Below, piece by piece: positions 1 to 64,000 of a DNA stretch of 64,000 bases; positions within the stretch are counted from its first letter, which is position 1, and each line of letters starts with the position of its first letter. The notes beneath the pieces are model-generated. The model was given only the letters and a program-made list of their open reading frames with translations. It was not told the origin of the DNA and ran no database searches. Both the position numbers and the translations under genes were made by a program. Source of the stretch: an uncultured Clostridia bacterium (GTDB taxonomy: Bacteria; Bacillota; Clostridia; TANB77; CAG-508). The stretch is taken from the NCBI GenBank assembly GCA_934141475.1, contig CAKPCG010000002.1:29165-93164 (forward strand), given 5' to 3'.

Positions 1-1
1 T

Positions 2-928
2 CTTATAGTAGAAGTAAGAAATAAGAAAAAAATAAATGATAAAGTTTTTGTAACAGAAAAAGAGTTACTAAAAAAATATGGTGTAACTAAAAAAGAAGTA
101 ATAGAAGAACTAGAAAGAAAAAGAGGACAAGAATTAATTCAGGAAAGTCTATATTATATTGTAAACAGAGAAAATCTAACTGTAAATGAAACTGAAAATG
201 AAAAAGAAATTGGTGAAAATCGACAAATACAAGAAATAAAAGAAAAACAAGATAATCAGTCAATGCAAGAGGCAAAAGAAAATAAAGATAATCAAGAATT
301 AGTAAATGAATTATTATCTAAAATAGATCAAGATGTAACAGAAGAAGGAGTTGTAATCCAACTAGGTGAATATTTTTACAGTTATTCAAAAGTAAAAAAA
401 CATTTATCAGAAATAGTTGAAGCAATTGATACAAAAGACTTACCAGAAAGGCAAAAAAACGAAATATTAAAAATAGCATTATTAAAAGATAAAAATATAA
501 GTAAAGCTGAAGTAGATTTTATAACAGAAGAAATAGCTCAACTAGAAAAAAGAAAATTAGAAAAAAAGAACCAAGAAAGATATGAAAATATAAAAGAAAC
601 AACTGAAGAAATTATTGCAGAACAAGAAAATATAAAAGATGTAAAATCTATAATAAAATATTTAAAAGAAAGAAAAAAAGAAATAAAACAAAGTATAAAA
701 GAAATAGAAGCAGAATTAAACGATCTAATTCAAAAAAATAATGATACTAATATGGAAGTTTTAGAAAAAATTGAAAAATTACAAAAAACTTTACAAGAAC
801 AAATTAAATTAAAAGAAGAAATACAAGAACTTAAAGGAAATTATAAGAATAATAAAGCAGAAATGAAAAAAACATTACAAGAAAATAAAGCCAAAAGAAG
901 TGAACAAATAGATGGTATAGAACATTAA
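2..928 (+). CDS. hypothetical Lys/Glu-rich coiled-coil protein, 5' partial (frame stays open to the window start)
   Basis: Track ORF 263..928. The same frame has no stop back to nt 2. EK-rich heptad-like composition with no catalytic motifs. Confidence 0.35.
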   Translation, partial: LIVEVRNKKKINDKVFVTEKELLKKYGVTKKEVIEELERKRGQELIQESLYYIVNRENLTVNETENEKEIGENRQIQEIKEKQDNQSMQEAKENKDNQELVNELLSKIDQDVTEEGVVIQLGEYFYSYSKVKKHLSEIVEAIDTKDLPERQKNEILKIALLKDKNISKAEVDFITEEIAQLEKRKLEKKNQERYENIKETTEEIIAEQENIKDVKSIIKYLKERKKEIKQSIKEIEAELNDLIQKNNDTNMEVLEKIEKLQKTLQEQIKLKEEIQELKGNYKNNKAEMKKTLQENKAKRSEQIDGIEH

Positions 929-948
929 ATTTAGAAAGGTTTTAATAA

Positions 949-3696
949 ATGAAAGATGTAGAATTATTTCCTCATAATGAAAAAGCATATCAAAAACTAT
1001 TAAACTCACTAAAAACAAATAGATTTACAACAATAAATCATGCTACAGGTACAGGTAAATCTTTTATTGCTTTAAAATTTATATATGAATTTAGGCAAAA
1101 AAAGGGACTTTATATTTCGCCAACATACCCGATAATAGACCAATTAATGGATAGTTCATATAGTATTGGACTTACTCCAGAAGATCTAAATATAGATACA
1201 GTTATATATGGAAATCTTCAAGGGGTGGATATGAAAAAACTTTATGAAAAATACGATTATTTTATATTAGATGAATATCATAGAGCAGGAGCGAAGCTAG
1301 TCTATAAAAAATTAAAAGAGCTAAGATATTTTGTCAAATACGGAAATAAAGATAAAAAAGTTATTGGATTAACAGCTACAAGAAAAAGGTATTTAGATAA
1401 AGAAAGAGATATGACAGAAGAACTATTTGATGGAAATGTAGCATCAGAACTATCACTTTCAGAAGCCATGCTTGAAAATTTGCTTCCAACACCATTTTAT
1501 TATAATTCTAAAATTGCATGTAGAGAAGAATTAGAAAAAGCACAAAAAAGAATCGATAAAATGTCAGATGGAAAGTTTAAATCACAAAAACAAAAAGAAC
1601 TAGACAAAGTTGGAGAAGAGATAAATAACGGCGCAGAAGATTATAGAAATATGATAAATAAATATATACAAAAAAAAGATGGTAAATACATAGTTTTCTG
1701 TGATAGCATAAGTGAGTTATACAAATACAGTGATCAGATTGACAGTTGGTTTAAAGATAAAGGAAAAGTAAAAAAATACATAGTTCATTCGAGAATTAAA
1801 GAAATGACATTAAAAGGAAATGAAGGAAAAAGTGGAAAGCAGATAAATAAAGAAACTCTGAAAAAATTCAATGAAGAGAAAGAAGGAATTTCAATTCTTT
1901 TATGTGTTGACGCATTAAATGAAGGAGTACATGTAAAAGGAATAGATGGAGTATTTTTATTTAGAAAAACATTATCTCCAATAATATATTTTCAACAAAT
2001 AGGAAGATGTTTATCATTTTCTGGAAGAAATAAACAAATTCAAATATTTGACATGGTAAATAACTTTAAAAATCACTCTGCAATAGAACTAATATACCAA
2101 GAATTACATGAAGAATATGAAAGAAAAATTAAAGAAAATCCAGAAAATGCAGAAAAATACAAAGAAGTATTAGCTAGATTTAAAATAATGGACGAAACAA
2201 AAGAAATATTAGAAAAAATAAGTAAAATAGAAAGAAGCATAACAAAAGAAAAAATAATTGAGAGTAGAATTGACGATGCAATCAAAACTCTGCAAAATAT
2301 TCCTAAAAATAGAGATTTTCAAAAAGAGCTATTTTCAAATACAGATATAAAAGCAGCTTATAAAAAAATAGATTTATATGCTAGTTATGTAAATAATGAA
2401 CAATTTGAAAAACTATATAGTTTGAATATAATTTTACCACAAGAATTGTCTATGTCAATTGAACAAAGAAAACAATATCTTGGCGAATTTGAAACTATAA
2501 ATGAAAAAACAGTTGCTGAAAATAACAGATATATGGAAAGAATTATAAATTTTGTAAAAGAAAATAAAAGAGTTCCAAAAATATCTACAGAAAGTCAAGA
2601 AGAAACATTATTAGCTAAAAATTATTTAAGAAAAATATTTGATGCTGATAGTGAAAATATTGAAAAATTAAGAAATTTATATATACAAAATAAGGTGAAA
2701 ATAACACCAATAGAAAAAATTGCACTTGGAATAAAAATAAGCCAAAATGATGTTGATGCAATAAATAATTTGGCAAAAAAATATATTGCAAATGGTAAAG
2801 AACTTCCTATATATTTAAAAACTTCAATAGAAAGAATGACAAGAAGATATGACTTAAAAGAAGGCAATGAGCTTTTAGATTTAGTTATTAAATCAGAAAA
2901 AATAAGAAGCGAAAACTATGAAAAACAACAAAAACTAAGGTTTGAAACCGTAGGCAAAGTAGAAGAAATATTACAAGAGCATATAAATAGTAGTTGGGAT
3001 GAATTAGTAAATTTAGGAATTATAGAAATAGTAAATAAATTTAAACCAGCAGATGTAACATATATTAAACGAAAATATGAAATTATGAAACAAAAAAATA
3101 TTGAAAAAAAATTAAATATATTAAGCTTAGATAGTATAGTAGAATTTTGTAAAAAACTTAAAAATATGACAGATGAACAAATAGACATATACTATGATTT
3201 GATTTCTAAATCTAATAACATAAATAATATTACAATTGAACTTTTAAGATTTATAGAGCAAAATGATAAAAAGTTTCCTAAAAAAGAAAGCAATATAAAA
3301 GAAGAACGAGATTTAGCAAATAGATATTTGAAAAGTCCATATAAAGAAGAAATAGAAAAAAGAATTAAGCTAGTAATAAAAGATGATAATAAACTATGCA
3401 ATATAAAAAGAATAATGTATAAAATATCTTTAAATGAAATTGAGAAAAATAACACAAAAACAGTAATTTTAAAATGTTTTAAATTTTTAAAAGAGAATGG
3501 AAGAAAGCCATTAATAAACAGTTTGGATGAAGAAGAAGCAAATTTAGCAAAACAGTATCAATATTATTGTATAAAAAATATAGATAGTGAATCTATGAGA
3601 TTAATAGACAAAATATTTAACAGTAAAGATAGCTTTAAAAATGCCAGTAAAGAATTTTTTAAAAATCTAAAAAAGGCAGAAGGAATGGAGCCTTAA
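949..3696 (+). CDS. SF2 helicase-like protein with C-terminal helicase-associated (HA) domain repeats
   Basis: Walker A HATGTGKSF, DExH box ILDEYHRAG and motif VI-like FQQIGRCLS. The C-terminal half consists of repeated ~70-aa units. RBS-spaced ATG. Confidence 0.55.
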   Translation: MKDVELFPHNEKAYQKLLNSLKTNRFTTINHATGTGKSFIALKFIYEFRQKKGLYISPTYPIIDQLMDSSYSIGLTPEDLNIDTVIYGNLQGVDMKKLYEKYDYFILDEYHRAGAKLVYKKLKELRYFVKYGNKDKKVIGLTATRKRYLDKERDMTEELFDGNVASELSLSEAMLENLLPTPFYYNSKIACREELEKAQKRIDKMSDGKFKSQKQKELDKVGEEINNGAEDYRNMINKYIQKKDGKYIVFCDSISELYKYSDQIDSWFKDKGKVKKYIVHSRIKEMTLKGNEGKSGKQINKETLKKFNEEKEGISILLCVDALNEGVHVKGIDGVFLFRKTLSPIIYFQQIGRCLSFSGRNKQIQIFDMVNNFKNHSAIELIYQELHEEYERKIKENPENAEKYKEVLARFKIMDETKEILEKISKIERSITKEKIIESRIDDAIKTLQNIPKNRDFQKELFSNTDIKAAYKKIDLYASYVNNEQFEKLYSLNIILPQELSMSIEQRKQYLGEFETINEKTVAENNRYMERIINFVKENKRVPKISTESQEETLLAKNYLRKIFDADSENIEKLRNLYIQNKVKITPIEKIALGIKISQNDVDAINNLAKKYIANGKELPIYLKTSIERMTRRYDLKEGNELLDLVIKSEKIRSENYEKQQKLRFETVGKVEEILQEHINSSWDELVNLGIIEIVNKFKPADVTYIKRKYEIMKQKNIEKKLNILSLDSIVEFCKKLKNMTDEQIDIYYDLISKSNNINNITIELLRFIEQNDKKFPKKESNIKEERDLANRYLKSPYKEEIEKRIKLVIKDDNKLCNIKRIMYKISLNEIEKNNTKTVILKCFKFLKENGRKPLINSLDEEEANLAKQYQYYCIKNIDSESMRLIDKIFNSKDSFKNASKEFFKNLKKAEGMEP

Positions 3697-3713
3697 AAAA
3701 GAAAGGAGAAAAG

Positions 3714-5733
3714 ATGGGTACTAAAGTTAGAGATTATGAATTTGATGGAAATGATATAGACTATTATGAGCAAAATAATCAAGCTCCAACAGAAGAAACC
3801 AAAGCAAAACTAAATAAAAAAGCAGACAAACAAATAAATAATGGAAAAATAAAGTTAAGTTCAATATTAAACATTACAGAAAATGATGCAGAAAGAGCGT
3901 ATTTATTTGATTATCTAAATAAAAAAGGAATAGAAATAAGAGGACAAAATGTTACTCTAATGGGAGAACTTGAAAATTATAAGTATTTACCCAAAATGGA
4001 AGAAATCCCTTTACCAAAACCTTTAAAACCAGAAGAGCAAAAAAGACTATTTGTAGAATTAGATAAATTAAAAAAGCAAGGATTAGATGATACATCACCA
4101 GAATATAGAGAAATAAAAAATAAAATAGCAGAACATAATATAAGACTTGCTTTATGGGTTGCAAGTGAAGTTAGAACTTATGATTACAATATAGAACAAG
4201 AAGATTTAGCTCAGATGACAGTTATGAGTATGCTAAAAGCAATAGACCAATATGATGTTAATTTCGGTGTAACATTTGCAAGCTATGCAGTAGAAATCAT
4301 GAAACATAGTGCTTCTAGGAGTTGGAGAACTCTTGATAAAAACAACCAATTATATCAACAAGAAAGATTTAGAAAATTTAAGAGAGCTAAAAGAGATTAT
4401 GAGCAGGAATTTGGCAGAGAAGTTTCACTTTTAGAATTTTTAGAAATGGAAAATATTGAAATTGGCGGAAAAAAAATAAACATTGCAAGAGATTTATTAG
4501 ATTTAGGAGATAAATCAAGAGAAACTTTTAAGAAATATGTTAAATATCATTTAAGAGAGAGTTTAGATGGATTAAATGAAAATGAAAAATTAGAATTTGA
4601 AGAAAAACTAAAAAACACAAATACAAGTGAAAATATAGGAAGAATTGAATATTTAGACGGAATTCCGGTAGCTGATGGTGTATATTTAGACGATGAAAGT
4701 GATTTAGATATAGAAGATGAAAAAAGAACTGACGATGCGGCTATGAATACAGTTATAAGAACAGAAATGGAAGATCTAGTTGAGAAAATGATGGAAACTG
4801 CAAATCCAAATGAAAGAGAAAAAATATTTTTAGAAAAAAGATTTGGTGGTATAGATAATAAAAGAATTAGTGAAATTCGGAGAAGAAATGGGTATAAAGC
4901 AATCAACTATTAGAGGTGTATGGCAACTAATTCAATCTAAAATGTGGAAAAATAATGAAATGAAATATGGTTACTTTAAAAATCCGTACCATATTTTGCA
5001 TCATGAATATGCAAATGAAACTACACGTGAATATGAGGGGATTTTTGATGAACCAGAAGACAAACTAGAAATAACAGATGGAATAAGAATTGAAAATGCA
5101 AGCGATGTAGAAAAAGAGACTGAAAGAAATAGGGCTATAAGGCCTAAAGCTGCACCACAAAATAATAGAAAAGAAGGTACAAAAAAAGAACAAGAAATTA
5201 TTCCAGATGAAAAAACAGATGAAGTAGATGGCATAGAAACGCTAAAAGAAAATGTAAAAGATTTAAAAGCAACAAAAACACCAGAATTTTCAGAAGATGA
5301 AAGCATGGACATGATGGAAGAATTACTTGATAAGCTAGATGAAGAAAACCAAGAATCAATATATGGAGATATTTTAGAAAAAATCGAGGAAAAAGAAGCA
5401 TTTCAAGAAACAAGCGAGGAGGAGATTCAAGAAGCAAGTGAAGAAGAAAAGATTCAAGAAGTAAATGGAGAACAAGAAATTCAAGAAGAAGTTCAAGATG
5501 ATAAAAAAAGCCAAAAATCAATACAAATCGAAAAATGTGAAAAAGCAAAAAAATCACAAAAAAGCAAACAAATAAATATCGAAAAAATAATGCAAGCATT
5601 AGCAGAAATAAAAGAATTAGATACCTTAATAAAAGAGTCATTTGAAGAAATAAAAGACGAAAAGGAAAAAGAAAGAAAAAATACAGATCTACAAGATAAG
5701 ATGAAAAAAGTTAAAGAAGTAATAAAAGAATAG
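3714..5733 (+). CDS. sigma-70 family protein with a long acidic C-terminal extension. A contiguous product needs a +1 event at the in-frame CGG at 4878.
   Basis: Region 2-like LALWVASEVRTYDYNIEQEDLAQMTVMSMLKAIDQYD. The 0 frame ends ISEIRRRNGYKAINY*. The +1 frame continues ISEI-G-EEMGIKQSTIRGVWQLIQSKMW (region 4.2 HTH) into a D/E/K-rich tail ending at 5733. Confidence 0.5.
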
Positions 5734-5753
5734 GGATTATAAGAGGAGATTTT

Positions 5754-6224
5754 ATGAAAATACTTGAAAAGATAAAAAGTTTTTTTAGAAAAATATTTTT
5801 AGACAAAAAAGTAAAGAAAATAGAAGAAAAAACTAAAAATACAGAAAAAACTGTAAATAATAAAGAAGAATTTTTTAAACTTTATAATAATGTTAAAAAT
5901 GGAACCTGTAATTTAAACAAATTAACAGAGGAAGAACAAGAAGATATAATAAAAATGCTAGATCAAGAAATAAAACTCAAAAAAAATAAACTTAATCAAA
6001 ATATTACAGAATTGAATATGTTAAAATATAAAAATAGATCATATGAAAAAAATAGAATTTTAAAATTATATGATGATGTGAAAAATAGTAAAATAAGTCC
6101 ATCTAAATTAGATAATGATGATTTAAAGAAAATTGTTAAATTATATGTAGAACAAGCAAAAATTCAGGATGAGCAACTAGAAAAAGAAATAGTTGATTTA
6201 GAAAAAAAGATTTATGTAAGCTAA
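5754..6224 (+). CDS. hypothetical coiled-coil protein
   Basis: ORF with upstream GAGGAG RBS. No recognisable domain. Confidence 0.35.
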   Translation: MKILEKIKSFFRKIFLDKKVKKIEEKTKNTEKTVNNKEEFFKLYNNVKNGTCNLNKLTEEEQEDIIKMLDQEIKLKKNKLNQNITELNMLKYKNRSYEKNRILKLYDDVKNSKISPSKLDNDDLKKIVKLYVEQAKIQDEQLEKEIVDLEKKIYVS

Positions 6225-6285
6225 AAACTTGAAGAAATATAAAAAAAATGGTATCATAAATGTGAAATTTCTAAAAAAGGAGTAA

Positions 6286-7077
6286 ATGATGCAACAAATA
6301 ACAAGTAAAGAAAACCAACTAATAAAGCATATTATAAAACTAAAAGATAAAAAATACAGAAAAGAATATAATCAATTTATAATTGAAGGTGTAAAAATTG
6401 TAAAAGAAGCTATAAATGAAAATGCAAAAATCGAAAATATTATAGTAAGTAAAAATGCTTTAGATAGTGAATTGGTAAAAAAATACTTGGAAGAAGATTT
6501 AAAAAATATAGATTATATAGAAGTTCCAGAAAATATATTTAAGCTAATATCAGATGTTGAAAAACCACAAGGAGTACTTGCTATTGTAAATAAAGAAAAT
6601 AAAAAGCAAAATGTAGACTATTCAAATTCTATAATGTTAGCACTAGATGATATTCAAGATCCAGGAAATTTAGGAACAATAATAAGAACAGCAGATAGTA
6701 TAGCGTTAAGCCAAATTCTTATATCAAAAGGAACAGTAGATCCTTATAGTTTAAAAGTAATAAGATCAACTATGGGAGCAATATTTAGAATAAACATTTT
6801 AGAATGTGAAAATCTTTCAAAAACATTAGAAGAAATTAAAAAGAAAGGCTATGACGTAGTAGTTACAGATTTAGATGCAAAAAAATCTATTTACGATATA
6901 AATTTAGAAAAAAAGGTAGTAGTAATAGGAAACGAAGCAAATGGAGTTTCAAAAAATGTAAAAAATATAGCTAATATAAAAACTATTATACCAATGCTTG
7001 GAAAAACAGAAAGTCTAAATGCTTCTGTTGCAACAGGAGTAATATTATATGAATATGTAAGGCAAAAAATAAAGTGA
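6286..7077 (+). CDS. TrmH/SpoU family RNA 2'-O-methyltransferase (RlmB-like)
   Basis: Motifs LDDIQDPGNLGTIIRTADS and VIRSTMGAIFRINI. AGGAG RBS. Confidence 0.8.
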   Translation: MMQQITSKENQLIKHIIKLKDKKYRKEYNQFIIEGVKIVKEAINENAKIENIIVSKNALDSELVKKYLEEDLKNIDYIEVPENIFKLISDVEKPQGVLAIVNKENKKQNVDYSNSIMLALDDIQDPGNLGTIIRTADSIALSQILISKGTVDPYSLKVIRSTMGAIFRINILECENLSKTLEEIKKKGYDVVVTDLDAKKSIYDINLEKKVVVIGNEANGVSKNVKNIANIKTIIPMLGKTESLNASVATGVILYEYVRQKIK

Positions 7078-7102
7078 ATTTCACAAAAGAAGGGGAGATA
7101 CC

Positions 7103-7600
7103 ATGGAAAAAGATAATAAAAAAGCTTATTCAGAAGTTATAGAAATATTAAAAATGATAGATGACGAAAAAAAATTAGAAGCACTTCCGATAGAAATGTT
7201 GGAAGTTCTTAAAAGTAAAAGAGATGTAGAATATAAACCACAAATATCTAAAGAAATACCACTTGAAGAACAAAATTTGCAACCTGAAACACTTCCAATT
7301 TTATCTTGGATTACAATGAAATATTGGAAAGAAGATATAGAAAAAGAAGAAAATACAAAAAATATAGAAAATGCTGAATATATAAAAGAAAATGAAGCAA
7401 AAATTATAGAAAATCCAGAGCAAAAACAAGAAAAAGAAGTATTAGAACAAGAAAACAGTGCAAGTAATACTGAGGAAAATATAAATAATTTACCTATAGT
7501 ACATAAAGAATTAAAATGGTATCAAAAAATCAAAGAAAAAATTCTAGAATTTATAAACAAAATTTTTAATAAAAAAACTAAGGAAGGAAAAACTCTATGA
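7103..7600 (+). CDS. hypothetical protein
   Basis: ORF with GGGGAG RBS. Its stop overlaps the next start (ATGA). Confidence 0.35.
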   Translation: MEKDNKKAYSEVIEILKMIDDEKKLEALPIEMLEVLKSKRDVEYKPQISKEIPLEEQNLQPETLPILSWITMKYWKEDIEKEENTKNIENAEYIKENEAKIIENPEQKQEKEVLEQENSASNTEENINNLPIVHKELKWYQKIKEKILEFINKIFNKKTKEGKTL

Positions 7601-8445
7601 GACCAGTTATTGAAAAGAGAAAGTTTGAGTTAAGACATATAGTTTATATATTCATAATAATTATATCATTAATTGCTGTGGGAGTCGCAGTATATATGCA
7701 GTTTTTCAAAGATGAGGAACTAGGATTGATTTTTGGAATAACCAAAGAAGATGATGCTGATTACAAAAAATTAAAAGAAAACTTTTTAAATATCTTTGAT
7801 AATACATTAAATGTAAATGAAGCATATAGTGGTACGATAAAAAAGATAAAAGAAGATAGTGATATTATAGTTGTTGCATTTAATACTCAAGAACAAAAAG
7901 ATAATTATACTGTTGATATAAAAATACCTTATTTTAATATAGATTCAGAATTTGCAAGACAACAAAACAAACAAATAAAAGAAATATTCAAAGACAAATC
8001 AGAAAATGTATTATCATCTAATAGTAAAACAAATATAATCTATAATGTAAAATATAAAGCATATGAGCAAAATGATATTTTATCTCTAGTTATATTATCA
8101 GAACTTAAAGAAGGAGATAGTAGTGAAAGAATTATAATTCAAACATATAATTATAATTTAAAAACTAATAAAGAAGTTACAATAGATGATATTATAAAAC
8201 AAAAAAATATTGATGAAAATACAGCAAATAGTAAAATAAAAGATGAAATAAATCAAGCTCAAGAACAAAATATAAAACTTAATGAATTAGGATATAATGT
8301 TAATATAAGAGATGCAAATTCGGATACTTATAAAATAAAAAATGCAAAAGAATTTTTTATTGGACAAGACGGATATGTATATATTATTTACCCATATGGA
8401 AATGACGAATTTACAAGTGAAATGGATATAGTAATATTTAGATAA
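7597..8445 (+). CDS. membrane-anchored DUF3298/DUF4163-like (RsiV/PdaC-type) protein
   Basis: N-terminal TM helix. C-terminal DGYVYIIYPYGNDEFTSEMDIVIF resembles the DUF3298 terminus. Confidence 0.45.
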   Translation: MRPVIEKRKFELRHIVYIFIIIISLIAVGVAVYMQFFKDEELGLIFGITKEDDADYKKLKENFLNIFDNTLNVNEAYSGTIKKIKEDSDIIVVAFNTQEQKDNYTVDIKIPYFNIDSEFARQQNKQIKEIFKDKSENVLSSNSKTNIIYNVKYKAYEQNDILSLVILSELKEGDSSERIIIQTYNYNLKTNKEVTIDDIIKQKNIDENTANSKIKDEINQAQEQNIKLNELGYNVNIRDANSDTYKIKNAKEFFIGQDGYVYIIYPYGNDEFTSEMDIVIFR

Positions 8446-8547
8446 AAGAAAAAATTAACAAATAAAGATAGATGAAAAATATTTACAAAAAAAATTAAGT
8501 AATATATAATAAAATCATGTAAAAATTATTAAGGGGGAACAATATAT

Positions 8548-11500
8548 ATGAAAACACAAAAGAAACTATTAATTAGTAGTTTAATACTAATTATTCTAAT
8601 TAGTATTGCAAATCCTATATTTGCAGTAAATAATACCAGATCATTTAAAATGGTTGATTATAGCGATGAATACAAAGAATGGCTAAATTTACCAGAAAAT
8701 GAAAAAGAAAAAGTTTTGCAACCTAAGCTATTTAATATATCATCTGACTATGACAAAAATAGTGTAGTAAAAAAAATAAGATCTTTGAAAGCAAGTGCTA
8801 CTACGGACAATAAATATTCTTTAAAAGATGTAATACCAGAAAACGTTGTAGTAAGAGATCAAAAAAATCAAAACGCATGTTGGGCATTTGCAGCAATAGC
8901 AGCATTAGAATCTAATATTGCAATGTTAAACTATAAAAGTGGAGTTACTCCAAAAGTATATGATTACTCAGAAAGACATATGGAATATGGAACAAGTAGG
9001 ATTTTTAAAGACAATAAAGAAAATGAAAAAGGATATAACAGAAATCCAGGAACAGGAGGCTCTTGGTATTTAGCAGATTCATATTTAACAAATGGGATAG
9101 GGGCAGTAGATGAAAAAGATATGCCATTTGAAGATAATAGTGACATAATAGATATATCGAGTATTCAGAAAAATGTTACAACACAAGTTTATGATATCAA
9201 AGAATTTTTAGCAACTGATAAGACAGAGCTTATAAAACAAATAAAAGAACATGTGCAAAACAATGGAGCTGTATTTACTGGTTTACATGGAGCAAGTATT
9301 GTAGGAGAAGACTGCTATAATAAAGATACAGGTGCAGTTTATTGTAATGATTCAAAAAAATATCCTGCAAATCATGCTGTTGCAATAATTGGTTGGGATG
9401 ACAATTATAGTACAACTAACTTTAATGAAAAATTAAGACCACAATCAAATGGAGCATGGATAGTAAAAAATTCTTGGGGTGAAAAATTAGATTATGACCT
9501 ACAAGAACTTAAAGAAAAAATTTTTAATGATAATAAAGAATATTTACAAAATAATGGTATAAACAGTGCACAAGCTATACCTGATTCCGTAATTGAAAAG
9601 ATAGGCTTTACAATAAAAGATGGAAGAGCAACAATGCCAGTTGGAGATAATGGAATAATGTATGTATCATACGAAGATTGTAATATTGGAGAAATGGTAT
9701 ATGGTATTGAAAAAGCTACAGATAAAGTAAATTATGATTATTTATATCAATATGATGAAGTTTATCCAAGCAAACTATTAAATGTAGCAGGAACACAAAA
9801 ATTATTGCTTTCATCTACATATTCAAAACAATCAGATAAAAAAGAATATTTAACACAAGTAAGCTTACATTGCCCAGAAACATATATATGCAAAGTATAT
9901 GTAAATCCCAATGGTACAAGTAAGGATTCAAAAGATTTAACACAAGTAAGTTTAAAAAATGGTGAAGAAGTTACAGTTGGAGCTGGTTACCATACATTAG
10001 AATTTTCAAAACCTATTGAAATAAATTCAAGTGACTTTACAGTAGTTGTTGAAGTTAAAGGAACTAAAAATGATGGAACAAATGTGTTTTTAGAATCAAA
10101 ATTAGCAGATGAAAATATATTTAGTAAGGTAAAAGTTGAAGCAAATAAATGCTTTGTAGGAGTAGGTACAGATTTAAGCAATATTACATGGTATGATACA
10201 TCAAAATTAAAAGATGGTAATAATAACTTAGATAATGGAGATTTAACAATAAAAGCTTTTACTGTATCAGATGTACAAGACGAATCTTTAAAATCAATAG
10301 AAATTACAACACCGCCTACAAAAACAACATATTTTGAAGGTGAAAACTTTGATAAAACAGGAATGATAGTAACAGCAAACTACAATAATGGAAAATCAGA
10401 AACAATAACAGATTATAACATTACAAATGGAACAGCATTAAAAGAAGGACAAACATCAGTTACAATATCATATCAAGACAAAACTGTAAGTCAACCAATA
10501 ACAGTAACAAAAAATTCAGTAACAAAACTAGAAATTACAACACCACCTACAAAAACAACATACAAAGCAGGAAACAGTTTTGACAAAACAGGAATGGTAG
10601 TAAAAGCAACATATTTAGACAATTCACAAAAAGAAATAACAGATTATGAAATAACAGATGGAGATGTACTAAAAAACGGACAAACAGCAGTTACAATATC
10701 ATATGAAGGTAAAACAGTTACACAATCAATTACAGTAGAAGATAACCAAGTAACAAAACTAGAAATTACAACACCACCTACAAAAGTAAAATATGTAGTA
10801 GGTCAAAATTTTGATAAAACAGGAATGGTAGTAAAGGCAAAATATGAAGATAACACAGAAGTAGAAGTTAAAGACTATACAATCGAAAATGGAACTAATT
10901 TAACTAAAGACCAAAAAACAGTTACAGTAAAATATGAATCAAAAACAGTTGATCAAGAAATAACAGTAGAAGAAAAACAAGTCGAATCAATAGAAATGAG
11001 TAAAAAGCCTAGCAAAACAAAATACATGCAAAATCAAGAAAAATTAGATTTAACAGGTGGAGCAATAAATGTAATATATAATGATGGATCCAAAGAAGAA
11101 GTCTTATTAACAGCTGAAGGAGTAGAAGTAACAGGATTTGACAATACAAAAGTTGGAACAAATACTTTAACAGTAACATATAAAAATAAAACAACAACAT
11201 TTGATGTAGAAATAGAAAAAGAACTATTACCTAAAAATTCAGATATGGGTAATGCAATATCTAAAATTTCAGCTTTAAAATTATATCTATTTACAGATAA
11301 AAGCGAAAAAGAATATATGACAATAGACACAAATGTAAGTGGAATAAAAAGATATTTAGATGAAAATGATAGTTATGAATACTATTATTATATGTCTACA
11401 AATAAAAATGAAAGCAAAATAACAGACTGGACCAAAATAAAAGAAGAACAAAAAGCAGAAGATAAAATAACATTTATTGCAAATACAAATGAAATGGCAA

Positions 11501-11877
11501 ACTTTGGCGACTTATCAGAATCAGAAAATGACGATTTATATTTATATATAAAAGAAGTAGCAGTAAGAGGAGGAAATCAAACGGTTCAAGTATCTAAAGC
11601 TATGAAATTAGATACAGAAAGTGATGTAGATACAAAAATTTACGTAGATAACAAAGAATTAAATTTTGACTTTAAATGGGATAACTCAAATGGGTCAAAT
11701 AACAACAATAACAGTGGTAACTCAAATAATTCACAAACTACTGGTGATAAAACAACATCTAAAATAAGCTTACCAAAAACAGGAGAAGGAAGAATATTTA
11801 TGATGATTGGAATTATAGCATTGGTTGGAGTTATAGCTTTTATAAGATACAAAATTATAAGTAAATATGTAAAATAA
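8548..11877 (+). CDS. cell-wall-anchored papain-family (C1A) cysteine peptidase with Big_3-like Ig repeats and an LPXTG sorting signal
   Basis: Signal peptide. Cys motif QNACWAFAAIAALES, His motif NHAVAIIGWDD and Asn/Trp motif KNSWG. Repeated ITTPPTKTTY...DKTGM units. C-terminal LPKTGEG followed by a hydrophobic stretch and RYK. Confidence 0.8.
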   Translation: MKTQKKLLISSLILIILISIANPIFAVNNTRSFKMVDYSDEYKEWLNLPENEKEKVLQPKLFNISSDYDKNSVVKKIRSLKASATTDNKYSLKDVIPENVVVRDQKNQNACWAFAAIAALESNIAMLNYKSGVTPKVYDYSERHMEYGTSRIFKDNKENEKGYNRNPGTGGSWYLADSYLTNGIGAVDEKDMPFEDNSDIIDISSIQKNVTTQVYDIKEFLATDKTELIKQIKEHVQNNGAVFTGLHGASIVGEDCYNKDTGAVYCNDSKKYPANHAVAIIGWDDNYSTTNFNEKLRPQSNGAWIVKNSWGEKLDYDLQELKEKIFNDNKEYLQNNGINSAQAIPDSVIEKIGFTIKDGRATMPVGDNGIMYVSYEDCNIGEMVYGIEKATDKVNYDYLYQYDEVYPSKLLNVAGTQKLLLSSTYSKQSDKKEYLTQVSLHCPETYICKVYVNPNGTSKDSKDLTQVSLKNGEEVTVGAGYHTLEFSKPIEINSSDFTVVVEVKGTKNDGTNVFLESKLADENIFSKVKVEANKCFVGVGTDLSNITWYDTSKLKDGNNNLDNGDLTIKAFTVSDVQDESLKSIEITTPPTKTTYFEGENFDKTGMIVTANYNNGKSETITDYNITNGTALKEGQTSVTISYQDKTVSQPITVTKNSVTKLEITTPPTKTTYKAGNSFDKTGMVVKATYLDNSQKEITDYEITDGDVLKNGQTAVTISYEGKTVTQSITVEDNQVTKLEITTPPTKVKYVVGQNFDKTGMVVKAKYEDNTEVEVKDYTIENGTNLTKDQKTVTVKYESKTVDQEITVEEKQVESIEMSKKPSKTKYMQNQEKLDLTGGAINVIYNDGSKEEVLLTAEGVEVTGFDNTKVGTNTLTVTYKNKTTTFDVEIEKELLPKNSDMGNAISKISALKLYLFTDKSEKEYMTIDTNVSGIKRYLDENDSYEYYYYMSTNKNESKITDWTKIKEEQKAEDKITFIANTNEMANFGDLSESENDDLYLYIKEVAVRGGNQTVQVSKAMKLDTESDVDTKIYVDNKELNFDFKWDNSNGSNNNNNSGNSNNSQTTGDKTTSKISLPKTGEGRIFMMIGIIALVGVIAFIRYKIISKYVK
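10300..11220 (+). repeat. tandem 231-bp (77-aa) coding repeats inside the peptidase gene (three good copies and a degenerate fourth)
   Basis: Units start at 10300, 10531 and 10762 (gaaattacaacacc[g/a]cctacaaaa...), with a weaker unit near 10993. Confidence 0.7.
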
Positions 11878-11895
11878 TAATTATTATACTTATAA

Positions 11896-11943
11896 ACTTC
11901 AAATTATTAAGTAAAACATACTTAATGATTTGAAGTTTTTTTA
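11896..11943 (+). terminator. rho-independent terminator hairpin after the peptidase gene
   Basis: acttcaaattattaagta / tacttaatgatttgaagt perfect inverted repeat followed by a T-run. Confidence 0.6.
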
Positions 11944-12094
11944 AAACAAAAAAATAGAGAAGCTTTGGGAAACTTCTCTATTCTGAAAATAAAAGGGGAT
12001 GTCTTTTTGTTTAAGCTAATTGCTTTTTCAATTAACTTACCTATAATATACACTATGTTTTTGTCCATTTTGTGAAAACAATGTGAAAAAATTA

Positions 12095-13336
12095 TTAATT
12101 AGAATTTTGTTCACCTAAAGTTAAGCTAATTTCTTTTTCTTGACCATTACGATTAATTTTTAATTTTATAGTATCACCAATTGAGTGTTTGTTTTTAATA
12201 TCATTTAATTCTGTCATTTTTGTAATTGTTTGACCATCTGCTGCAATAATTACATCACCAATTTTTAAACCAGCTTTTTCAGCTGCTGAATATTCATCAA
12301 CAGAAACAACATATACACCTGTAACTAAATTATATCTTTTAGCAGTTGTTTCATCTAAATCTCTACCAGATATTCCAATATATGGTCTTTTTACTGTTTG
12401 ATTTGTTTTTAATTGGTCTATAACATTTGTTGTAGAATTAATTGGAATTGCAAAACCTATTCCTTCTACACCAGTACTTGCAACTTTTAAAGTATTTATA
12501 CCAATAACTTGCCCTTGACTATTAACTAATGCTCCACCACTGTTTCCAGAGTTTATTGCTGCATCTGTTTGAATACATGTATAAGTTGTTTTACCATCAG
12601 AATCTTGAACTTTTCTATTTAATGCACTTACAATACCACATGTAATTGATGTTCCAAGGTCTAAAGGATTTCCAACAGCCATTGCAAATTCACCAACTTT
12701 TACAGTATCAGAATCAGCAAATTCAGCAGGTGTTAAACCAGTTTTATCAATTTTTAATACAGCTAAATCTGTTTGAGCGTCTTTTCCTATTATTTGAGCT
12801 TCATATTGTGTGTCATCTCCATATAAAGAAACTTTAAGAGAAGTTGCTTGAGAAATATCATAATAAGTTGATTCAGAAGAAGAATCTACAACGTGATTAT
12901 TTGTAACAATATAACCATCATCACTTATAATTATTCCAGAACCAGATGCAGTAGCCTCAGATGTTGAAGATTGACCTTGACCAAACATACTAAATAATGG
13001 TGAAGATGTTGTAACATTATAAGTTACTGTAATACCTACAATTGATGGTAATATTTTATTTGCAGCATATACTGTTGTATCTGAATAATTTGACAAAGAT
13101 ACCAAATCAGTATTTACTGTACCTGAAGTAGTTGATGAATTAGTTGATGTAGAAACCGATGCTTCAGTAGATGGAAATAATTTTGATTTTATACTAGGTA
13201 CTCCAAAACATGTACCTAAAACTAAACTGCATCCCAAAATTCCACTTAGAAATGGAACAACTACAGTTTTGCCAAATGAATTTGTATGATATGACTTAGG
13301 ATTATTAATTACATTTTTAAATTCGTTATCATTCAT
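12095..13336 (-). CDS. htrA: HtrA/DegP family serine protease with a PDZ domain
   Basis: Motifs TNNHVV, GNSGGALVNSQGQVIGINT and a C-terminal PDZ-like region. N-terminal TM segment. Confidence 0.85.
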   Translation of the reverse strand: MNDNEFKNVINNPKSYHTNSFGKTVVVPFLSGILGCSLVLGTCFGVPSIKSKLFPSTEASVSTSTNSSTTSGTVNTDLVSLSNYSDTTVYAANKILPSIVGITVTYNVTTSSPLFSMFGQGQSSTSEATASGSGIIISDDGYIVTNNHVVDSSSESTYYDISQATSLKVSLYGDDTQYEAQIIGKDAQTDLAVLKIDKTGLTPAEFADSDTVKVGEFAMAVGNPLDLGTSITCGIVSALNRKVQDSDGKTTYTCIQTDAAINSGNSGGALVNSQGQVIGINTLKVASTGVEGIGFAIPINSTTNVIDQLKTNQTVKRPYIGISGRDLDETTAKRYNLVTGVYVVSVDEYSAAEKAGLKIGDVIIAADGQTITKMTELNDIKNKHSIGDTIKLKINRNGQEKEISLTLGEQNSN

Positions 13337-13753
13337 AATAAAACCTCCTGTTTTTTATACTATTATAATTTATATTGTAATTATAATACAATACATTTGT
13401 GAAAATTATGTGAAAATAAATACAATTATTTGTGACTTATAGAAAAATGTCGAATTTTGCGATGAAAAGTTTAGGTAAAATAAAAAAATGTATTGACAAA
13501 AACTAAATATCGACATATACTTTAAACATAAATTATATAATTTTTTGTGATATTTTTTTGGATGCATACATAAAAATATTGCATATTCAAAAGAGTTATA
13601 ACTCAATATTATTTATTTCAAATTTTTAATTGTTAATTTTAAATAAAAATCCAAATGAAAAAATAAATAGGAGGTCGATATAATTAAAAACTTCTAAAAA
13701 CTAATAAAAAATTCTAAATTAAAAACATAGTGCTCCAGATAAATTATAGTTAA

Positions 13754-14326
13754 AGGAGGCATATAATAGAAAATTTATCTTATGATTATAAAAACAATGT
13801 CTTAAAACAAATAGAAACAAACAAAGAAAAACTAATAAAAGTACTAAAGCAAATACTACAAATAGAATTAACAGATTTAGAATTTAATCAAATAGAAAAG
13901 TTTCAAGAAATAGCAGAATATGAATTCTATCTTATAAATTTAGTAGGAAAAGTAAAAAATAATAAAAATCTAAAAATATTCGTAAAAAGTGTAAAAATAG
14001 GAAAAATCAAAGAATCTTTATTTTGTATTTGTAACTTAACTTATGACAAATATTTTAGTAATGTACAAATTTCAAATGAAAAAAATGTTCATAAAATTTC
14101 AATTATAGAAAAAAAGCAAAGCCAAAAATATATAAATAACGTTTTAGTAAAGTTATATGAAAAAAATTTACAAAAAGAAAAAATTTCTATGGAAATCTAT
14201 TTCGTTGAAATGTCAAAATTTATAAAAAGCAAAAAAGAAAAAACAAAAAGAATGGAGGATAATGAAATAAGCCAACAAGAAATAGTAATTATTGGTATAG
14301 AGCAAAATAATATTGATTTATTGTAA
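13754..14326 (+). CDS. hypothetical protein lacking a canonical start codon. Possible gene remnant.
   Basis: 191-codon open frame immediately after an AGGAGG at 13754 with no in-frame ATG/GTG near the 5' end. Contains IYFVEMSKF. Confidence 0.25.
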   Translation, partial: RRHIIENLSYDYKNNVLKQIETNKEKLIKVLKQILQIELTDLEFNQIEKFQEIAEYEFYLINLVGKVKNNKNLKIFVKSVKIGKIKESLFCICNLTYDKYFSNVQISNEKNVHKISIIEKKQSQKYINNVLVKLYEKNLQKEKISMEIYFVEMSKFIKSKKEKTKRMEDNEISQQEIVIIGIEQNNIDLL

Positions 14327-14378
14327 AAAATTTATTATAATAAATTTATTATAATAAATTCAAAAAGGAGTGAGTAGT

Positions 14379-14636
14379 ATGAAATATATATATGAACCAG
14401 AAGGAGTATGCTCTATGCAAATGATATTCGAAATAGATGAAGGTATAGTAAAAGAACTAAATATAATAGGAGGTTGTCCAGGAAACACAGTAGGTGTAGC
14501 ACAACTTATAAAAGGAAAGAAGATAGATGAAATAATAAATCTTTTAAAAGGTATTCCATGTGGCAACAAAGGGACATCATGTCCAGACCAAATAGCTAAA
14601 GCTCTTATAGAATTCAAAGAAAAATATAAAATTTAA
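14379..14636 (+). CDS. TSCPD-domain small protein
   Basis: GCPGNTVGVAQL...GTSCPDQIAKAL includes the eponymous TSCPD motif. AGGAG RBS and ATG at 14379. Confidence 0.6.
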   Translation: MKYIYEPEGVCSMQMIFEIDEGIVKELNIIGGCPGNTVGVAQLIKGKKIDEIINLLKGIPCGNKGTSCPDQIAKALIEFKEKYKI

Positions 14637-14646
14637 AAATATAAAA

Positions 14647-14692
14647 ATGAAAGAGAATCGTTTTTATAAAATTGATTCTCTTTCATTTTTTT
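14647..14692. terminator. bidirectional terminator hairpin between convergent genes
   Basis: atgaaagagaatc...gattctctttcat followed by a T-run. Confidence 0.5.
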
Positions 14693-14732
14693 TACACGAA
14701 TAATTTATACTATTTTTATAGTAATAATTACA

Positions 14733-16649
14733 CTATTTTTGATCAGGTTCAATTCCCATATATGGTAAAACTTCTGAAAGTATTTTAGAAACAACAGGAG
14801 CTGCAGTTTGTCCACCTTGGTGACTATCACCTTTAGGGTCATAAAGTGTAACTAAAATTACAACTTGAGTATTTTCAACAGGAGAAATAGCTATAAAAGA
14901 AGTTGTATAACCAGAACTTGTATCACCAACAACAGGCTCAGATGTTCCAGATTTACCACCAATAGAATAACCCTCAACTTGAGCATGTTTTCCAGTTCCA
15001 TCAGTTACAACAGATTTCATCATAGATTTTACTTGATTTGCAGTTTGAGAAGATAAAACCTGTCTAATTTTTGTTGTATCAAAACTTGTTACCTCACCAG
15101 TATCTGTATTAGTCATAGATTTTACAATTTTTGGTTTCAAAAGGTTACCATTATTTGCTATAGCAGAAACAGCTGTAATCATTTGAAGAGGCGTAATAGT
15201 AAATCTTTGTCCAAAAGACATTGTTGCAAGTTCAACACTTCCAACTTTGTCTAATTCGTGGAAAATACTAGAAGATTCACCAGGTAAACCAGAATTTGTT
15301 TTATCAAAAAGTCCGAAAGCCTTATAATATTTATATAATGTAGTAGCACCAATTCTTTTTCCCAATTGTATAAAAGATGGGTTACAAGAATCCATAAGAG
15401 CTTCTCTTAAAGATTCACCTTCATGTTTTTTATAATATGGAGCCTGGAAGTACCAACACTGAATAGGTTTATCTGCAACAACTTCAACACCATTACAATA
15501 AAAATCATTTTGAATATCTGTTTTAGTAATATTTTCTTCAAGTGCAACAGATGCTGTAATTAGTTTAAATACAGAACCAGGTTCATATGTTTCAAAAACA
15601 GAACGAATATGCCACATATTATATATTCTTGAATTTTTTTCTTCAGCAGATAAAGAATCCCAATTATTAGCATAATATGATGTAGGTGTAAAAGGACTAT
15701 TTAAGTCATAATCTGGATAAGATGCCATTGCCAAAATATCACCAGTGTTTGGATTCATAACAATACAATTTCCACCTTTAGAGCATGAATTTTCTTCAAC
15801 AGCTTCTTTTAAATATTTTTCAACAATGGATTGAATTTTTACATCCAAAGTAAGGGTTAAGTTATATCCATTTTCAGCTGGAATAAATGACTCTTGTGAA
15901 TTTGGAATTTCACTTTGAGAGGCATCTGTAGACATTACAATTTCACCAGAAGTACCTTTTAAAATAGAATTATAAGAAGACTCTATTCCTGCTAAACCTT
16001 GATTATCTGTACCACAAGAACCAATTACTTGTGATGCTAAAGAACCATAAGGATAATATCTTTTGGTATCTTCATCAATATTTATACCAGCAGAAACTTT
16101 GTTATCTGTTATCCATTCTTTCAATTTATTAACTTTGTCTTCTTCAACTTTTTTTACAATAGTAACAGAAGAATTAGCATTATTTAATTTTTCTAAAGTT
16201 TCATCATAATTTAGCTCGAAAATTTCAGAAAATTTACCAGCAAGAGTACTTTTTAGCTCAGATGTATCTTCATATTTTTTGCTTTTTAATTTAGTTGGAT
16301 TAACAGAAATTGTATCTACTGTTTCACTTATTGCAAGAGAAGCACCTGTAGAATCATAAATAGTACCTCTTTTACTATTAATTTTTTCACTTGTAGTTTG
16401 TTGTTTTGTTGCTAAATTAGATAGCCTAGTACCATCAATTATTTGCAAGTAAAATAATCTAATTGTAATTAAAACAAGTATAATAAAAACAATTATTAGT
16501 GAAATCTTTAGTTTTTTAGTAGATATAACATTTTCAATATTCATATTATTTTTTAATCTTGCAATTTTGTCATCTGTTTTAGATTTTATTATTTTATTTT
16601 TAACTTTTTTAGCAAGTTTTTTACTTTTTTTGTTCATAATAATCACCAT
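14733..16649 (-). CDS. class B penicillin-binding protein (peptidoglycan D,D-transpeptidase, FtsI/SpoVD-like)
   Basis: N-terminal TM helix. SxxK (GSVFK), SxN (SCN) and KTG-like (KSGTS) motifs. Confidence 0.85.
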   Translation of the reverse strand: MVIIMNKKSKKLAKKVKNKIIKSKTDDKIARLKNNMNIENVISTKKLKISLIIVFIILVLITIRLFYLQIIDGTRLSNLATKQQTTSEKINSKRGTIYDSTGASLAISETVDTISVNPTKLKSKKYEDTSELKSTLAGKFSEIFELNYDETLEKLNNANSSVTIVKKVEEDKVNKLKEWITDNKVSAGINIDEDTKRYYPYGSLASQVIGSCGTDNQGLAGIESSYNSILKGTSGEIVMSTDASQSEIPNSQESFIPAENGYNLTLTLDVKIQSIVEKYLKEAVEENSCSKGGNCIVMNPNTGDILAMASYPDYDLNSPFTPTSYYANNWDSLSAEEKNSRIYNMWHIRSVFETYEPGSVFKLITASVALEENITKTDIQNDFYCNGVEVVADKPIQCWYFQAPYYKKHEGESLREALMDSCNPSFIQLGKRIGATTLYKYYKAFGLFDKTNSGLPGESSSIFHELDKVGSVELATMSFGQRFTITPLQMITAVSAIANNGNLLKPKIVKSMTNTDTGEVTSFDTTKIRQVLSSQTANQVKSMMKSVVTDGTGKHAQVEGYSIGGKSGTSEPVVGDTSSGYTTSFIAISPVENTQVVILVTLYDPKGDSHQGGQTAAPVVSKILSEVLPYMGIEPDQK

Positions 16650-16746
16650 TCTTAAAATTTTTTATATTAAATGATAAATTTTTGTTTTTATTTTATAGTA
16701 ATTCACAATAAAAATCAACTAATTTACAAAAAAAGGAGGATAATAT

Positions 16747-18293
16747 TTGTTATCAAAAATAAAAAGTATGTCATTAGAAGGACTTAATGGATATTTAGTA
16801 GAAATCCAAGTAGATGTATCTGGAGGACTTCCAAGTTTTGAAATAGTGGGACTTCCAGGAATTAGAGTAAAAGAAGCAAAAGAAAGAGTAAGATCAGCAA
16901 TAAAAAATTCTAATATAGAATTTCCAAGTAGAAAAATAGTTATAAACTTAGCACCTGCCAATATAAGAAAAGAAGGAACATTTTATGATTTACCAATAGC
17001 AATTGGAATTCTAATTGCATTCGGGGAAATAAGAAACATAAAAATAGATGGATTTGAAAGTACAATTTTTTTGGGAGAACTTTCATTAGATGGAAAAATA
17101 AATGGTGTAAATGGAGTTTTACCAATATGTATAGAGGCATTAGAATTAGGAATAAAAAGGGTTATAATTCCAAGAGAAAATGTATTAGAAGCATCTATTA
17201 TAAAAGGGGTAGAAATTATTCCAGCAGACAATTTAAAAGATGTAATAAAATATTTAAAAGGAGAGAAAATTTTACAAAAATATATATCAACTAAAAATAT
17301 CAGCTTAAATAACGATACAAATTATGGCATAGATTTTTCAGAAGTAAAAGGGCAGGAAAATGCCAAAAGAGCCCTAGAAATAGCTGCAACACGGATCACA
17401 TAATTGTTTACTACTTCGGAAGTCCAGGATCAGGAAAAACCATGCTCTCAGAAAGATTCCCAACTATTTTACCAGATTTAACATTTGAAGAAGCCTTAGA
17501 AATCACCAAAATACATAGTGTATCTGGCAAAATTGACGGGAAAAGTGGACTAATAACAAAAAGACCATTTAGAAGACCACACCATACAAGCTCACCAATT
17601 TCAATAATAGGTGGAGGAAGAAATCCAAAGCCAGGAGAAATAAGCCTTGCTCATTTTGGTGTTTTATTTTTAGATGAACTTACAGAGTTTAAAAAGCAAA
17701 CTTTAGAAATGTTAAGAGGACCACTAGAAGACAGAAAAGTATCAATAAGCAGAATAAGTTCAAGTTTAGCATATCCTGCGAATTTTATTTTAATAGCAAG
17801 TATGAATCCATGTCCTTGTGGATATTATGGAACAGATAATGAAAAATGTAAATGCACAGAAAATGCTATATCAAACTATATAGGAAAATTAAGTGGACCA
17901 CTTTTAGATAGAATTGATTTACATATAGAAGTAAAACCTGTAGAATACAAAAAAATTAGTTCAAATCAAAAAACAGAATCATCAAAGCAAATAAAAGAAA
18001 GAGTAAATAAGGCAAGAAAAATGCAATTAAAAAGATACAAAAATTTAGATATATATTCAAATAGCGAACTTACACCAAACCTTATAGAAAAATATTGTAA
18101 AATAGACAATGAATCAAAAATTTTATTAAAAAAAGCATTTGAAAAGTTAGACTTAAGCGGTAGAGCATATTCAAGAATTTTAAAAGTTGCAAGGTCAATT
18201 GCAGATTTAGATGGTGAAGAGAAAATATCTAAAGTTCATATTGCAGAAGCGATTCAATATAGAAGTTTGGATAGGAAATATTGGAGAAAGTGA
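16747..18293 (+). CDS. comM: YifB/ComM family Mg-chelatase-like ATPase. The 0 frame is interrupted and needs two +1 events at in-frame CGG codons (17392, 17417).
   Basis: Track ORFs 16747..17403 and 17442..18293 are the N- and C-halves. Skipping the C at 17392 and at 17417 gives [29 protein letters not shown], a canonical Walker A. Confidence 0.6.
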
Positions 18294-18348
18294 GGCGTGA
18301 GAAGAGATAAAGAAATGAAAAAAAATATAAAGGAGGAATTATTGAAAA

Positions 18349-19362
18349 ATGATCGGAAATGAAAGCAATCTATGTGGAAAAAAATGTAAGAAAATAGTAA
18401 ATGATAACAAAGCTGATCTACCAAAATATAATAAAGCACAAAATGAAAATAAGCTATATTCAAAAAATTGGGACAAAATATCGATAAATGATAAATTATA
18501 TCCGGAAAAATTAAAGAAAATAAAAAATCCTCCATTAGAATTATATGTAATAGGAGATAAAAATATTTTAAATTCAAATTGTCTATCGGTTGTGGGAGCT
18601 AGAAAAAATACAGAATATGGAGAAAAATACTGCAAAATATTTACCAAAGAATTGATTAAATATAATTTAATAATAGTAAGTGGAATGGCTAAAGGAATAG
18701 ATACAATAGCCCATACAACTACAATTTTAAACAAAGGAAAAACAATTGCAGTATTACCATGTGGATTCCAAAATATTTATCCAAAAGAAAATATGAGTTT
18801 GTATAAAAAAATAATAGAAAATGGAGGATGTGTAATTACAGAATATAAACCAGTGGAAAAAGCAGATTCGGCAAAGTTTTTAGAAAGAAACAGAATTGTA
18901 AGTGGCCTATCTATAGCGACTTTAGTTATTGAAGCAAGTTTAAGGAGTGGAACAAGTGTTACTGCAAGATATGCAAAAGAACAACAAAGAGATGTTTTTT
19001 GTATACCTGGAAGCCTAGAAAATCCTAAAAGTCAAGGGACAAATAAACTAATAAAAGAATTTGCTAAACTTGTTACAAAACCTGAAGATATAACAAAAAA
19101 CTATAAATTTTTAACTAAAATAGAAACTAACATTGACGATGATAATATTAATGAGCAAAAAACAAATTTAGCAGAAGAAATCCCAATTACGTATCGAAAA
19201 ATATATAATCAAATAAAAAATATAAAAATAGATATAAATGAAATAGCCAGAAAAAGCAATACACCATTAAAAGAAGTTATGGCAAAACTATTAGTTTTAG
19301 AACTAGATGGAAAAATTAAAAAACTACCAGGAAATATGTATATAAGGAGTGAAGAAACATAA
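18349..19362 (+). CDS. dprA: DNA-protecting/processing protein DprA (Smf)
   Basis: Motifs LSVVGARKNTEYGEKY, VSGMAKGIDTIAH and LPCGFQNIYPKEN. Adjacent to comM as is typical. Confidence 0.85.
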   Translation: MIGNESNLCGKKCKKIVNDNKADLPKYNKAQNENKLYSKNWDKISINDKLYPEKLKKIKNPPLELYVIGDKNILNSNCLSVVGARKNTEYGEKYCKIFTKELIKYNLIIVSGMAKGIDTIAHTTTILNKGKTIAVLPCGFQNIYPKENMSLYKKIIENGGCVITEYKPVEKADSAKFLERNRIVSGLSIATLVIEASLRSGTSVTARYAKEQQRDVFCIPGSLENPKSQGTNKLIKEFAKLVTKPEDITKNYKFLTKIETNIDDDNINEQKTNLAEEIPITYRKIYNQIKNIKIDINEIARKSNTPLKEVMAKLLVLELDGKIKKLPGNMYIRSEET

Positions 19363-19382
19363 ATAAAAAAGAATTTGGAAAT

Positions 19383-19718
19383 TTGGGAGAAAATATAAGC
19401 TTAAAATATTTAGAAAAGATAGGATATAAAATATTAGAAAAAAATTTCGCATGTAGACAAGGGGAAATAGATATAATTGCAAAAGACAAATTAGAAATAG
19501 TAATTATAGAAGTAAAAACAAGAAGCAATTTAAATTATGGAAATCCAAGAGAGGCAGTAGACAAGAACAAGAAAAATCATATATATAATAGTGCAAAATA
19601 CTATATACATGTAAATAAATTAGAAAATAATTATATTAGATTTGACGTAATAGAAATATACAAAATTAAAAATCGTTTTAAATTAAAGCACCTGAAAAAT
19701 GTTGACATAAAGCATTGA
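19383..19718 (+). CDS. yraN: YraN family (UPF0102) endonuclease-like protein. The start codon is uncertain (TTG at 19383, or ATA at 19359 after AGGAG).
   Basis: ISLKYLEKIGYKILEKNF...GEIDIIAKD...IIEVKTR is the YraN pattern. Confidence 0.6.
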   Translation: MGENISLKYLEKIGYKILEKNFACRQGEIDIIAKDKLEIVIIEVKTRSNLNYGNPREAVDKNKKNHIYNSAKYYIHVNKLENNYIRFDVIEIYKIKNRFKLKHLKNVDIKH

Positions 19719-19822
19719 TTTAAACTAAAAAATGTAGTAAAATATTTTAGTGAATTAAAGAATGAAAAAAGCAATAGATAAAAAATATATATAAGAAAAT
19801 AAAAAAGTAAAGGAATAAAAAA

Positions 19823-20701
19823 ATGAGTGTATTAGAAGAAACTAAATTTTTAATGAAAAAGTATAAAATAAAAGCAAATAAAAGCCTTGGACAAAATTTT
19901 TTAATAGATGATACAGTAATCGAAGACATCGTAGAAGGAGCAAAAATTGAAAAAGATGATTTAGTAATAGAAATAGGCCCTGGACTAGGTAGTATGACAG
20001 CAAAATTATTAGAAAAAGCAAAAAAAGTTATATGTGTAGAGTTAGACAGAAAAATGATACAAATATTGAATGATAGATTTATAGCATATGACAATATAGA
20101 GTTAATAAATAGTGATGTACTAAAATTAGATATCAACAAAATTATAAAAGAAGAAAAAGAGCAAAATCAAATAAAAGACGTAAAGATAGTTGCTAATCTT
20201 CCATATTATATTACAACACCAATTATAATGAAATTACTAGAAGAAAATTTAGACATAGAAAGCATAACTGTAATGATACAAAAAGAGGTTGCAGAAAGAT
20301 TAATTGAAGTTCCTAGTGGTAAAAATACAGGTGCGATTACATATACTGTTTATTATTACTGCGAATCACAAAAAATAAGAGAAGTCGAAAATACATGTTT
20401 TGTACCAATGCCAGAAGTTACATCAGAAGTTATAAATTTAAAACTAAGAAAAGAACCACCTATAAAAGTTGAAGACAAAAAAATATTTTTCAATATTATA
20501 AAAAGTGCATATATGCAAAGAAGAAAAACACTTGTAAATGCTTTAGTAAATACAGGAGTTTTTACATCAAAAGAAGAAGGTATAAAGGTTTTAAAAACAC
20601 TAAATTTAAGAGAAGATATTAGAGCGGAAAACCTAACAATAGAGGATTTCGGTAGAATTTGTAATATATTTTGTAGTAAAAATACAAAAAAAGGCTTTTA
20701 A
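19823..20701 (+). CDS. rsmA: 16S rRNA (adenine1518/1519-N6)-dimethyltransferase
   Basis: Motifs LGQNFLID, IEIGPGLGSMT and NLPYYITTPI. Confidence 0.9.
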   Translation: MSVLEETKFLMKKYKIKANKSLGQNFLIDDTVIEDIVEGAKIEKDDLVIEIGPGLGSMTAKLLEKAKKVICVELDRKMIQILNDRFIAYDNIELINSDVLKLDINKIIKEEKEQNQIKDVKIVANLPYYITTPIIMKLLEENLDIESITVMIQKEVAERLIEVPSGKNTGAITYTVYYYCESQKIREVENTCFVPMPEVTSEVINLKLRKEPPIKVEDKKIFFNIIKSAYMQRRKTLVNALVNTGVFTSKEEGIKVLKTLNLREDIRAENLTIEDFGRICNIFCSKNTKKGF

Positions 20702-20752
20702 AATAGCAAAAAAAATGTTATAATTGACTAAGAATAAAAGTAGGAGGTATGT

Positions 20753-21466
20753 ATGAATCAAATTCTAATAACACAAAAATTATATATAACTCCAGAATTA
20801 AAGAGAAAAAAGAGAATGTATAAAATAAACTTTATAATATCAGTAATATTAATAGTTATTTTATTTTCATTTTACGCATATGCGGAATACGATAGAAACA
20901 AAAATGCAGATATCTCACAAGATATACTTGCAGAAATGTCTGATAATACAGTAATAAGTAATAAAAGTGATGTATGGATAGTAGCATTAGATGGAGAAGA
21001 TGACTCAAAATCAACAGAAACAGTAATTTCAAATTCAAAAAGTTTAACAAATACATATACTGCATCTGATGGAAAAAAATATGAAATGGTAGGAAGTGTA
21101 AAAATACCTACTATAAATGTAGATTATCCAATTTTATCAGAAACGTCAGATAGTTTACTAAAAGTTTCTGTATGTAAATTCTGGGGAAGCAATCCAAACC
21201 AAGTTGGAAATTTATGTATAGCAGGACATAACTATAGAAATAAAAGATTCTTTAGTAAAGTACCAACTCTAACAGTTGGGGACATAATAGAAATCACAGA
21301 TTTAAATAAAAAAACAGTTAAATATTCTGTATATGATAAATATACGGTTGATCCTGAAGATACAAGTTGCACTAGCCAAATAACAAATGGAAAAAGAATA
21401 GTTACTCTTATTACATGTACAAATGATAGTAAACAAAGAGTAATAGTACAAGCAGAAGCTATATAA
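20753..21466 (+). CDS. sortase family transpeptidase
   Basis: N-terminal TM helix. LCIAGHNY (His) and TLITCT (catalytic Cys, TLxTC) motifs. Confidence 0.75.
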   Translation: MNQILITQKLYITPELKRKKRMYKINFIISVILIVILFSFYAYAEYDRNKNADISQDILAEMSDNTVISNKSDVWIVALDGEDDSKSTETVISNSKSLTNTYTASDGKKYEMVGSVKIPTINVDYPILSETSDSLLKVSVCKFWGSNPNQVGNLCIAGHNYRNKRFFSKVPTLTVGDIIEITDLNKKTVKYSVYDKYTVDPEDTSCTSQITNGKRIVTLITCTNDSKQRVIVQAEAI

Positions 21467-21482
21467 TATTCTAAAGAACAAA

Positions 21483-21522
21483 AAAATATCTTTTCGAAAA
21501 TTAAATCGAAAGGATATTTTTA
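21483..21522. terminator. bidirectional terminator hairpin
   Basis: atatcttttcga...tcgaaaggatat inverted repeat flanked by A/T runs. Confidence 0.4.
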
Positions 21523-21536
21523 CATTAATATAAAAA

Positions 21537-21773
21537 TTAATCTTGTTCAACATCATTAAAAATAGGATCACTAAAAAAATCAATTAGAGTTATATTAAAC
21601 CCTTCACAAACATGTAATAATGTATCTAATTTTAATAGTTCTGTTGTACCATTCATAAAAGCACATAAAGTGGAACGTGGTATTCCAGAAGCTTTAAATA
21701 ATGCCCATATTGACATATTGTTTTTATCTAAATAATAGCGTATACGTTTACGAACAGCGTCTGCTAAAGTCAT
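21537..21773 (-). CDS. XRE-family helix-turn-helix transcriptional regulator (78 aa)
   Basis: IWALFKASGIPRSTLCAFMNG HTH pattern. Confidence 0.55.
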   Translation of the reverse strand: MTLADAVRKRIRYYLDKNNMSIWALFKASGIPRSTLCAFMNGTTELLKLDTLLHVCEGFNITLIDFFSDPIFNDVEQD

Positions 21774-21950
21774 TATATCCTCACCTCAATTATTTTGATA
21801 TTAAAGGTAGTATAGCAAGAAAAATGTCGAAAATAGTCTATTTAAATATACTTAGGGCTTAGATTTCTAAAAGAAAAAACAAGTAGGAATAGTAATAACA
21901 GTTTAAACAAAAATACAATAAATATTCAGTGTATAAAAGAAAGGATTTTT

Positions 21951-23183
21951 ATGAAAAAAGTAATAGTAATAGGAGCAGGGGCTTCTGGCCTAGTTTCGGC
22001 AGTATTTGCAAGAAAAGCTGGAAATGATGTAATAGTTTTGGAAAAAAATGATATATGTGGAAAAAAGATACTTGCAACTGGAAATGGAAGATGTAATTTT
22101 TGGAACGAAGACCAATCTATTAATCATTATAGAGGAACTGATATCCAAAAAATAAAAAGAATTTTAAATTATAAAAAACAAGAAAAAATAAAAAAATTTT
22201 TCAAAGAAATTGGAATAGAACCCAAAATAAAAAATGGATATTACTATCCATATTCAAATCAAGCTATAAGTATGCAAAAAGCACTTATATTAGAAAATGA
22301 AAAGAGTAATGTAAAAATAAAAATTAATTCTGAAGTTATAGATATAAAAAAAGAAAAAGAAAAATTTAAAATAACTCTAAAAAATGGAGACGAATTACAA
22401 GCAGATAAAGTAATATTAGCTGTTGGTTCAAAAGCAGCACCTAAAACTGGTTCAGATGGATTTGGATATAAAATATGTAAAAAATTAGGACTAAAAATAA
22501 TAGAACCATTACCAGCACTTGTGCAGTTAAAAGCAGAAGGAAAATTCTTAAAACAATGGGAAGGCATAAGAGCAGATGGAAAAATAGATCTATATGAAAA
22601 TGGTAAAAAAATAGGAGAAGAAAAGGGAGAAATTCAATTAACAAATTACGGTATAAGTGGAATTTGTGTATTCAATCTAAGTGGAAGAGTTTCTAGAGGT
22701 CTAAAAAACAATAAAACAGAAGAAATTAAAATTAATTTCTTAGACGGATTAAATATAAATAATGAAAAACAATTTATAGATTGGATGAACGAAAGAAATT
22801 CTAATATAAAAAATCGTACGATTTTAGAGTTATTAGAAGGAGTGCTAAATGTAAAATTGATAAAAGCTTTGTTAAGTACATCCTATGTAGATTTGAATTC
22901 AAAATGGGAAAAATTAAACGAAAAAGAAAAAAATAAAATATCTCAAAATATAATTAATTTTAGATTAAATATAACTGGAACAAATTCATTTGACAAGTCT
23001 CAGGTATGTTCTGGCGGAATAAGTTTAGATGAAATAGACGAAAAAACAATGGAAGTAAACAAAATAAAAGGATTATATATAACTGGTGAAACTCTAGATG
23101 TAGATGGCGATTGCGGAGGCTATAACTTAGAATGGGCATGGATAACAGGAATGATTGCAGGAGGTAGTAATGATTCGAATTAG
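21951..23183 (+). CDS. HI0933/BaiN-like NAD(P)/FAD-dependent flavoprotein
   Basis: VIVIGAGASGLVSAV Rossmann motif and ILATGNGRCNFWN. Confidence 0.75.
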   Translation: MKKVIVIGAGASGLVSAVFARKAGNDVIVLEKNDICGKKILATGNGRCNFWNEDQSINHYRGTDIQKIKRILNYKKQEKIKKFFKEIGIEPKIKNGYYYPYSNQAISMQKALILENEKSNVKIKINSEVIDIKKEKEKFKITLKNGDELQADKVILAVGSKAAPKTGSDGFGYKICKKLGLKIIEPLPALVQLKAEGKFLKQWEGIRADGKIDLYENGKKIGEEKGEIQLTNYGISGICVFNLSGRVSRGLKNNKTEEIKINFLDGLNINNEKQFIDWMNERNSNIKNRTILELLEGVLNVKLIKALLSTSYVDLNSKWEKLNEKEKNKISQNIINFRLNITGTNSFDKSQVCSGGISLDEIDEKTMEVNKIKGLYITGETLDVDGDCGGYNLEWAWITGMIAGGSNDSN

Positions 23184-24866
23184 ACAAATTAATATTAAAA
23201 TAGAAGAAAAAAAAATAGAAGAAAAACTAAAAACAAAAAGTGCAAAAAAATTAAACATAAACAAAGAAGAAATAGAACAAATACAAATTGTAAAAAAATC
23301 AATAGATGCACGCAAAAAAAACGAAATAGAATATTGCTACGAAGTTGATATAAAATTAAAAGATAATTTGCTAGAAGAGAAAATATTAAAAAATAGTAAT
23401 ATAGAAAATACATCAAATAAAAATTCTAAAAAAACATCAAAAAGCAAAAGAGAAATGATATCAAAAAATAATTTAAGAGACATTATAAAAACTCCAAATG
23501 AAAATTACGAATTCAAAATAACAGGAACTGAGAAAATAAATAATAGACCAATAATAGTAGGTTCAGGCCCTGCTGGATTATTTTGCGCATATATGCTTGC
23601 TAAAAATGGTTATAATCCACTAATAATAGAAAGAGGAGAAGAGATAGAAAAAAGAGCTAAAACAGTTGAAGAATTTTGGGAAAAAGGCATACTAAATCCT
23701 GAATCCAATGTCCAATTTGGAGAAGGAGGAGCAGGAACGTTTTCAGATGGAAAGCTAAATACACTTGTAAAAGACAAAAACAATAGGAACAAAAAAGTGC
23801 TTGAAATTTTTTATAATATGGGAGCTCCAGAAGAAATATTATACTTAAATAAACCACACATAGGAACAGATTTACTAAAAGAAGTAATAAAAAATTTAAG
23901 AAATGAAATTATAAAAATGGGTGGGGAGATAAGATATAATTCATGCTTAACAGGACTAAATATAGAAAACAATAAAATAAAAAACATAGAGATAAACAAT
24001 AGTGAAACAATAAAAACAGATATACTTGTATTAGCAATAGGACACAGTGCAAGAGATACATTTAAAATTTTAAATAAAAATAATTTAAATATGGAACCTA
24101 AACCATTTGCAGTTGGAGTAAGAGTTCAGCATAACCAAGAAATGATAAATGAATCTCAATATGGAAAATATGGAAAAATACTTCCACCTGCACCATATAA
24201 ATTAACTTATCATTCAAAAAACGGAAGAGGAGTATACTCATTTTGTATGTGTCCTCGGAGGATTTGTAGTAAATGCATCTTCACAAAAAGGAAAACTTGC
24301 AATAAACGGAATGAGTAACCATAAAAGAGACGAAAAAAATGCAAATTCAGCAATAGTTGTAACAGTTAGCCCAGAAGACTTTGAAAATAAATTATTTGGC
24401 GGAATGGAATTCCAAGAAAAATTAGAAGAAAAAGCATATAAAATAGGAAATGGAAAAATTCCATCACAATGTTTAGGTGAATTTATGAGAAAAAAAGAAA
24501 CATTAGATGAATTAAATCAATCAGCAGAATATAAAGTAACACCGATATATAAAGGTCAATACCAAAATGCAGATATAAGGAAAATATTACCAAATTTTAT
24601 AATAGAAGCATTAATAGAAGCATTTGAAAATTTTGACAAAAAAATAAAAGGATTTGCAAATGAAAATGCAATACTTTCAGCAATTGAAAGTAGAACGTCA
24701 TCACCTGTTAGGATTGTAAGAAACATAGATGGAGAAAGTAATATACAAGGAATATATCCCTCAGGTGAAGGTGCAGGCTATGCCGGACGGAATAATGTCA
24801 GCAAGTATGGATGGCATAAAAACAGCTGAAAATATAGCAAAAAAATATGCGAATTTCCAAAGTTAA
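23170..24866 (+). CDS. FAD-dependent dehydrogenase (COG2509-like). The 0 frame is interrupted and needs +1 events at in-frame CGG codons 24256 and 24788.
   Basis: Rossmann IIVGSGPAGLFCA. Skipping the C at 24256 gives CMCP-G-GFVVNASSQKGKLAINGMSNHKRDE. Skipping the C at 24788 gives GEGAGYAG-G-IMSASMDGIKTAENIAKKY ending at the TAA at 24864. Confidence 0.55.
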
Positions 24867-25216
24867 CGTCTACCTAAAACAAAAACTAATTCATTTATCA
24901 TGTCTAATGCAGCAGAAAGTTCTTTTTCGTCATATTTGTGTAAAAATGTTTTTGTTTGATTTATAACACTATCATCAAGACCAAATAAAATATAATCGGC
25001 AGAATGGCCAGACAAATCTCTAAGTAATTTTATACTTCTATAAGATAAATTACCTTTTCCATTTTCAACTAAGTGTAGAAATTGACTAGAAATACCGATT
25101 TGTTTGGCTAAATCTGTTTTGTTTAGTCTGAGTTCTTTCTCACGTATTTTTCTTATTCTTTTACCACGAATAATTTGTTCTTCCTTTTCGACACTTTGAT
25201 TAAAATTTTTATTCAT
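24863..25216 (-). CDS. XRE-family HTH transcriptional regulator
   Basis: LNKTDLAKQIGISSQFLHLVENG. Confidence 0.6.
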   Translation of the reverse strand: MNKNFNQSVEKEEQIIRGKRIRKIREKELRLNKTDLAKQIGISSQFLHLVENGKGNLSYRSIKLLRDLSGHSADYILFGLDDSVINQTKTFLHKYDEKELSAALDMINELVFVLGRR

Positions 25217-25349
25217 AATAACCCCTCCTTATATATCAATTTTAACATATATTAAACACAAATTCATCTGAAAAAATGATGTGTACATATAGAAATTTTT
25301 GAGGATTTATGGTATAAGATTATAAACTGAATAATAAGGAGGAGATTTT

Positions 25350-26138
25350 ATGGATTTAAAGCCCATGAAAATTTTAATTATCGAAGATGATATAGAAGAT
25401 TGCAATAATTTCTTAAAATGTGTTAAAAACAGAAAAGACATTGAAATTGTTGCAATAACAGATTCGGATTTGGAAGGACTAAAAATTGTAAAATCAAAAA
25501 GACCGGAGGGAATAGTTTTGGACTTAGAACTAAACAATAGCTTGGCAGGAAGCATAGACTCTATGGAATTCTTATCAAATTTAAAAATGCTTAAACTTAA
25601 CTATGAACCAATAGTCATAGTAACAACACATGTAAATTCAAAAAGAACTTACGATATATTACATAGAAATGGAGTTGATATAATACTTTACAAAGACAAT
25701 CCTAAATACTCTAGTGAACATGTATTAAATAGCTTAATAAATTTTAGAAAACAAAGCTCAGAATATCAAAAAGAATCAATAGAAGAAATTATTGAAGATG
25801 AAGAATACAAAATATCTAAGCTTATAAATGAAGAACTAGAACAAATTGGAATAACAGCAAAACTTAAAGGAAGAAATTATATTTATGATGCAATATTATA
25901 TTTGATACAAAATGAAGATGGAAACATAAATGTAGTACAATATTTAGTTAAAATATACAAAAAGTCAGCAACAACAATAACAAATGGAATACAAAATTCA
26001 ATTATACGTGCATGGAAAACAACAGCACCTGATGATTTAGAACGATATTATACAGCAAGAATTAATTACGAAACAGGAATTCCAACACCAATGGAATTTA
26101 TATATTATTATGTGAATAAAATAAAAATGAAGTTATAG
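25350..26138 (+). CDS. Spo0A-like response regulator (receiver domain plus Spo0A_C-type DNA-binding domain)
   Basis: Receiver Asp in IVLDLEL, VIVTTH and K. C-terminal ITAKLKGRNYIYDAILYL...IRAWK matches the Spo0A C-terminal pattern. AGGAGG RBS. Confidence 0.6.
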   Translation: MDLKPMKILIIEDDIEDCNNFLKCVKNRKDIEIVAITDSDLEGLKIVKSKRPEGIVLDLELNNSLAGSIDSMEFLSNLKMLKLNYEPIVIVTTHVNSKRTYDILHRNGVDIILYKDNPKYSSEHVLNSLINFRKQSSEYQKESIEEIIEDEEYKISKLINEELEQIGITAKLKGRNYIYDAILYLIQNEDGNINVVQYLVKIYKKSATTITNGIQNSIIRAWKTTAPDDLERYYTARINYETGIPTPMEFIYYYVNKIKMKL

Positions 26139-26170
26139 GTTTATTTACAAAGAGATTTGTAAGTAGACCA

Positions 26171-26210
26171 AAAAATAGAACGTACAACCGAATGTACGTT
26201 CTATTTTTTT
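26171..26210 (+). terminator. rho-independent terminator after the response regulator
   Basis: aaaaatagaacgtaca / tgtacgttctattttt perfect hairpin plus a T-run. Confidence 0.65.
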
Positions 26211-26323
26211 ACCATTTTTCCTTAAATATTTCCATCCTAAAATCTAAATAAATTTTGGTTTTAGGGTGATATTTTTAACATGACAGATTTGAACAATGTG
26301 ATTAAGGGAAGGTGGTGATAGGG

Positions 26324-26371
26324 ATGAATTTATTCGATGCAATATGGAAATGGATGAGTCGTTGGATGTAG
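26324..26371 (+). CDS. 15-aa Trp-rich micro-ORF MNLFDAIWKWMSRWM with its own RBS and terminator
   Basis: AAGGTGGTGA RBS 6 nt upstream of ATG. A hairpin terminator at 26376..26412 follows directly. Confidence 0.2.
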   Translation: MNLFDAIWKWMSRWM

Positions 26372-26375
26372 TTGA

Positions 26376-26412
26376 AAAAGATAGTCAACAATTTTGTTGA
26401 TTATCTTTTTTG
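26376..26412 (+). terminator. hairpin terminator after the micro-ORF
   Basis: aaaagatagtcaaca / tgttgattatctttt followed by Ts. Confidence 0.5.
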
Positions 26413-26451
26413 TTTTAGGTATAATAGGTTAAAATAATTTGGAGGTGTTAC

Positions 26452-27859
26452 ATGAAATATATAGTAATTGACGAAAATATAGAAAATATATTATATTTTC
26501 GGAAGATTAATGCTGATTAATTTGGGAACCTATTATATATACTTAAAATTAAAAAATGCCCAAAAGACAGTACTTTTAAAAATAAAAACTATTTTGTTAT
26601 TATTTGCAGCTACATTTATAGGTGCCTGGATAAAGAAAAATAGTAATTCTATGAATTGCATGATAATAACAATACTATTGTTAACTACAATATTTAAGAA
26701 TACAAGTGAGGATAGTTTAGGAAACACCATAGTTGCTACAATGATATCGGTTGCTATTAGCAACATTATATTTTTTATTTCATTATTTTTAAATAGTATT
26801 CCTAATATTTTACTAAAAATAAATAATGATTATATTGCATTTATTTTTATAAGTATTATTTATATTCTGTTAGTTGGCATTTCAATGAATATTAAAAGAA
26901 TAAGATATGGATTTTCTTTTTTATCAGTTAATAAATCAAATGATTTTATGGATATTGCAATGTTGAATCTTAGTGCTGTGATATTATTTTTTATGGCAGT
27001 ATTTGGAAACTATAATATATTAAGTGCTAGTAATACGGGGATTTGTATATTTATTTTATCAATAATAATGTTCCTAACAATCAAAAAATCATTTGACATA
27101 TATTACAAACAAAAACTACTAATAAAAGAATTAGAAGAAAACAAAAGGGAAATAGAACAAAAAAATCAAGAGATAAAAAAGCTAGAAGAAGAAAATTTGA
27201 ATTTTAGTAAAAAAAGCCATTCACTTGCACATAAGCAAAAATCTCTTGAATACAAAATAAATCAACTAGCATTAAAAACAGAACTAGCAGAGGAATTAGA
27301 TATAAAAGAACAATTTAAGAAATTATCAAAAGAATTATACACAGAACCAATGCAAGAGCTAGATAAAACAAACATAGTACAAATAGATGATATGCTAAAA
27401 TTTATGCAATCTGAATGTATAAAAAATGATATAGAATTTAGACTTCAAATATATGGAAATATATATCACATAATAAACAATATAATAACAAAAGATCAAT
27501 TAGAAATATTAATTGCTGACCATGTAAAAGATGCAATTATAGCGATAAAACACACAGACAATATAAACAAAAGTATATTGGTAAAACTAGGAAAAATTGA
27601 AGGATGTTATGGTTTATACATATATGATTCAGGAGTTGAATTTAAAAAAGAAATTTTAGAAAATTTAGGAAAAAAACCAAGTACAGCTTATCCAGAAGAA
27701 GGTGGAACTGGTATGGGATTTATGAACACTTTCGATACTTTAAAAGGTTGTAAAGGTAGTTTAATAATTAAAGAATTTGGAAAGCTATCAAAGGATAATT
27801 ATACGAAAATTATTATGATTAAGTTTGATGGAAAAAATGAGTTTAAAGTGGTAAATTAA
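26452..27859 (+). CDS. polytopic membrane sensor kinase with a C-terminal GHKL ATPase domain. The N-terminus joins the main ORF via a +1 event at the in-frame CGG at 26500.
   Basis: GGAGGTG RBS then ATG at 26452. MKYIVIDENIENILYF-(CGG)-G-RLMLINLGTYY continues into track ORF 26510..27859. Six or seven TM helices, a coiled coil, a candidate His (SHSLAHKQ) and a G2 box GGTGMGF. Confidence 0.5.
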
Positions 27860-27965
27860 AATTTAAAAAAATAACATTGTTTTATAAGAAAGAGAAAATT
27901 TTATTTTAAAATTAATTTGAAAAGATTAACAGAAAAAAGCCTACGAAAAAATTCCTCAAAAAAGC

Positions 27966-27994
27966 TTGCATTCCCCTAAAAAATATGATAAAAT
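27966..27994 (+). promoter_or_regulatory. sigma-A type promoter upstream of rpsB
   Basis: TTGCAT, a 17-nt spacer, then TAAAAT. Confidence 0.35.
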
Positions 27995-28104
27995 ACATAT
28001 CGTTAAAAAACACATATTAGGAGCAAAACAAAGGAGTGCCTAAACAAAGGTCTTTGAATGCTATGAATAATATGGAAGAAATAACAAAAAGGGAGGAATT
28101 AAAA

Positions 28105-28875
28105 ATGGCAGTAGTTGCAATGAAACAATTACTTGAAGCAGGTGTTCATTTCGGACATCAAACAAGAAGATGGGATCCTAAAATGGCTGAATACATATTC
28201 CAAGCTAGAAATGGAATCCATATAATCGATTTACAAAAAACATCAAAAAAATTAGACGAGGCTTATGAATTTATAAGAAGCCAAGCAGAAGAAGGAAAAA
28301 CAGTTCTATTCGTAGGAACAAAAAAACAAGCACAAGAATGTATCAAAGAAGCAGCTGAAAAATGCGGAATGTACTATGTTGATCAAAGATGGTTAGGAGG
28401 AATGCTTACAAACTTCAAAACTATAAAAACAAGAGTACAAAGATTAAAAGACTTAGAAAAAATGGAAGAAGACGGAACATTCGAAGTATTACCTAAAAAA
28501 GAAGTTATTCTATTAAAGAAAGAAATGGAAAAACTACAAACAAACTTAGGTGGAATTAAAGACATGGAAGAAATGCCTGGAGTTATATTCCTAGTAGATC
28601 CTAAAAAAGAATACAATGCTATAAACGAAGCTAAAAAATTAAATATACCTACAGTTGGAATAGTAGATACAAACTGCAATCCAGAAGTATTAGACTATGC
28701 AATTCCAGGAAATGATGATGCAATAAGAGCTGTAAAATTAATTACAGATGTTATGGCAAATGCAGTTATAGAAGGAAAACAAGGAGAAAGCTTTGAAACT
28801 GTAGCTACAGAAAACAATGAAGAAGAAGTTCAATCAATGGAAGAAGTAGTAGCTGAGGAAAAAGTAGAAGAATAA
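28105..28875 (+). CDS. rpsB: 30S ribosomal protein S2
   Basis: [27 protein letters not shown] and later S2 motifs. GGGAGG RBS. The track ORF start (GTG at 28036) is too far upstream. Confidence 0.95.
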
Positions 28876-28948
28876 TAAAAATAAAAGAGTAGGGCTTAAC
28901 TGCTCTACTCTAATTTTAAATAAATTTATAAATAGGAGGAGATATTTT

Positions 28949-29830
28949 ATGGTATCAGCAGCAATGGTAAAAGAATTAAGAGAAAAAACAGGTGCAGGAA
29001 TGATGGACTGCAAAAAAGTTTTAACAGAAGCAGATGGAGACATGGAAAAAGCAATTGAACTTTTACGTGAAAGAGGAATTGCAAAAGCTGCAAAAAAATC
29101 AGACAGAATAGCAGCAGAAGGATTAGTTCTAGGATATGTATCAGAAGATGGAAAAGTTGGAGCTGTAGTAGAAGTAAACTCAGAAACAGACTTTGTTGCA
29201 CAAAATGCCGAATTTAAAGCATTTGTTGAATCAGTTGCAAAACAAGTAGCCTTAAAAAATCCAGTAGATGTTGAAAGCTTATTAGAACAAGAATCTATAG
29301 AAGAAGCTGGAAAGAAAGTATCAGATGTATTAGTAGACAAAGTTGCAAAAATCGGAGAAAAATTAAGCATTCGTAGATTTGTAAGATTTGAAACAACAGA
29401 CGGATTAATCGAAAAATATATCCATGGAGATGGAAAAATAGCCGTTTTAGTTAATGTAAAAAACGGAGACAATGTACTTGCTAAAGATATATGCATGCAA
29501 ATTGCAGCTGCAAAACCTGAATTTTTAAATAGAGAAGCTGTACCACAAGAAAGATTAGACAAAGAAATGGAAATCTTAAAAGTACAAGCTATGAATGAAG
29601 GAAAACCAGAAGCTATTGCAGAAAAAATAGTTCAAGGAAGAATTGGTAAATTTTACAGTGAAATTTGCTTAGTTGAACAACCATTTGTTAAAGATCCAGA
29701 TATGAAAGTAGAAGATCTATTAAAATCTAAAAATGCAGAAATAGTTGAATTTGCAAGAATAGAAAAAGGTGAAGGAATCGAGAAAAAAGAAGAAAACTTT
29801 GCTGAAGAAGTTATGAAACAAATAAAATAA
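28949..29830 (+). CDS. tsf: elongation factor Ts
   Basis: [25 protein letters not shown]...[20 protein letters not shown]. Confidence 0.95.
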
Positions 29831-29838
29831 AAAAATAA

Positions 29839-29899
29839 TCATTTTACTCCAATAATAATCATATAAATTAATAATATGATTATTATTGGAGGTTTTTTT
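29839..29899 (+). terminator. rho-independent terminator after tsf
   Basis: ccaataataatcatat...atatgattattattgg perfect hairpin plus a T-run. Confidence 0.6.
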
Positions 29900-29900
29900 A

Positions 29901-30092
29901 GTGAAAAATATGTTTTGGGTCATAAATAAAGAAAAAGTATATGCTTATGTAGTATCTATTTTAACAATAGTAACATTATTTTTTTTGTCTAGTGTATTAA
30001 ATTCAAACTTAAATACAACAGAAGAAACGTCAGTTAACACATTAAAAAACGTAAATGATACAAACAATATTGAAAATATAAATACATTATAG
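29901..30092 (+). CDS. small hydrophobic protein (GTG start)
   Basis: GGAGG 8 nt upstream of the GTG. One TM helix. Confidence 0.25.
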   Translation: MKNMFWVINKEKVYAYVVSILTIVTLFFLSSVLNSNLNTTEETSVNTLKNVNDTNNIENINTL

Positions 30093-30159
30093 GTATAAAT
30101 AAGAGATCCTAAGGATATAATTAAAATAGAAAAATTTACTTATAAGAGAGGGAAAAAGA

Positions 30160-30669
30160 ATGCCTTTTGTAGGGATAATTTCAAAAGAAAATGATAGTAA
30201 CTTTATAAAAAATGCAATTTGTAAAAATTCAAAATTTAATAAGTTTGAAGTTCTAAATATCAATAAAAAAAGTATAGAAAATATTAAAAATATAAAATTC
30301 GATATACTTGTAATTAGTGAAAATATTGAAACTCTTTTAAAAAACTCTAAATATTTAGAAGAAATTTTAAATAAAACAGACTTTATTATTGTAAATTCAG
30401 ATATAAAAAACAATCTTTCTTTAATGAAATTTATTGGAGCTAATATTATTACATATGGATTTAATGCAAAAGCGACTGTTACAATATCAAGTATAAAAGA
30501 TGAAAATACAATGCTTTGTGTGCAAAGAACAATTAATGGCGCAAAAGAAATTATAGATGTTCAAGAATTTAGCATCCAAATTGAAAAAAATAATGTAAAT
30601 AAACTATACAATGTGCTTGTTATATTTACAATTTTAGCAATTTATGGAGAAATATTACAAAAAATTTAG
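30160..30669 (+). CDS. hypothetical protein
   Basis: ORF with GAGGGAAAAAG RBS-like upstream sequence. Confidence 0.35.
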   Translation: MPFVGIISKENDSNFIKNAICKNSKFNKFEVLNINKKSIENIKNIKFDILVISENIETLLKNSKYLEEILNKTDFIIVNSDIKNNLSLMKFIGANIITYGFNAKATVTISSIKDENTMLCVQRTINGAKEIIDVQEFSIQIEKNNVNKLYNVLVIFTILAIYGEILQKI

Positions 30670-30688
30670 AAAAAATTAACTTTTTATG

Positions 30689-30717
30689 TAGACAAAACCA
30701 TAAAAGTATTGTATAAT
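30689..30717 (+). promoter_or_regulatory. candidate sigma-A promoter
   Basis: TAGACA, a 17-nt spacer, then TATAAT. Confidence 0.3.
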
Positions 30718-30795
30718 AGGTATTGTGAGATTTGAGACCGAAAAATAAAAAGGCACTCTAGATAAATCCAAAAAAGAAATAGGGAGGAATAAAAA

Positions 30796-31524
30796 TTGGA
30801 TACAAATTATTTAGAAAACAACTACTTAACATTAGTAGGAAAGGTAACATCTGAAAAAAAATTCAGTCATGAAATTTATGGAGAAAGATTTTATTCATTT
30901 GATCTTTCAACACCACGTTTAAGTGGAAATGCGGATATAATTCCAGTAACAGTATCAGAAAGAATAATTAATGATGACATGATGGCAATAGGAAGCAAAT
31001 TGTTAGTAAAAGGACAATTCAGATCATACAATAGTTATGAAAATGAAAAAAATAGATTAATACTTACAGTATTTGCAAAAGACATCGAAAAATTAGAAGA
31101 AACATCAGAAAACGTACAAGAAGATGGAAACGAAGATAACCAAAACGAATTTACTAAAAAAGACACAGTAACAAATGAAGTAGTATTAGTTGGTTATATA
31201 TGTAAAAAACCTATATACAGACAAACACCATTTGGAAGAGAAATTGCAGATATATTATTAGCTGTAAATAGAGCATATAACAAATCAGATTATATTCCAT
31301 CAATTGCATGGGGAAGAAATGCAAGATTTTGCCAAAACTTAGAAGTTGGAACAGAAGTAAAAATAGTAGGTAGAATTCAATCAAGAAATTATGAGAAAAA
31401 ATATGAAGATGGAACAATAGTAAAAAAAGTAGCCTATGAAGTTTCAATTGGAAGCTTAGAAATAGTAAAAAATTCAGAAGATAGCGAAAATGCATCAGAA
31501 GATGTACAAGAAGAAGCTATGTAA
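30796..31524 (+). CDS. SSB-like single-stranded DNA-binding protein with two OB folds and an acidic tail
   Basis: The second half VVLVGYICKKPIYRQTPFGREIADILLAVNR...VKIVGRIQSRNYE matches the SSB OB-fold pattern. The first half repeats it more weakly. Confidence 0.5.
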   Translation: MDTNYLENNYLTLVGKVTSEKKFSHEIYGERFYSFDLSTPRLSGNADIIPVTVSERIINDDMMAIGSKLLVKGQFRSYNSYENEKNRLILTVFAKDIEKLEETSENVQEDGNEDNQNEFTKKDTVTNEVVLVGYICKKPIYRQTPFGREIADILLAVNRAYNKSDYIPSIAWGRNARFCQNLEVGTEVKIVGRIQSRNYEKKYEDGTIVKKVAYEVSIGSLEIVKNSEDSENASEDVQEEAM

Positions 31525-31555
31525 TTGAATTTAAAAGGGGAAAAAAATAGATAGA

Positions 31556-31590
31556 AAGATATTAAACTTTAAAGTTTAGTATCTTTTTTT
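31556..31590 (+). terminator. rho-independent terminator
   Basis: aagatattaaacttt / aaagtttagtatctt followed by a T-run. Confidence 0.5.
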
Positions 31591-31780
31591 AGTACAAAAG
31601 CATTAAAAATAAAAAAAATTTGAAAAAATTAACAAAATTATTAAAAAATATGATAGTATAAAAATATAATTTTAAAATAAACAGAAAAAAAGCCACTTTA
31701 TGAATAATTAAAGTATACTAAAGTTCATAATAAATTTAAAATACAAAAATAAAAATAATTTTAAGAAAGGAAAAAAGAAA

Positions 31781-32317
31781 ATGAAAGTTTTAGTTTTATC
31801 AGATATCCACGGTTCAGGATATTATGCAGACAAAATAAATGAAATAAATGACAGAGAAAAGCCAGAAAAAATAATTTTATTAGGGGATTTATACTATCAT
31901 GGTCCAAGAAATGATTTGAGTCAAGAATATGAACCAATGAAAGTAGCAAGAATACTAAACTCTTTAAAAGAAAAATTAACAGTTATAAAAGGAAATTGTG
32001 ATGCCGAAGTAGATGAAATGATTTCAGAATTTAAATTTAATGATCATGTTTTAATGGAAATTAACGGTAAAAAGTTTTATTTTACACATGGACACAAATA
32101 TAATATAGAGAACATACCTTATGAGGATTTTGATGTTATGATATATGGTCACATTCATCAAGGATTTATACAAAAAAAAGAAGGGCTTATTTTTGCAAAT
32201 CCAGGATCTATTTCACTTCCAAAATGTAATTCTAAACATAGTTACATTATCTTAGATGAAAACAAAATCATTTTAAAAGATGTTGATGGAAATATAATAG
32301 AAGATATGGAAATGTAA
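31781..32317 (+). CDS. YfcE/MJ0936 family metallophosphoesterase
   Basis: VLSDIHGS, LGDLYYHG and FTHGH motifs. Confidence 0.75.
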   Translation: MKVLVLSDIHGSGYYADKINEINDREKPEKIILLGDLYYHGPRNDLSQEYEPMKVARILNSLKEKLTVIKGNCDAEVDEMISEFKFNDHVLMEINGKKFYFTHGHKYNIENIPYEDFDVMIYGHIHQGFIQKKEGLIFANPGSISLPKCNSKHSYIILDENKIILKDVDGNIIEDMEM

Positions 32318-32354
32318 AAACTTTAGCTTATTAATTGTAAGAAAGGAGATTTTT

Positions 32355-33944
32355 ATGAATAGCATAAGAATTATTAATATGAGGTCACTAGTAGATACAG
32401 GAACGATAGATTTAAAGCCAATAAATATGTTAGTTGGAAGTAATAGTTCTGGAAAGAGTACATTTTTGAGAGTGTTTCCATTATTAAAACAGTCTCTTTA
32501 TAGAAGAATAAATGGTCCTATTTTTTGGGCTGGTGATGAAAAGGATTATGTTGACTTTGGGTCATATAAGGAAACTATAAATAAGGGGATAAGTGAGAAG
32601 GAGAATTATATTGGACTTGAATTTTCGATTCCATATACACTTTATGAAATTGCTAGATATTCATATTCTAGTAGTAGAGTCAAAAATATGCCTAAAAAGG
32701 AAGCAAAAATAAAGATAGAGATAAGTAATAAAGGTAATATTGATATTATCTCAAAAATAGAATTAACATGTGATGAAGATGAGTTAATTATAGATAATAT
32801 AAAAAATAAAACATTCTTTAACAAAGAAGAAATAAAAATGAAAAATGATAGAAGAAAGAAGTATGAAGACGAATATGAAAGATATATGAATGAAAGTAAT
32901 TCTATATCATCAGTTTTATATGATGTATTTAATAGTAGCGAATTATATAAAAAAGTTTTAGATGAATTATTAAAAAATGAAGATAATGAATTAGAATCTG
33001 ATGTGGAAAAAAATTATATATATAGAACAACATATTTTTATAGACAAAATTTTATATATAAATTAGCAATAGAATATGTATCAAATAAAAGTTTTGATAT
33101 AGAAAAATTTTTAGAAGAGCCAATATCTTCAGATAAACTTATAGATAAGGCTTTAAAAAATGATATAAATAAATCTTTTTTTGATGATATAAAAAAAACG
33201 GAAACATTAAAATTAATATATTTTACAGGGGTTGGAAAATACTGTGCAGACTATATACAATCATATTTTACAAAAGTTAATTATATAAAACCTGTAAGGG
33301 CACATGCAGAGAGATATTATAGACTAAGAAACTTTTCAGTAGAAGATATTGACTCAGATGGGAAAAATCTACCAATATTCATAAATAGTTTAAACAGGAG
33401 AGACTTAGAAAAATATAATGAATGGTTATATGAAAATTTTGATTTTAAAGTAAATCCAAAACAAACAGATGGCCATGTTTTGATAAATATAGAAAAAGAT
33501 AATGGACCAATAAACATATCAGATACAGGGTATGGCTATAGTCAATTATTACCGATAATAACTCAATTATGGGTAATACTAAACAATAAATTAAATAGCG
33601 TTAGAAACGAGGAAGTTCCAATAGTTTTTGCTGTAGAGCAACCAGAATTACATTTACATCCAGAATTACAAGCAAAACTTATAGATGCCGTTTGTAAAAT
33701 TGCAAAAGAAGCAAAAAATGAAATACAATTTATTTTAGAAACACATTCTGAAACAATGATTAATAGATTAGGAAATTTGATTTACAAAAATAAAATATCA
33801 GAAGATGATGTAAATATTGTTATGTTTGAAAAAGAAAAAGAAGGTCAAAATACCTCAGTAAAAATAAGCAAATTTAATAAAGATGGTTATTTAGAAAATT
33901 GGCCAATAGGGTTCTTTTCAGTAGATGATATAAAAGATGAGTAA
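32355..33944 (+). CDS. ABC/OLD-type AAA ATPase (AAA_21-like with DUF3696-like C-terminal EQPELHLHP region)
   Basis: Walker A GSNSSGKST, VFAVEQPELHLHPELQ and H-loop ETHSETMI. Confidence 0.6.
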   Translation: MNSIRIINMRSLVDTGTIDLKPINMLVGSNSSGKSTFLRVFPLLKQSLYRRINGPIFWAGDEKDYVDFGSYKETINKGISEKENYIGLEFSIPYTLYEIARYSYSSSRVKNMPKKEAKIKIEISNKGNIDIISKIELTCDEDELIIDNIKNKTFFNKEEIKMKNDRRKKYEDEYERYMNESNSISSVLYDVFNSSELYKKVLDELLKNEDNELESDVEKNYIYRTTYFYRQNFIYKLAIEYVSNKSFDIEKFLEEPISSDKLIDKALKNDINKSFFDDIKKTETLKLIYFTGVGKYCADYIQSYFTKVNYIKPVRAHAERYYRLRNFSVEDIDSDGKNLPIFINSLNRRDLEKYNEWLYENFDFKVNPKQTDGHVLINIEKDNGPINISDTGYGYSQLLPIITQLWVILNNKLNSVRNEEVPIVFAVEQPELHLHPELQAKLIDAVCKIAKEAKNEIQFILETHSETMINRLGNLIYKNKISEDDVNIVMFEKEKEGQNTSVKISKFNKDGYLENWPIGFFSVDDIKDE

Positions 33945-33971
33945 AATAAAGATAAAGTAGGGTATGTAAAA

Positions 33972-35123
33972 ATGTTTATAGAAATAGATGAAGAAATTAT
34001 GGAATTACTAGATGTGGAAAAATATTTAAATTTTTTTAATGAATTAGCACATAATATCACAAATGGAACAAACTATGTTTTTATAACAAAAAGATTATTA
34101 GAAAAATTATATAAAAATCCTAAGATAGACAACAGTTCAAGGCAAATATATAAAAATATTTTTGATAACTCAGCTCAAGATTTAGTAATAAAAAGAAGTG
34201 TTAACAGAATAGCCAAAGTTGTAAATAATGGAAAAAATGAAATAGAAAAAAATGAATTTGAAATTGAAGACGAAAATGAAAAGAAGAAAGTAGAGGAAAT
34301 AATAATTCCAATTGATATTGCTATAGATGTAAATTTATTTATAAAAGAATCCAATTTAATAGGAGAAAATCATTCGGATTGCCAATTTTTACAAAATATA
34401 GGAGATGCATATAAAGCAAAAAAATCAATAAATGCAATTAATATTAAATTAAGAAATATCCAAGGTGGAGGAGCTACAATAAGTGATGAGTACAAAGTAA
34501 GAGCTAAAGAAAAAGAGATTTCGTTATTTATAGTTGATACAGATCAAAAATATATAGGATCTGCAAAAGGAAGTACTTTAAGAAAATTATTAAAAGAAGA
34601 AAGAGAAAACAAGTGCGAAGCTTGTGAAATATATGAACTTCCTGTACATGAAATAGAAAATATAATACCACTAAAAATGATAAAAAAATATTATGATGAA
34701 GCAAAAGGAGAGGAAGAAAGAAACGAGGTAATTGATTTTTTAGAATCTTTAGAAAAAAATGATTTTGAAAAGTCACCATTGGCTTTCTTCGATATGAAAA
34801 ATGGAATTAGTATGAAAAAATGGATTGAAGAAGAATCTTATAAGCAATATTGGAAAAACGTATTAGATGACATACAATTTGAGTATTGCGAAGAGTATGA
34901 ATATGATGAGAAAAAAGAGGCATATAATCCAAAGTACATTATTAATGGATTTGGAAGTAAGTTGTTAGATAAGATAAACGAATTTTGGAGTGAAAATTAT
35001 GACGGAATTGAATTTTTAAGAGAAAATGTAGATGAATATGTAAAGAGCACATGGGAAGATATTGGTGCTTTGGTGTATAGTTATGGATGTGCAAGACAGA
35101 GAGGAGTTGTAGGAGGAAGATAG
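33972..35123 (+). CDS. hypothetical protein. Possible TOPRIM-like partner of the ATPase.
   Basis: Acidic patches EIEDENE, FIVDTDQ (DxD) and VHEIENI. No firm family assignment. Confidence 0.35.
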   Translation: MFIEIDEEIMELLDVEKYLNFFNELAHNITNGTNYVFITKRLLEKLYKNPKIDNSSRQIYKNIFDNSAQDLVIKRSVNRIAKVVNNGKNEIEKNEFEIEDENEKKKVEEIIIPIDIAIDVNLFIKESNLIGENHSDCQFLQNIGDAYKAKKSINAINIKLRNIQGGGATISDEYKVRAKEKEISLFIVDTDQKYIGSAKGSTLRKLLKEERENKCEACEIYELPVHEIENIIPLKMIKKYYDEAKGEEERNEVIDFLESLEKNDFEKSPLAFFDMKNGISMKKWIEEESYKQYWKNVLDDIQFEYCEEYEYDEKKEAYNPKYIINGFGSKLLDKINEFWSENYDGIEFLRENVDEYVKSTWEDIGALVYSYGCARQRGVVGGR

Positions 35124-35222
35124 ATTTTTTTAATATGTTTGTTGGAGTTTTTTTAGGTGGAAAGTTGAATTATTGAAAATAATGTAGAATGTATATAAGA
35201 ATATATAGGAAAGAGAGGATGT

Positions 35223-36365
35223 ATGGAGGAAAATTTAGGAGAATTAATATTTGATATAATGGTTGAAGAATATAATGATAAAATAGAAAAGAGCAAGAAT
35301 ATTGAAGATTATTTAAAAGAGAAAAACAAACAAGAATTAAGTTCATTATATTTTTTATATAGACATGCAGGAGCTGCTGAAAATATAGTAGAAGACGTTA
35401 CACAACTTATGAAAACAAAAAAAGAAAATATAATAAAACAGATTGTAGTATTTTTAGATTCCAATATAGTAAGTATATTACAATTTATGAATAAAAGAAG
35501 AATGGAAGATATAAATACACTTGCAAATTATGACGAGTTTTATAAAATAGAAAAAAATCATAAAATGGATATATCTTTAGATACAATAAAAATATTAAAA
35601 CAGCTTGGTTTTATATTTTGTAAAAAAGTTGATGGTGGAATTGTAATACACATGCCTGATTTTATAAAAAATAAAATAAAGAATTTAAATAAAAAGGATT
35701 ATTATTTGGATTATTATGATGAAATATTGTTATATAGTAAGGGAATGGCAGAAACGTATGGGGCTATAAATATTCATAAGGCATATGAGATTATAAATAA
35801 AGATATACCGATAGAATTTGAAAAATATAGTAACATAATTAAATTTGTAAGTATATTAGAATTAGATACAATTTATTATTCTTTTAAATATATAACTATT
35901 TGTAATTTTAATTTAAGAGATGAAGAGTTAGAAAAATTAATGAATAGTAAAGCTGAAATAGTAAAATATAATAGAGAATTTTATGAGAACATTGCAAATA
36001 ATAATTATATATTTAATTTGAAGGAATATAAAGAATTTAGAGAATTTTTGAAAGATGATTTTGAATTAGATATTAATGAAGATGAATTATTACGTGGAGA
36101 GATAATTAACGATTATATAGATATAAGTCAGACAAATAAAGATGAGGCAAAGAAAATGCTAAATAATACAATAGATAGGTATTTTGAAGTTGACGATTTG
36201 GATAAGTTTGTGATTATTAGGTATATAGATAAAATTAAAAGTAGAATGCCTAAATGGATGTTAGGCGGAGCAGTTGAGAAGGAAAATTTGGATGGAAAAA
36301 TAGGTAGGAATGATAGGTGTTTATGTGGAAGTGGAAAGAAGTTTAAGAATTGTTGTGGAAGGTAG
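35223..36365 (+). CDS. SEC-C motif protein
   Basis: C-terminal RCLCGSGKKFKNCCG metal-binding SEC-C motif. The N-terminal 340 aa are unassigned. Confidence 0.5.
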   Translation: MEENLGELIFDIMVEEYNDKIEKSKNIEDYLKEKNKQELSSLYFLYRHAGAAENIVEDVTQLMKTKKENIIKQIVVFLDSNIVSILQFMNKRRMEDINTLANYDEFYKIEKNHKMDISLDTIKILKQLGFIFCKKVDGGIVIHMPDFIKNKIKNLNKKDYYLDYYDEILLYSKGMAETYGAINIHKAYEIINKDIPIEFEKYSNIIKFVSILELDTIYYSFKYITICNFNLRDEELEKLMNSKAEIVKYNREFYENIANNNYIFNLKEYKEFREFLKDDFELDINEDELLRGEIINDYIDISQTNKDEAKKMLNNTIDRYFEVDDLDKFVIIRYIDKIKSRMPKWMLGGAVEKENLDGKIGRNDRCLCGSGKKFKNCCGR

Positions 36366-36381
36366 AAAATGGTGGTGATAT

Positions 36382-36426
36382 CTCATAACCCGAAGGTCGT
36401 AAGTTCGAGTCTTACCCCCGCAACCA
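36382..36426 (+). repeat. 3' half of an initiator-type tRNA-Met (anticodon loop CAT to CCA). att-like direct repeat, copy 1.
   Basis: CTCATAACCCGAAGGTCGTAAGTTCGAGTCTTACCCCCGCAACCA. No 5' half is present upstream. The integrase gene lies 330 nt to the right. Confidence 0.6.
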
Positions 36427-36757
36427 AAAATTTTATTAGAGTCGCAAGAGATTGTGGACTCTTATTTTTTGATCATTTTATGTAACTTAAAATGAATTGG
36501 GCACCATTTGGGCACAAATCTATATAAAAAGGTTTTTGGTAAACCTTGAATTTTCGATATTTATAAATATATTTGATTAAATTCTATTTGAAATAAAATG
36601 AAAAAGTTTCTGCTTAAATTATAAAATATTAAATTGTAAAATTAATTAAAAGTATTTAAGCAGAAACTATCATGTCTTGATTTACTTCTTTATTATTATA
36701 ATTTTTCATAGAATTTTTTTCCTTTCAATTTTTTGTATAAATTTATGTGATAAGCCT

Positions 36758-37966
36758 CTAATTGGCTTTAAAATATTTTTTTGTATCTTCCCTATAAAGA
36801 AGATTATCAAGTTTATCTGATGCATCTCTGTCCATTCTCGCAAATGCATGTGCATAGATATTTAATGTTGTAGATGTTTGAGCATGTCCTAATCTATTAC
36901 TAACAGTTCTAACATCTAATCCTTGTGCAATAAGCAAAGTTGCATGTGTATGGCGTAAGCCATGAAATGTAATATGTGGCAAGTTTTTATCTTCTAGGAA
37001 CTGCCTAAACCATTTTGTAATTGTATCTGGATGCATAGGAGAACCATCCCATTGTACAAATAATCGATTTGTATTTTGCCATTTGTCTCCTAATTTTAAT
37101 CTTTTTTCTGATTGTTTTCTTTTGTAATCTTTTAAAAGTTTAGTAATTGAATCAGGGATGCTAATAACCCTGTTTGATGTTTCAGTTTTAGGATCTTTTG
37201 TATAGATACCAATAGAAGAAACATATTGACTAGCCTGTCTTACAGTAATTGAAGAATTTTTTAAGTCTACATCTTGCCATTCTAATCCTAAAACTTCTCC
37301 ACGTCTTAATCCTGTGAAAATTGTTAAAAGGATAATGACTCGAAACTTTAATTCTTCACTTTCCAATGCCTTAATTAATGCAATTGTTTGTACATCATCA
37401 TAGAAATTAATACTTGGCTTTTTAGCTTTAGGTGGTCTTACCCTTGATGCAGGATTGTATGGAATCATTTGCCAATATACTGCTTGTTGTAACATAGAAT
37501 GTAATAATCTGTGATGTTCCAGTACAGTTTTTGAAGATAACTTATGTTTAATATTTTTTCTAATATATGTTGATTCACTTAATTCTTGATATAAATACAT
37601 TAATTGCATTGGTTGAATTTTGTCTAAATACATGTTGCCGAGATAGGGGAGAATCCTTGACCTTAACATACTTTTATATCTTTCATAAGTTTTAGGAGAC
37701 AAATTTGGAATAGCATAATTGTTAATCCAAAAATCAGCATAATCTCTAAAACGCATCTTTTTTGCAGATAAGGCTTGTCCAGTTTCTATTTCAGATATAA
37801 ATAATGCTAATTCTTTTCTAGCTTCATTTTTGTTTTTTGCTTGAACTGTCTTTTTATAGATAATTCTTTTACCTTCTCCTGTATAGCCACCAGAAACTCT
37901 TAATCTATAAGAATTCTCTCCACGCTTTTCTATATTTCCTACCACACCTTCATCACCTCCTTTCAT
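36758..37966 (-). CDS. tyrosine-type site-specific integrase
   Basis: R...HGLRH...Y catalytic pattern (GLRRGEV, HGLRHTHATL, NIYAH). Adjacent to the tRNA-derived repeat. Confidence 0.85.
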   Translation of the reverse strand: MKGGDEGVVGNIEKRGENSYRLRVSGGYTGEGKRIIYKKTVQAKNKNEARKELALFISEIETGQALSAKKMRFRDYADFWINNYAIPNLSPKTYERYKSMLRSRILPYLGNMYLDKIQPMQLMYLYQELSESTYIRKNIKHKLSSKTVLEHHRLLHSMLQQAVYWQMIPYNPASRVRPPKAKKPSINFYDDVQTIALIKALESEELKFRVIILLTIFTGLRRGEVLGLEWQDVDLKNSSITVRQASQYVSSIGIYTKDPKTETSNRVISIPDSITKLLKDYKRKQSEKRLKLGDKWQNTNRLFVQWDGSPMHPDTITKWFRQFLEDKNLPHITFHGLRHTHATLLIAQGLDVRTVSNRLGHAQTSTTLNIYAHAFARMDRDASDKLDNLLYREDTKKYFKAN

Positions 37967-37985
37967 GTGGTAGGATAATTTTATA

Positions 37986-39005
37986 CTATCTTGAAATATA
38001 AACTTTAATATTAAAATTATCACTTGTATGTGACTCTAAATCAACTTTTAAACCTTGAAAGTTATTAATATAATAGTTAGGATCATAAATAAAGCATAAA
38101 AAGTTCCTGCATTTTGGATGAGATTTATATCTACCAATGTCAACTAACAATTCATCTCCTATTTGCTTATCTTTTAGTCCATCTCTAGTCATTTTAACTT
38201 CGATTCCGATTTCATAATCTGGTATAAGAAAATCTAATCGTGAATTGGCACCAGCATGGTTAGGAACAGCTTCTTCTGCTCTAATGTCTTTAAAGAATGT
38301 AAGAAACAAAGCATGTAATAAATCTTGTACATCATATTCATCATTAATAGTAATTGTTGATCTAGAAGAATGTCTAATTAATAATTGTTGTGCTATTGAA
38401 TGAAAGTTATTAAAAATATATTCTATTTTTGAAATAGCTTCGGCACTACTATGTGGATATATTTCTTGTTGAGAATATTTAAGTCTCGTTAATATTTCAA
38501 GAGATCTTGTATAAACATGATTTATAATTACTTTGCAATTAGACAAATCATGTCGTAAAGATAAAATTAATTTATCTTGTTTTTGCTTTTCATAATATAA
38601 GTCAATTGGGGATAAATTTTCTGGTAAACTCATAGAACTTATATTTTGTTCCAAAGATTCCATTGCTGAAATGAGATTTGTAACAGAATCGGAGTATATG
38701 GAATCTTTACCTACTTCATAAGTTCTATATTTTATGAAGTCTCTAGTAATTTCCATATATTTTTCATCTATTCTTTTTTCATCGCATAGACCTATATTTT
38801 TACATAACTGAATAAATTTCTCCTTAATTTTAGGTTCATAATTGCCTTTTAACTCTTTTGACTGAAGTTTAACCCAAAGCCAATCATATGGAAAATTTAA
38901 TTTTTCAGTAATTACAAGCATTTTAGATAAGACTATTGGCAAGTTCTTTTTATATTCTTGTTCTAAATCTTTTATACATTCATCTATTTCATCATAAATA
39001 TTCAT
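37986..39005 (-). CDS. hypothetical protein
   Basis: ORF co-directional with the integrase. Confidence 0.35.
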   Translation of the reverse strand: MNIYDEIDECIKDLEQEYKKNLPIVLSKMLVITEKLNFPYDWLWVKLQSKELKGNYEPKIKEKFIQLCKNIGLCDEKRIDEKYMEITRDFIKYRTYEVGKDSIYSDSVTNLISAMESLEQNISSMSLPENLSPIDLYYEKQKQDKLILSLRHDLSNCKVIINHVYTRSLEILTRLKYSQQEIYPHSSAEAISKIEYIFNNFHSIAQQLLIRHSSRSTITINDEYDVQDLLHALFLTFFKDIRAEEAVPNHAGANSRLDFLIPDYEIGIEVKMTRDGLKDKQIGDELLVDIGRYKSHPKCRNFLCFIYDPNYYINNFQGLKVDLESHTSDNFNIKVYISR

Positions 39006-39017
39006 AGTTAGTCTCCT

Positions 39018-40022
39018 TTATTTTTTACATTTATGCTTACTATCAGGCAAATAAAATTTATTGCACTCAAAACAGTAATTTGGAATATTACCATTTTTTA
39101 TATCCAAAAACAATTCATAATACATTAAAGAAAGTAAAGATTTATAAGAAATACTTTCTACAATTTCACCTGAATCAGTTTTTACAAAACGTTTTCGAAT
39201 ACCACCAGTTCTATAAGAAATTTGTTCTAAAGTTTTTTCTAACAATCTATTATCACAAGATAAGTTATAAACCAAACGGTGCATTTCTGATAAATAATCT
39301 ATATAACAAGATATAGGTTCAAAATATCCTGTTATTTTATATTCTTCTAATATTGAATTAAAACTATCTTTTCCAGGAAAGTCAACAGTTTTAAAATTTA
39401 AATCAAATTGAAATAAAGAAGGGTTATAATAATCTGTGTCAAATATTCCTAATTCAAATGGTTTAAAGATTGGAAAAGAAACATTAAACTTTTCATTTGT
39501 AGATTCATAAACTTCTCCAAAGAAACCATATTTACATGCAAAACTATAAATAGTTTTATAAAAAATTTCTCTATCTGTTGCATAAGAATTAATATTTAAA
39601 AACTTTAAATATATTCTTGAATTTTTTTCTTTTTCATCCAATGGATTAAAGAATATAATTTTAGAATCTTTGTTAGGACCATAAACTTCTTTACCAGTAA
39701 AAGAAGAATATTTTATGGGATTTTTTATTTTTAACCATAATGGTTTTTGACTAGGTAATATATCAATATAATCTTCTAAAGTTTTAAAACTATATTCACT
39801 AACTAAAGAATTAGTTTTTCCAGTTAAATATCCAACAGGTACATTAAAAAAGTTAGATAATTTATTTAAAACTTCAAATCCCGGTGTGGAATTATTTGAT
39901 TCGTAATTTGCGATGATTGATCTTTTTTCTCCAATAGCATTTGCTAATGCTTGTTGTGTAATACCTTTATTTTTTCTTAAAAGCTTTAATTTTTCACTAA
40001 AATTTGTATTCATCATAAACAC
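39018..40022 (-). CDS. XRE-family HTH protein with a large C-terminal domain (repressor-like)
   Basis: N-terminal LKLLRKNKGITQQALANAIG HTH. Transcribed divergently from the excisionase. Confidence 0.5.
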   Translation of the reverse strand: MFMMNTNFSEKLKLLRKNKGITQQALANAIGEKRSIIANYESNNSTPGFEVLNKLSNFFNVPVGYLTGKTNSLVSEYSFKTLEDYIDILPSQKPLWLKIKNPIKYSSFTGKEVYGPNKDSKIIFFNPLDEKEKNSRIYLKFLNINSYATDREIFYKTIYSFACKYGFFGEVYESTNEKFNVSFPIFKPFELGIFDTDYYNPSLFQFDLNFKTVDFPGKDSFNSILEEYKITGYFEPISCYIDYLSEMHRLVYNLSCDNRLLEKTLEQISYRTGGIRKRFVKTDSGEIVESISYKSLLSLMYYELFLDIKNGNIPNYCFECNKFYLPDSKHKCKK

Positions 40023-40103
40023 TCCAATATATTTTTATGAGAACATTATAAAACAATAATTTACATTTGTAAATAATTAAAACAAAAATATTTTAAAAAT
40101 GTA

Positions 40104-40132
40104 TTGACAAAAAACAAAAATATAAATAAAAT
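40104..40132 (+). promoter_or_regulatory. candidate rightward sigma-A promoter
   Basis: TTGACA, a 17-nt spacer, then TAAAAT. Confidence 0.3.
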
Positions 40133-40192
40133 GTTTTAAAACAAAACAGTAATGTTTTTGTTTTAAACAAATTAGATAGGAGGTGATTAGGC

Positions 40193-40432
40193 ATGGATAA
40201 TGAAAAATTAAATTCAAATACAAAAGAAAAAAGAGTTTTAGATTCAGTAGAAGCAGCACAATATTTGGGTATTTCATATTGGTTAATTCGTAAATTAGTT
40301 AGAGAAAAGAAAATACCATATTACAAAATTGAATCTAAAACACTATTTACAAAAGAAATTCTAGACAAATACATTCAAGATAGTCTAGAAGAACCAAAGA
40401 AAAAAGTAAAATATAGTTTTGATGATTTTTAA
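40193..40432 (+). CDS. excisionase/MerR-type HTH DNA-binding protein
   Basis: VLDSVEAAQYLGISYWLIRKLVREKKIPYYKI. Confidence 0.5.
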   Translation: MDNEKLNSNTKEKRVLDSVEAAQYLGISYWLIRKLVREKKIPYYKIESKTLFTKEILDKYIQDSLEEPKKKVKYSFDDF

Positions 40433-40470
40433 AATTAAAAAATATTTTACTAAAAAGGTGTTGATTACTG

Positions 40471-40947
40471 ATGAAAGGGGGAAAGAGATATTGGTTTAAG
40501 TTGTACAATAATTTTTTTGACAACGAAAAAATCAAGCAAATCAAAAGAAAAAAAGATGGAGATAGGCTTATTGTAATTTTTATAAATTGTTTAGTAATAG
40601 CAGCAAATTGTGAATCTGGAGGATATTTAAAAATAAGTGAAAATAAGTTTTTTACCATAGAAACATTAGCACATCATATGGGTAGAAATTAGAAAAGTAT
40701 CAAGAATGCATTAGATATTTTCCAGGAATATAGCATGATAGTACAAGATGAATATGGCTATAAAATTAAAAATTGGAATAACTATCAAAACTTACAGGAG
40801 AAAGGGATAAAGGATAAAAAAGAATCTACAAAAATAGGAAAAAATGTGGATACAGAAAGAGAAAAAGAATTAAAAAAAGAAATAGAAACAGAAGGAGGTG
40901 AATTTTATGCAAAACAGAGTTATGGAAAAATCAAAGATTTTATATAG
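40471..40947 (+). pseudogene. phage replisome-organizer N-terminal domain gene interrupted by an in-frame TAG at 40690..40692
   Basis: KRYWFKLYNNFFDNEKIKQI...TLAHHMGRN*KSIKNALDIFQEYSMIVQDEYGYKIKNWNNYQ reads as one frame across the stop. Track ORFs 40471..40692 and 40735..40947 are in the same frame. Confidence 0.5.
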
Positions 40948-41761
40948 TGTAGAAGAAATCTTGCAAAATGGTTATCCAATAAAAGCAAATATACCTGAAG
41001 ATACCAGATGTAAATATTGTAATAAAGTTTTAAAACCAAGAGGAATATTAAATCCAATAAGCAAAACCATAAATGTATTTATAGAAAATGAAAAATGCAA
41101 TTGTAAACAAGCAATAGAAGAAAGGAATAAGGCAAAAGAAAAGTTACAAGAAGAATTGATGAAACAATATGAGAATTATAGAAAAGAAGAATACAACAAA
41201 AAAATAAAACAATATTATGGAACAGATTTTATAACAGCACAATTTAAACAAAAAACTTTAGAGAATTTTATTACAAATGAACAAAATTCAAGAACGAAAT
41301 TAGCAGCAGAGAAATTTATATCAGATTTCAAAAACTTCAAGAATGGTATTATATTTGAAGGAAAAAGTGGAACAGGAAAAACACACATTTCAATGGCGAT
41401 ATGTAATGAATTATTAAAAGAAAATACGCCAATAATATTTGGAACATTAACAGAATTAGTAGATAAGTATGCTAAATTTTATACAAATCATACAGAAAGT
41501 GATCTAACAAAATTATATACAAAAGTAGATTTATTAGTTATAGATAATTTGGGACTTGAACCAATGAATGATTGGTTGTTATCTAAATTATTTACAATTA
41601 TAAATGAAAGAATATTAAATGAATTGCCATATATTATTACAACAAATTATGACAGAGATAAGTTAAAACAAAGATTAAGCATACCAAACAAAGTATGTGA
41701 AACAACAAATTCTATAATATCAAGATTATATAATATGTGCTACAGAATAGAATGCAAGTAG
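40898..41761 (+). CDS. DnaC/IstB-like helicase loader ATPase with an N-terminal Cys cluster
   Basis: Walker A GKSGTGKTH, DLLVIDNLG and CKYCN...CNCKQ. Confidence 0.65.
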   Translation: MNFMQNRVMEKSKILYSVEEILQNGYPIKANIPEDTRCKYCNKVLKPRGILNPISKTINVFIENEKCNCKQAIEERNKAKEKLQEELMKQYENYRKEEYNKKIKQYYGTDFITAQFKQKTLENFITNEQNSRTKLAAEKFISDFKNFKNGIIFEGKSGTGKTHISMAICNELLKENTPIIFGTLTELVDKYAKFYTNHTESDLTKLYTKVDLLVIDNLGLEPMNDWLLSKLFTIINERILNELPYIITTNYDRDKLKQRLSIPNKVCETTNSIISRLYNMCYRIECK

Positions 41762-41966
41762 AAAAAAGATTATAGAATATTAAAATTGAAAATAATGTAG
41801 CTATTTAATAGTGATGGAATATAAATTGGGAATAGTTTGGAAATTTATTGTTTTATTATTTAACTTTATTTTAGAATAATAAAAAATTTAGAATTAAAAA
41901 TCGAGATGTAATAATATTAAGTTTTTCAAACTAGCAAAAGAAAAATAGCTAAGTAAGGAGGTAAAG

Positions 41967-42590
41967 ATGTTAGAAAGAAAAATTGCAACATATGATAAAA
42001 CTAATTTTAGGAAAAGACTAAATGAGTTTTTAGAAGTTGCAAAAATATATAAGCAAGACGATTTGAATGAACATAATATTTATCAAGTTTTATATAAAAC
42101 AGAACAATTTAGAAATGCAATATATAAATGTATAAAACTAAAAAGACCATTAATAGTAGATTCACCATTGCCAGGAAAAGAAGATGGAATAAGTGAATAT
42201 GAGAGTAAATATTCAGATGAAATTTTAAAAATAAGGATTAATGAATTGTTGCCACCAGTAAGAACACCATATAATAATAAAAGATTAGAGAATACTTGCA
42301 AAGCAATAGGAGAAAAGTACAAAGGATTATTCACTAATAAAGAAGTTATTATTAGAGTGCAAGTAAGTGTACCAAGAAATAATTGGGATATAGATAATAG
42401 AGACTTAAGATATATTTTGAATGGATTTGTTTATGGTGGACTTATTACAGATGATAATATTAAATATGTAAGTTATATGTTAGAAGGAATTAATAACAAA
42501 GAAAATTATATAAAAATATTTATTGGTGATAAAAGGAATATTTTAAAAATTTGTAGTATAAATCCAAAAGAATATTTTGAAAAAGTGTGA
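41967..42590 (+). CDS. RusA-family Holliday junction resolvase-like protein with an extended N-terminus
   Basis: NWDIDNRDLRYILNGFVYGGLITDDNIKYV matches RusA DxDN...DD catalytic signatures. Confidence 0.5.
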   Translation: MLERKIATYDKTNFRKRLNEFLEVAKIYKQDDLNEHNIYQVLYKTEQFRNAIYKCIKLKRPLIVDSPLPGKEDGISEYESKYSDEILKIRINELLPPVRTPYNNKRLENTCKAIGEKYKGLFTNKEVIIRVQVSVPRNNWDIDNRDLRYILNGFVYGGLITDDNIKYVSYMLEGINNKENYIKIFIGDKRNILKICSINPKEYFEKV

Positions 42591-42863
42591 TTATTAATCA
42601 ATTTAAAAATATCCAACCAGTCACACTTTTGGAACTTTCAAAAAATCACACTTTTAAATAAATATATAAAGGCCTAAAAATAAACCAAAACTGACATTTT
42701 TTATACTTGAAAATTGTACATAGGTAGGGAATACATAACAGAAAAAACATATAAATACATGTCAGGGCGACTGGAGGCACAAGATGTTAATCTTGTGTCT
42801 TCTGTCGCATAAAAGTAAGTTGGAAGATAGATGGAAATGTAAAAAAGGGAGGAAGTGATTTAA

Positions 42864-43811
42864 GTGGAAAAAGAAAAGAGGATATGTTTAAGGAATAGAG
42901 ATTTCAATTTTATAATGTATTTATCTGAATATGGAATTATAACAAATGAAAATGTTAAATTATTTTATGATTCAAAATATTATTATAAAAACAGATTAGC
43001 AAGTTTAGCAAAAGGTGAGTTTATTGAACGAGTATATGGAAAAGTTGTATTAGGTAGAAAAGGAAAAAGCTATTTAAATAAAATAGGATTAGGTTATAGA
43101 AATATAAATAGAAATGAAACATATAAAAAGAGAATGGAAAGAATTAGTGATGTATCTTGTAAAGTACAATTAGCCGGATGGTTCTTTGAGCCAAGTTGGA
43201 GGTGTAGTGTAAATACTTATACAAAAAGAGGCAATAGATTTATTGGTGTCATGTCGAGAGAAAAAAGATGGTGGCAAGAAGCTGATGAGGATTTTTACCC
43301 AAGATCTTATATAGTTTATTTTCTGCATAAAGATATTACACCAAGAGAATTAAAGTATATAGACAAAGAATTAGAAAGAAATAAAAATGATTTTAAAGGT
43401 GCAATTATATTTATAGAAGATGAATGGCTCCTAAACCATCCAAAATTCACAAATATAAATTTTAGTGAGAATTATATAATTCTATATCAAAAAGAAATAT
43501 GGGATATATTCAAAAAAATTTTAGATGAAGATTATATGAAAAATAGGATAATTAATATATTTGGAGAAAATATTTATAGAGTAAAAGGATACATATATGA
43601 AATATATTGCAAAAAGGAAGAAGAGCTATATACATATATTTTTCCAATGCCTTTTGTTGATTTTAGTATTATGGATTGGATTAATTATATGGTTGATAGT
43701 AGTATTCATGGTGATATTAAATGCAAGGTTGTTTGCAATGAATTTTGCATAGAGGATGTTAGAAATTTTTTGAAAGATAAAGTTGAAGTGATTTGTTTAA
43801 TAGAACAATAG
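42864..43811 (+). CDS. hypothetical protein
   Basis: ORF with GGGAGGAAG RBS. Preceded by three copies of the 10-mer TCACACTTTT/AAAAGTGTGA. Confidence 0.3.
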   Translation: MEKEKRICLRNRDFNFIMYLSEYGIITNENVKLFYDSKYYYKNRLASLAKGEFIERVYGKVVLGRKGKSYLNKIGLGYRNINRNETYKKRMERISDVSCKVQLAGWFFEPSWRCSVNTYTKRGNRFIGVMSREKRWWQEADEDFYPRSYIVYFLHKDITPRELKYIDKELERNKNDFKGAIIFIEDEWLLNHPKFTNINFSENYIILYQKEIWDIFKKILDEDYMKNRIINIFGENIYRVKGYIYEIYCKKEEELYTYIFPMPFVDFSIMDWINYMVDSSIHGDIKCKVVCNEFCIEDVRNFLKDKVEVICLIEQ

Positions 43812-43913
43812 AAGAAAATGGAAAAAATAACATAGAATCATTGAGAAAAAAGTCGTTTTATGATATAAATATATCATAGAAATAGGATAACTAATATATG
43901 GGAGTTTAAGAAT

Positions 43914-46900
43914 ATGAAAATTATTGAAATATTAGAAGAGTTTAGAAAAATATTTGCTAATGAAAGAGATAAGGGGACAGCTTTTGAAAAAATAGTAAAA
44001 ATATATTTAGAAAACGAACCAAAATATAGAGAAATTATAGAAAAAGTATGGATGTGGGCAGATTTTCCGTATAGAGATAATATAGGAGATACTGGAATTG
44101 ATCTTGTAGCAAAAACAGTTTATGATGAATATTGGGCAATTCAATGTAAATTTTATGCTGAAGATCACGAAATAACAAAGGGGGACGTTGACACTTTTCT
44201 AGCAACTTCTTCTAAATATTTTTATGTAGACGGTGAAAAAAGAAAATATGATTATAGATTATTTGCTTCAACTACAAATTATTATAGTAAAAATGCAGAA
44301 GAAACTTTGCAAGACCAAGATCCGCCTGTAGGAAGAATAAGTTTAGAAACATTATTGGAATCTCAAATTGATTGGAAAAAATATTCACCAGTTCAAAATG
44401 TAATAGAATTAAAAGATAAAAAGACACCAAGAAATCATCAAAACAAAGCAATTAAAGATGTTTTGAACGGATTTAAGGAACATGATAGAGGAAAACTAAT
44501 AATGGCTTGCGGAACTGGAAAAACATTTACTAGCCTAAGAATTGCAGAAGAGCAATTAAACGGAACAGGAAATGTTTTGTTTTTAGTACCATCAATTGCT
44601 TTAGCTAGTCAAACTTTGACAGAATGGGCAGCACAATGTAGATATAGTTTTAATGCTGCTATTGTTTGTAGTGATAATAAAGCTTCAAAAGGTGAAGAAT
44701 CTATAGATCTAGGTTTCCCATCAACAACTGATGTAAATAGATTAAAAAAATGGGCTGATAAGTGTAAATATGATGGCAAAGAAATGAATTTTATATTTTC
44801 AACATATCAGTCAATAGATGTGGTTTCAAATTTTCAAAAAATGACAGACTACCATTTTGATATAATTATTTGCGATGAAGCACACAGAACGACAGGAGTT
44901 ACTTTAAGCGATGAAGATGAAAGTTATTTTGTTAAGGTTCATGATGATAACTTTATTCATGCTAAAAAAAGATTATATATGACAGCTACACCAAGAATAT
45001 ATGGTGATGCAGCTAAAGGAAAAGCAAATAGTGTAAATGCAGAATTATGTTCGATGGATGATGAGAGTATCTATGGCCCAGAGTTCCATAGATTAAGTTT
45101 TAGTGATGCTATAAAACAAGATTTATTATCAGATTATAAAGTACTAGTGTTAGCGGTAGATGAAGAATATGTAAAGAAAGAATTACAGGATTTATTAAAA
45201 GGTGCAAATCATGAATTACAATTAGAAGATTCAGTAAAGATTATGGGATGTTGGAATGGTCTTTCAAAGATTTCTACATGGGATGAAAAAGAAAATTTTG
45301 TAACTGATCCTTTACCAATGAAGAGAGCAGTAGCTTTTTGTAATAGAATTAAAGATTCTCAAAAATTAGTAGAGATGTTTAAAACAATTCAAAAACATGT
45401 AAAAGAAGATAAATATAATCCAGAAAGCAAAAATTTGGTAAATATAGATATAAGACATGTGGACGGTTCTTTTAATGCACTAGAGAAAAAAGAATGTATT
45501 AATTGGTTAAAAGAAGATATTGAAGATGGAAACTGTAGAATATTAACTAATGCAAGATGCTTATCAGAAGGCGTAGATGTCCCTGCATTAGATGCAGTTA
45601 TGTTTTTAAATCCAAGAAGTAGTATGGTAGATATTATACAATCAGTTGGAAGAGTTATGAGAAAGGCTGAAGGTAAAAAATATGGTTATGTTATTTTACC
45701 AATTGGTATTTCAGCATCAGAAGATCCAGATGAAGCACTAGATAAAAATGAAAAGTATAAATTAGTCTGGGAAATATTACAAGCATTGAGAGCACATGAT
45801 GATAGATTTAATAATACAATAAATAAAATTGAATTAAATAAAAGAAAACCTGATCAAATTCAAGTAATTGGAATAGGTGAAAAAAACGCAGAAGATAGAG
45901 ATGACGGATATAAAAAAGTAAAAATAAAAACTAACAAAAAGGTTTATGAGGGCCAAATAAAAATTGATTTAGAGACATTTGACAAATGGAAAGAATCTGT
46001 GTATGCGAAAATGGTTAAAAAGGTTGGCTCAAGAATATATTGGGAAAATTGGGCTAAAGATGTAGCAGAAATTGCTACTTCTCATATGGATAAAATGCGC
46101 GAACTAATAAATAGTGATAATCCAAAAATAAAAAAAGAAATAGAAAATTTTGTTACGGGATTAAAAGAGAACCTAAACAATTCAATAACTCAAGAAGATG
46201 CAATTGAAATGTTAGCTCAGCACATGATAACAAAACCTGTATTTGATGCATTGTTTGAAAATTACGAATTTGTTAAAAATAATCCTGTTTCTAAAACGAT
46301 GCAAAAAATGATAGACATTTTAGACAAAGAAATGTCTAATGAAGAGAAAGAAAAATTAAATAAATTTCATGAAAGTGTAAAAGAAAGAGCACAAGGAATC
46401 GATAATGCCGAGGGAAAGCAAAGAATAATATTAGAACTATATGAAAAATTCTTTAAAATAGCATTACCAAAAGAAGTTGACAAGTTAGGAATCGTATATA
46501 CACCACCAGAATGCGTTGACTTTATAATACATAGTGTAGAATATTTAATGAATAAAGAATTTGGAAAAAGTTTATCAGATCACGGGGTTCATATAATTGA
46601 TGGATTTACAGGGACAGGAACATTTATAGTAAGATTACTTCAAAGTGGTGTTGTAAAAAAAGAAGATTTATTATATAAATATACAAATGATATTCATGCG
46701 AATGAGATTGTTTTACTAGCATATTATATTGCTGCAATTAATATTGAAGAAACATTTCACGAGTTGAGTGGAAAAAAAGAATATACTCCTTTTGATGGAA
46801 TTGTTTTAACTGATACTTTTCAACTATATGATAATAAATATGAAAATAATGAATATATATCAGAGATGTTAGAAGAAAATAATGAAAGAGCGAACAGACA

Positions 46901-48671
46901 AAGGGAATTACCAATAACTGTATGTATAGGAAATCCACCTTATTCTATTGGACAGAAATCAGCAGACGATATGGCTCAAAATTTAAATTATAGTAAGTTA
47001 GATGAAAAAATAATGTGTACATATGCCAGATATTCTAAAGCTAGTTTAAGAAGGGGATTGTATGATAACTATATTAGGGCTTTTAGATGGGCAACAGATA
47101 GAATTGATGATCATGGAATAATAGCATTTATAACTAATGGATCATTTATTGACAATCAAGGAATGGATGGATTTAGAAAATGTTTAGTGGATGAATTCAC
47201 ATCAATTTATGTATTTAATTTGAGAGGTAATCAAAGAACATCAGGTGAAATGTCTAGAAAAGAAGGTGGAAAAATATTTGGAAGTGGCAGTAGAACTCCA
47301 GTTGCAATAACTTGCTTAATAAAAAATAAAAATAGAATGCAGGATAATTTTATACATTATTATGATATAGGAGATTATTTAAGTAGAGAACAAAAGTTAA
47401 CTATAATAAAAAAATATGGCAATATAAATAATATGAAATGGAAAAAGATAACTCCAGATGAAAATAATGATTGGATTAATATTAGAAATAGAAATTTTCA
47501 AAAGTTAATTTCTCTGACTCCAGAATTTAAAGGGGACATGCATACGAAATCTGTTTTTACAAATTATTTTATTGGAACTGTAAGTAGTAGAGATACATGG
47601 GTATATAATTATTCTAATAATAAAGTTAAATGTAATATGAATGAAATGATTAATTATTATAATAATGAAGTAGACAGAATTAAGACTGAAGGAGGAGATG
47701 TAAAAGTTAATACAGAAAAAATAAGTTGGTCTAGAGGGTTAAGACAGAGAGCAAAAAGGTGTGAAAAAATTAAATATAATAGTGATGTAATAATAAAAAC
47801 AATTTATAGACCATTTGTTAAACAAAATTTTTACTTTGATTCAAATGTTATTGAAAGTCCAGGAAAAGTTAAAGATATTTTTCATGATAATAATAAAATA
47901 ATTTGCGTATCAGGAGTAGGGGCTAGCAAAGATTTTTCATGTTTGATTTTAGATAATATACCTTGTTTGGATACTGTTGAAAAAGGACAATGTTTTCCAT
48001 TATATTGGTATGAAAAAAATGATAATAATTTGCTGGGTGAAGGCAACGATGAAGGATATATTAAACATGAAGGAATATCTGATGATATTTTAAATAAATT
48101 TGAAAAAAAATATAGTATAAAACTAAAAAAAGAAGATGTATTTTACTATATTTATGGAATTTTGCATTCTAAAGATTATAGAGAGACATTCAAATTTGAT
48201 TTAAAAAAATCTTTACCAAGGATACCTATAGTAGATAATTCTGAAGATTTTATTAAATTTTCAGAAGCTGGGAGAAAATTAGCGGATTTACATTTAAATT
48301 ATGAAAAAGTTAAACCATATAAAAAATGTGAAATAATAAAAAACAAAGATAATTATAAAGTTATTAAAATGAAATTTGGTAAAAATAAAGACAAATCAAT
48401 TATTCAATATAATGATAATATAATAATAAAAAATATTCCATCTAAAGCATATGAATATGTAGTCAATGGAAAATCTGCAATAGAATGGATTATGGAAAGA
48501 TATGCTATTACTACAGATAAGAAAAGTGGAATTGTTAATGATCCAAATGATTGGTGTAAAGAAGTAAATGATGAAAAATATATATTTAATTTATTATTAA
48601 GAATAATAAATGTTTCAGTTAAGACAGTAGATATAATAAATTCATTGCCTAAATTGAATTTTGAAGAGTAG
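43914..48671 (+). CDS. Type ISP restriction-modification enzyme (Mrr-like nuclease, SF2 helicase-like ATPase, gamma-class N6-adenine methyltransferase and target-recognition domain in one polypeptide)
   Basis: N-terminal DTGIDLVAK...QCKFY (PD-(D/E)xK). Walker A ACGTGKTFT, DEAH IICDEAHR and motif VI QSVGRVMR. MTase motif I DGFTGTGTF and motif IV NPPYSIG. 1585 aa, as for LlaGI/LlaBIII. Confidence 0.75.
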   Translation: MKIIEILEEFRKIFANERDKGTAFEKIVKIYLENEPKYREIIEKVWMWADFPYRDNIGDTGIDLVAKTVYDEYWAIQCKFYAEDHEITKGDVDTFLATSSKYFYVDGEKRKYDYRLFASTTNYYSKNAEETLQDQDPPVGRISLETLLESQIDWKKYSPVQNVIELKDKKTPRNHQNKAIKDVLNGFKEHDRGKLIMACGTGKTFTSLRIAEEQLNGTGNVLFLVPSIALASQTLTEWAAQCRYSFNAAIVCSDNKASKGEESIDLGFPSTTDVNRLKKWADKCKYDGKEMNFIFSTYQSIDVVSNFQKMTDYHFDIIICDEAHRTTGVTLSDEDESYFVKVHDDNFIHAKKRLYMTATPRIYGDAAKGKANSVNAELCSMDDESIYGPEFHRLSFSDAIKQDLLSDYKVLVLAVDEEYVKKELQDLLKGANHELQLEDSVKIMGCWNGLSKISTWDEKENFVTDPLPMKRAVAFCNRIKDSQKLVEMFKTIQKHVKEDKYNPESKNLVNIDIRHVDGSFNALEKKECINWLKEDIEDGNCRILTNARCLSEGVDVPALDAVMFLNPRSSMVDIIQSVGRVMRKAEGKKYGYVILPIGISASEDPDEALDKNEKYKLVWEILQALRAHDDRFNNTINKIELNKRKPDQIQVIGIGEKNAEDRDDGYKKVKIKTNKKVYEGQIKIDLETFDKWKESVYAKMVKKVGSRIYWENWAKDVAEIATSHMDKMRELINSDNPKIKKEIENFVTGLKENLNNSITQEDAIEMLAQHMITKPVFDALFENYEFVKNNPVSKTMQKMIDILDKEMSNEEKEKLNKFHESVKERAQGIDNAEGKQRIILELYEKFFKIALPKEVDKLGIVYTPPECVDFIIHSVEYLMNKEFGKSLSDHGVHIIDGFTGTGTFIVRLLQSGVVKKEDLLYKYTNDIHANEIVLLAYYIAAINIEETFHELSGKKEYTPFDGIVLTDTFQLYDNKYENNEYISEMLEENNERANRQRELPITVCIGNPPYSIGQKSADDMAQNLNYSKLDEKIMCTYARYSKASLRRGLYDNYIRAFRWATDRIDDHGIIAFITNGSFIDNQGMDGFRKCLVDEFTSIYVFNLRGNQRTSGEMSRKEGGKIFGSGSRTPVAITCLIKNKNRMQDNFIHYYDIGDYLSREQKLTIIKKYGNINNMKWKKITPDENNDWINIRNRNFQKLISLTPEFKGDMHTKSVFTNYFIGTVSSRDTWVYNYSNNKVKCNMNEMINYYNNEVDRIKTEGGDVKVNTEKISWSRGLRQRAKRCEKIKYNSDVIIKTIYRPFVKQNFYFDSNVIESPGKVKDIFHDNNKIICVSGVGASKDFSCLILDNIPCLDTVEKGQCFPLYWYEKNDNNLLGEGNDEGYIKHEGISDDILNKFEKKYSIKLKKEDVFYYIYGILHSKDYRETFKFDLKKSLPRIPIVDNSEDFIKFSEAGRKLADLHLNYEKVKPYKKCEIIKNKDNYKVIKMKFGKNKDKSIIQYNDNIIIKNIPSKAYEYVVNGKSAIEWIMERYAITTDKKSGIVNDPNDWCKEVNDEKYIFNLLLRIINVSVKTVDIINSLPKLNFEE

Positions 48672-48683
48672 AAGGGAATATAA

Positions 48684-49709
48684 ATGAAATCTGTAAATAG
48701 AAATGCTAGTGCAAGTGCTTTTGGATGGCAATTTCAAATTAATATAGCTATATATTTAATGATAAAGTATTTTGGAAAATTTAAAGAAATGAAAATAGAA
48801 GGGAAAAAAGAAGATATTGAAATTTCTTTAAATAATAGTAGAAAAATTTATGCACAAGCAAAATCAAAACAAAATATTAATGATGAAAACACAAGTTCAT
48901 ATCCAGCAAAATTAAAAAAAGCTTTAGAATCACTATCAGATGTTGATGATAGTGATCCTGAAAGTCTTATATATATAAGTAATTTAGAACCTAATCCATT
49001 AAATTCAGGAACAAATGAATTTGAATTAGTATCATTTCTGAAATATAATGAATTATCTTTAGCTTCAAGGCAAAAAATTGATATACAACTTGATAATATA
49101 AAAAGTAAGATAAATAAGAGCAAATTGATAGTTGCTAAAGTTCCCTTTTTTGGAGAAGACAAAGAAACAAAACAGAAATATATAATTGAAAAAATTGAAG
49201 ATTTTTTAACTTTTATTAGTTCTGATTTATTACCATATAAAAATAGATTTTTGGAAATGTGGGAGTCTGAGACATTGCATAATGCAACTCAAAGCAATAT
49301 GAAATTGAAAATAAAAAAAGAAGATGTTTTGTGGAGACTTTTGATATTAAAATTAGGCGATGGAAACTCAATAAAGTTTGATGAGAGTATGGGAATTGAA
49401 GAAGAAGATTTTTTTGAAGCATTAGATAGATATGATAGAATAATTAATTATAAAGAAGCTGATTTTGATGTTTATAATAAAATTAGTAATTTAATAGTAA
49501 AAGCAAAAAACGAAAATAAAGAAATAAGAAGCAATCAGTTTGTTACAAAATATGAAAAAGAAATATATGATGTGGTTTTTAAAGATAATAAAGATGAAAA
49601 GATGGAGACCATAGAGAAAGCTTGTTCAAAAATTATTGCTAAAAAAATATTCATAAGAAAAAGAAATATATTTCAAATGTTTGAAAGGGCTAATAAATAT
49701 GAAGATTAA
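48684..49709 (+). CDS. LmuA-like protein (DUF4297/Cap4-type nuclease fold candidate)
   Basis: FGWQFQ...KEDIEI...AQAKS resembles GxxFQ plus (D/E)...QxK nuclease signatures. Overlaps the downstream SMC-like gene. Confidence 0.4.
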   Translation: MKSVNRNASASAFGWQFQINIAIYLMIKYFGKFKEMKIEGKKEDIEISLNNSRKIYAQAKSKQNINDENTSSYPAKLKKALESLSDVDDSDPESLIYISNLEPNPLNSGTNEFELVSFLKYNELSLASRQKIDIQLDNIKSKINKSKLIVAKVPFFGEDKETKQKYIIEKIEDFLTFISSDLLPYKNRFLEMWESETLHNATQSNMKLKIKKEDVLWRLLILKLGDGNSIKFDESMGIEEEDFFEALDRYDRIINYKEADFDVYNKISNLIVKAKNENKEIRSNQFVTKYEKEIYDVVFKDNKDEKMETIEKACSKIIAKKIFIRKRNIFQMFERANKYED

Positions 49710-51132
49710 AAAAGTTATTATTCAAAGAAATTATGATTATAGAGAATTTGTTTTTGATGATAAAATTAATTTAATTTATAGTAAAGAAAACTCAAAAGGT
49801 AAGACTACTTTGTTAAGAGCAATATTATTTGGATTAGGATATAACATACCGGCAACAGATGGCATAAAAACTTTTGATGATTTTTATATACATATAGATT
49901 TAATAGAGAAATCCCATCAATATTCACTTGAAAGAAGTGGCGATATTGTTACATTGAATGAAGAAAATGAGAAAATAACTTACATAGTACCAGAGCAAAT
50001 ATATGAATTACATTCCAAAATCTTTAAAATAAATGATATTATAATGTTAAATAATTTATTAGCTATTTTTTATATAGATCAAGAAAAAGGATGGACACTT
50101 CTTAATAGAGGAATAATCATAGGCAAAAATAGATTTAATATAGAAGATTTCATTTCAACATTATCAGAAAAAGATGTATCTTCAATTAACAATGAAATAA
50201 AAAAATTAGAAGATGAAATAAGAAAATATAGATCGATTAAAAGTATTGCTGAATATAAAAATGAAAATATCATTGAGGAAGTTACATCTTATAGGAAAAA
50301 CGATGATAATGAGTTGTATAATAAGTTGAATTTGTTAAAAATGAGAGAAGTGGAAATAAAAAACGATATTAAAGATGTTAGTGGAATTTTAAAAGACAAT
50401 AAGAAATTAATTGATTATCTTGAAAAATTAGATATATATGTAAAGATTTCTGACGATAGTTCAATCAAGTTATCAAAAGAAAATATATTAAATTATAATG
50501 AAAATCAAATTTTTTATGAAACTAGAAAAAAAGAATTGGAAATCAATTTGGCTAAAGTAAAAGATGAGATTAATAGAATTGAAGATGAGTTAGATGATAG
50601 AAATATTTTATTTAATGTAAAAACTGTTGCAGATGAAGTTGATGATATGTTAAAGGACGTTAATATAAATGAAAGTCAAATGGATAAGATAATAGGTCAA
50701 TTAACAAGAAGAAAACAAAAATTGATGAATGAATTACATGAAATATTATCAGAAAATAATAAGTATTTAAATGAAATTTATAATACTATAAAAAAATATG
50801 CTAAAGAATTGAACTTTGACGAATATATTGGTGATAGTCCTAAATTTGTGTTAACAAATAAACTAAAAGGAAAGACTGGGAGAATATTAACACATATGGC
50901 ATTCTCTTTTAAAATGGCATATTTATTAGAAATAAAGAATAAATATGGTTTGATTTTACCTATAATAATAGATTCTCCACGAACAAATGAGTTAACTGAT
51001 GATGCTTCTGTTGCTATGATAAAAATATTGGAGCGAGATTTTAAGGATCATCAAGTGATTTTAGCATCTGTATATGATTTTAAAGAAATAAATAAAAAGA
51101 TTATAGAAATGAAAGAAAATTTATTTTGTTAA
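49699..51132 (+). CDS. SMC/RecF-like ATPase with a central coiled coil (LmuB-like)
   Basis: N-terminal NLIYSKENSKGKTTLLRAILFGLG Walker A. Long coiled coil. C-terminal LILPIIIDSP Walker B-like. Confidence 0.45.
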   Translation: MKIKKVIIQRNYDYREFVFDDKINLIYSKENSKGKTTLLRAILFGLGYNIPATDGIKTFDDFYIHIDLIEKSHQYSLERSGDIVTLNEENEKITYIVPEQIYELHSKIFKINDIIMLNNLLAIFYIDQEKGWTLLNRGIIIGKNRFNIEDFISTLSEKDVSSINNEIKKLEDEIRKYRSIKSIAEYKNENIIEEVTSYRKNDDNELYNKLNLLKMREVEIKNDIKDVSGILKDNKKLIDYLEKLDIYVKISDDSSIKLSKENILNYNENQIFYETRKKELEINLAKVKDEINRIEDELDDRNILFNVKTVADEVDDMLKDVNINESQMDKIIGQLTRRKQKLMNELHEILSENNKYLNEIYNTIKKYAKELNFDEYIGDSPKFVLTNKLKGKTGRILTHMAFSFKMAYLLEIKNKYGLILPIIIDSPRTNELTDDASVAMIKILERDFKDHQVILASVYDFKEINKKIIEMKENLFC

Positions 51133-51480
51133 AAATATACATTAATATTAAAATATATTATAAAGGATATATTGTTCAAGTGAAAAAAACAAGATATTAT
51201 TAAAAATAAGATAAAAGATGCTGAATACATATCCTGTTTTAAAAGAAAAAACAGAGATTTCAATAAAAAATGCTAAAAAAGTTGAAAAGTATCATTTGGA
51301 TTTAGGACAAACTTTAGATAATGAAAATTGCAATCCTTATACATCAGCATATAAAGTTGTAGAAGAATTAATAAAAAGAAATAATTGATACAGATGAAAA
51401 GCAAAGTATGAAAGTAATTTTTTAATTACAGGATTATTTTGCTTTTTATAGGATTTAGTATGAGAAAAGAAGGGAATAAA

Positions 51481-52383
51481 ATGAAAACGATATTATATAA
51501 AATAACATTACTAATAATTTTAACATTAGTCATATTTATATTACCAACAGAAAATATAATAAGAAATCTAATTATCTATGTAACACATATAAATAATGTA
51601 TATTTTGATATACTAGTAAAACTAGCTATTTTTTTATTAGTGATATTTATTTACGAATTAGACATAAAAAATTCAATAGAATATGGAAAAATTTACAAAT
51701 TTAGAACTCAAAAATTTGAAAGAAATCCAATAAAATATATTGTAATTGCTACATTAGGTTCAGAAGCATTAATTACAATAATATTAAGAATCTTAGATTT
51801 ATCAAAGAGAATAAATATATCATCAGAGACATGGGTAAATTATATTAGTAGTATATTAGGTATAACATTAACAGCATTTGGTATTATAATAACATTAAAT
51901 AAATATTTTAAAGATAAAGAAGAAAAAGAAAGTCCAAAATTAAAAATATTATCAGTTAATAAACCAGAGAAGATAGATTATTGTTGTAAAATTGATAATG
52001 ATTACACAAATAATTTAAAACATAAAATATACATTAAGTTAATAAATAAGGGTGATACAGCTATATTATCTCCTAATTTTAGAGATGAATATAATAATAT
52101 TTATGAAATAGAGCAAAAAAATGTGGAAAATCAAATTTTATATCAAATAGATCCATATGAACAAGAAAATAAGGATAAATATATAGTAGAATTAGAATTA
52201 TCTTTCAATGAAGGAATGTCAGAAAGAGTTTATAAATGCATTGATTTAATATATAATAATAAAGATTATAACGAATATATGACAACAATTAGAATAGAAT
52301 TTAATAGAAAAGATGGAAAGAATATATCTATTACTTGTGATAAGCAATTAAGAAATTATGATAGAATTTTAGGGATGGGGTAA
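51481..52383 (+). CDS. hypothetical membrane protein
   Basis: Three or four TM helices. GGGAATAAA RBS then ATG at 51481. Confidence 0.3.
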   Translation: MKTILYKITLLIILTLVIFILPTENIIRNLIIYVTHINNVYFDILVKLAIFLLVIFIYELDIKNSIEYGKIYKFRTQKFERNPIKYIVIATLGSEALITIILRILDLSKRINISSETWVNYISSILGITLTAFGIIITLNKYFKDKEEKESPKLKILSVNKPEKIDYCCKIDNDYTNNLKHKIYIKLINKGDTAILSPNFRDEYNNIYEIEQKNVENQILYQIDPYEQENKDKYIVELELSFNEGMSERVYKCIDLIYNNKDYNEYMTTIRIEFNRKDGKNISITCDKQLRNYDRILGMG

Positions 52384-52386
52384 AAA

Positions 52387-52803
52387 ATGAGAAATAAGTT
52401 AAATAAAATAATAGGTTATATTGTAATCATTTGTTTTATATATTTAATTATTTTTGAAAATAAATTTAATTTAGATTCATTCATTATAGGGAAATTTAAA
52501 TGTAAAACAGAAGAAGTAATATATTTTAAAAGTGTAATGTTAATTATAATCTCTTTAATTATTATGTTGATTAATCAAATAATTAACAAGTATGCAATTA
52601 ATATAGATTTACCACTCAAATCTTATATAAAAATTCATCCTATAAGAAGTGTAATTTTATTTGTAATATTATTAATAACTATATTAATATGTTCAATGTT
52701 TTTATTAGGTGTAACCAACATATTATGGTATATTATTCCATTAATATTAATTTGCTTTAGTGGTATTATTGGCTTTTATATAGGGATGATAGAAAAAGAT
52801 TAA
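52387..52803 (+). CDS. hypothetical membrane protein
   Basis: Four TM helices. Confidence 0.3.
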   Translation: MRNKLNKIIGYIVIICFIYLIIFENKFNLDSFIIGKFKCKTEEVIYFKSVMLIIISLIIMLINQIINKYAINIDLPLKSYIKIHPIRSVILFVILLITILICSMFLLGVTNILWYIIPLILICFSGIIGFYIGMIEKD

Positions 52804-52804
52804 G

Positions 52805-52846
52805 AAAAAAGTGTGATAGATAATACAATCTGAATCACACTTTTTT
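52805..52846. terminator. bidirectional hairpin between convergent genes, built from the AAAAGTGTGA/TCACACTTTT 10-mer
   Basis: aaaaagtgtga...tcacacttttt. Confidence 0.4.
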
Positions 52847-52851
52847 AAAAG

Positions 52852-53163
52852 TTACAATTTTAATAAAGCAATTGTATCTTGAATTCCATTCATATAATAC
52901 TTCTCATTCCAATAAATAGAATAATTTAAAAGTTCCTCTCTAAAATCATCAAGAATATTAGAAATATAATCAGAATCTTTGTCTGGAATAGCATCAAGAA
53001 TATTTTTACAAAAAGTATCATAATTGAGAGCATGTTTTCTATCTTCATCAGTTAAATTACTTTCTAATTTTTCAAATCTAAATTCCATCCAATCTTGTAA
53101 TAATTCATCATTATTATCATCTTTATTCATATTATTAAAACAACAAAAACATTTTTTATTCAT
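52852..53163 (-). CDS. hypothetical acidic protein with an N-terminal Cys cluster
   Basis: GGAGG RBS. MNKKCFCCFNN... Confidence 0.3.
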   Translation of the reverse strand: MNKKCFCCFNNMNKDDNNDELLQDWMEFRFEKLESNLTDEDRKHALNYDTFCKNILDAIPDKDSDYISNILDDFREELLNYSIYWNEKYYMNGIQDTIALLKL

Positions 53164-53330
53164 AATCAAAACCTCCATAAATTTATTAAATAATTGGGCT
53201 CAAAATGGGCACACAACCCACAAAAAATAACCCAAAATCACATAAATTTACAAAGTCAAAAAATTGGACACACCAAATATACCAATAAATACACCTCAAA
53301 ACTATATTTACCAATACTTTACGAGCTTTA

Positions 53331-53376
53331 CTCATAACCCGAAGGTGAGTGCGTTCGAGTCTTACCCCCGCAACCA
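53331..53376 (+). repeat. second, slightly diverged copy of the tRNA-Met 3'-half repeat (att-like, copy 2)
   Basis: CTCATAACCCGAAGGTGAGTGCGTTCGAGTCTTACCCCCGCAACCA. Identical to copy 1 except for the 5-6 nt in the middle. Confidence 0.55.
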
Positions 53377-53568
53377 CAATAAAATAAAGTATTTGCTAGA
53401 TTTTAGCAGGTGCTTTTTTCTTGCATTTTTGGGCAAAATTGTCACACTTTGGTCACAATTAGGGAGAGACTTGGCACAGCTAGGCAAGTTTTAACAGGAA
53501 ATGTATTTCAATAATTCACAGGAAGTGGTATAATTTGGGAAAATGATATAAGAAATGGAGAATTGAAT

Positions 53569-64000: not shown

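What the first reader, a model, noticed from the sequence alone, without database searches (positions are those of the whole stretch)
32355..36365. Three-gene cassette at an island boundary: ABC/OLD-type ATPase, 383-aa acidic protein and SEC-C motif protein. Candidate novel defence system.
Gene 1 has Walker A GSNSSGKST, the EQPELHLHP signature and an ETHSE H-loop, typical of OLD/AAA_21 defence ATPases such as PARIS AriA or Gabija GajA N-termini. Gene 2 has DxD and acidic clusters compatible with a TOPRIM/DUF4435-like nuclease but is not clearly assignable. Gene 3 ends in a SEC-C zinc-binding motif (CLCGSGKKFKNCCG) on an otherwise unknown 340-aa body. The genes are tightly spaced and co-directional. 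They sit immediately left of the tRNA-derived att repeat, where defence cargo accumulates. The third, SEC-C gene has no counterpart in PARIS and suggests an undescribed variant.
Basis: partly seen in the sequence, partly recalled or inferred. Interest (0 to 1): 0.65.

Follow-up and report, generated by a model that had tools for sequence, protein, structure and literature searches.

The report
Two-gene ATPase–nuclease defence module, not three
The first two genes are a widespread, co-evolving pair (an ABC ATPase and a probable metal-dependent nuclease) of the kind bacteria use against phages, while the third, SEC-C-tailed gene is only a neighbour, so this is a new member of a known kind and not a new three-gene system.

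Summary
The three ORFs and every quoted motif are present as described. Only genes 1 and 2 form a unit.

- **Gene 1** (529 aa) is an OLD-type ABC ATPase. Its best match is Menshen NsnB (1e-46), followed by the untested PADLOC candidate PDC-M55A. It has a borderline DUF3696 tail and an invariant, unusual Walker B (EQ).
- **Gene 2** (383 aa) has no Pfam family. It belongs to a large family of 1,866 clusters at 50% identity. Five conserved acidic residues (E132, D136, D189, D191, E227) match the order and spacing of the PARIS AriB Toprim site. It matches PDC-M55B weakly.
- **Pairing.** In all 32 other loci examined, a gene 1 homologue lies directly upstream of the gene 2 homologue. Their divergences correlate (r=0.95). 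No third gene is conserved, and there is no NsnA/DUF262 gene.
- **Gene 3** never accompanies the pair elsewhere. It occurs alone or next to SoFic-like genes. A strain 99.6% identical across genes 1 and 2 loses synteny 30 nt before its start codon.

The att observation holds, with a correction. An orphan 3' half of a tRNA(CAT) lies 16 nt after gene 3 and serves as attB for a 17-kb defence island. There is no intact tRNA in the window.

Verdict: a PARIS- or Menshen-like two-gene ATPase–nuclease module. It is experimentally untested and already partly catalogued. Interest is modest.

The parts
32355..33944 (+). Gene 1: OLD-type ABC ATPase, 529 aa, NsnB-like. Walker A is G28-T36 (K34). An Arg (PVRAHAERYYR) stands where the Q-loop would be. 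The signature is GYGYSQ. Walker B is VEQPELHLHP (428-436). The H-loop is ETHSE. The C-terminal tail is DUF3696-like (NWPIGFF).
   Evidence: Pfam AAA_15 4e-27, AAA_21 1e-20, DUF3696 21.8 bits against a cut-off of 22. PADLOC NsnB 1.1e-46, PDC-M55A 3.4e-39, AriA 2.3e-28. These motifs are conserved almost without exception in 19 homologues; one MAG copy has a gapped Walker A.
33972..35123 (+). Gene 2: 383-aa partner and presumed effector. The N-terminal alpha/beta domain (about 1-120) may be PIN-like. The C-terminal domain has Toprim-order beta-alpha elements and the conserved residues E132, D136, G165-G167, D189, D191, E227, E229 and N230.
   Evidence: No Pfam, NCBIfam or PHROG match. PADLOC PDC-M55B 1.5e-6 for the window protein; 52 of 89 family members match, best 6e-13. 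AF2 model pLDDT 88.7, pTM 0.87. Invariant columns. The family has 1,866 representative clusters. It always follows a gene 1 homologue.
35192..35193 (.). Synteny breakpoint between the gene 1-gene 2 segment and gene 3, 30 nt before the gene 3 ATG. In strains L007 and L008 a degraded IS (HTH_Tnp_1 and IstB fragments) and unrelated genes follow here.
   Evidence: blastn: L007 1-4945 matches window 30248-35192 at 99.6%, and L008 behaves likewise. Sequences read. Gene content.
35223..36365 (+). Gene 3: 380-aa helical protein, probably with winged-helix domains, ending in a SEC-C zinc motif (366-379). It is a neighbour of the module and not part of it.
   Evidence: Pfam SEC-C 3e-8 is the only match. 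The family has 62 clusters. Its contexts elsewhere never include genes 1 and 2. AF2 model pLDDT 86. Foldseek gives only weak winged-helix hits, E>=0.4.
36382..36426 (+). Orphan 3' half of a tRNA with anticodon CAT (anticodon loop, variable loop, T-arm, acceptor 3' strand and CCA). It is the left att site of the neighbouring island and starts 16 nt after the gene 3 stop codon.
   Evidence: Read directly. Unique 45-mer. 24-nt exact direct repeat with 53353-53376 (D17). No intact tRNA. In L048 the same junction is followed by a different half-tRNA sequence and a different integrase.
36427..53330 (.). Context only: a 17-kb integrative defence island. It carries a tyrosine integrase (36758-38023, minus strand), a DpnII-MboI/Aga-type REase, an HTH-DUF6076 regulator, a replication module, a 1585-aa Type IIG/ISP RM enzyme, and a PDC-M46A/B pair.
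   Evidence: Pfam; PADLOC. The backbone is 94.8% identical to L010 over 3.6 kb.
53331..53376 (+). Right att copy: a degenerate tRNA(CAT) 3' half.

Best explanation
Genes 1 and 2 form a self-contained two-gene conflict module. It is most likely an abortive-infection type of anti-phage defence, of the ABC ATPase plus Toprim nuclease class.

Gene 1 is an NsnB-like OLD-type ABC ATPase. By analogy with AriA, PtuA and NsnB, it is inferred to oligomerise and to hold gene 2 in an inactive complex, probably through its C-terminal DUF3696-like tail and its dimer interface.

Gene 2 is inferred to be the effector. It has an N-terminal alpha/beta domain for docking or target recognition. Its C-terminal domain looks like a two-metal Toprim nuclease (E132, D136, D189, D191, E227).

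A phage-derived cue would be sensed by the ATPase. Nucleotide-dependent rearrangement would then release or activate gene 2. Gene 2 would cut nucleic acid, with tRNA the leading guess by analogy with AriB and P2 Old, and so stop translation and phage growth.

**Shown:** domain identities of gene 1, strict gene 1-gene 2 adjacency, co-evolution of the two genes, the conserved acidic constellation, and a mobile or defence-island context.

**Inferred:** complex formation, nuclease activity, the trigger, the substrate and phage protection.

Gene 3 is an unrelated neighbour. It lies between the module and a reused half-tRNA attachment site.
For: - **Gene 1 identity.** AAA_15/AAA_21 with a borderline DUF3696 tail. 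Best PADLOC matches are NsnB 1e-46, PDC-M55A 3e-39 and AriA 2e-28. PDB phmmer finds an OLD-family nuclease, 6p74, at 1.6e-5.
- **Adjacency.** A gene 1 homologue directly precedes the gene 2 homologue in 14 of 14 metagenomic loci. The same holds in 18 of 18 GTDB genome loci from Bacillota, Bacteroidota, Gammaproteobacteria and Oligoflexia.
- **Co-evolution.** Pairwise identities of the two proteins correlate at r=0.95 over 171 pairs.
- **No third partner.** Among 62 flanking proteins, no family occurs more than three times.
- **Conserved residues in gene 2.** In 89 diverse members, E132, G167, D189 and D191 are invariant. D136, G165, G166, E227, E229 and N230 are at least 90% conserved.
- **Match to AriB.** AriB's metal-binding residues are E26, D30, D88, E90 and E122 (PMC11464382). 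The gene 2 residues have the same order and near-identical spacing.
- **Predicted structure.** The AF2 model (pLDDT 88.7) places E132 just after strand 127-131, D189 at the C-terminal end of strand 184-189 with D191 just after it, and E227 after strand 218-223. [quoted passage not shown]
- **Links to defence models.** PDC-M55B matches 52 of 89 members and AriB matches 1 of 89.
- **Defence and mobile contexts.** Homologous pairs lie between hsdS and hsdR of a type I RM system, beside Gabija and an integrase, beside AbiEii, and in a conjugative insertion. In the window, the pair is next to an island carrying Type IIG RM and PDC-M46.
- **Precedent.** The NsnB DUF3696 tail is predicted to clamp the NsnC N-domain (PMC12065111).
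Against: - hhalign of the family profile against a GajA sequence was not significant (probability 0.1).
- A profile search of PDB sequences found nothing.
- No DUF4435, RloB, DUF4276 or NsnC model hits gene 2.
- The ATPase has an invariant Walker B EQ in place of DE, so ATP hydrolysis may be weak or absent. The PARIS mechanism may therefore not transfer directly.
- PDC-M55 is untested. The related ABC ATPase plus TOPRIM candidate HEC-01 gave no protection in E. coli assays (bioRxiv 10.1101/2024.01.29.577857).
- No experiment bears on this locus.
Confidence: 0.62

Rival explanations
1. All three genes form one novel defence system, in which the SEC-C protein acts as a sensor, regulator or third subunit of a PARIS-like pair.
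For: The genes are co-directional and close together (gaps of 27 and 99 nt). No terminator-like site was found between gene 2 and gene 3. The gene 2-gene 3-att arrangement recurs at 99.1% identity in a second sample, L048. Gene 3 homologues do occur as cargo on integrative islands and next to the defence gene SoFic.
Against: - Gene 3 homologues are absent from all 32 other loci carrying the pair.
- The pair is absent from every gene 3 context examined elsewhere.
- L007 and L008 keep intact genes 1 and 2 at 99.6% identity, with the break 30 nt before the gene 3 ATG.
- L048 is the same species, so it is not independent evidence.
- In about a third of gene 3 family clusters the SEC-C motif itself is missing.
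Confidence: 0.05
2. Genes 1 and 2 are primarily an addiction module, in effect a toxin-antitoxin pair. It would stabilise mobile DNA or a genomic hotspot, with the ATPase acting as antitoxin to a toxic nuclease. It would have no dedicated anti-phage role.
For: The pair is found on conjugative and integrative elements, next to serine recombinases, and embedded in RM operons. PARIS itself behaves as a toxin-antitoxin-like pair (PMC13064643). In L009-L012 the ATPase gene is split into 400 + 105 aa while the partner gene stays intact. This shows that the module can decay.
Against: The two roles are not exclusive. Every characterised ABC ATPase plus nuclease pair of this class is anti-phage: PARIS, Septu, HEC-02, HEC-03 and Menshen. 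If gene 2 were a constitutive toxin, a split ATPase beside an intact partner would be lethal. That argues against a simple toxin-antitoxin logic.
Confidence: 0.2
3. Genes 1 and 2 have a housekeeping role in DNA or RNA metabolism. For example, they could be a RecF/SbcC-like repair ATPase with an accessory nuclease, placed here by chance next to an island.
For: Gene 1 gives weak hits to SMC_N and RecF. The upstream genes (rpsB, tsf, SSB, a YfcE-like phosphoesterase) are housekeeping genes. There is no GC contrast.
Against: - The distribution is patchy across phyla, and the flanks differ in every genome.
- The pair is embedded in RM operons and lies beside Gabija, AbiE and integrases.
- The partner evolves fast (18-54% identity, against 30-64% for the ATPase).
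- The best HMM matches are all defence models.
Confidence: 0.05

Closest known systems
PADLOC candidate PDC-M55 (Payne et al., bioRxiv 10.1101/2024.01.29.577857; one of 145 untested 'phage defence candidates' found embedded in BREX, DISARM or type I RM systems)
   Same: Both proteins hit its models. Gene 1 matches PDC-M55A at 3.4e-39 and gene 2 matches PDC-M55B at 1.5e-6. Of 89 gene 2 family members, 52 match the B model. Relatives of the pair (L009-L012) are embedded in a type I RM operon, which is how PDC-M55 was defined.
   Different: The B match is weak and covers only the acidic core (residues 132-287 against model positions 104-252 of 315). Gene 1 scores higher against NsnB than against M55A. 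The original cassette lists a third common family (FAM_00004) that has no counterpart here. The window copy is not embedded in an RM system. PDC-M55 has no experimental support.
Menshen (NsnA-NsnB-NsnC; Millman 2022; Li et al. 2025, PMC12065111)
   Same: Gene 1 is most similar to NsnB (1e-46) and has the ABC ATPase plus DUF3696-tail architecture. It also shares the unusual motif set of a non-DE Walker B, Arg in place of the Q-loop Gln, and GxG in place of SGG. Gene 2 sits where NsnC sits. It has the same two-part layout of an N-terminal alpha/beta domain plus a C-terminal nuclease-like domain. Some NsnC proteins carry Toprim effectors.
   Different: There is no NsnA (DUF262/ParB) gene here or in any of the 32 related loci. 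No NsnC model matches gene 2. Walker B is EQ here, not EN. The sensor proposed for Menshen is therefore missing, so sensing must work differently.
PARIS (AriA-AriB), and the related AbiL, RloAB and HEC-01 ATPase plus Toprim pairs
   Same: It is a two-gene operon with the same order and similar sizes: an ABC ATPase of about 55-60 kDa followed by a nuclease of about 35-45 kDa. The five acidic residues have the same order and spacing as AriB E26, D30, D88, E90 and E122. The context is likewise mobile elements and hotspots.
   Different: Gene 2 is not a DUF4435 protein; it gives no Pfam or AriB hit. It also carries an extra N-terminal domain of about 120 aa. Gene 1 matches AriA models less well than NsnB, and it has a DUF3696 tail. 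Triggers and targets are unknown.
SEC-C motif proteins (SecA C-terminus, YecA, YchJ/UPF0225) and SoFic neighbourhoods, for gene 3
   Same: The C-terminal CxC(x8)CC zinc-binding motif matches Pfam SEC-C (3e-8). Two independent gene 3 homologues lie directly downstream of SoFic-like Fic genes, and one cluster appears fused to Fic.
   Different: The 360-aa body has no homology to SecA, YecA or YchJ. There is no Fic gene in this window. About one third of family clusters lack the motif.

Membership tests
PARIS (AriA/AriB) | ABC ATPase of the AAA_15/AAA_21 (OLD-ABC) type encoded first | tested here: met
   Pfam AAA_15 4e-27 and AAA_21 1e-20. PADLOC AriA 2.3e-28, which is weaker than NsnB at 1.1e-46.
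PARIS (AriA/AriB) | Partner is a DUF4435 Toprim protein (AriB) | tested here: not met
   Gene 2 gives no DUF4435 or AriB hit in Pfam or PADLOC. Only 1 of 89 family members touches AriB, at 9e-4.
PARIS (AriA/AriB) | Two-metal Toprim acidic constellation (E, D, D/E, E) in a Toprim fold | tested here: inconclusive
   The residues are conserved, with AriB-like spacing and a Toprim-like order of strands and helices. However, Foldseek and hhalign gave no significant Toprim match.
Menshen (NsnABC) | NsnA: a DUF262/ParB-like sensor gene directly upstream of the ATPase | tested here: not met
   The upstream gene is a Metallophos_2 phosphoesterase. No DUF262 gene appears in any called neighbourhood. Among 62 flanking proteins of 17 of the 18 genomic loci (one contig is too short), no family occurs more than three times, and DUF262 is not among the 25 families listed.
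Menshen (NsnABC) | NsnB: ABC ATPase with a C-terminal DUF3696 helix and atypical Walker B, Q-loop and signature motifs | tested here: met
   PADLOC NsnB 1.1e-46. DUF3696 scores 21.8 bits against a 22.0 cut-off, which is borderline. EQ Walker B, Arg at the Q position and a GxG signature are invariant in 19 homologues. The criteria are taken from PMC12065111.
Menshen (NsnABC) | NsnC: inactive-PIN N-domain plus effector C-domain, encoded directly downstream of NsnB | tested here: inconclusive
PADLOC PDC-M55 (candidate) | Adjacent genes that hit the PDC-M55A and PDC-M55B models | tested here: met
   A model 3.4e-39; B model 1.5e-6 with partial model coverage. 7 of 9 close members and 52 of 89 distant members hit the B model.
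PADLOC PDC-M55 (candidate) | Demonstrated anti-phage activity | not testable with these tools
   The source paper lists the PDCs as untested.
OLD / Gabija GajA | ATPase and Toprim fused in one polypeptide (with a GajB helicase partner in Gabija) | tested here: not met
   Gene 1 ends at the DUF3696 tail and has no Toprim domain. GajA models match only residues of about 360-476, at about 1e-12. No UvrD-type gene is adjacent.
SEC-C motif proteins (YecA/YchJ/SecA C-terminal tail), for gene 3 | C-terminal SEC-C zinc motif together with a family-specific body | tested here: inconclusive
   The motif is met (Pfam 3.2e-8). NCBIfam YchJ-type models align mainly to the C-terminal tail (at most the last 70-76 residues) and score far below their cut-offs. 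The body has no known family.

The most novel reading that the evidence does not exclude
The pair could represent an autonomous 'NsnA-less Menshen-like' defence family. In that reading an NsnB-type ATPase, with an invariant and probably hydrolysis-impaired EQ Walker B, both senses infection and gates a previously unclassified nuclease with a PIN-like N-domain and a Toprim-like C-domain. The family would be large (about 1,900 clusters at 50% identity across at least four phyla), absent from Pfam, annotated only as hypothetical, and never tested. A weaker add-on is that the gene 3 family (winged-helix plus SEC-C) is an accessory of SoFic-type Fic defence genes.
Probability: 0.35. Interest if true: 0.45.

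Novelty: new member of a known kind. Interest (0 to 1): 0.3.

Why it matters
If the pair is active, it adds a large family to the ABC ATPase plus nuclease class of phage defences. That family has no Pfam entry and spans several phyla. It would also show that an NsnB-type ATPase can work without the DUF262 sensor that current Menshen models treat as the initiator. This bears on how such ATPases sense infection.

The invariant EQ Walker B offers a natural test of whether ATP binding alone, without hydrolysis, gates effector release.

In practical terms, the finding corrects a three-gene call to a two-gene call. It also documents a half-tRNA that still serves as a recurrent integration site for defence islands in a gut Clostridia lineage.

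None of this would overturn current thinking. It extends a well-populated theme.

Tried and rejected
- **Sequence and profile searches of solved structures.** PDB searches with the gene 2 family returned only noise. hhalign of the 89-sequence profile against a GajA sequence from L004 gave probability 0.1. It did align E132 and DxD to GajA's EN and DLD, but I do not count this as evidence.
- **Family libraries for gene 2.** Pfam, NCBIfam and PHROGs found nothing for gene 2 or its relatives.
- **Genome scan.** The search for related loci with the diverse alignment A3 failed because no stretch was conserved enough. It was rerun with A1.
- **Naming the family.** The last homology search with A3 returned only 'hypothetical protein' annotations (Pectobacterium, Salmonella).
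- **The tRNA fragment.** An Rfam E-value search did not recognise it. The tRNA reading therefore rests on reading the sequence directly.
- **Promoters and terminators.** The scan was uninformative in this AT-rich DNA: 55 promoter-like sites against 44 expected, and no + strand terminator.
- **Metallophosphoesterase as a system component.** I considered the upstream gene as a possible member and rejected it, because it is not conserved next to the pair elsewhere.
- **Organism.** The window's own organism was not identified. No GTDB representative carries a gene 2 more than 50% identical. The nearest are uncultured Clostridia MAGs.

Full report
**1. The observation**

All are on the + strand, separated by 27 and 99 nt. 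Every quoted motif is present:
- Walker A GSNSSGKST at gene 1 residues 28-36
- EQPELHLHP at 428-436
- ETHSE at 462-466
- VDTD at gene 2 residues 188-191
- CLCGSGKKFKNCCG at gene 3 residues 366-379

Gene 2 is acidic (pI 4.9).

Immediately downstream, at 36382-36426, is a 45-nt stretch that reads as the 3' half of a tRNA with anticodon CAT. It runs from the anticodon loop CTCATAA through the 3' anticodon stem, variable loop, T-arm GTAAG-TTCGAGT-CTTAC and acceptor strand to ACCA. A second, degenerate copy lies at 53331-53376 and shares a 24-nt exact repeat. Between the two copies is a 17-kb element that starts with a tyrosine integrase.

ARAGORN and Rfam find no intact tRNA anywhere in the window. 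GC content is flat at about 25%. The att repeat is an orphan half-tRNA, not the end of a tRNA gene.

**2. Gene 1**

Pfam gives AAA_15 (4e-27), AAA_21 (1e-20) and a borderline DUF3696 C-terminal tail (21.8 bits against a cut-off of 22.0). Against PADLOC models the order of matches is as follows:

| Model | E-value |
|---|---|
| Menshen NsnB | 1.1e-46 |
| PDC-M55A | 3.4e-39 |
| HEC-03 | 3.7e-29 |
| AriA | 2.3e-28 |
| GajA | about 1e-12 |

The only solved relative found by sequence is an OLD-family nuclease, 6p74 (1.6e-5).

An alignment of 19 homologues from four phyla shows these motifs conserved almost without exception (one MAG copy has a gapped Walker A):
- GxNSSGKS(T/S) at Walker A
- an arginine motif, PxRAxxERYYR, where the Q-loop would be
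- D(T/M)G(F/Y)G(Y/F)SQ in place of the LSGGQ signature
- Walker B hhhhEQPELHLHP
- ETHS at the H-loop
- a C-terminal NWPxGFF

Li et al. (PMC12065111) describe the same kind of departures for NsnB: Walker B DE changed to EN, Q changed to R, and SGG changed to GxG, together with the DUF3696 helix. Gene 1 is therefore an NsnB-type member of the OLD-ABC ATPases, not an AriA or a GajA N-terminus.

**3. Gene 2**

No Pfam, NCBIfam or PHROG model matches it. The word-indexed search found only nine close clusters. A profile search of 1.84 billion cluster representatives found far more: 1,866 at E<=1e-3 and 1,463 at E<=1e-10. Almost all of the 150 listed hits are full-length matches of 350-385 aa.

In an alignment of 89 diverse members, E132, G167, D189 and D191 are invariant. 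D136, G165, G166, G200, T202, E227, E229, N230, P233, D274, K276 and G278 are at least 90% conserved. None of the 89 has a meaningful Pfam match (six isolated hits to unrelated families, E>=1e-3). Of the 89, 52 match PADLOC PDC-M55B (best 6e-13) and one touches AriB (9e-4). NCBI names for members are 'hypothetical protein'.

An AlphaFold2 model is confident (pLDDT 88.7, pTM 0.87) and shows two domains.
- Residues 1-120 form a beta-alpha-beta-alpha-beta unit plus a hairpin.
- Residues 125-383 open with strand 127-131 (E132 just after it), a helix, a strand, a helix, strand 184-189 (D189 at its C-terminal end and D191 just after it), a helix, and strand 218-223 (followed by H226-E227-x-E229-N230).

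This is the Toprim order of elements. The acidic residues E132, D136, D189, D191 and E227 repeat the order and spacing of AriB's metal-binding residues E26, D30, D88, E90 and E122 (PMC11464382).

**4. Are the genes a unit?**

For genes 1 and 2 the answer is clearly yes. In 14 metagenomic loci and 18 genome loci, a gene 1 homologue lies directly upstream of the gene 2 homologue, often overlapping it. The genome loci come from Clostridia, Lachnospiraceae, Streptococcus, Lachnoanaerobaculum, Bacteroidales, Pseudoalteromonas, Pseudomonas, Vibrio and Oligoflexia. Pairwise identities of the two proteins correlate at r=0.95 over 171 pairs, and the partner diverges faster.

Nothing else is conserved. 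Among 62 proteins flanking the genomic loci, no Pfam family occurs more than three times, and DUF262 is not among the families listed.

The contexts are typical of defence cargo:
- between hsdS and hsdR of a type I RM operon
- beside Gabija, an integrase and a DUF2726 helicase
- followed by AbiEii
- inside a conjugative insertion between gyrB and gyrA

**5. Gene 3 is not part of the unit**

No gene 3 homologue occurs in any of the 32 other loci that carry the pair. The gene 3 family has 62 clusters of about 380 aa. It is found in several settings, never with genes 1 and 2:
- alone between ferritin and hrcA-grpE-dnaK in two lineages
- after an acyltransferase gene
- after a small DUF6577-like gene
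- directly after a SoFic-like Fic gene, in two independent contexts, one of them an integrative island

One cluster (P0036) appears to be a Fic-gene 3 fusion.

Contigs L007 and L008 come from other gut samples. They match the window at 99.6% from 30248 to 35192 and then diverge, 30 nt before the gene 3 ATG, into degraded IS fragments and unrelated genes. Genes 1 and 2 stay intact there.

A third sample (L048) keeps gene 2-gene 3-half-tRNA at 99.1% identity. It then continues into a different island with a different integrase. Its half-tRNA sequence differs to the right of the anticodon loop. Gene 3 therefore lies on the chromosomal side of a reused attB, and the islands to its right are interchangeable.

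The gene 3 model (pLDDT 86) is mostly helical. It has two beta-hairpin-containing units that give only weak winged-helix hits to HlyU/ArsR, CapW, BrxR and MukE (E>=0.4). About a third of family clusters lack the SEC-C motif. In L022 this traces to a 1-nt insertion inside the motif.

**6. How it most likely works**

The best-supported reading is a two-gene ABC ATPase plus Toprim nuclease module of the PARIS, AbiL, RloAB, HEC-01 and Menshen class.

By analogy with solved PARIS and Septu complexes and the predicted NsnB4-NsnC2 assembly, the ATPase oligomer would hold the nuclease inactive. The DUF3696-like tail would grip the partner's N-domain. A phage cue would cause nucleotide-dependent release or activation. 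The nuclease would then cut nucleic acid. tRNA is the leading guess, because AriB and P2 Old both cut tRNA.

Two differences from the models matter.
- There is no NsnA sensor, so the ATPase or the partner's N-domain must do the sensing.
- Walker B is invariantly EQ, a change that in ABC ATPases usually permits ATP binding but cripples hydrolysis. This last point rests on established knowledge and was not tested here.

Each is discussed in its own section. Only the addiction reading keeps appreciable weight, and it is not exclusive of defence.

**7. Comparison with what is known, and novelty**

The pair is already partly catalogued. PADLOC's PDC-M55 was assigned from 47 instances of the embedded cassette FAM_00005>>FAM_02935>>FAM_00004. 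It is one of 145 untested candidates. Its models hit both proteins, although the B match is weak.

The pair is not Menshen, because NsnA is absent. It is not PARIS, because gene 2 gives no DUF4435 hit. It is not OLD or Gabija, because the ATPase and nuclease are not fused. The Menshen survey was seeded on DUF262, so it would not have seen NsnA-less pairs.

I therefore classify this as a new member of a known kind. The mild novelty is that the partner family is large, has no Pfam entry, and has not been studied. Interest is 0.3. The three-gene novelty that justified the original 0.65 is not supported.

**8. Surroundings**

The neighbouring island (36427-53330) carries the following:
- a tyrosine integrase
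- an Aga-type helical/DpnII-MboI REase
- an HTH-DUF6076 regulator
- a replication module
- a 1585-aa Type IIG/ISP RM enzyme
- a strong PDC-M46A/B pair (1e-62 and 9e-137)

Its backbone is 94.8% identical to contig L010. There the cargo is instead a type I RM system with an embedded homologue of the gene 1-gene 2 pair.

Beyond the island lie a DEDDh exonuclease (PDC-S48-like), a Type II REase and another integrase at the window end. The locus is a defence hotspot, which is consistent with a defence role for genes 1 and 2.

Noticed in passing
window 36382-36426 and 53331-53376; L048 1290-1360: The attachment site is an orphan 3' half of a tRNA(CAT). It has no 5' half and starts 16 nt after the gene 3 stop codon. 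There is no intact tRNA in the 64-kb window. In another sample the same junction is followed by a different half-tRNA sequence and a different integrase and island. A truncated tRNA remnant therefore appears to remain a reusable attB.
   Followed up: partly
window 36427-53330: This is a 17-kb integrative defence island. It carries a tyrosine integrase, an Aga-type helical/DpnII-MboI REase (5.9e-46), an HTH-DUF6076 regulator, a Phage_rep_org_N/IstB-like replication module, a 1585-aa Type IIG/ISP RM enzyme, and a PDC-M46A/B pair (1e-62 and 9e-137; the B protein is LmuB-like). It ends with two small membrane-protein ORFs.
   Followed up: partly
L010 1-3634 against window 40240-43874; L009-L012: The same island backbone (94.8% identity) carries different cargo elsewhere. 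That cargo is a type I RM operon with a gene 1-gene 2 homologue (69% nt identity) embedded between hsdS and hsdR. In all four contigs the ATPase gene is split into 400 + 105 aa while the partner gene is intact. This could be a pseudogene, a programmed frameshift or a shared assembly error.
   Followed up: no
gene 1 family, window residues 428-429 (32355-33944): Walker B is invariantly E-Q in place of D-E in all 19 homologues from four phyla. The Q-loop position is Arg and the signature is GxG. This echoes the NsnB peculiarities and suggests ATP binding with impaired hydrolysis.
   Followed up: partly
gene 3 family (A2); L022 about 8085-8140: About one third of gene 3 family clusters end in CPCRIR or CPCRKRKKI in place of the SEC-C motif. 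In L022 a single extra C inside the motif shifts the frame, and the +1 frame still reads GSGKKYKNCHGK. This could be recurrent loss of the zinc motif. For the long-read contigs it could also be sequencing error.
   Followed up: partly
L015-L017 5910-8140; L046 4905-7143; P0036, P0071: Gene 3 homologues lie 25-33 nt downstream of SoFic-like Fic genes (Fic_N, Fic, SoFic-like_C) in two independent contexts. One cluster looks like a Fic-gene 3 fusion. This may be a functional link between this winged-helix/SEC-C family and Fic defence genes.
   Followed up: partly
window 53563-64000: More defence-type genes lie to the right of the island. They are a DEDDh exonuclease with a TPR-like tail (PDC-S48-like, 55396-57027), a Type II REase (57735-58853, 2e-92), and another tyrosine integrase starting at about 63480 on the minus strand (78% nt identity to the L015 integrase). 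This suggests a further island beyond the window.
   Followed up: no
L039 2624-4529; L042 9101-11006: In two Bacteroidia MAGs a second, shorter AAA_15 ATPase (431 aa) with a 206-aa partner lacking any Pfam match sits within 2 kb of the gene 1-gene 2 homologue pair. This may be a second ATPase-effector module in the same hotspot.
   Followed up: no
L007 4946-5800; L008 4283-5134: In the strains that lack gene 3, the breakpoint is occupied by fragments of an IS3-type transposase (HTH_Tnp_1, 50 aa) and an IstB_IS21 gene. Trypsin_2 and MazG-like genes follow. The region downstream of gene 2 is a rearrangement hotspot.
   Followed up: partly

What the first reader, a model, noticed from the sequence alone, without database searches (positions are those of the whole stretch)
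36382..53376. 17-kb integrative satellite/PICI-like element bounded by 45-nt tRNA-fMet 3'-half direct repeats, carrying two defence systems
The left end has the att-like repeat then the integrase (minus), an unknown gene, an XRE repressor (minus), a divergent promoter, excisionase, replisome organizer, DnaC-like loader, RusA and an unknown gene. The cargo follows: a Type ISP R-M enzyme, a Lamassu-like pair and membrane proteins. A second repeat closes the right end. There are no capsid, tail or lysis genes, so it looks like a phage satellite or defence island and not a prophage. Neither repeat is joined to a tRNA 5' half, and no intact tRNA-Met exists in the window. This implies tandem or decayed insertions at this site. 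The replisome organizer also carries an amber codon, hinting the element may be immobile.
Basis: partly seen in the sequence, partly recalled or inferred. Interest (0 to 1): 0.6.

Follow-up and report, generated by a model that had tools for sequence, protein, structure and literature searches.

The report
Mobile defence island at initiator tRNA
This is a real 17-kb mobile DNA island from an uncultured gut Clostridium that inserts into the initiator tRNA-Met gene and carries swappable anti-phage genes; the kind is well known, but this family seems undescribed and how it moves between cells is unknown.

Summary
Two direct tRNA-fMet 3'-half copies (36382-36426 and 53331-53376) bound a 17-kb block. 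It carries a tyrosine integrase, an XRE/DUF6076 regulator, an excisionase, a DnaD-like organiser, a DnaC-like loader, an intact Type ISP enzyme and a PDC-M46 pair.

Comparison with about 90 related loci shows a widespread family in uncultured gut Clostridia. It recombines in the anticodon loop of tRNA-fMet. Its left arm carries the tRNA 3' remainder plus a terminator. In several genomes the integrase sits beside an intact tRNA-fMet; in most, as here, unrelated DNA abuts exactly at CTCATAA, giving tandem arrays.

The same Type ISP-carrying element occurs with at least 7 right and 3 left flanks, so it is or recently was mobile. Only the first 14-16 nt is shared at right junctions. The rest of the right "half" belongs to a decayed neighbour.

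The core is conserved, with two cargo slots; slot 2 follows a conserved promoter and holds restriction and defence genes in relatives.

The amber codon is a CAG-to-TAG nonsense mutation seen only in this lineage. "PICI-like satellite" is unproven: no terS, capsid or primase-replicase gene was found. "RusA" is unverified. The "unknown gene" is a DpnII/MboI-type nuclease-domain protein.

The parts
36382..36426 (+). attL: att core (36382 to about 36397, CTCATAACCCGAAGGT, tRNA positions 32-47) plus the element-borne remainder of the tRNA-fMet 3' half through CCA
   Evidence: Identical to the 3' part of intact tRNA-fMet genes next to homologous integrases. Identity to relatives starts exactly at CTCATAA in 35 loci.
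36438..36470 (+). Hairpin AGAGTC...GACTCT plus T-run directly after CCA. Inferred to be the terminator the element supplies for the rebuilt tRNA.
   Evidence: Sequence. Near-invariant across 13 family members.
36498..36515 (+). Two TGGGCAC direct repeats 11 bp apart. Inferred arm-type integrase sites of the left (P') arm.
   Evidence: Conserved in all aligned relatives. A third TGGGCAC lies in the right arm at 53206.
36758..37966 (-). Tyrosine integrase (402 aa as called), facing inward from the left end
   Evidence: Pfam Phage_integrase 4e-29 plus SAM-like N domain. phrog_1 at 7e-85. 88-99% identical copies in about 40 species-level MAGs.
37986..39005 (-). Cargo slot 1: helical N-terminus plus DpnII/MboI-type restriction-endonuclease domain protein. 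Candidate defence nuclease.
   Evidence: PF18742 at 5.9e-46. PADLOC Aga_Helical-REase at 4.5e-27. The slot is variable in relatives. The exact protein is listed in 426 collection blocks.
39018..40016 (-). XRE-type HTH regulator with C-terminal DUF6076. Presumed repressor.
   Evidence: Two allelic types occur among relatives, about 90% and about 33% identity.
40045..40132 (.). Back-to-back divergent promoter-like sites: TTTACA-17-TATAAT on the minus strand and TTGACA-17-TAAAAT on the plus strand
   Evidence: Each matches 11 of 12 consensus positions. Consensus match only.
40193..40432 (+). HTH_17 (MerR/AlpA-type) excisionase-like protein
   Evidence: PF12728 at 2e-9. phrog_66 excisionase.
40471..40947 (+). 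DnaD-like replisome organiser interrupted by TAG at 40690-40692 (CAG to TAG at a conserved Gln)
   Evidence: Homology spans the stop (phrog_4880, residues 6-140). Gln is present in every other copy examined.
40907..41761 (+). DnaC/IstB-like helicase loader
   Evidence: PF01695 at 6.8e-15. phrog_50 at 2.4e-44.
41967..42590 (+). Conserved 207-aa core protein.
   Evidence: No Pfam, PHROG or PDB hit. Only a local motif match to RusA, E=0.17. 62-98% identity in relatives.
42582..42654 (.). Three copies of TCACACTTT, one of them inverted, at the end of the 207-aa gene and in the following intergenic region
   Evidence: 6 copies in the window against 0.84 expected, all inside or abutting the element. 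Conserved in relatives.
42767..42808 (+). Conserved 19-bp GC-rich hairpin with a 4-nt loop, 55 nt upstream of the 315-aa gene
   Evidence: 5 pairs with compensatory changes; G.U pairs form only on the + strand. No Rfam match.
42864..43811 (+). Family-specific 315-aa protein: N-terminal winged helix plus alpha/beta domains with weak restriction-endonuclease-like resemblance
   Evidence: No Pfam hit. Only 65 representative clusters among 1.84 billion. AlphaFold model pLDDT 85.5. Fold hits are weak.
43841..43871 (+). Conserved promoter TTGAGA-17-TG-TATAAA. Homology to relatives ends at 43871, which is where cargo slot 2 begins.
43914..48671 (+). Type ISP single-polypeptide restriction-modification enzyme (1585 aa), apparently intact
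   Evidence: Mrr_cat_2, ResIII, Helicase_C, ISP_coupler and Type_ISP_C (1.9e-110). Full-length PADLOC match, E=0. FxGxG and NPPY methyltransferase motifs are in the translation.
48684..51132 (+). PDC-M46A (341 aa) and PDC-M46B (477-483 aa, SMC/LmuB-like ATPase): a candidate two-gene defence system
   Evidence: PDC-M46A 1.2e-62, PDC-M46B 8.9e-137, LmuB only 3.5e-15 and partial.
51218..52803 (+). 56-aa RloB-like fragment and two predicted membrane proteins (307 and 138 aa). Cargo of unknown function.
   Evidence: (RloB 3.7e-4, below the curated cut-off).
52803..52846 (.). Hairpin AAAAAAGTGTGAT...ATCACACTTTTTT between convergent genes. Inferred bidirectional terminator.
52852..53330 (-). Conserved right end: 103-aa gene (52852-53163, minus strand) plus right (P) arm with TTGGGCTC/TGGGCAC repeats (53195-53212)
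   Evidence: 88% nt identity to the DNA preceding the half in L047. 38-46% protein homologues just before the half in L026, L030, L047 and L069. The exact protein is found with at least 7 right flanks.
53331..53346 (+). attR core CTCATAACCCGAAGGT. This is the true right boundary of the element.
   Evidence: the same element in other contexts shares only these 14-16 nt, after which the flanks diverge.
53347..53460 (+). Belongs to the right neighbour, not the element: T-stem-defective tRNA remainder, a hairpin, then TTGGGCA/GTCACAC repeats. Looks like the left arm of a decayed, integrase-less element.
   Evidence: Found only in window-type contigs.

Best explanation
The block from 36382 to 53346 is one copy of a site-specific integrative element. 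Its family is common in uncultured, low-GC gut Clostridia.

How it integrates: its phage-type tyrosine integrase recombines a 14-16-nt core, CTCATAACCCGAAGG(T). This core covers the anticodon loop, the 3' anticodon stem and the start of the variable loop of the initiator tRNA-Met gene. The left arm carries the rest of the tRNA 3' half plus a terminator hairpin, so insertion into the tRNA rebuilds a working gene next to int. Further insertions at the same core stack elements into tandem arrays. The window's copy is an inner member of such an array. Unrelated island DNA (ending in a SEC-C-motif gene) lies to its left, and the stump of a decayed element lies to its right.

What it carries: an XRE/DUF6076 repressor divergent from an excisionase operon, a DnaD-like/DnaC-like replication module, and three family-specific parts (a 207-aa protein, a conserved hairpin and a 315-aa winged-helix protein). 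There are two cargo slots. Slot 2 is driven by a conserved element promoter. Here it holds an intact Type ISP restriction-modification enzyme, the PDC-M46 candidate system and membrane proteins, so the element serves its host as a portable anti-phage island.

Shown: the boundaries, the att core, the family, cargo swapping and the varied contexts.
Inferred: the repressor/excision logic, replication after excision and the defence activity.
Unknown: how it travels between cells. It has no virion or conjugation genes, so it probably depends on a helper.

This copy carries a recent nonsense mutation in the replisome organiser and is probably replication-defective. It should still be excisable.
For: Repeats and tRNA identity.

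Family and target site:
- Integrase homologues of 88-99% identity occur in about 40 species-level MAGs from human, rabbit, mouse and chicken gut. The half lies about 330 nt beyond the int stop in essentially all of them.
- In 9 of 35 GTDB loci it is part of an intact tRNA-fMet. In the rest, diverse sequences abut exactly at CTCATAA.
- Further metagenome copies show the same pattern: L070 and L086 are intact, others are not.
- An intact tRNA-fMet lies 5.7-9 kb further out in L032, L033, L055 and L063, which indicates tandem arrays.
- Anticodon-centred attP is the commonest class of tDNA island, and tandem arrays are known (PMC4383910).

Conserved core versus cargo:
- Homology covers 36382-37974 and 39017-43871 at 75-98% nt identity and stops at the same two boundaries.
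- Slot 2 in relatives holds Type I R-M, Eco57I-like, Schlafen-helicase, Mrr, AAA_15/21, MazG and KAP genes.
- Slot 1 holds GNAT, methyltransferase, NUDIX, LigT and HIT genes.
- A conserved promoter sits at the slot 2 boundary.

Mobility of this very element: identical right-end protein and cargo with at least 7 right flanks, sharing only the 14-16-nt core, and at least 3 left flanks.

Defence cargo.

Amber codon: CAG to TAG. Gln is present in more than 30 other copies, including Type ISP copies L004, L083 and L091. TAG also ends the neighbouring SEC-C and DnaC-like ORFs, so it is an ordinary stop here.
Against: - No excised circle, attP junction or empty site was observed for this copy. All 8 contigs carrying the window's left-flank gene that reach beyond it also carry the element. 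Two junction scans of JGI metagenomes found nothing.
- No intact tRNA-fMet or 5' half lies within 36 kb upstream or about 8 kb downstream. Core genes (spo0A, rpsB, tsf) sit only about 6.5 kb to the left. The standard model of newest insertion nearest the tRNA therefore needs an extra deletion or rearrangement that was not demonstrated.
- The left neighbour ends with a coding gene 16 nt from the core and has no recognisable arm, which is unusual for an element end.
- Defence activity of the cargo is inferred from homology only. PDC-M46 is a candidate system.
- The varied flanks could partly reflect insertions and losses of neighbouring elements, not movement of this one.
Confidence: 0.85

Rival explanations
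1. It is a phage satellite (PICI-like). A helper phage de-represses it; it excises, replicates and is packaged into helper capsids. The defence cargo protects the host and the satellite.
For: - The size (17 kb) fits.
- The layout is int, divergent regulator, xis, replication module, then accessory genes, with no structural or lysis genes.
- Defence cargo sits in hotspots flanked by conserved genes, as in P4 and PICIs (PMC9122126).
- The core holds three conserved genes of unknown function and a conserved hairpin that could form an unrecognised hijack or packaging module.
- The replication genes resemble those of Firmicutes siphophages.
Against: - Of the five PICI core components (PMC10085698), no primase-replicase, terS or capsid-morphogenesis gene is detectable. 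That leaves a 'Type C'-like set, which the authors of that paper regard as ambiguous.
- Neither the integrase nor the 315-aa marker occurs in IMG/VR or in 50,697 phage records.
- No helper phage, induction or packaging evidence exists.
Confidence: 0.3
2. It is an integrative mobilisable element moved by conjugation. The conserved hairpin (42767-42808) acts as an oriT-like site and the adjacent 315-aa winged-helix/nuclease-like protein as an unconventional relaxase or accessory factor. The mating pore is borrowed from a co-resident conjugative element.
For: - A conserved hairpin with covariation lies immediately upstream of the 315-aa gene.
- The predicted fold is a winged helix plus domains weakly resembling PD-(D/E)XK nucleases such as EndoMS/NucS, Card1 and VC1899.
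- No virion genes are present.
Against: - No relaxase, coupling-protein or type IV secretion family hit for any ORF.
- The structural matches are not significant: no PDB hit at E<=0.001, and the best viral matches are uncharacterised Bacillus phage proteins.
- G.U pairs on the + strand suggest an RNA element in the 5' UTR at least as well as a DNA site.
Confidence: 0.12
3. It is a decayed prophage. The lysogeny and early-replication region of a temperate phage survived, and defence genes replaced the lost late genes.
For: The integrase, cI-like regulator, xis, DnaD-like/DnaC-like pair and a possible RusA-like protein make up a typical temperate siphophage early region.
Against: - The same short architecture, with the same left arm, the same core end at 43871 and a conserved right end, recurs in about 40 species and hundreds of contigs. 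None of them carries late genes.
- Random decay would not repeatedly give identical boundaries.
- The 315-aa core gene is absent from known phages.
Confidence: 0.08
4. It is a fixed, non-mobile defence island, and the tRNA-like repeats are chance or dispersed repeats unrelated to integration.
For: This copy sits in the same context in every contig that carries the window's flanking genes. It also has a nonsense mutation in a replication gene.
Against: - The repeat blocks occur only twice in the window, against 0 expected.
- The left copy equals the tRNA-fMet 3' half and always lies about 330 nt from the homologous integrase.
- The same element occurs in many contexts.
Confidence: 0.02

Closest known systems
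tDNA-integrating genomic islands with anticodon-centred attP (Islander class A; Williams 2002; PMC4383910)
   Same: - A tyrosine integrase lies next to the tRNA gene.
- Crossover is in the anticodon loop.
- The element carries the tRNA 3' part, so the gene is regenerated.
- A displaced fragment marks the far end.
- Tandem arrays form at one tDNA.
   Different: - The target is the initiator tRNA-Met.
- In many contexts the far-end repeat is only a 14-16-nt core, not a full displaced half.
- Some family members have lost the tRNA remainder from their own arm (11-nt core only).
- In this window no intact tRNA remains at the array.
Tycheposons of Prochlorococcus (bioRxiv 10.1101/2020.12.28.424599)
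   Same: - 10-20-kb elements with an inward-facing tyrosine recombinase at one end and a small replication module.
- Variable cargo and partial-tRNA flanks.
- Successive integrations push older elements into the island.
- Degenerate remnants build large islands in small genomes; one related complete MAG here is 1.57 Mb.
   Different: - The hosts (gut Clostridia) and hallmark genes are unrelated.
- The replication module is DnaD-like/DnaC-like, not primase/helicase.
- Cargo here is mostly anti-phage, not nutrient-acquisition.
- No capsid or terS-bearing 'PICI-like' subtype was seen.
- Homology to the tycheposon recombinase lineage was not tested.
Phage-inducible chromosomal islands (PICIs/SaPIs; PMC6092414, PMC10085698)
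   Same: - Similar size, a dedicated att site and the int/regulator/xis/replication order.
- Accessory genes lie between int and the regulator and at the far end.
- No structural or lysis genes.
- Defence cargo.
   Different: - No primase-replicase, terS, capsid-morphogenesis or known interference gene.
- No helper, induction or packaging evidence.
- Not found in viral contig collections.
P4-like satellite and P2 prophage defence hotspots (PMC9122126)
   Same: Conserved core genes bracket a hotspot in which unrelated anti-phage systems replace one another between otherwise near-identical elements.
   Different: - The element families are unrelated.
- Here the hotspot begins immediately after a conserved promoter and runs to a conserved right-end gene.
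- A second slot carries small enzymes (GNAT, NUDIX, LigT, HIT, methyltransferase).
Type ISP restriction-modification enzymes (LlaGI/LlaBIII type)
   Same: A single 1585-aa polypeptide with an Mrr-like nuclease, an SF2 helicase-like ATPase, a coupler, an N6-adenine methyltransferase (FxGxG and NPPY motifs) and a C-terminal target-recognition domain.
   Different: Nothing notable. Its specificity is unknown, and it is element-borne.

Membership tests
tDNA-targeting integrative island (anticodon-centred attP) | A tyrosine integrase gene lies adjacent to the tDNA-derived att site | tested here: met
   The int stop at 36758 is 331 nt from the CCA end at 36426. The spacing is the same in about 45 related loci.
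tDNA-targeting integrative island (anticodon-centred attP) | Direct repeat of a tDNA fragment at both ends, in the same orientation, with identity starting in the anticodon loop | tested here: met
   The core shared across contexts is CTCATAACCCGAAG(G)(T).
tDNA-targeting integrative island (anticodon-centred attP) | The element-borne fragment regenerates an intact tRNA gene at the integrase-proximal end | tested here: not met
   Not met for this copy: there is no 5' half, and ARAGORN finds no tRNA. Met for the family in L019, L024, L027, L041, L057, L060, L061, L064, L070 and L086.
tDNA-targeting integrative island (anticodon-centred attP) | Excision and integration activity | not testable with these tools
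   Only indirect evidence: the same element occurs in at least 7 right and 3 left contexts.
PICI (five core components, PMC10085698) | Integrase | tested here: met
PICI (five core components, PMC10085698) | Regulation module (AlpA, MerR or Stl homologue) | tested here: met
   HTH_17 protein 40193-40432 and XRE regulator 39018-40016.
PICI (five core components, PMC10085698) | Primase-replicase module | tested here: not met
   There is no primase or replicase hit. The replication genes are a DnaD-like organiser and a DnaC-like loader.
PICI (five core components, PMC10085698) | Small terminase subunit | tested here: not met
   No Pfam or PHROG terminase hit for any ORF. A divergent terS among the unknown genes cannot be excluded.
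PICI (five core components, PMC10085698) | Capsid-morphogenesis or interference gene | tested here: not met
   Same searches; no hit.
PICI (PMC6092414) | Helper-phage-dependent induction and packaging into phage-like particles | not testable with these tools
   Only negative hints: absent from IMG/VR and INPHARED.
Tycheposon | Inward-facing site-specific recombinase at one end, adjacent small replication module, cargo, partial-tRNA flanks and tandem accretion | tested here: met
   Architecture.
Tycheposon | Lineage-specific tyrosine recombinase and the shared hallmark gene set of the Prochlorococcus elements | not tested
   No tycheposon sequences were available. The replication genes are of different families, so membership is unlikely.
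Type ISP restriction-modification enzyme | One polypeptide with Mrr-like nuclease, helicase-like ATPase, coupler, methyltransferase and TRD | tested here: met
   PF13156, PF04851, PF00271, PF22240 and PF18135. PADLOC match over residues 4-1583, E=0. NPPY and FxGxG motifs are in the translation.
Lamassu | LmuB SMC-like ATPase together with a recognised LmuA effector | tested here: inconclusive
   Gene B matches LmuB models only partially (3.5e-15) and matches PDC-M46B over its full length (8.9e-137). Gene A matches only PDC-M46A and no LmuA model. It is best filed as the untested candidate PDC-M46.
RusA Holliday-junction resolvase (for 41967-42590) | Significant match to the RusA family | tested here: not met
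   No Pfam hit even at E<=10. No PHROG or PDB hit. There is only a local D-x-D-N...D-D motif alignment to an E. coli RusA sequence recalled from memory, E=0.17.
Prophage | Capsid, tail, terminase or lysis genes | tested here: not met
ICE/IME | Relaxase, coupling protein or type IV secretion genes | tested here: not met
   No such Pfam hit. The 315-aa protein remains unassigned.

The most novel reading that the evidence does not exclude
The family may be an undescribed class of helper-dependent elements (a satellite, or tycheposon-like) in uncultured small-genome gut Clostridia. Its conserved but unannotated module would be a new hijack, packaging or transfer apparatus. That module is the 207-aa protein, the TCACACTTT repeats, the covarying hairpin and the 315-aa winged-helix/nuclease-like protein. 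Serial insertion at the initiator tRNA core would then be the main way defence islands are built in these genomes.
Probability: 0.22. Interest if true: 0.68.

Novelty: new member of a known kind. Interest (0 to 1): 0.42.

Why it matters
The mechanism is textbook: a tyrosine integrase, an anticodon-loop attP, tRNA regeneration and tandem arrays. Defence cargo on integrative elements is also well known, so a specialist would not be surprised.

The value lies in the specifics. This is a very common, apparently undescribed element family in uncultured human and animal gut Clostridia. It has precisely mapped boundaries, a 14-16-nt att core and two defined cargo slots, one of them downstream of a conserved promoter. 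That makes it a natural catalogue of anti-phage systems for organisms that cannot yet be grown, and a possible integration tool for them.

It also gives a concrete example of how defence islands grow by accretion at one tRNA gene. Finally, it provides a small set of conserved unknown parts whose function would reveal how the element travels between cells.

Tried and rejected
- ARAGORN and Rfam on the window and on flanking contigs found no tRNA, and no 5' half was found. The array's intact tRNA could not be located.
- Empty-site search: exact-protein look-ups of both flanking genes returned only occupied sites. Two exact-junction scans of JGI metagenomes returned nothing.
- Virome evidence: the integrase and the 315-aa marker are absent from IMG/VR. 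The 315-aa protein is absent from INPHARED phages and nearly absent from plasmids. The profile alignment was too divergent to scan with.
- RusA assignment: not supported.
- Stop-codon reassignment as an explanation for the amber codon: rejected. TAG ends neighbouring genes, and every relative has CAG at that position.
- A look-up of an upstream 638-aa protein was not on record.
- The Rfam E-value search of the hairpin region gave only a chance-level hit.

Full report
**1. The observation**

The left copy (36382-36426) reads CTCATAACCCGAAGGTCGTAAGTTCGAGTCTTACCCCCGCAACCA. The right copy (53331-53376) shares its first 16 nt and last 24 nt, but 6-7 nt between them differ, with one extra base. Each exact block occurs only twice in 64 kb, against 0.00 expected.

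The left copy is identical to positions 32-76 of intact initiator tRNA-Met genes in related genomes, running from the anticodon loop to CCA. The substitution in the right copy destroys the T-stem. No tRNA, and no tRNA-fMet 5' half, exists in the window or in the roughly 8 kb beyond it.

**2. Gene content**

From left to right:
- A tyrosine integrase on the minus strand.
- A protein with a DpnII/MboI-type nuclease domain.
- An XRE regulator with DUF6076.
- Back-to-back promoter-like sites.
- An HTH_17 excisionase-like gene.
- A DnaD-like replisome organiser with an in-frame TAG.
- A DnaC-like loader.
- A 207-aa protein and a 315-aa protein with no family assignment.
- An apparently complete Type ISP restriction-modification enzyme.
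- A gene pair matching PADLOC candidate system PDC-M46A/B over their full length. The second gene resembles LmuB only weakly.
- A 56-aa RloB-like fragment and two membrane proteins.
- A small minus-strand gene at the right end.

Nothing matches a capsid, tail, terminase, lysis, relaxase or secretion family. "RusA" could not be verified.

**3. A family, and its target site**

A scan of one genome per species found integrases 88-99% identical in about 40 MAGs of uncultured Clostridia from human, rabbit, mouse and chicken gut. A second clade at about 48% identity uses the same site.

In essentially every locus the 45-nt half lies about 330 nt past the int stop. In 9 of 35 loci it is the 3' part of an intact tRNA-fMet. 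In the others the upstream sequence is unrelated and different from locus to locus, and the break falls exactly at the C of CTCATAA. In four loci an intact tRNA-fMet lies 5.7-9 kb further out. In several, the DNA before the half is the right end of another member of the same family.

This is the signature of an anticodon-centred attP, the commonest class of tRNA-integrating island, and of tandem arrays (PMC4383910).

Directly after CCA the element carries a near-invariant hairpin plus T-run. I infer this is a terminator for the rebuilt tRNA. Next come two TGGGCAC repeats 11 bp apart, with a third in the right arm. These are likely arm-type integrase sites.

**4. Core and cargo**

Nucleotide homology among relatives covers 36382-37974 and 39017-43871 and stops at the same two points in every comparison.

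- Slot 1 lies between int and the regulator. Here it holds the nuclease-domain gene. Elsewhere it holds GNAT, methyltransferase, NUDIX, LigT, HIT and similar small enzymes.
- Slot 2 begins immediately after a conserved promoter (TTGAGA-17-TG-TATAAA, 43841-43869). It runs to a conserved right end at about 52886-53330. In relatives it carries Type I R-M systems, Eco57I-like enzymes, a Schlafen-type helicase, Mrr, AAA_15/21 ATPases, MazG-like and KAP NTPases.

Elements with 95% identical cores carry entirely different slot 2 content, so cargo is exchanged as a cassette.

**5. Is this copy, or was it recently, mobile?**

Exact-protein look-ups answer this better than the empty-site search, which failed.

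The identical right-end protein, with the same Type ISP, PDC-M46 and membrane-protein cargo, occurs next to at least seven different right flanks. One is chromosomal (M23 and M50 peptidases, MinD, MinE) and one is a CRISPR-Cas locus. The same element occurs with at least three left flanks.

At all these right junctions only CTCATAACCCGAAG(G)(T) is shared, after which the sequences diverge. Two conclusions follow. First, the element's own att core is 14-16 nt. Second, the remaining 30 nt of the window's right "half", with its broken T-stem, belongs to the neighbour.

That neighbour begins like a left arm: a tRNA remainder, a hairpin, then TTGGGCA/GTCACAC repeats. It has no integrase. It contains genes whose close homologues (80-91% nt) lie at the ends of other array members elsewhere. 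I read it as a decayed element.

Further right lie a DEDDh exonuclease, a MamI-type R-M system, Hachiman, a truncated integrase with a DUF6076 gene, an IS, AIPR and a ThsB-TIR gene. To the left are an AAA_15/21 ATPase with weak PDC-M55-like partners and a SEC-C-motif gene. The finding is thus one intact unit inside a much larger accreted defence island.

**6. The amber codon**

It is CAG to TAG at a conserved glutamine. More than 30 other copies have Gln, including three Type ISP-carrying copies in other contexts (L004, L083, L091). The stop is seen only in contigs with the window's SEC-C left flank. TAG ends neighbouring genes, so recoding is not the explanation.

This lineage's copy is therefore probably replication-defective and inherited vertically. 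The int gene, the xis gene and both att cores are intact, so excision is not obviously blocked.

**7. What remains unexplained**

- No intact tRNA-fMet is present at this array, and core genes (spo0A, rpsB, tsf) lie only about 6.5 kb to the left. The simple model of newest insertion next to the tRNA needs an additional deletion or rearrangement here, and I could not demonstrate one.
- Some family members carry only an 11-nt core with an unrelated left arm. One locus has a displaced 5' half beside an intact tRNA. Array dynamics are richer than the textbook scheme.
- The route of cell-to-cell transfer is unknown.

**8. The conserved unknown module**

The 315-aa protein belongs to a rare family: 65 representative clusters among 1.84 billion, with no Pfam match. 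A confident model (pLDDT 85.5) shows a winged helix followed by alpha/beta domains. It has only weak, non-significant resemblance to PD-(D/E)XK nucleases, and its best viral matches are uncharacterised Bacillus phage proteins.

Just upstream are a 19-bp hairpin with five compensatory pairs and + strand G.U pairs, and repeated TCACACTTT motifs (6 against 0.84 expected). These could be a 5'-UTR regulatory RNA, an origin, an oriT-like site or a packaging signal. I cannot tell which.

**9. Comparison and verdict**

Mechanistically this is a standard anticodon-loop tDNA island. Ecologically it most resembles tycheposons and the defence hotspots of P4 and PICI satellites.

It fails three of the five PICI core criteria, and nothing shows helper dependence, so "PICI-like satellite" remains a hypothesis at about 0.3. 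It is a new family of a known kind, with modest surprise and good descriptive value.

Noticed in passing
window 42767-42808: A GC-rich 19-bp hairpin with a GNUA loop sits 55 nt upstream of the 315-aa gene. It is conserved across the family with 5 compensatory pairs, and its G.U pairs form only on the + strand. It has no Rfam family. It could be a 5'-UTR RNA, an origin, or an oriT- or pac-like site.
   Followed up: partly
window 42582, 42621, 42646, 52808, 52835, 53442: The motif TCACACTTT occurs 6 times against 0.84 expected, always inside or abutting the element. Two sets form inverted pairs (AAAGTGTGA...TCACACTTT) that look like terminators or operators. One copy lies in the neighbour's arm just after attR.
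   Followed up: partly
window 43841-43871: A conserved extended -10 promoter ends exactly where homology between family members stops. Swapped cargo cassettes are therefore placed under an element-owned promoter.
   Followed up: partly
window 53347-55360: The DNA right of attR looks like the stump of another element: a T-stem-defective tRNA remainder, a hairpin and arm-like repeats, with no integrase. Its TehB-like methyltransferase (54383-54964) and ASCH-like stretch (54956-55360) have 80-91% nt homologues immediately upstream of the half in L067, L071 and L072, in the opposite order.
   Followed up: partly
window 55396-63444 and beyond (L015 12732-21196): More defence genes follow: a DEDDh exonuclease-TPR protein (PDC-S48-like), a MamI-type II R-M pair, and Hachiman (HamA 59942-60898, HamB 60907-63444). 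Next come a truncated integrase (from about 63638, minus strand) with a DUF6076 gene, an IS, AIPR and ThsB-TIR. This is a large accreted defence island.
   Followed up: partly
window 32355-36365: The left neighbour consists of an AAA_15/AAA_21 ATPase (NsnB/PDC-M55A/AriA-like, 1e-46), a 383-aa protein (weak PDC-M55B match) and a 380-aa SEC-C-motif protein whose stop codon is 16 nt from the att core. It may be an untested three-gene defence system. It has no recognisable element arm.
   Followed up: partly
window 25350-31524: spo0A, rpsB and tsf lie just left of the island. tsf is followed not by pyrH-frr but by small ORFs and an SSB-like gene (phrog_26861). This suggests the island boundary or a rearrangement lies right after tsf.
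   Followed up: no
L069, L084-L085, L087-L090, L092 (about 9615 from the locus end): These family members have a left arm that keeps only CTCATAACCCG (11 nt), followed by unrelated sequence and a different hairpin. They cannot rebuild the tRNA, and none was seen directly joined to a tRNA 5' half (in L084/L090 a tRNA-Met gene lies about 4.6 kb further out).
   Followed up: partly
L086 about 9624-9845 (reverse orientation): A displaced tRNA-fMet 5' half plus a variant core (CCCAACGG) lies 221 nt upstream of the intact tRNA-fMet that abuts the integrase. This hints at elements or events that duplicate the 5' half.
   Followed up: no
L027 1587-1662: The rebuilt tRNA-fMet is chimeric. The host 5' strand has T where the element-borne 3' strand has G, giving a G.U pair in the anticodon stem. 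This places the crossover left of core position 11.
   Followed up: partly
window 39018-40016 versus relatives: The XRE/DUF6076 regulator comes in two allelic types (about 90% and about 33% identity) on otherwise similar cores. This is reminiscent of immunity-type swapping.
   Followed up: no
window 51218-51388: A 56-aa ORF after PDC-M46B weakly matches the C-terminus of RloB (E 3.7e-4, below the curated cut-off). It may be a remnant partner of the ATPase.
   Followed up: no
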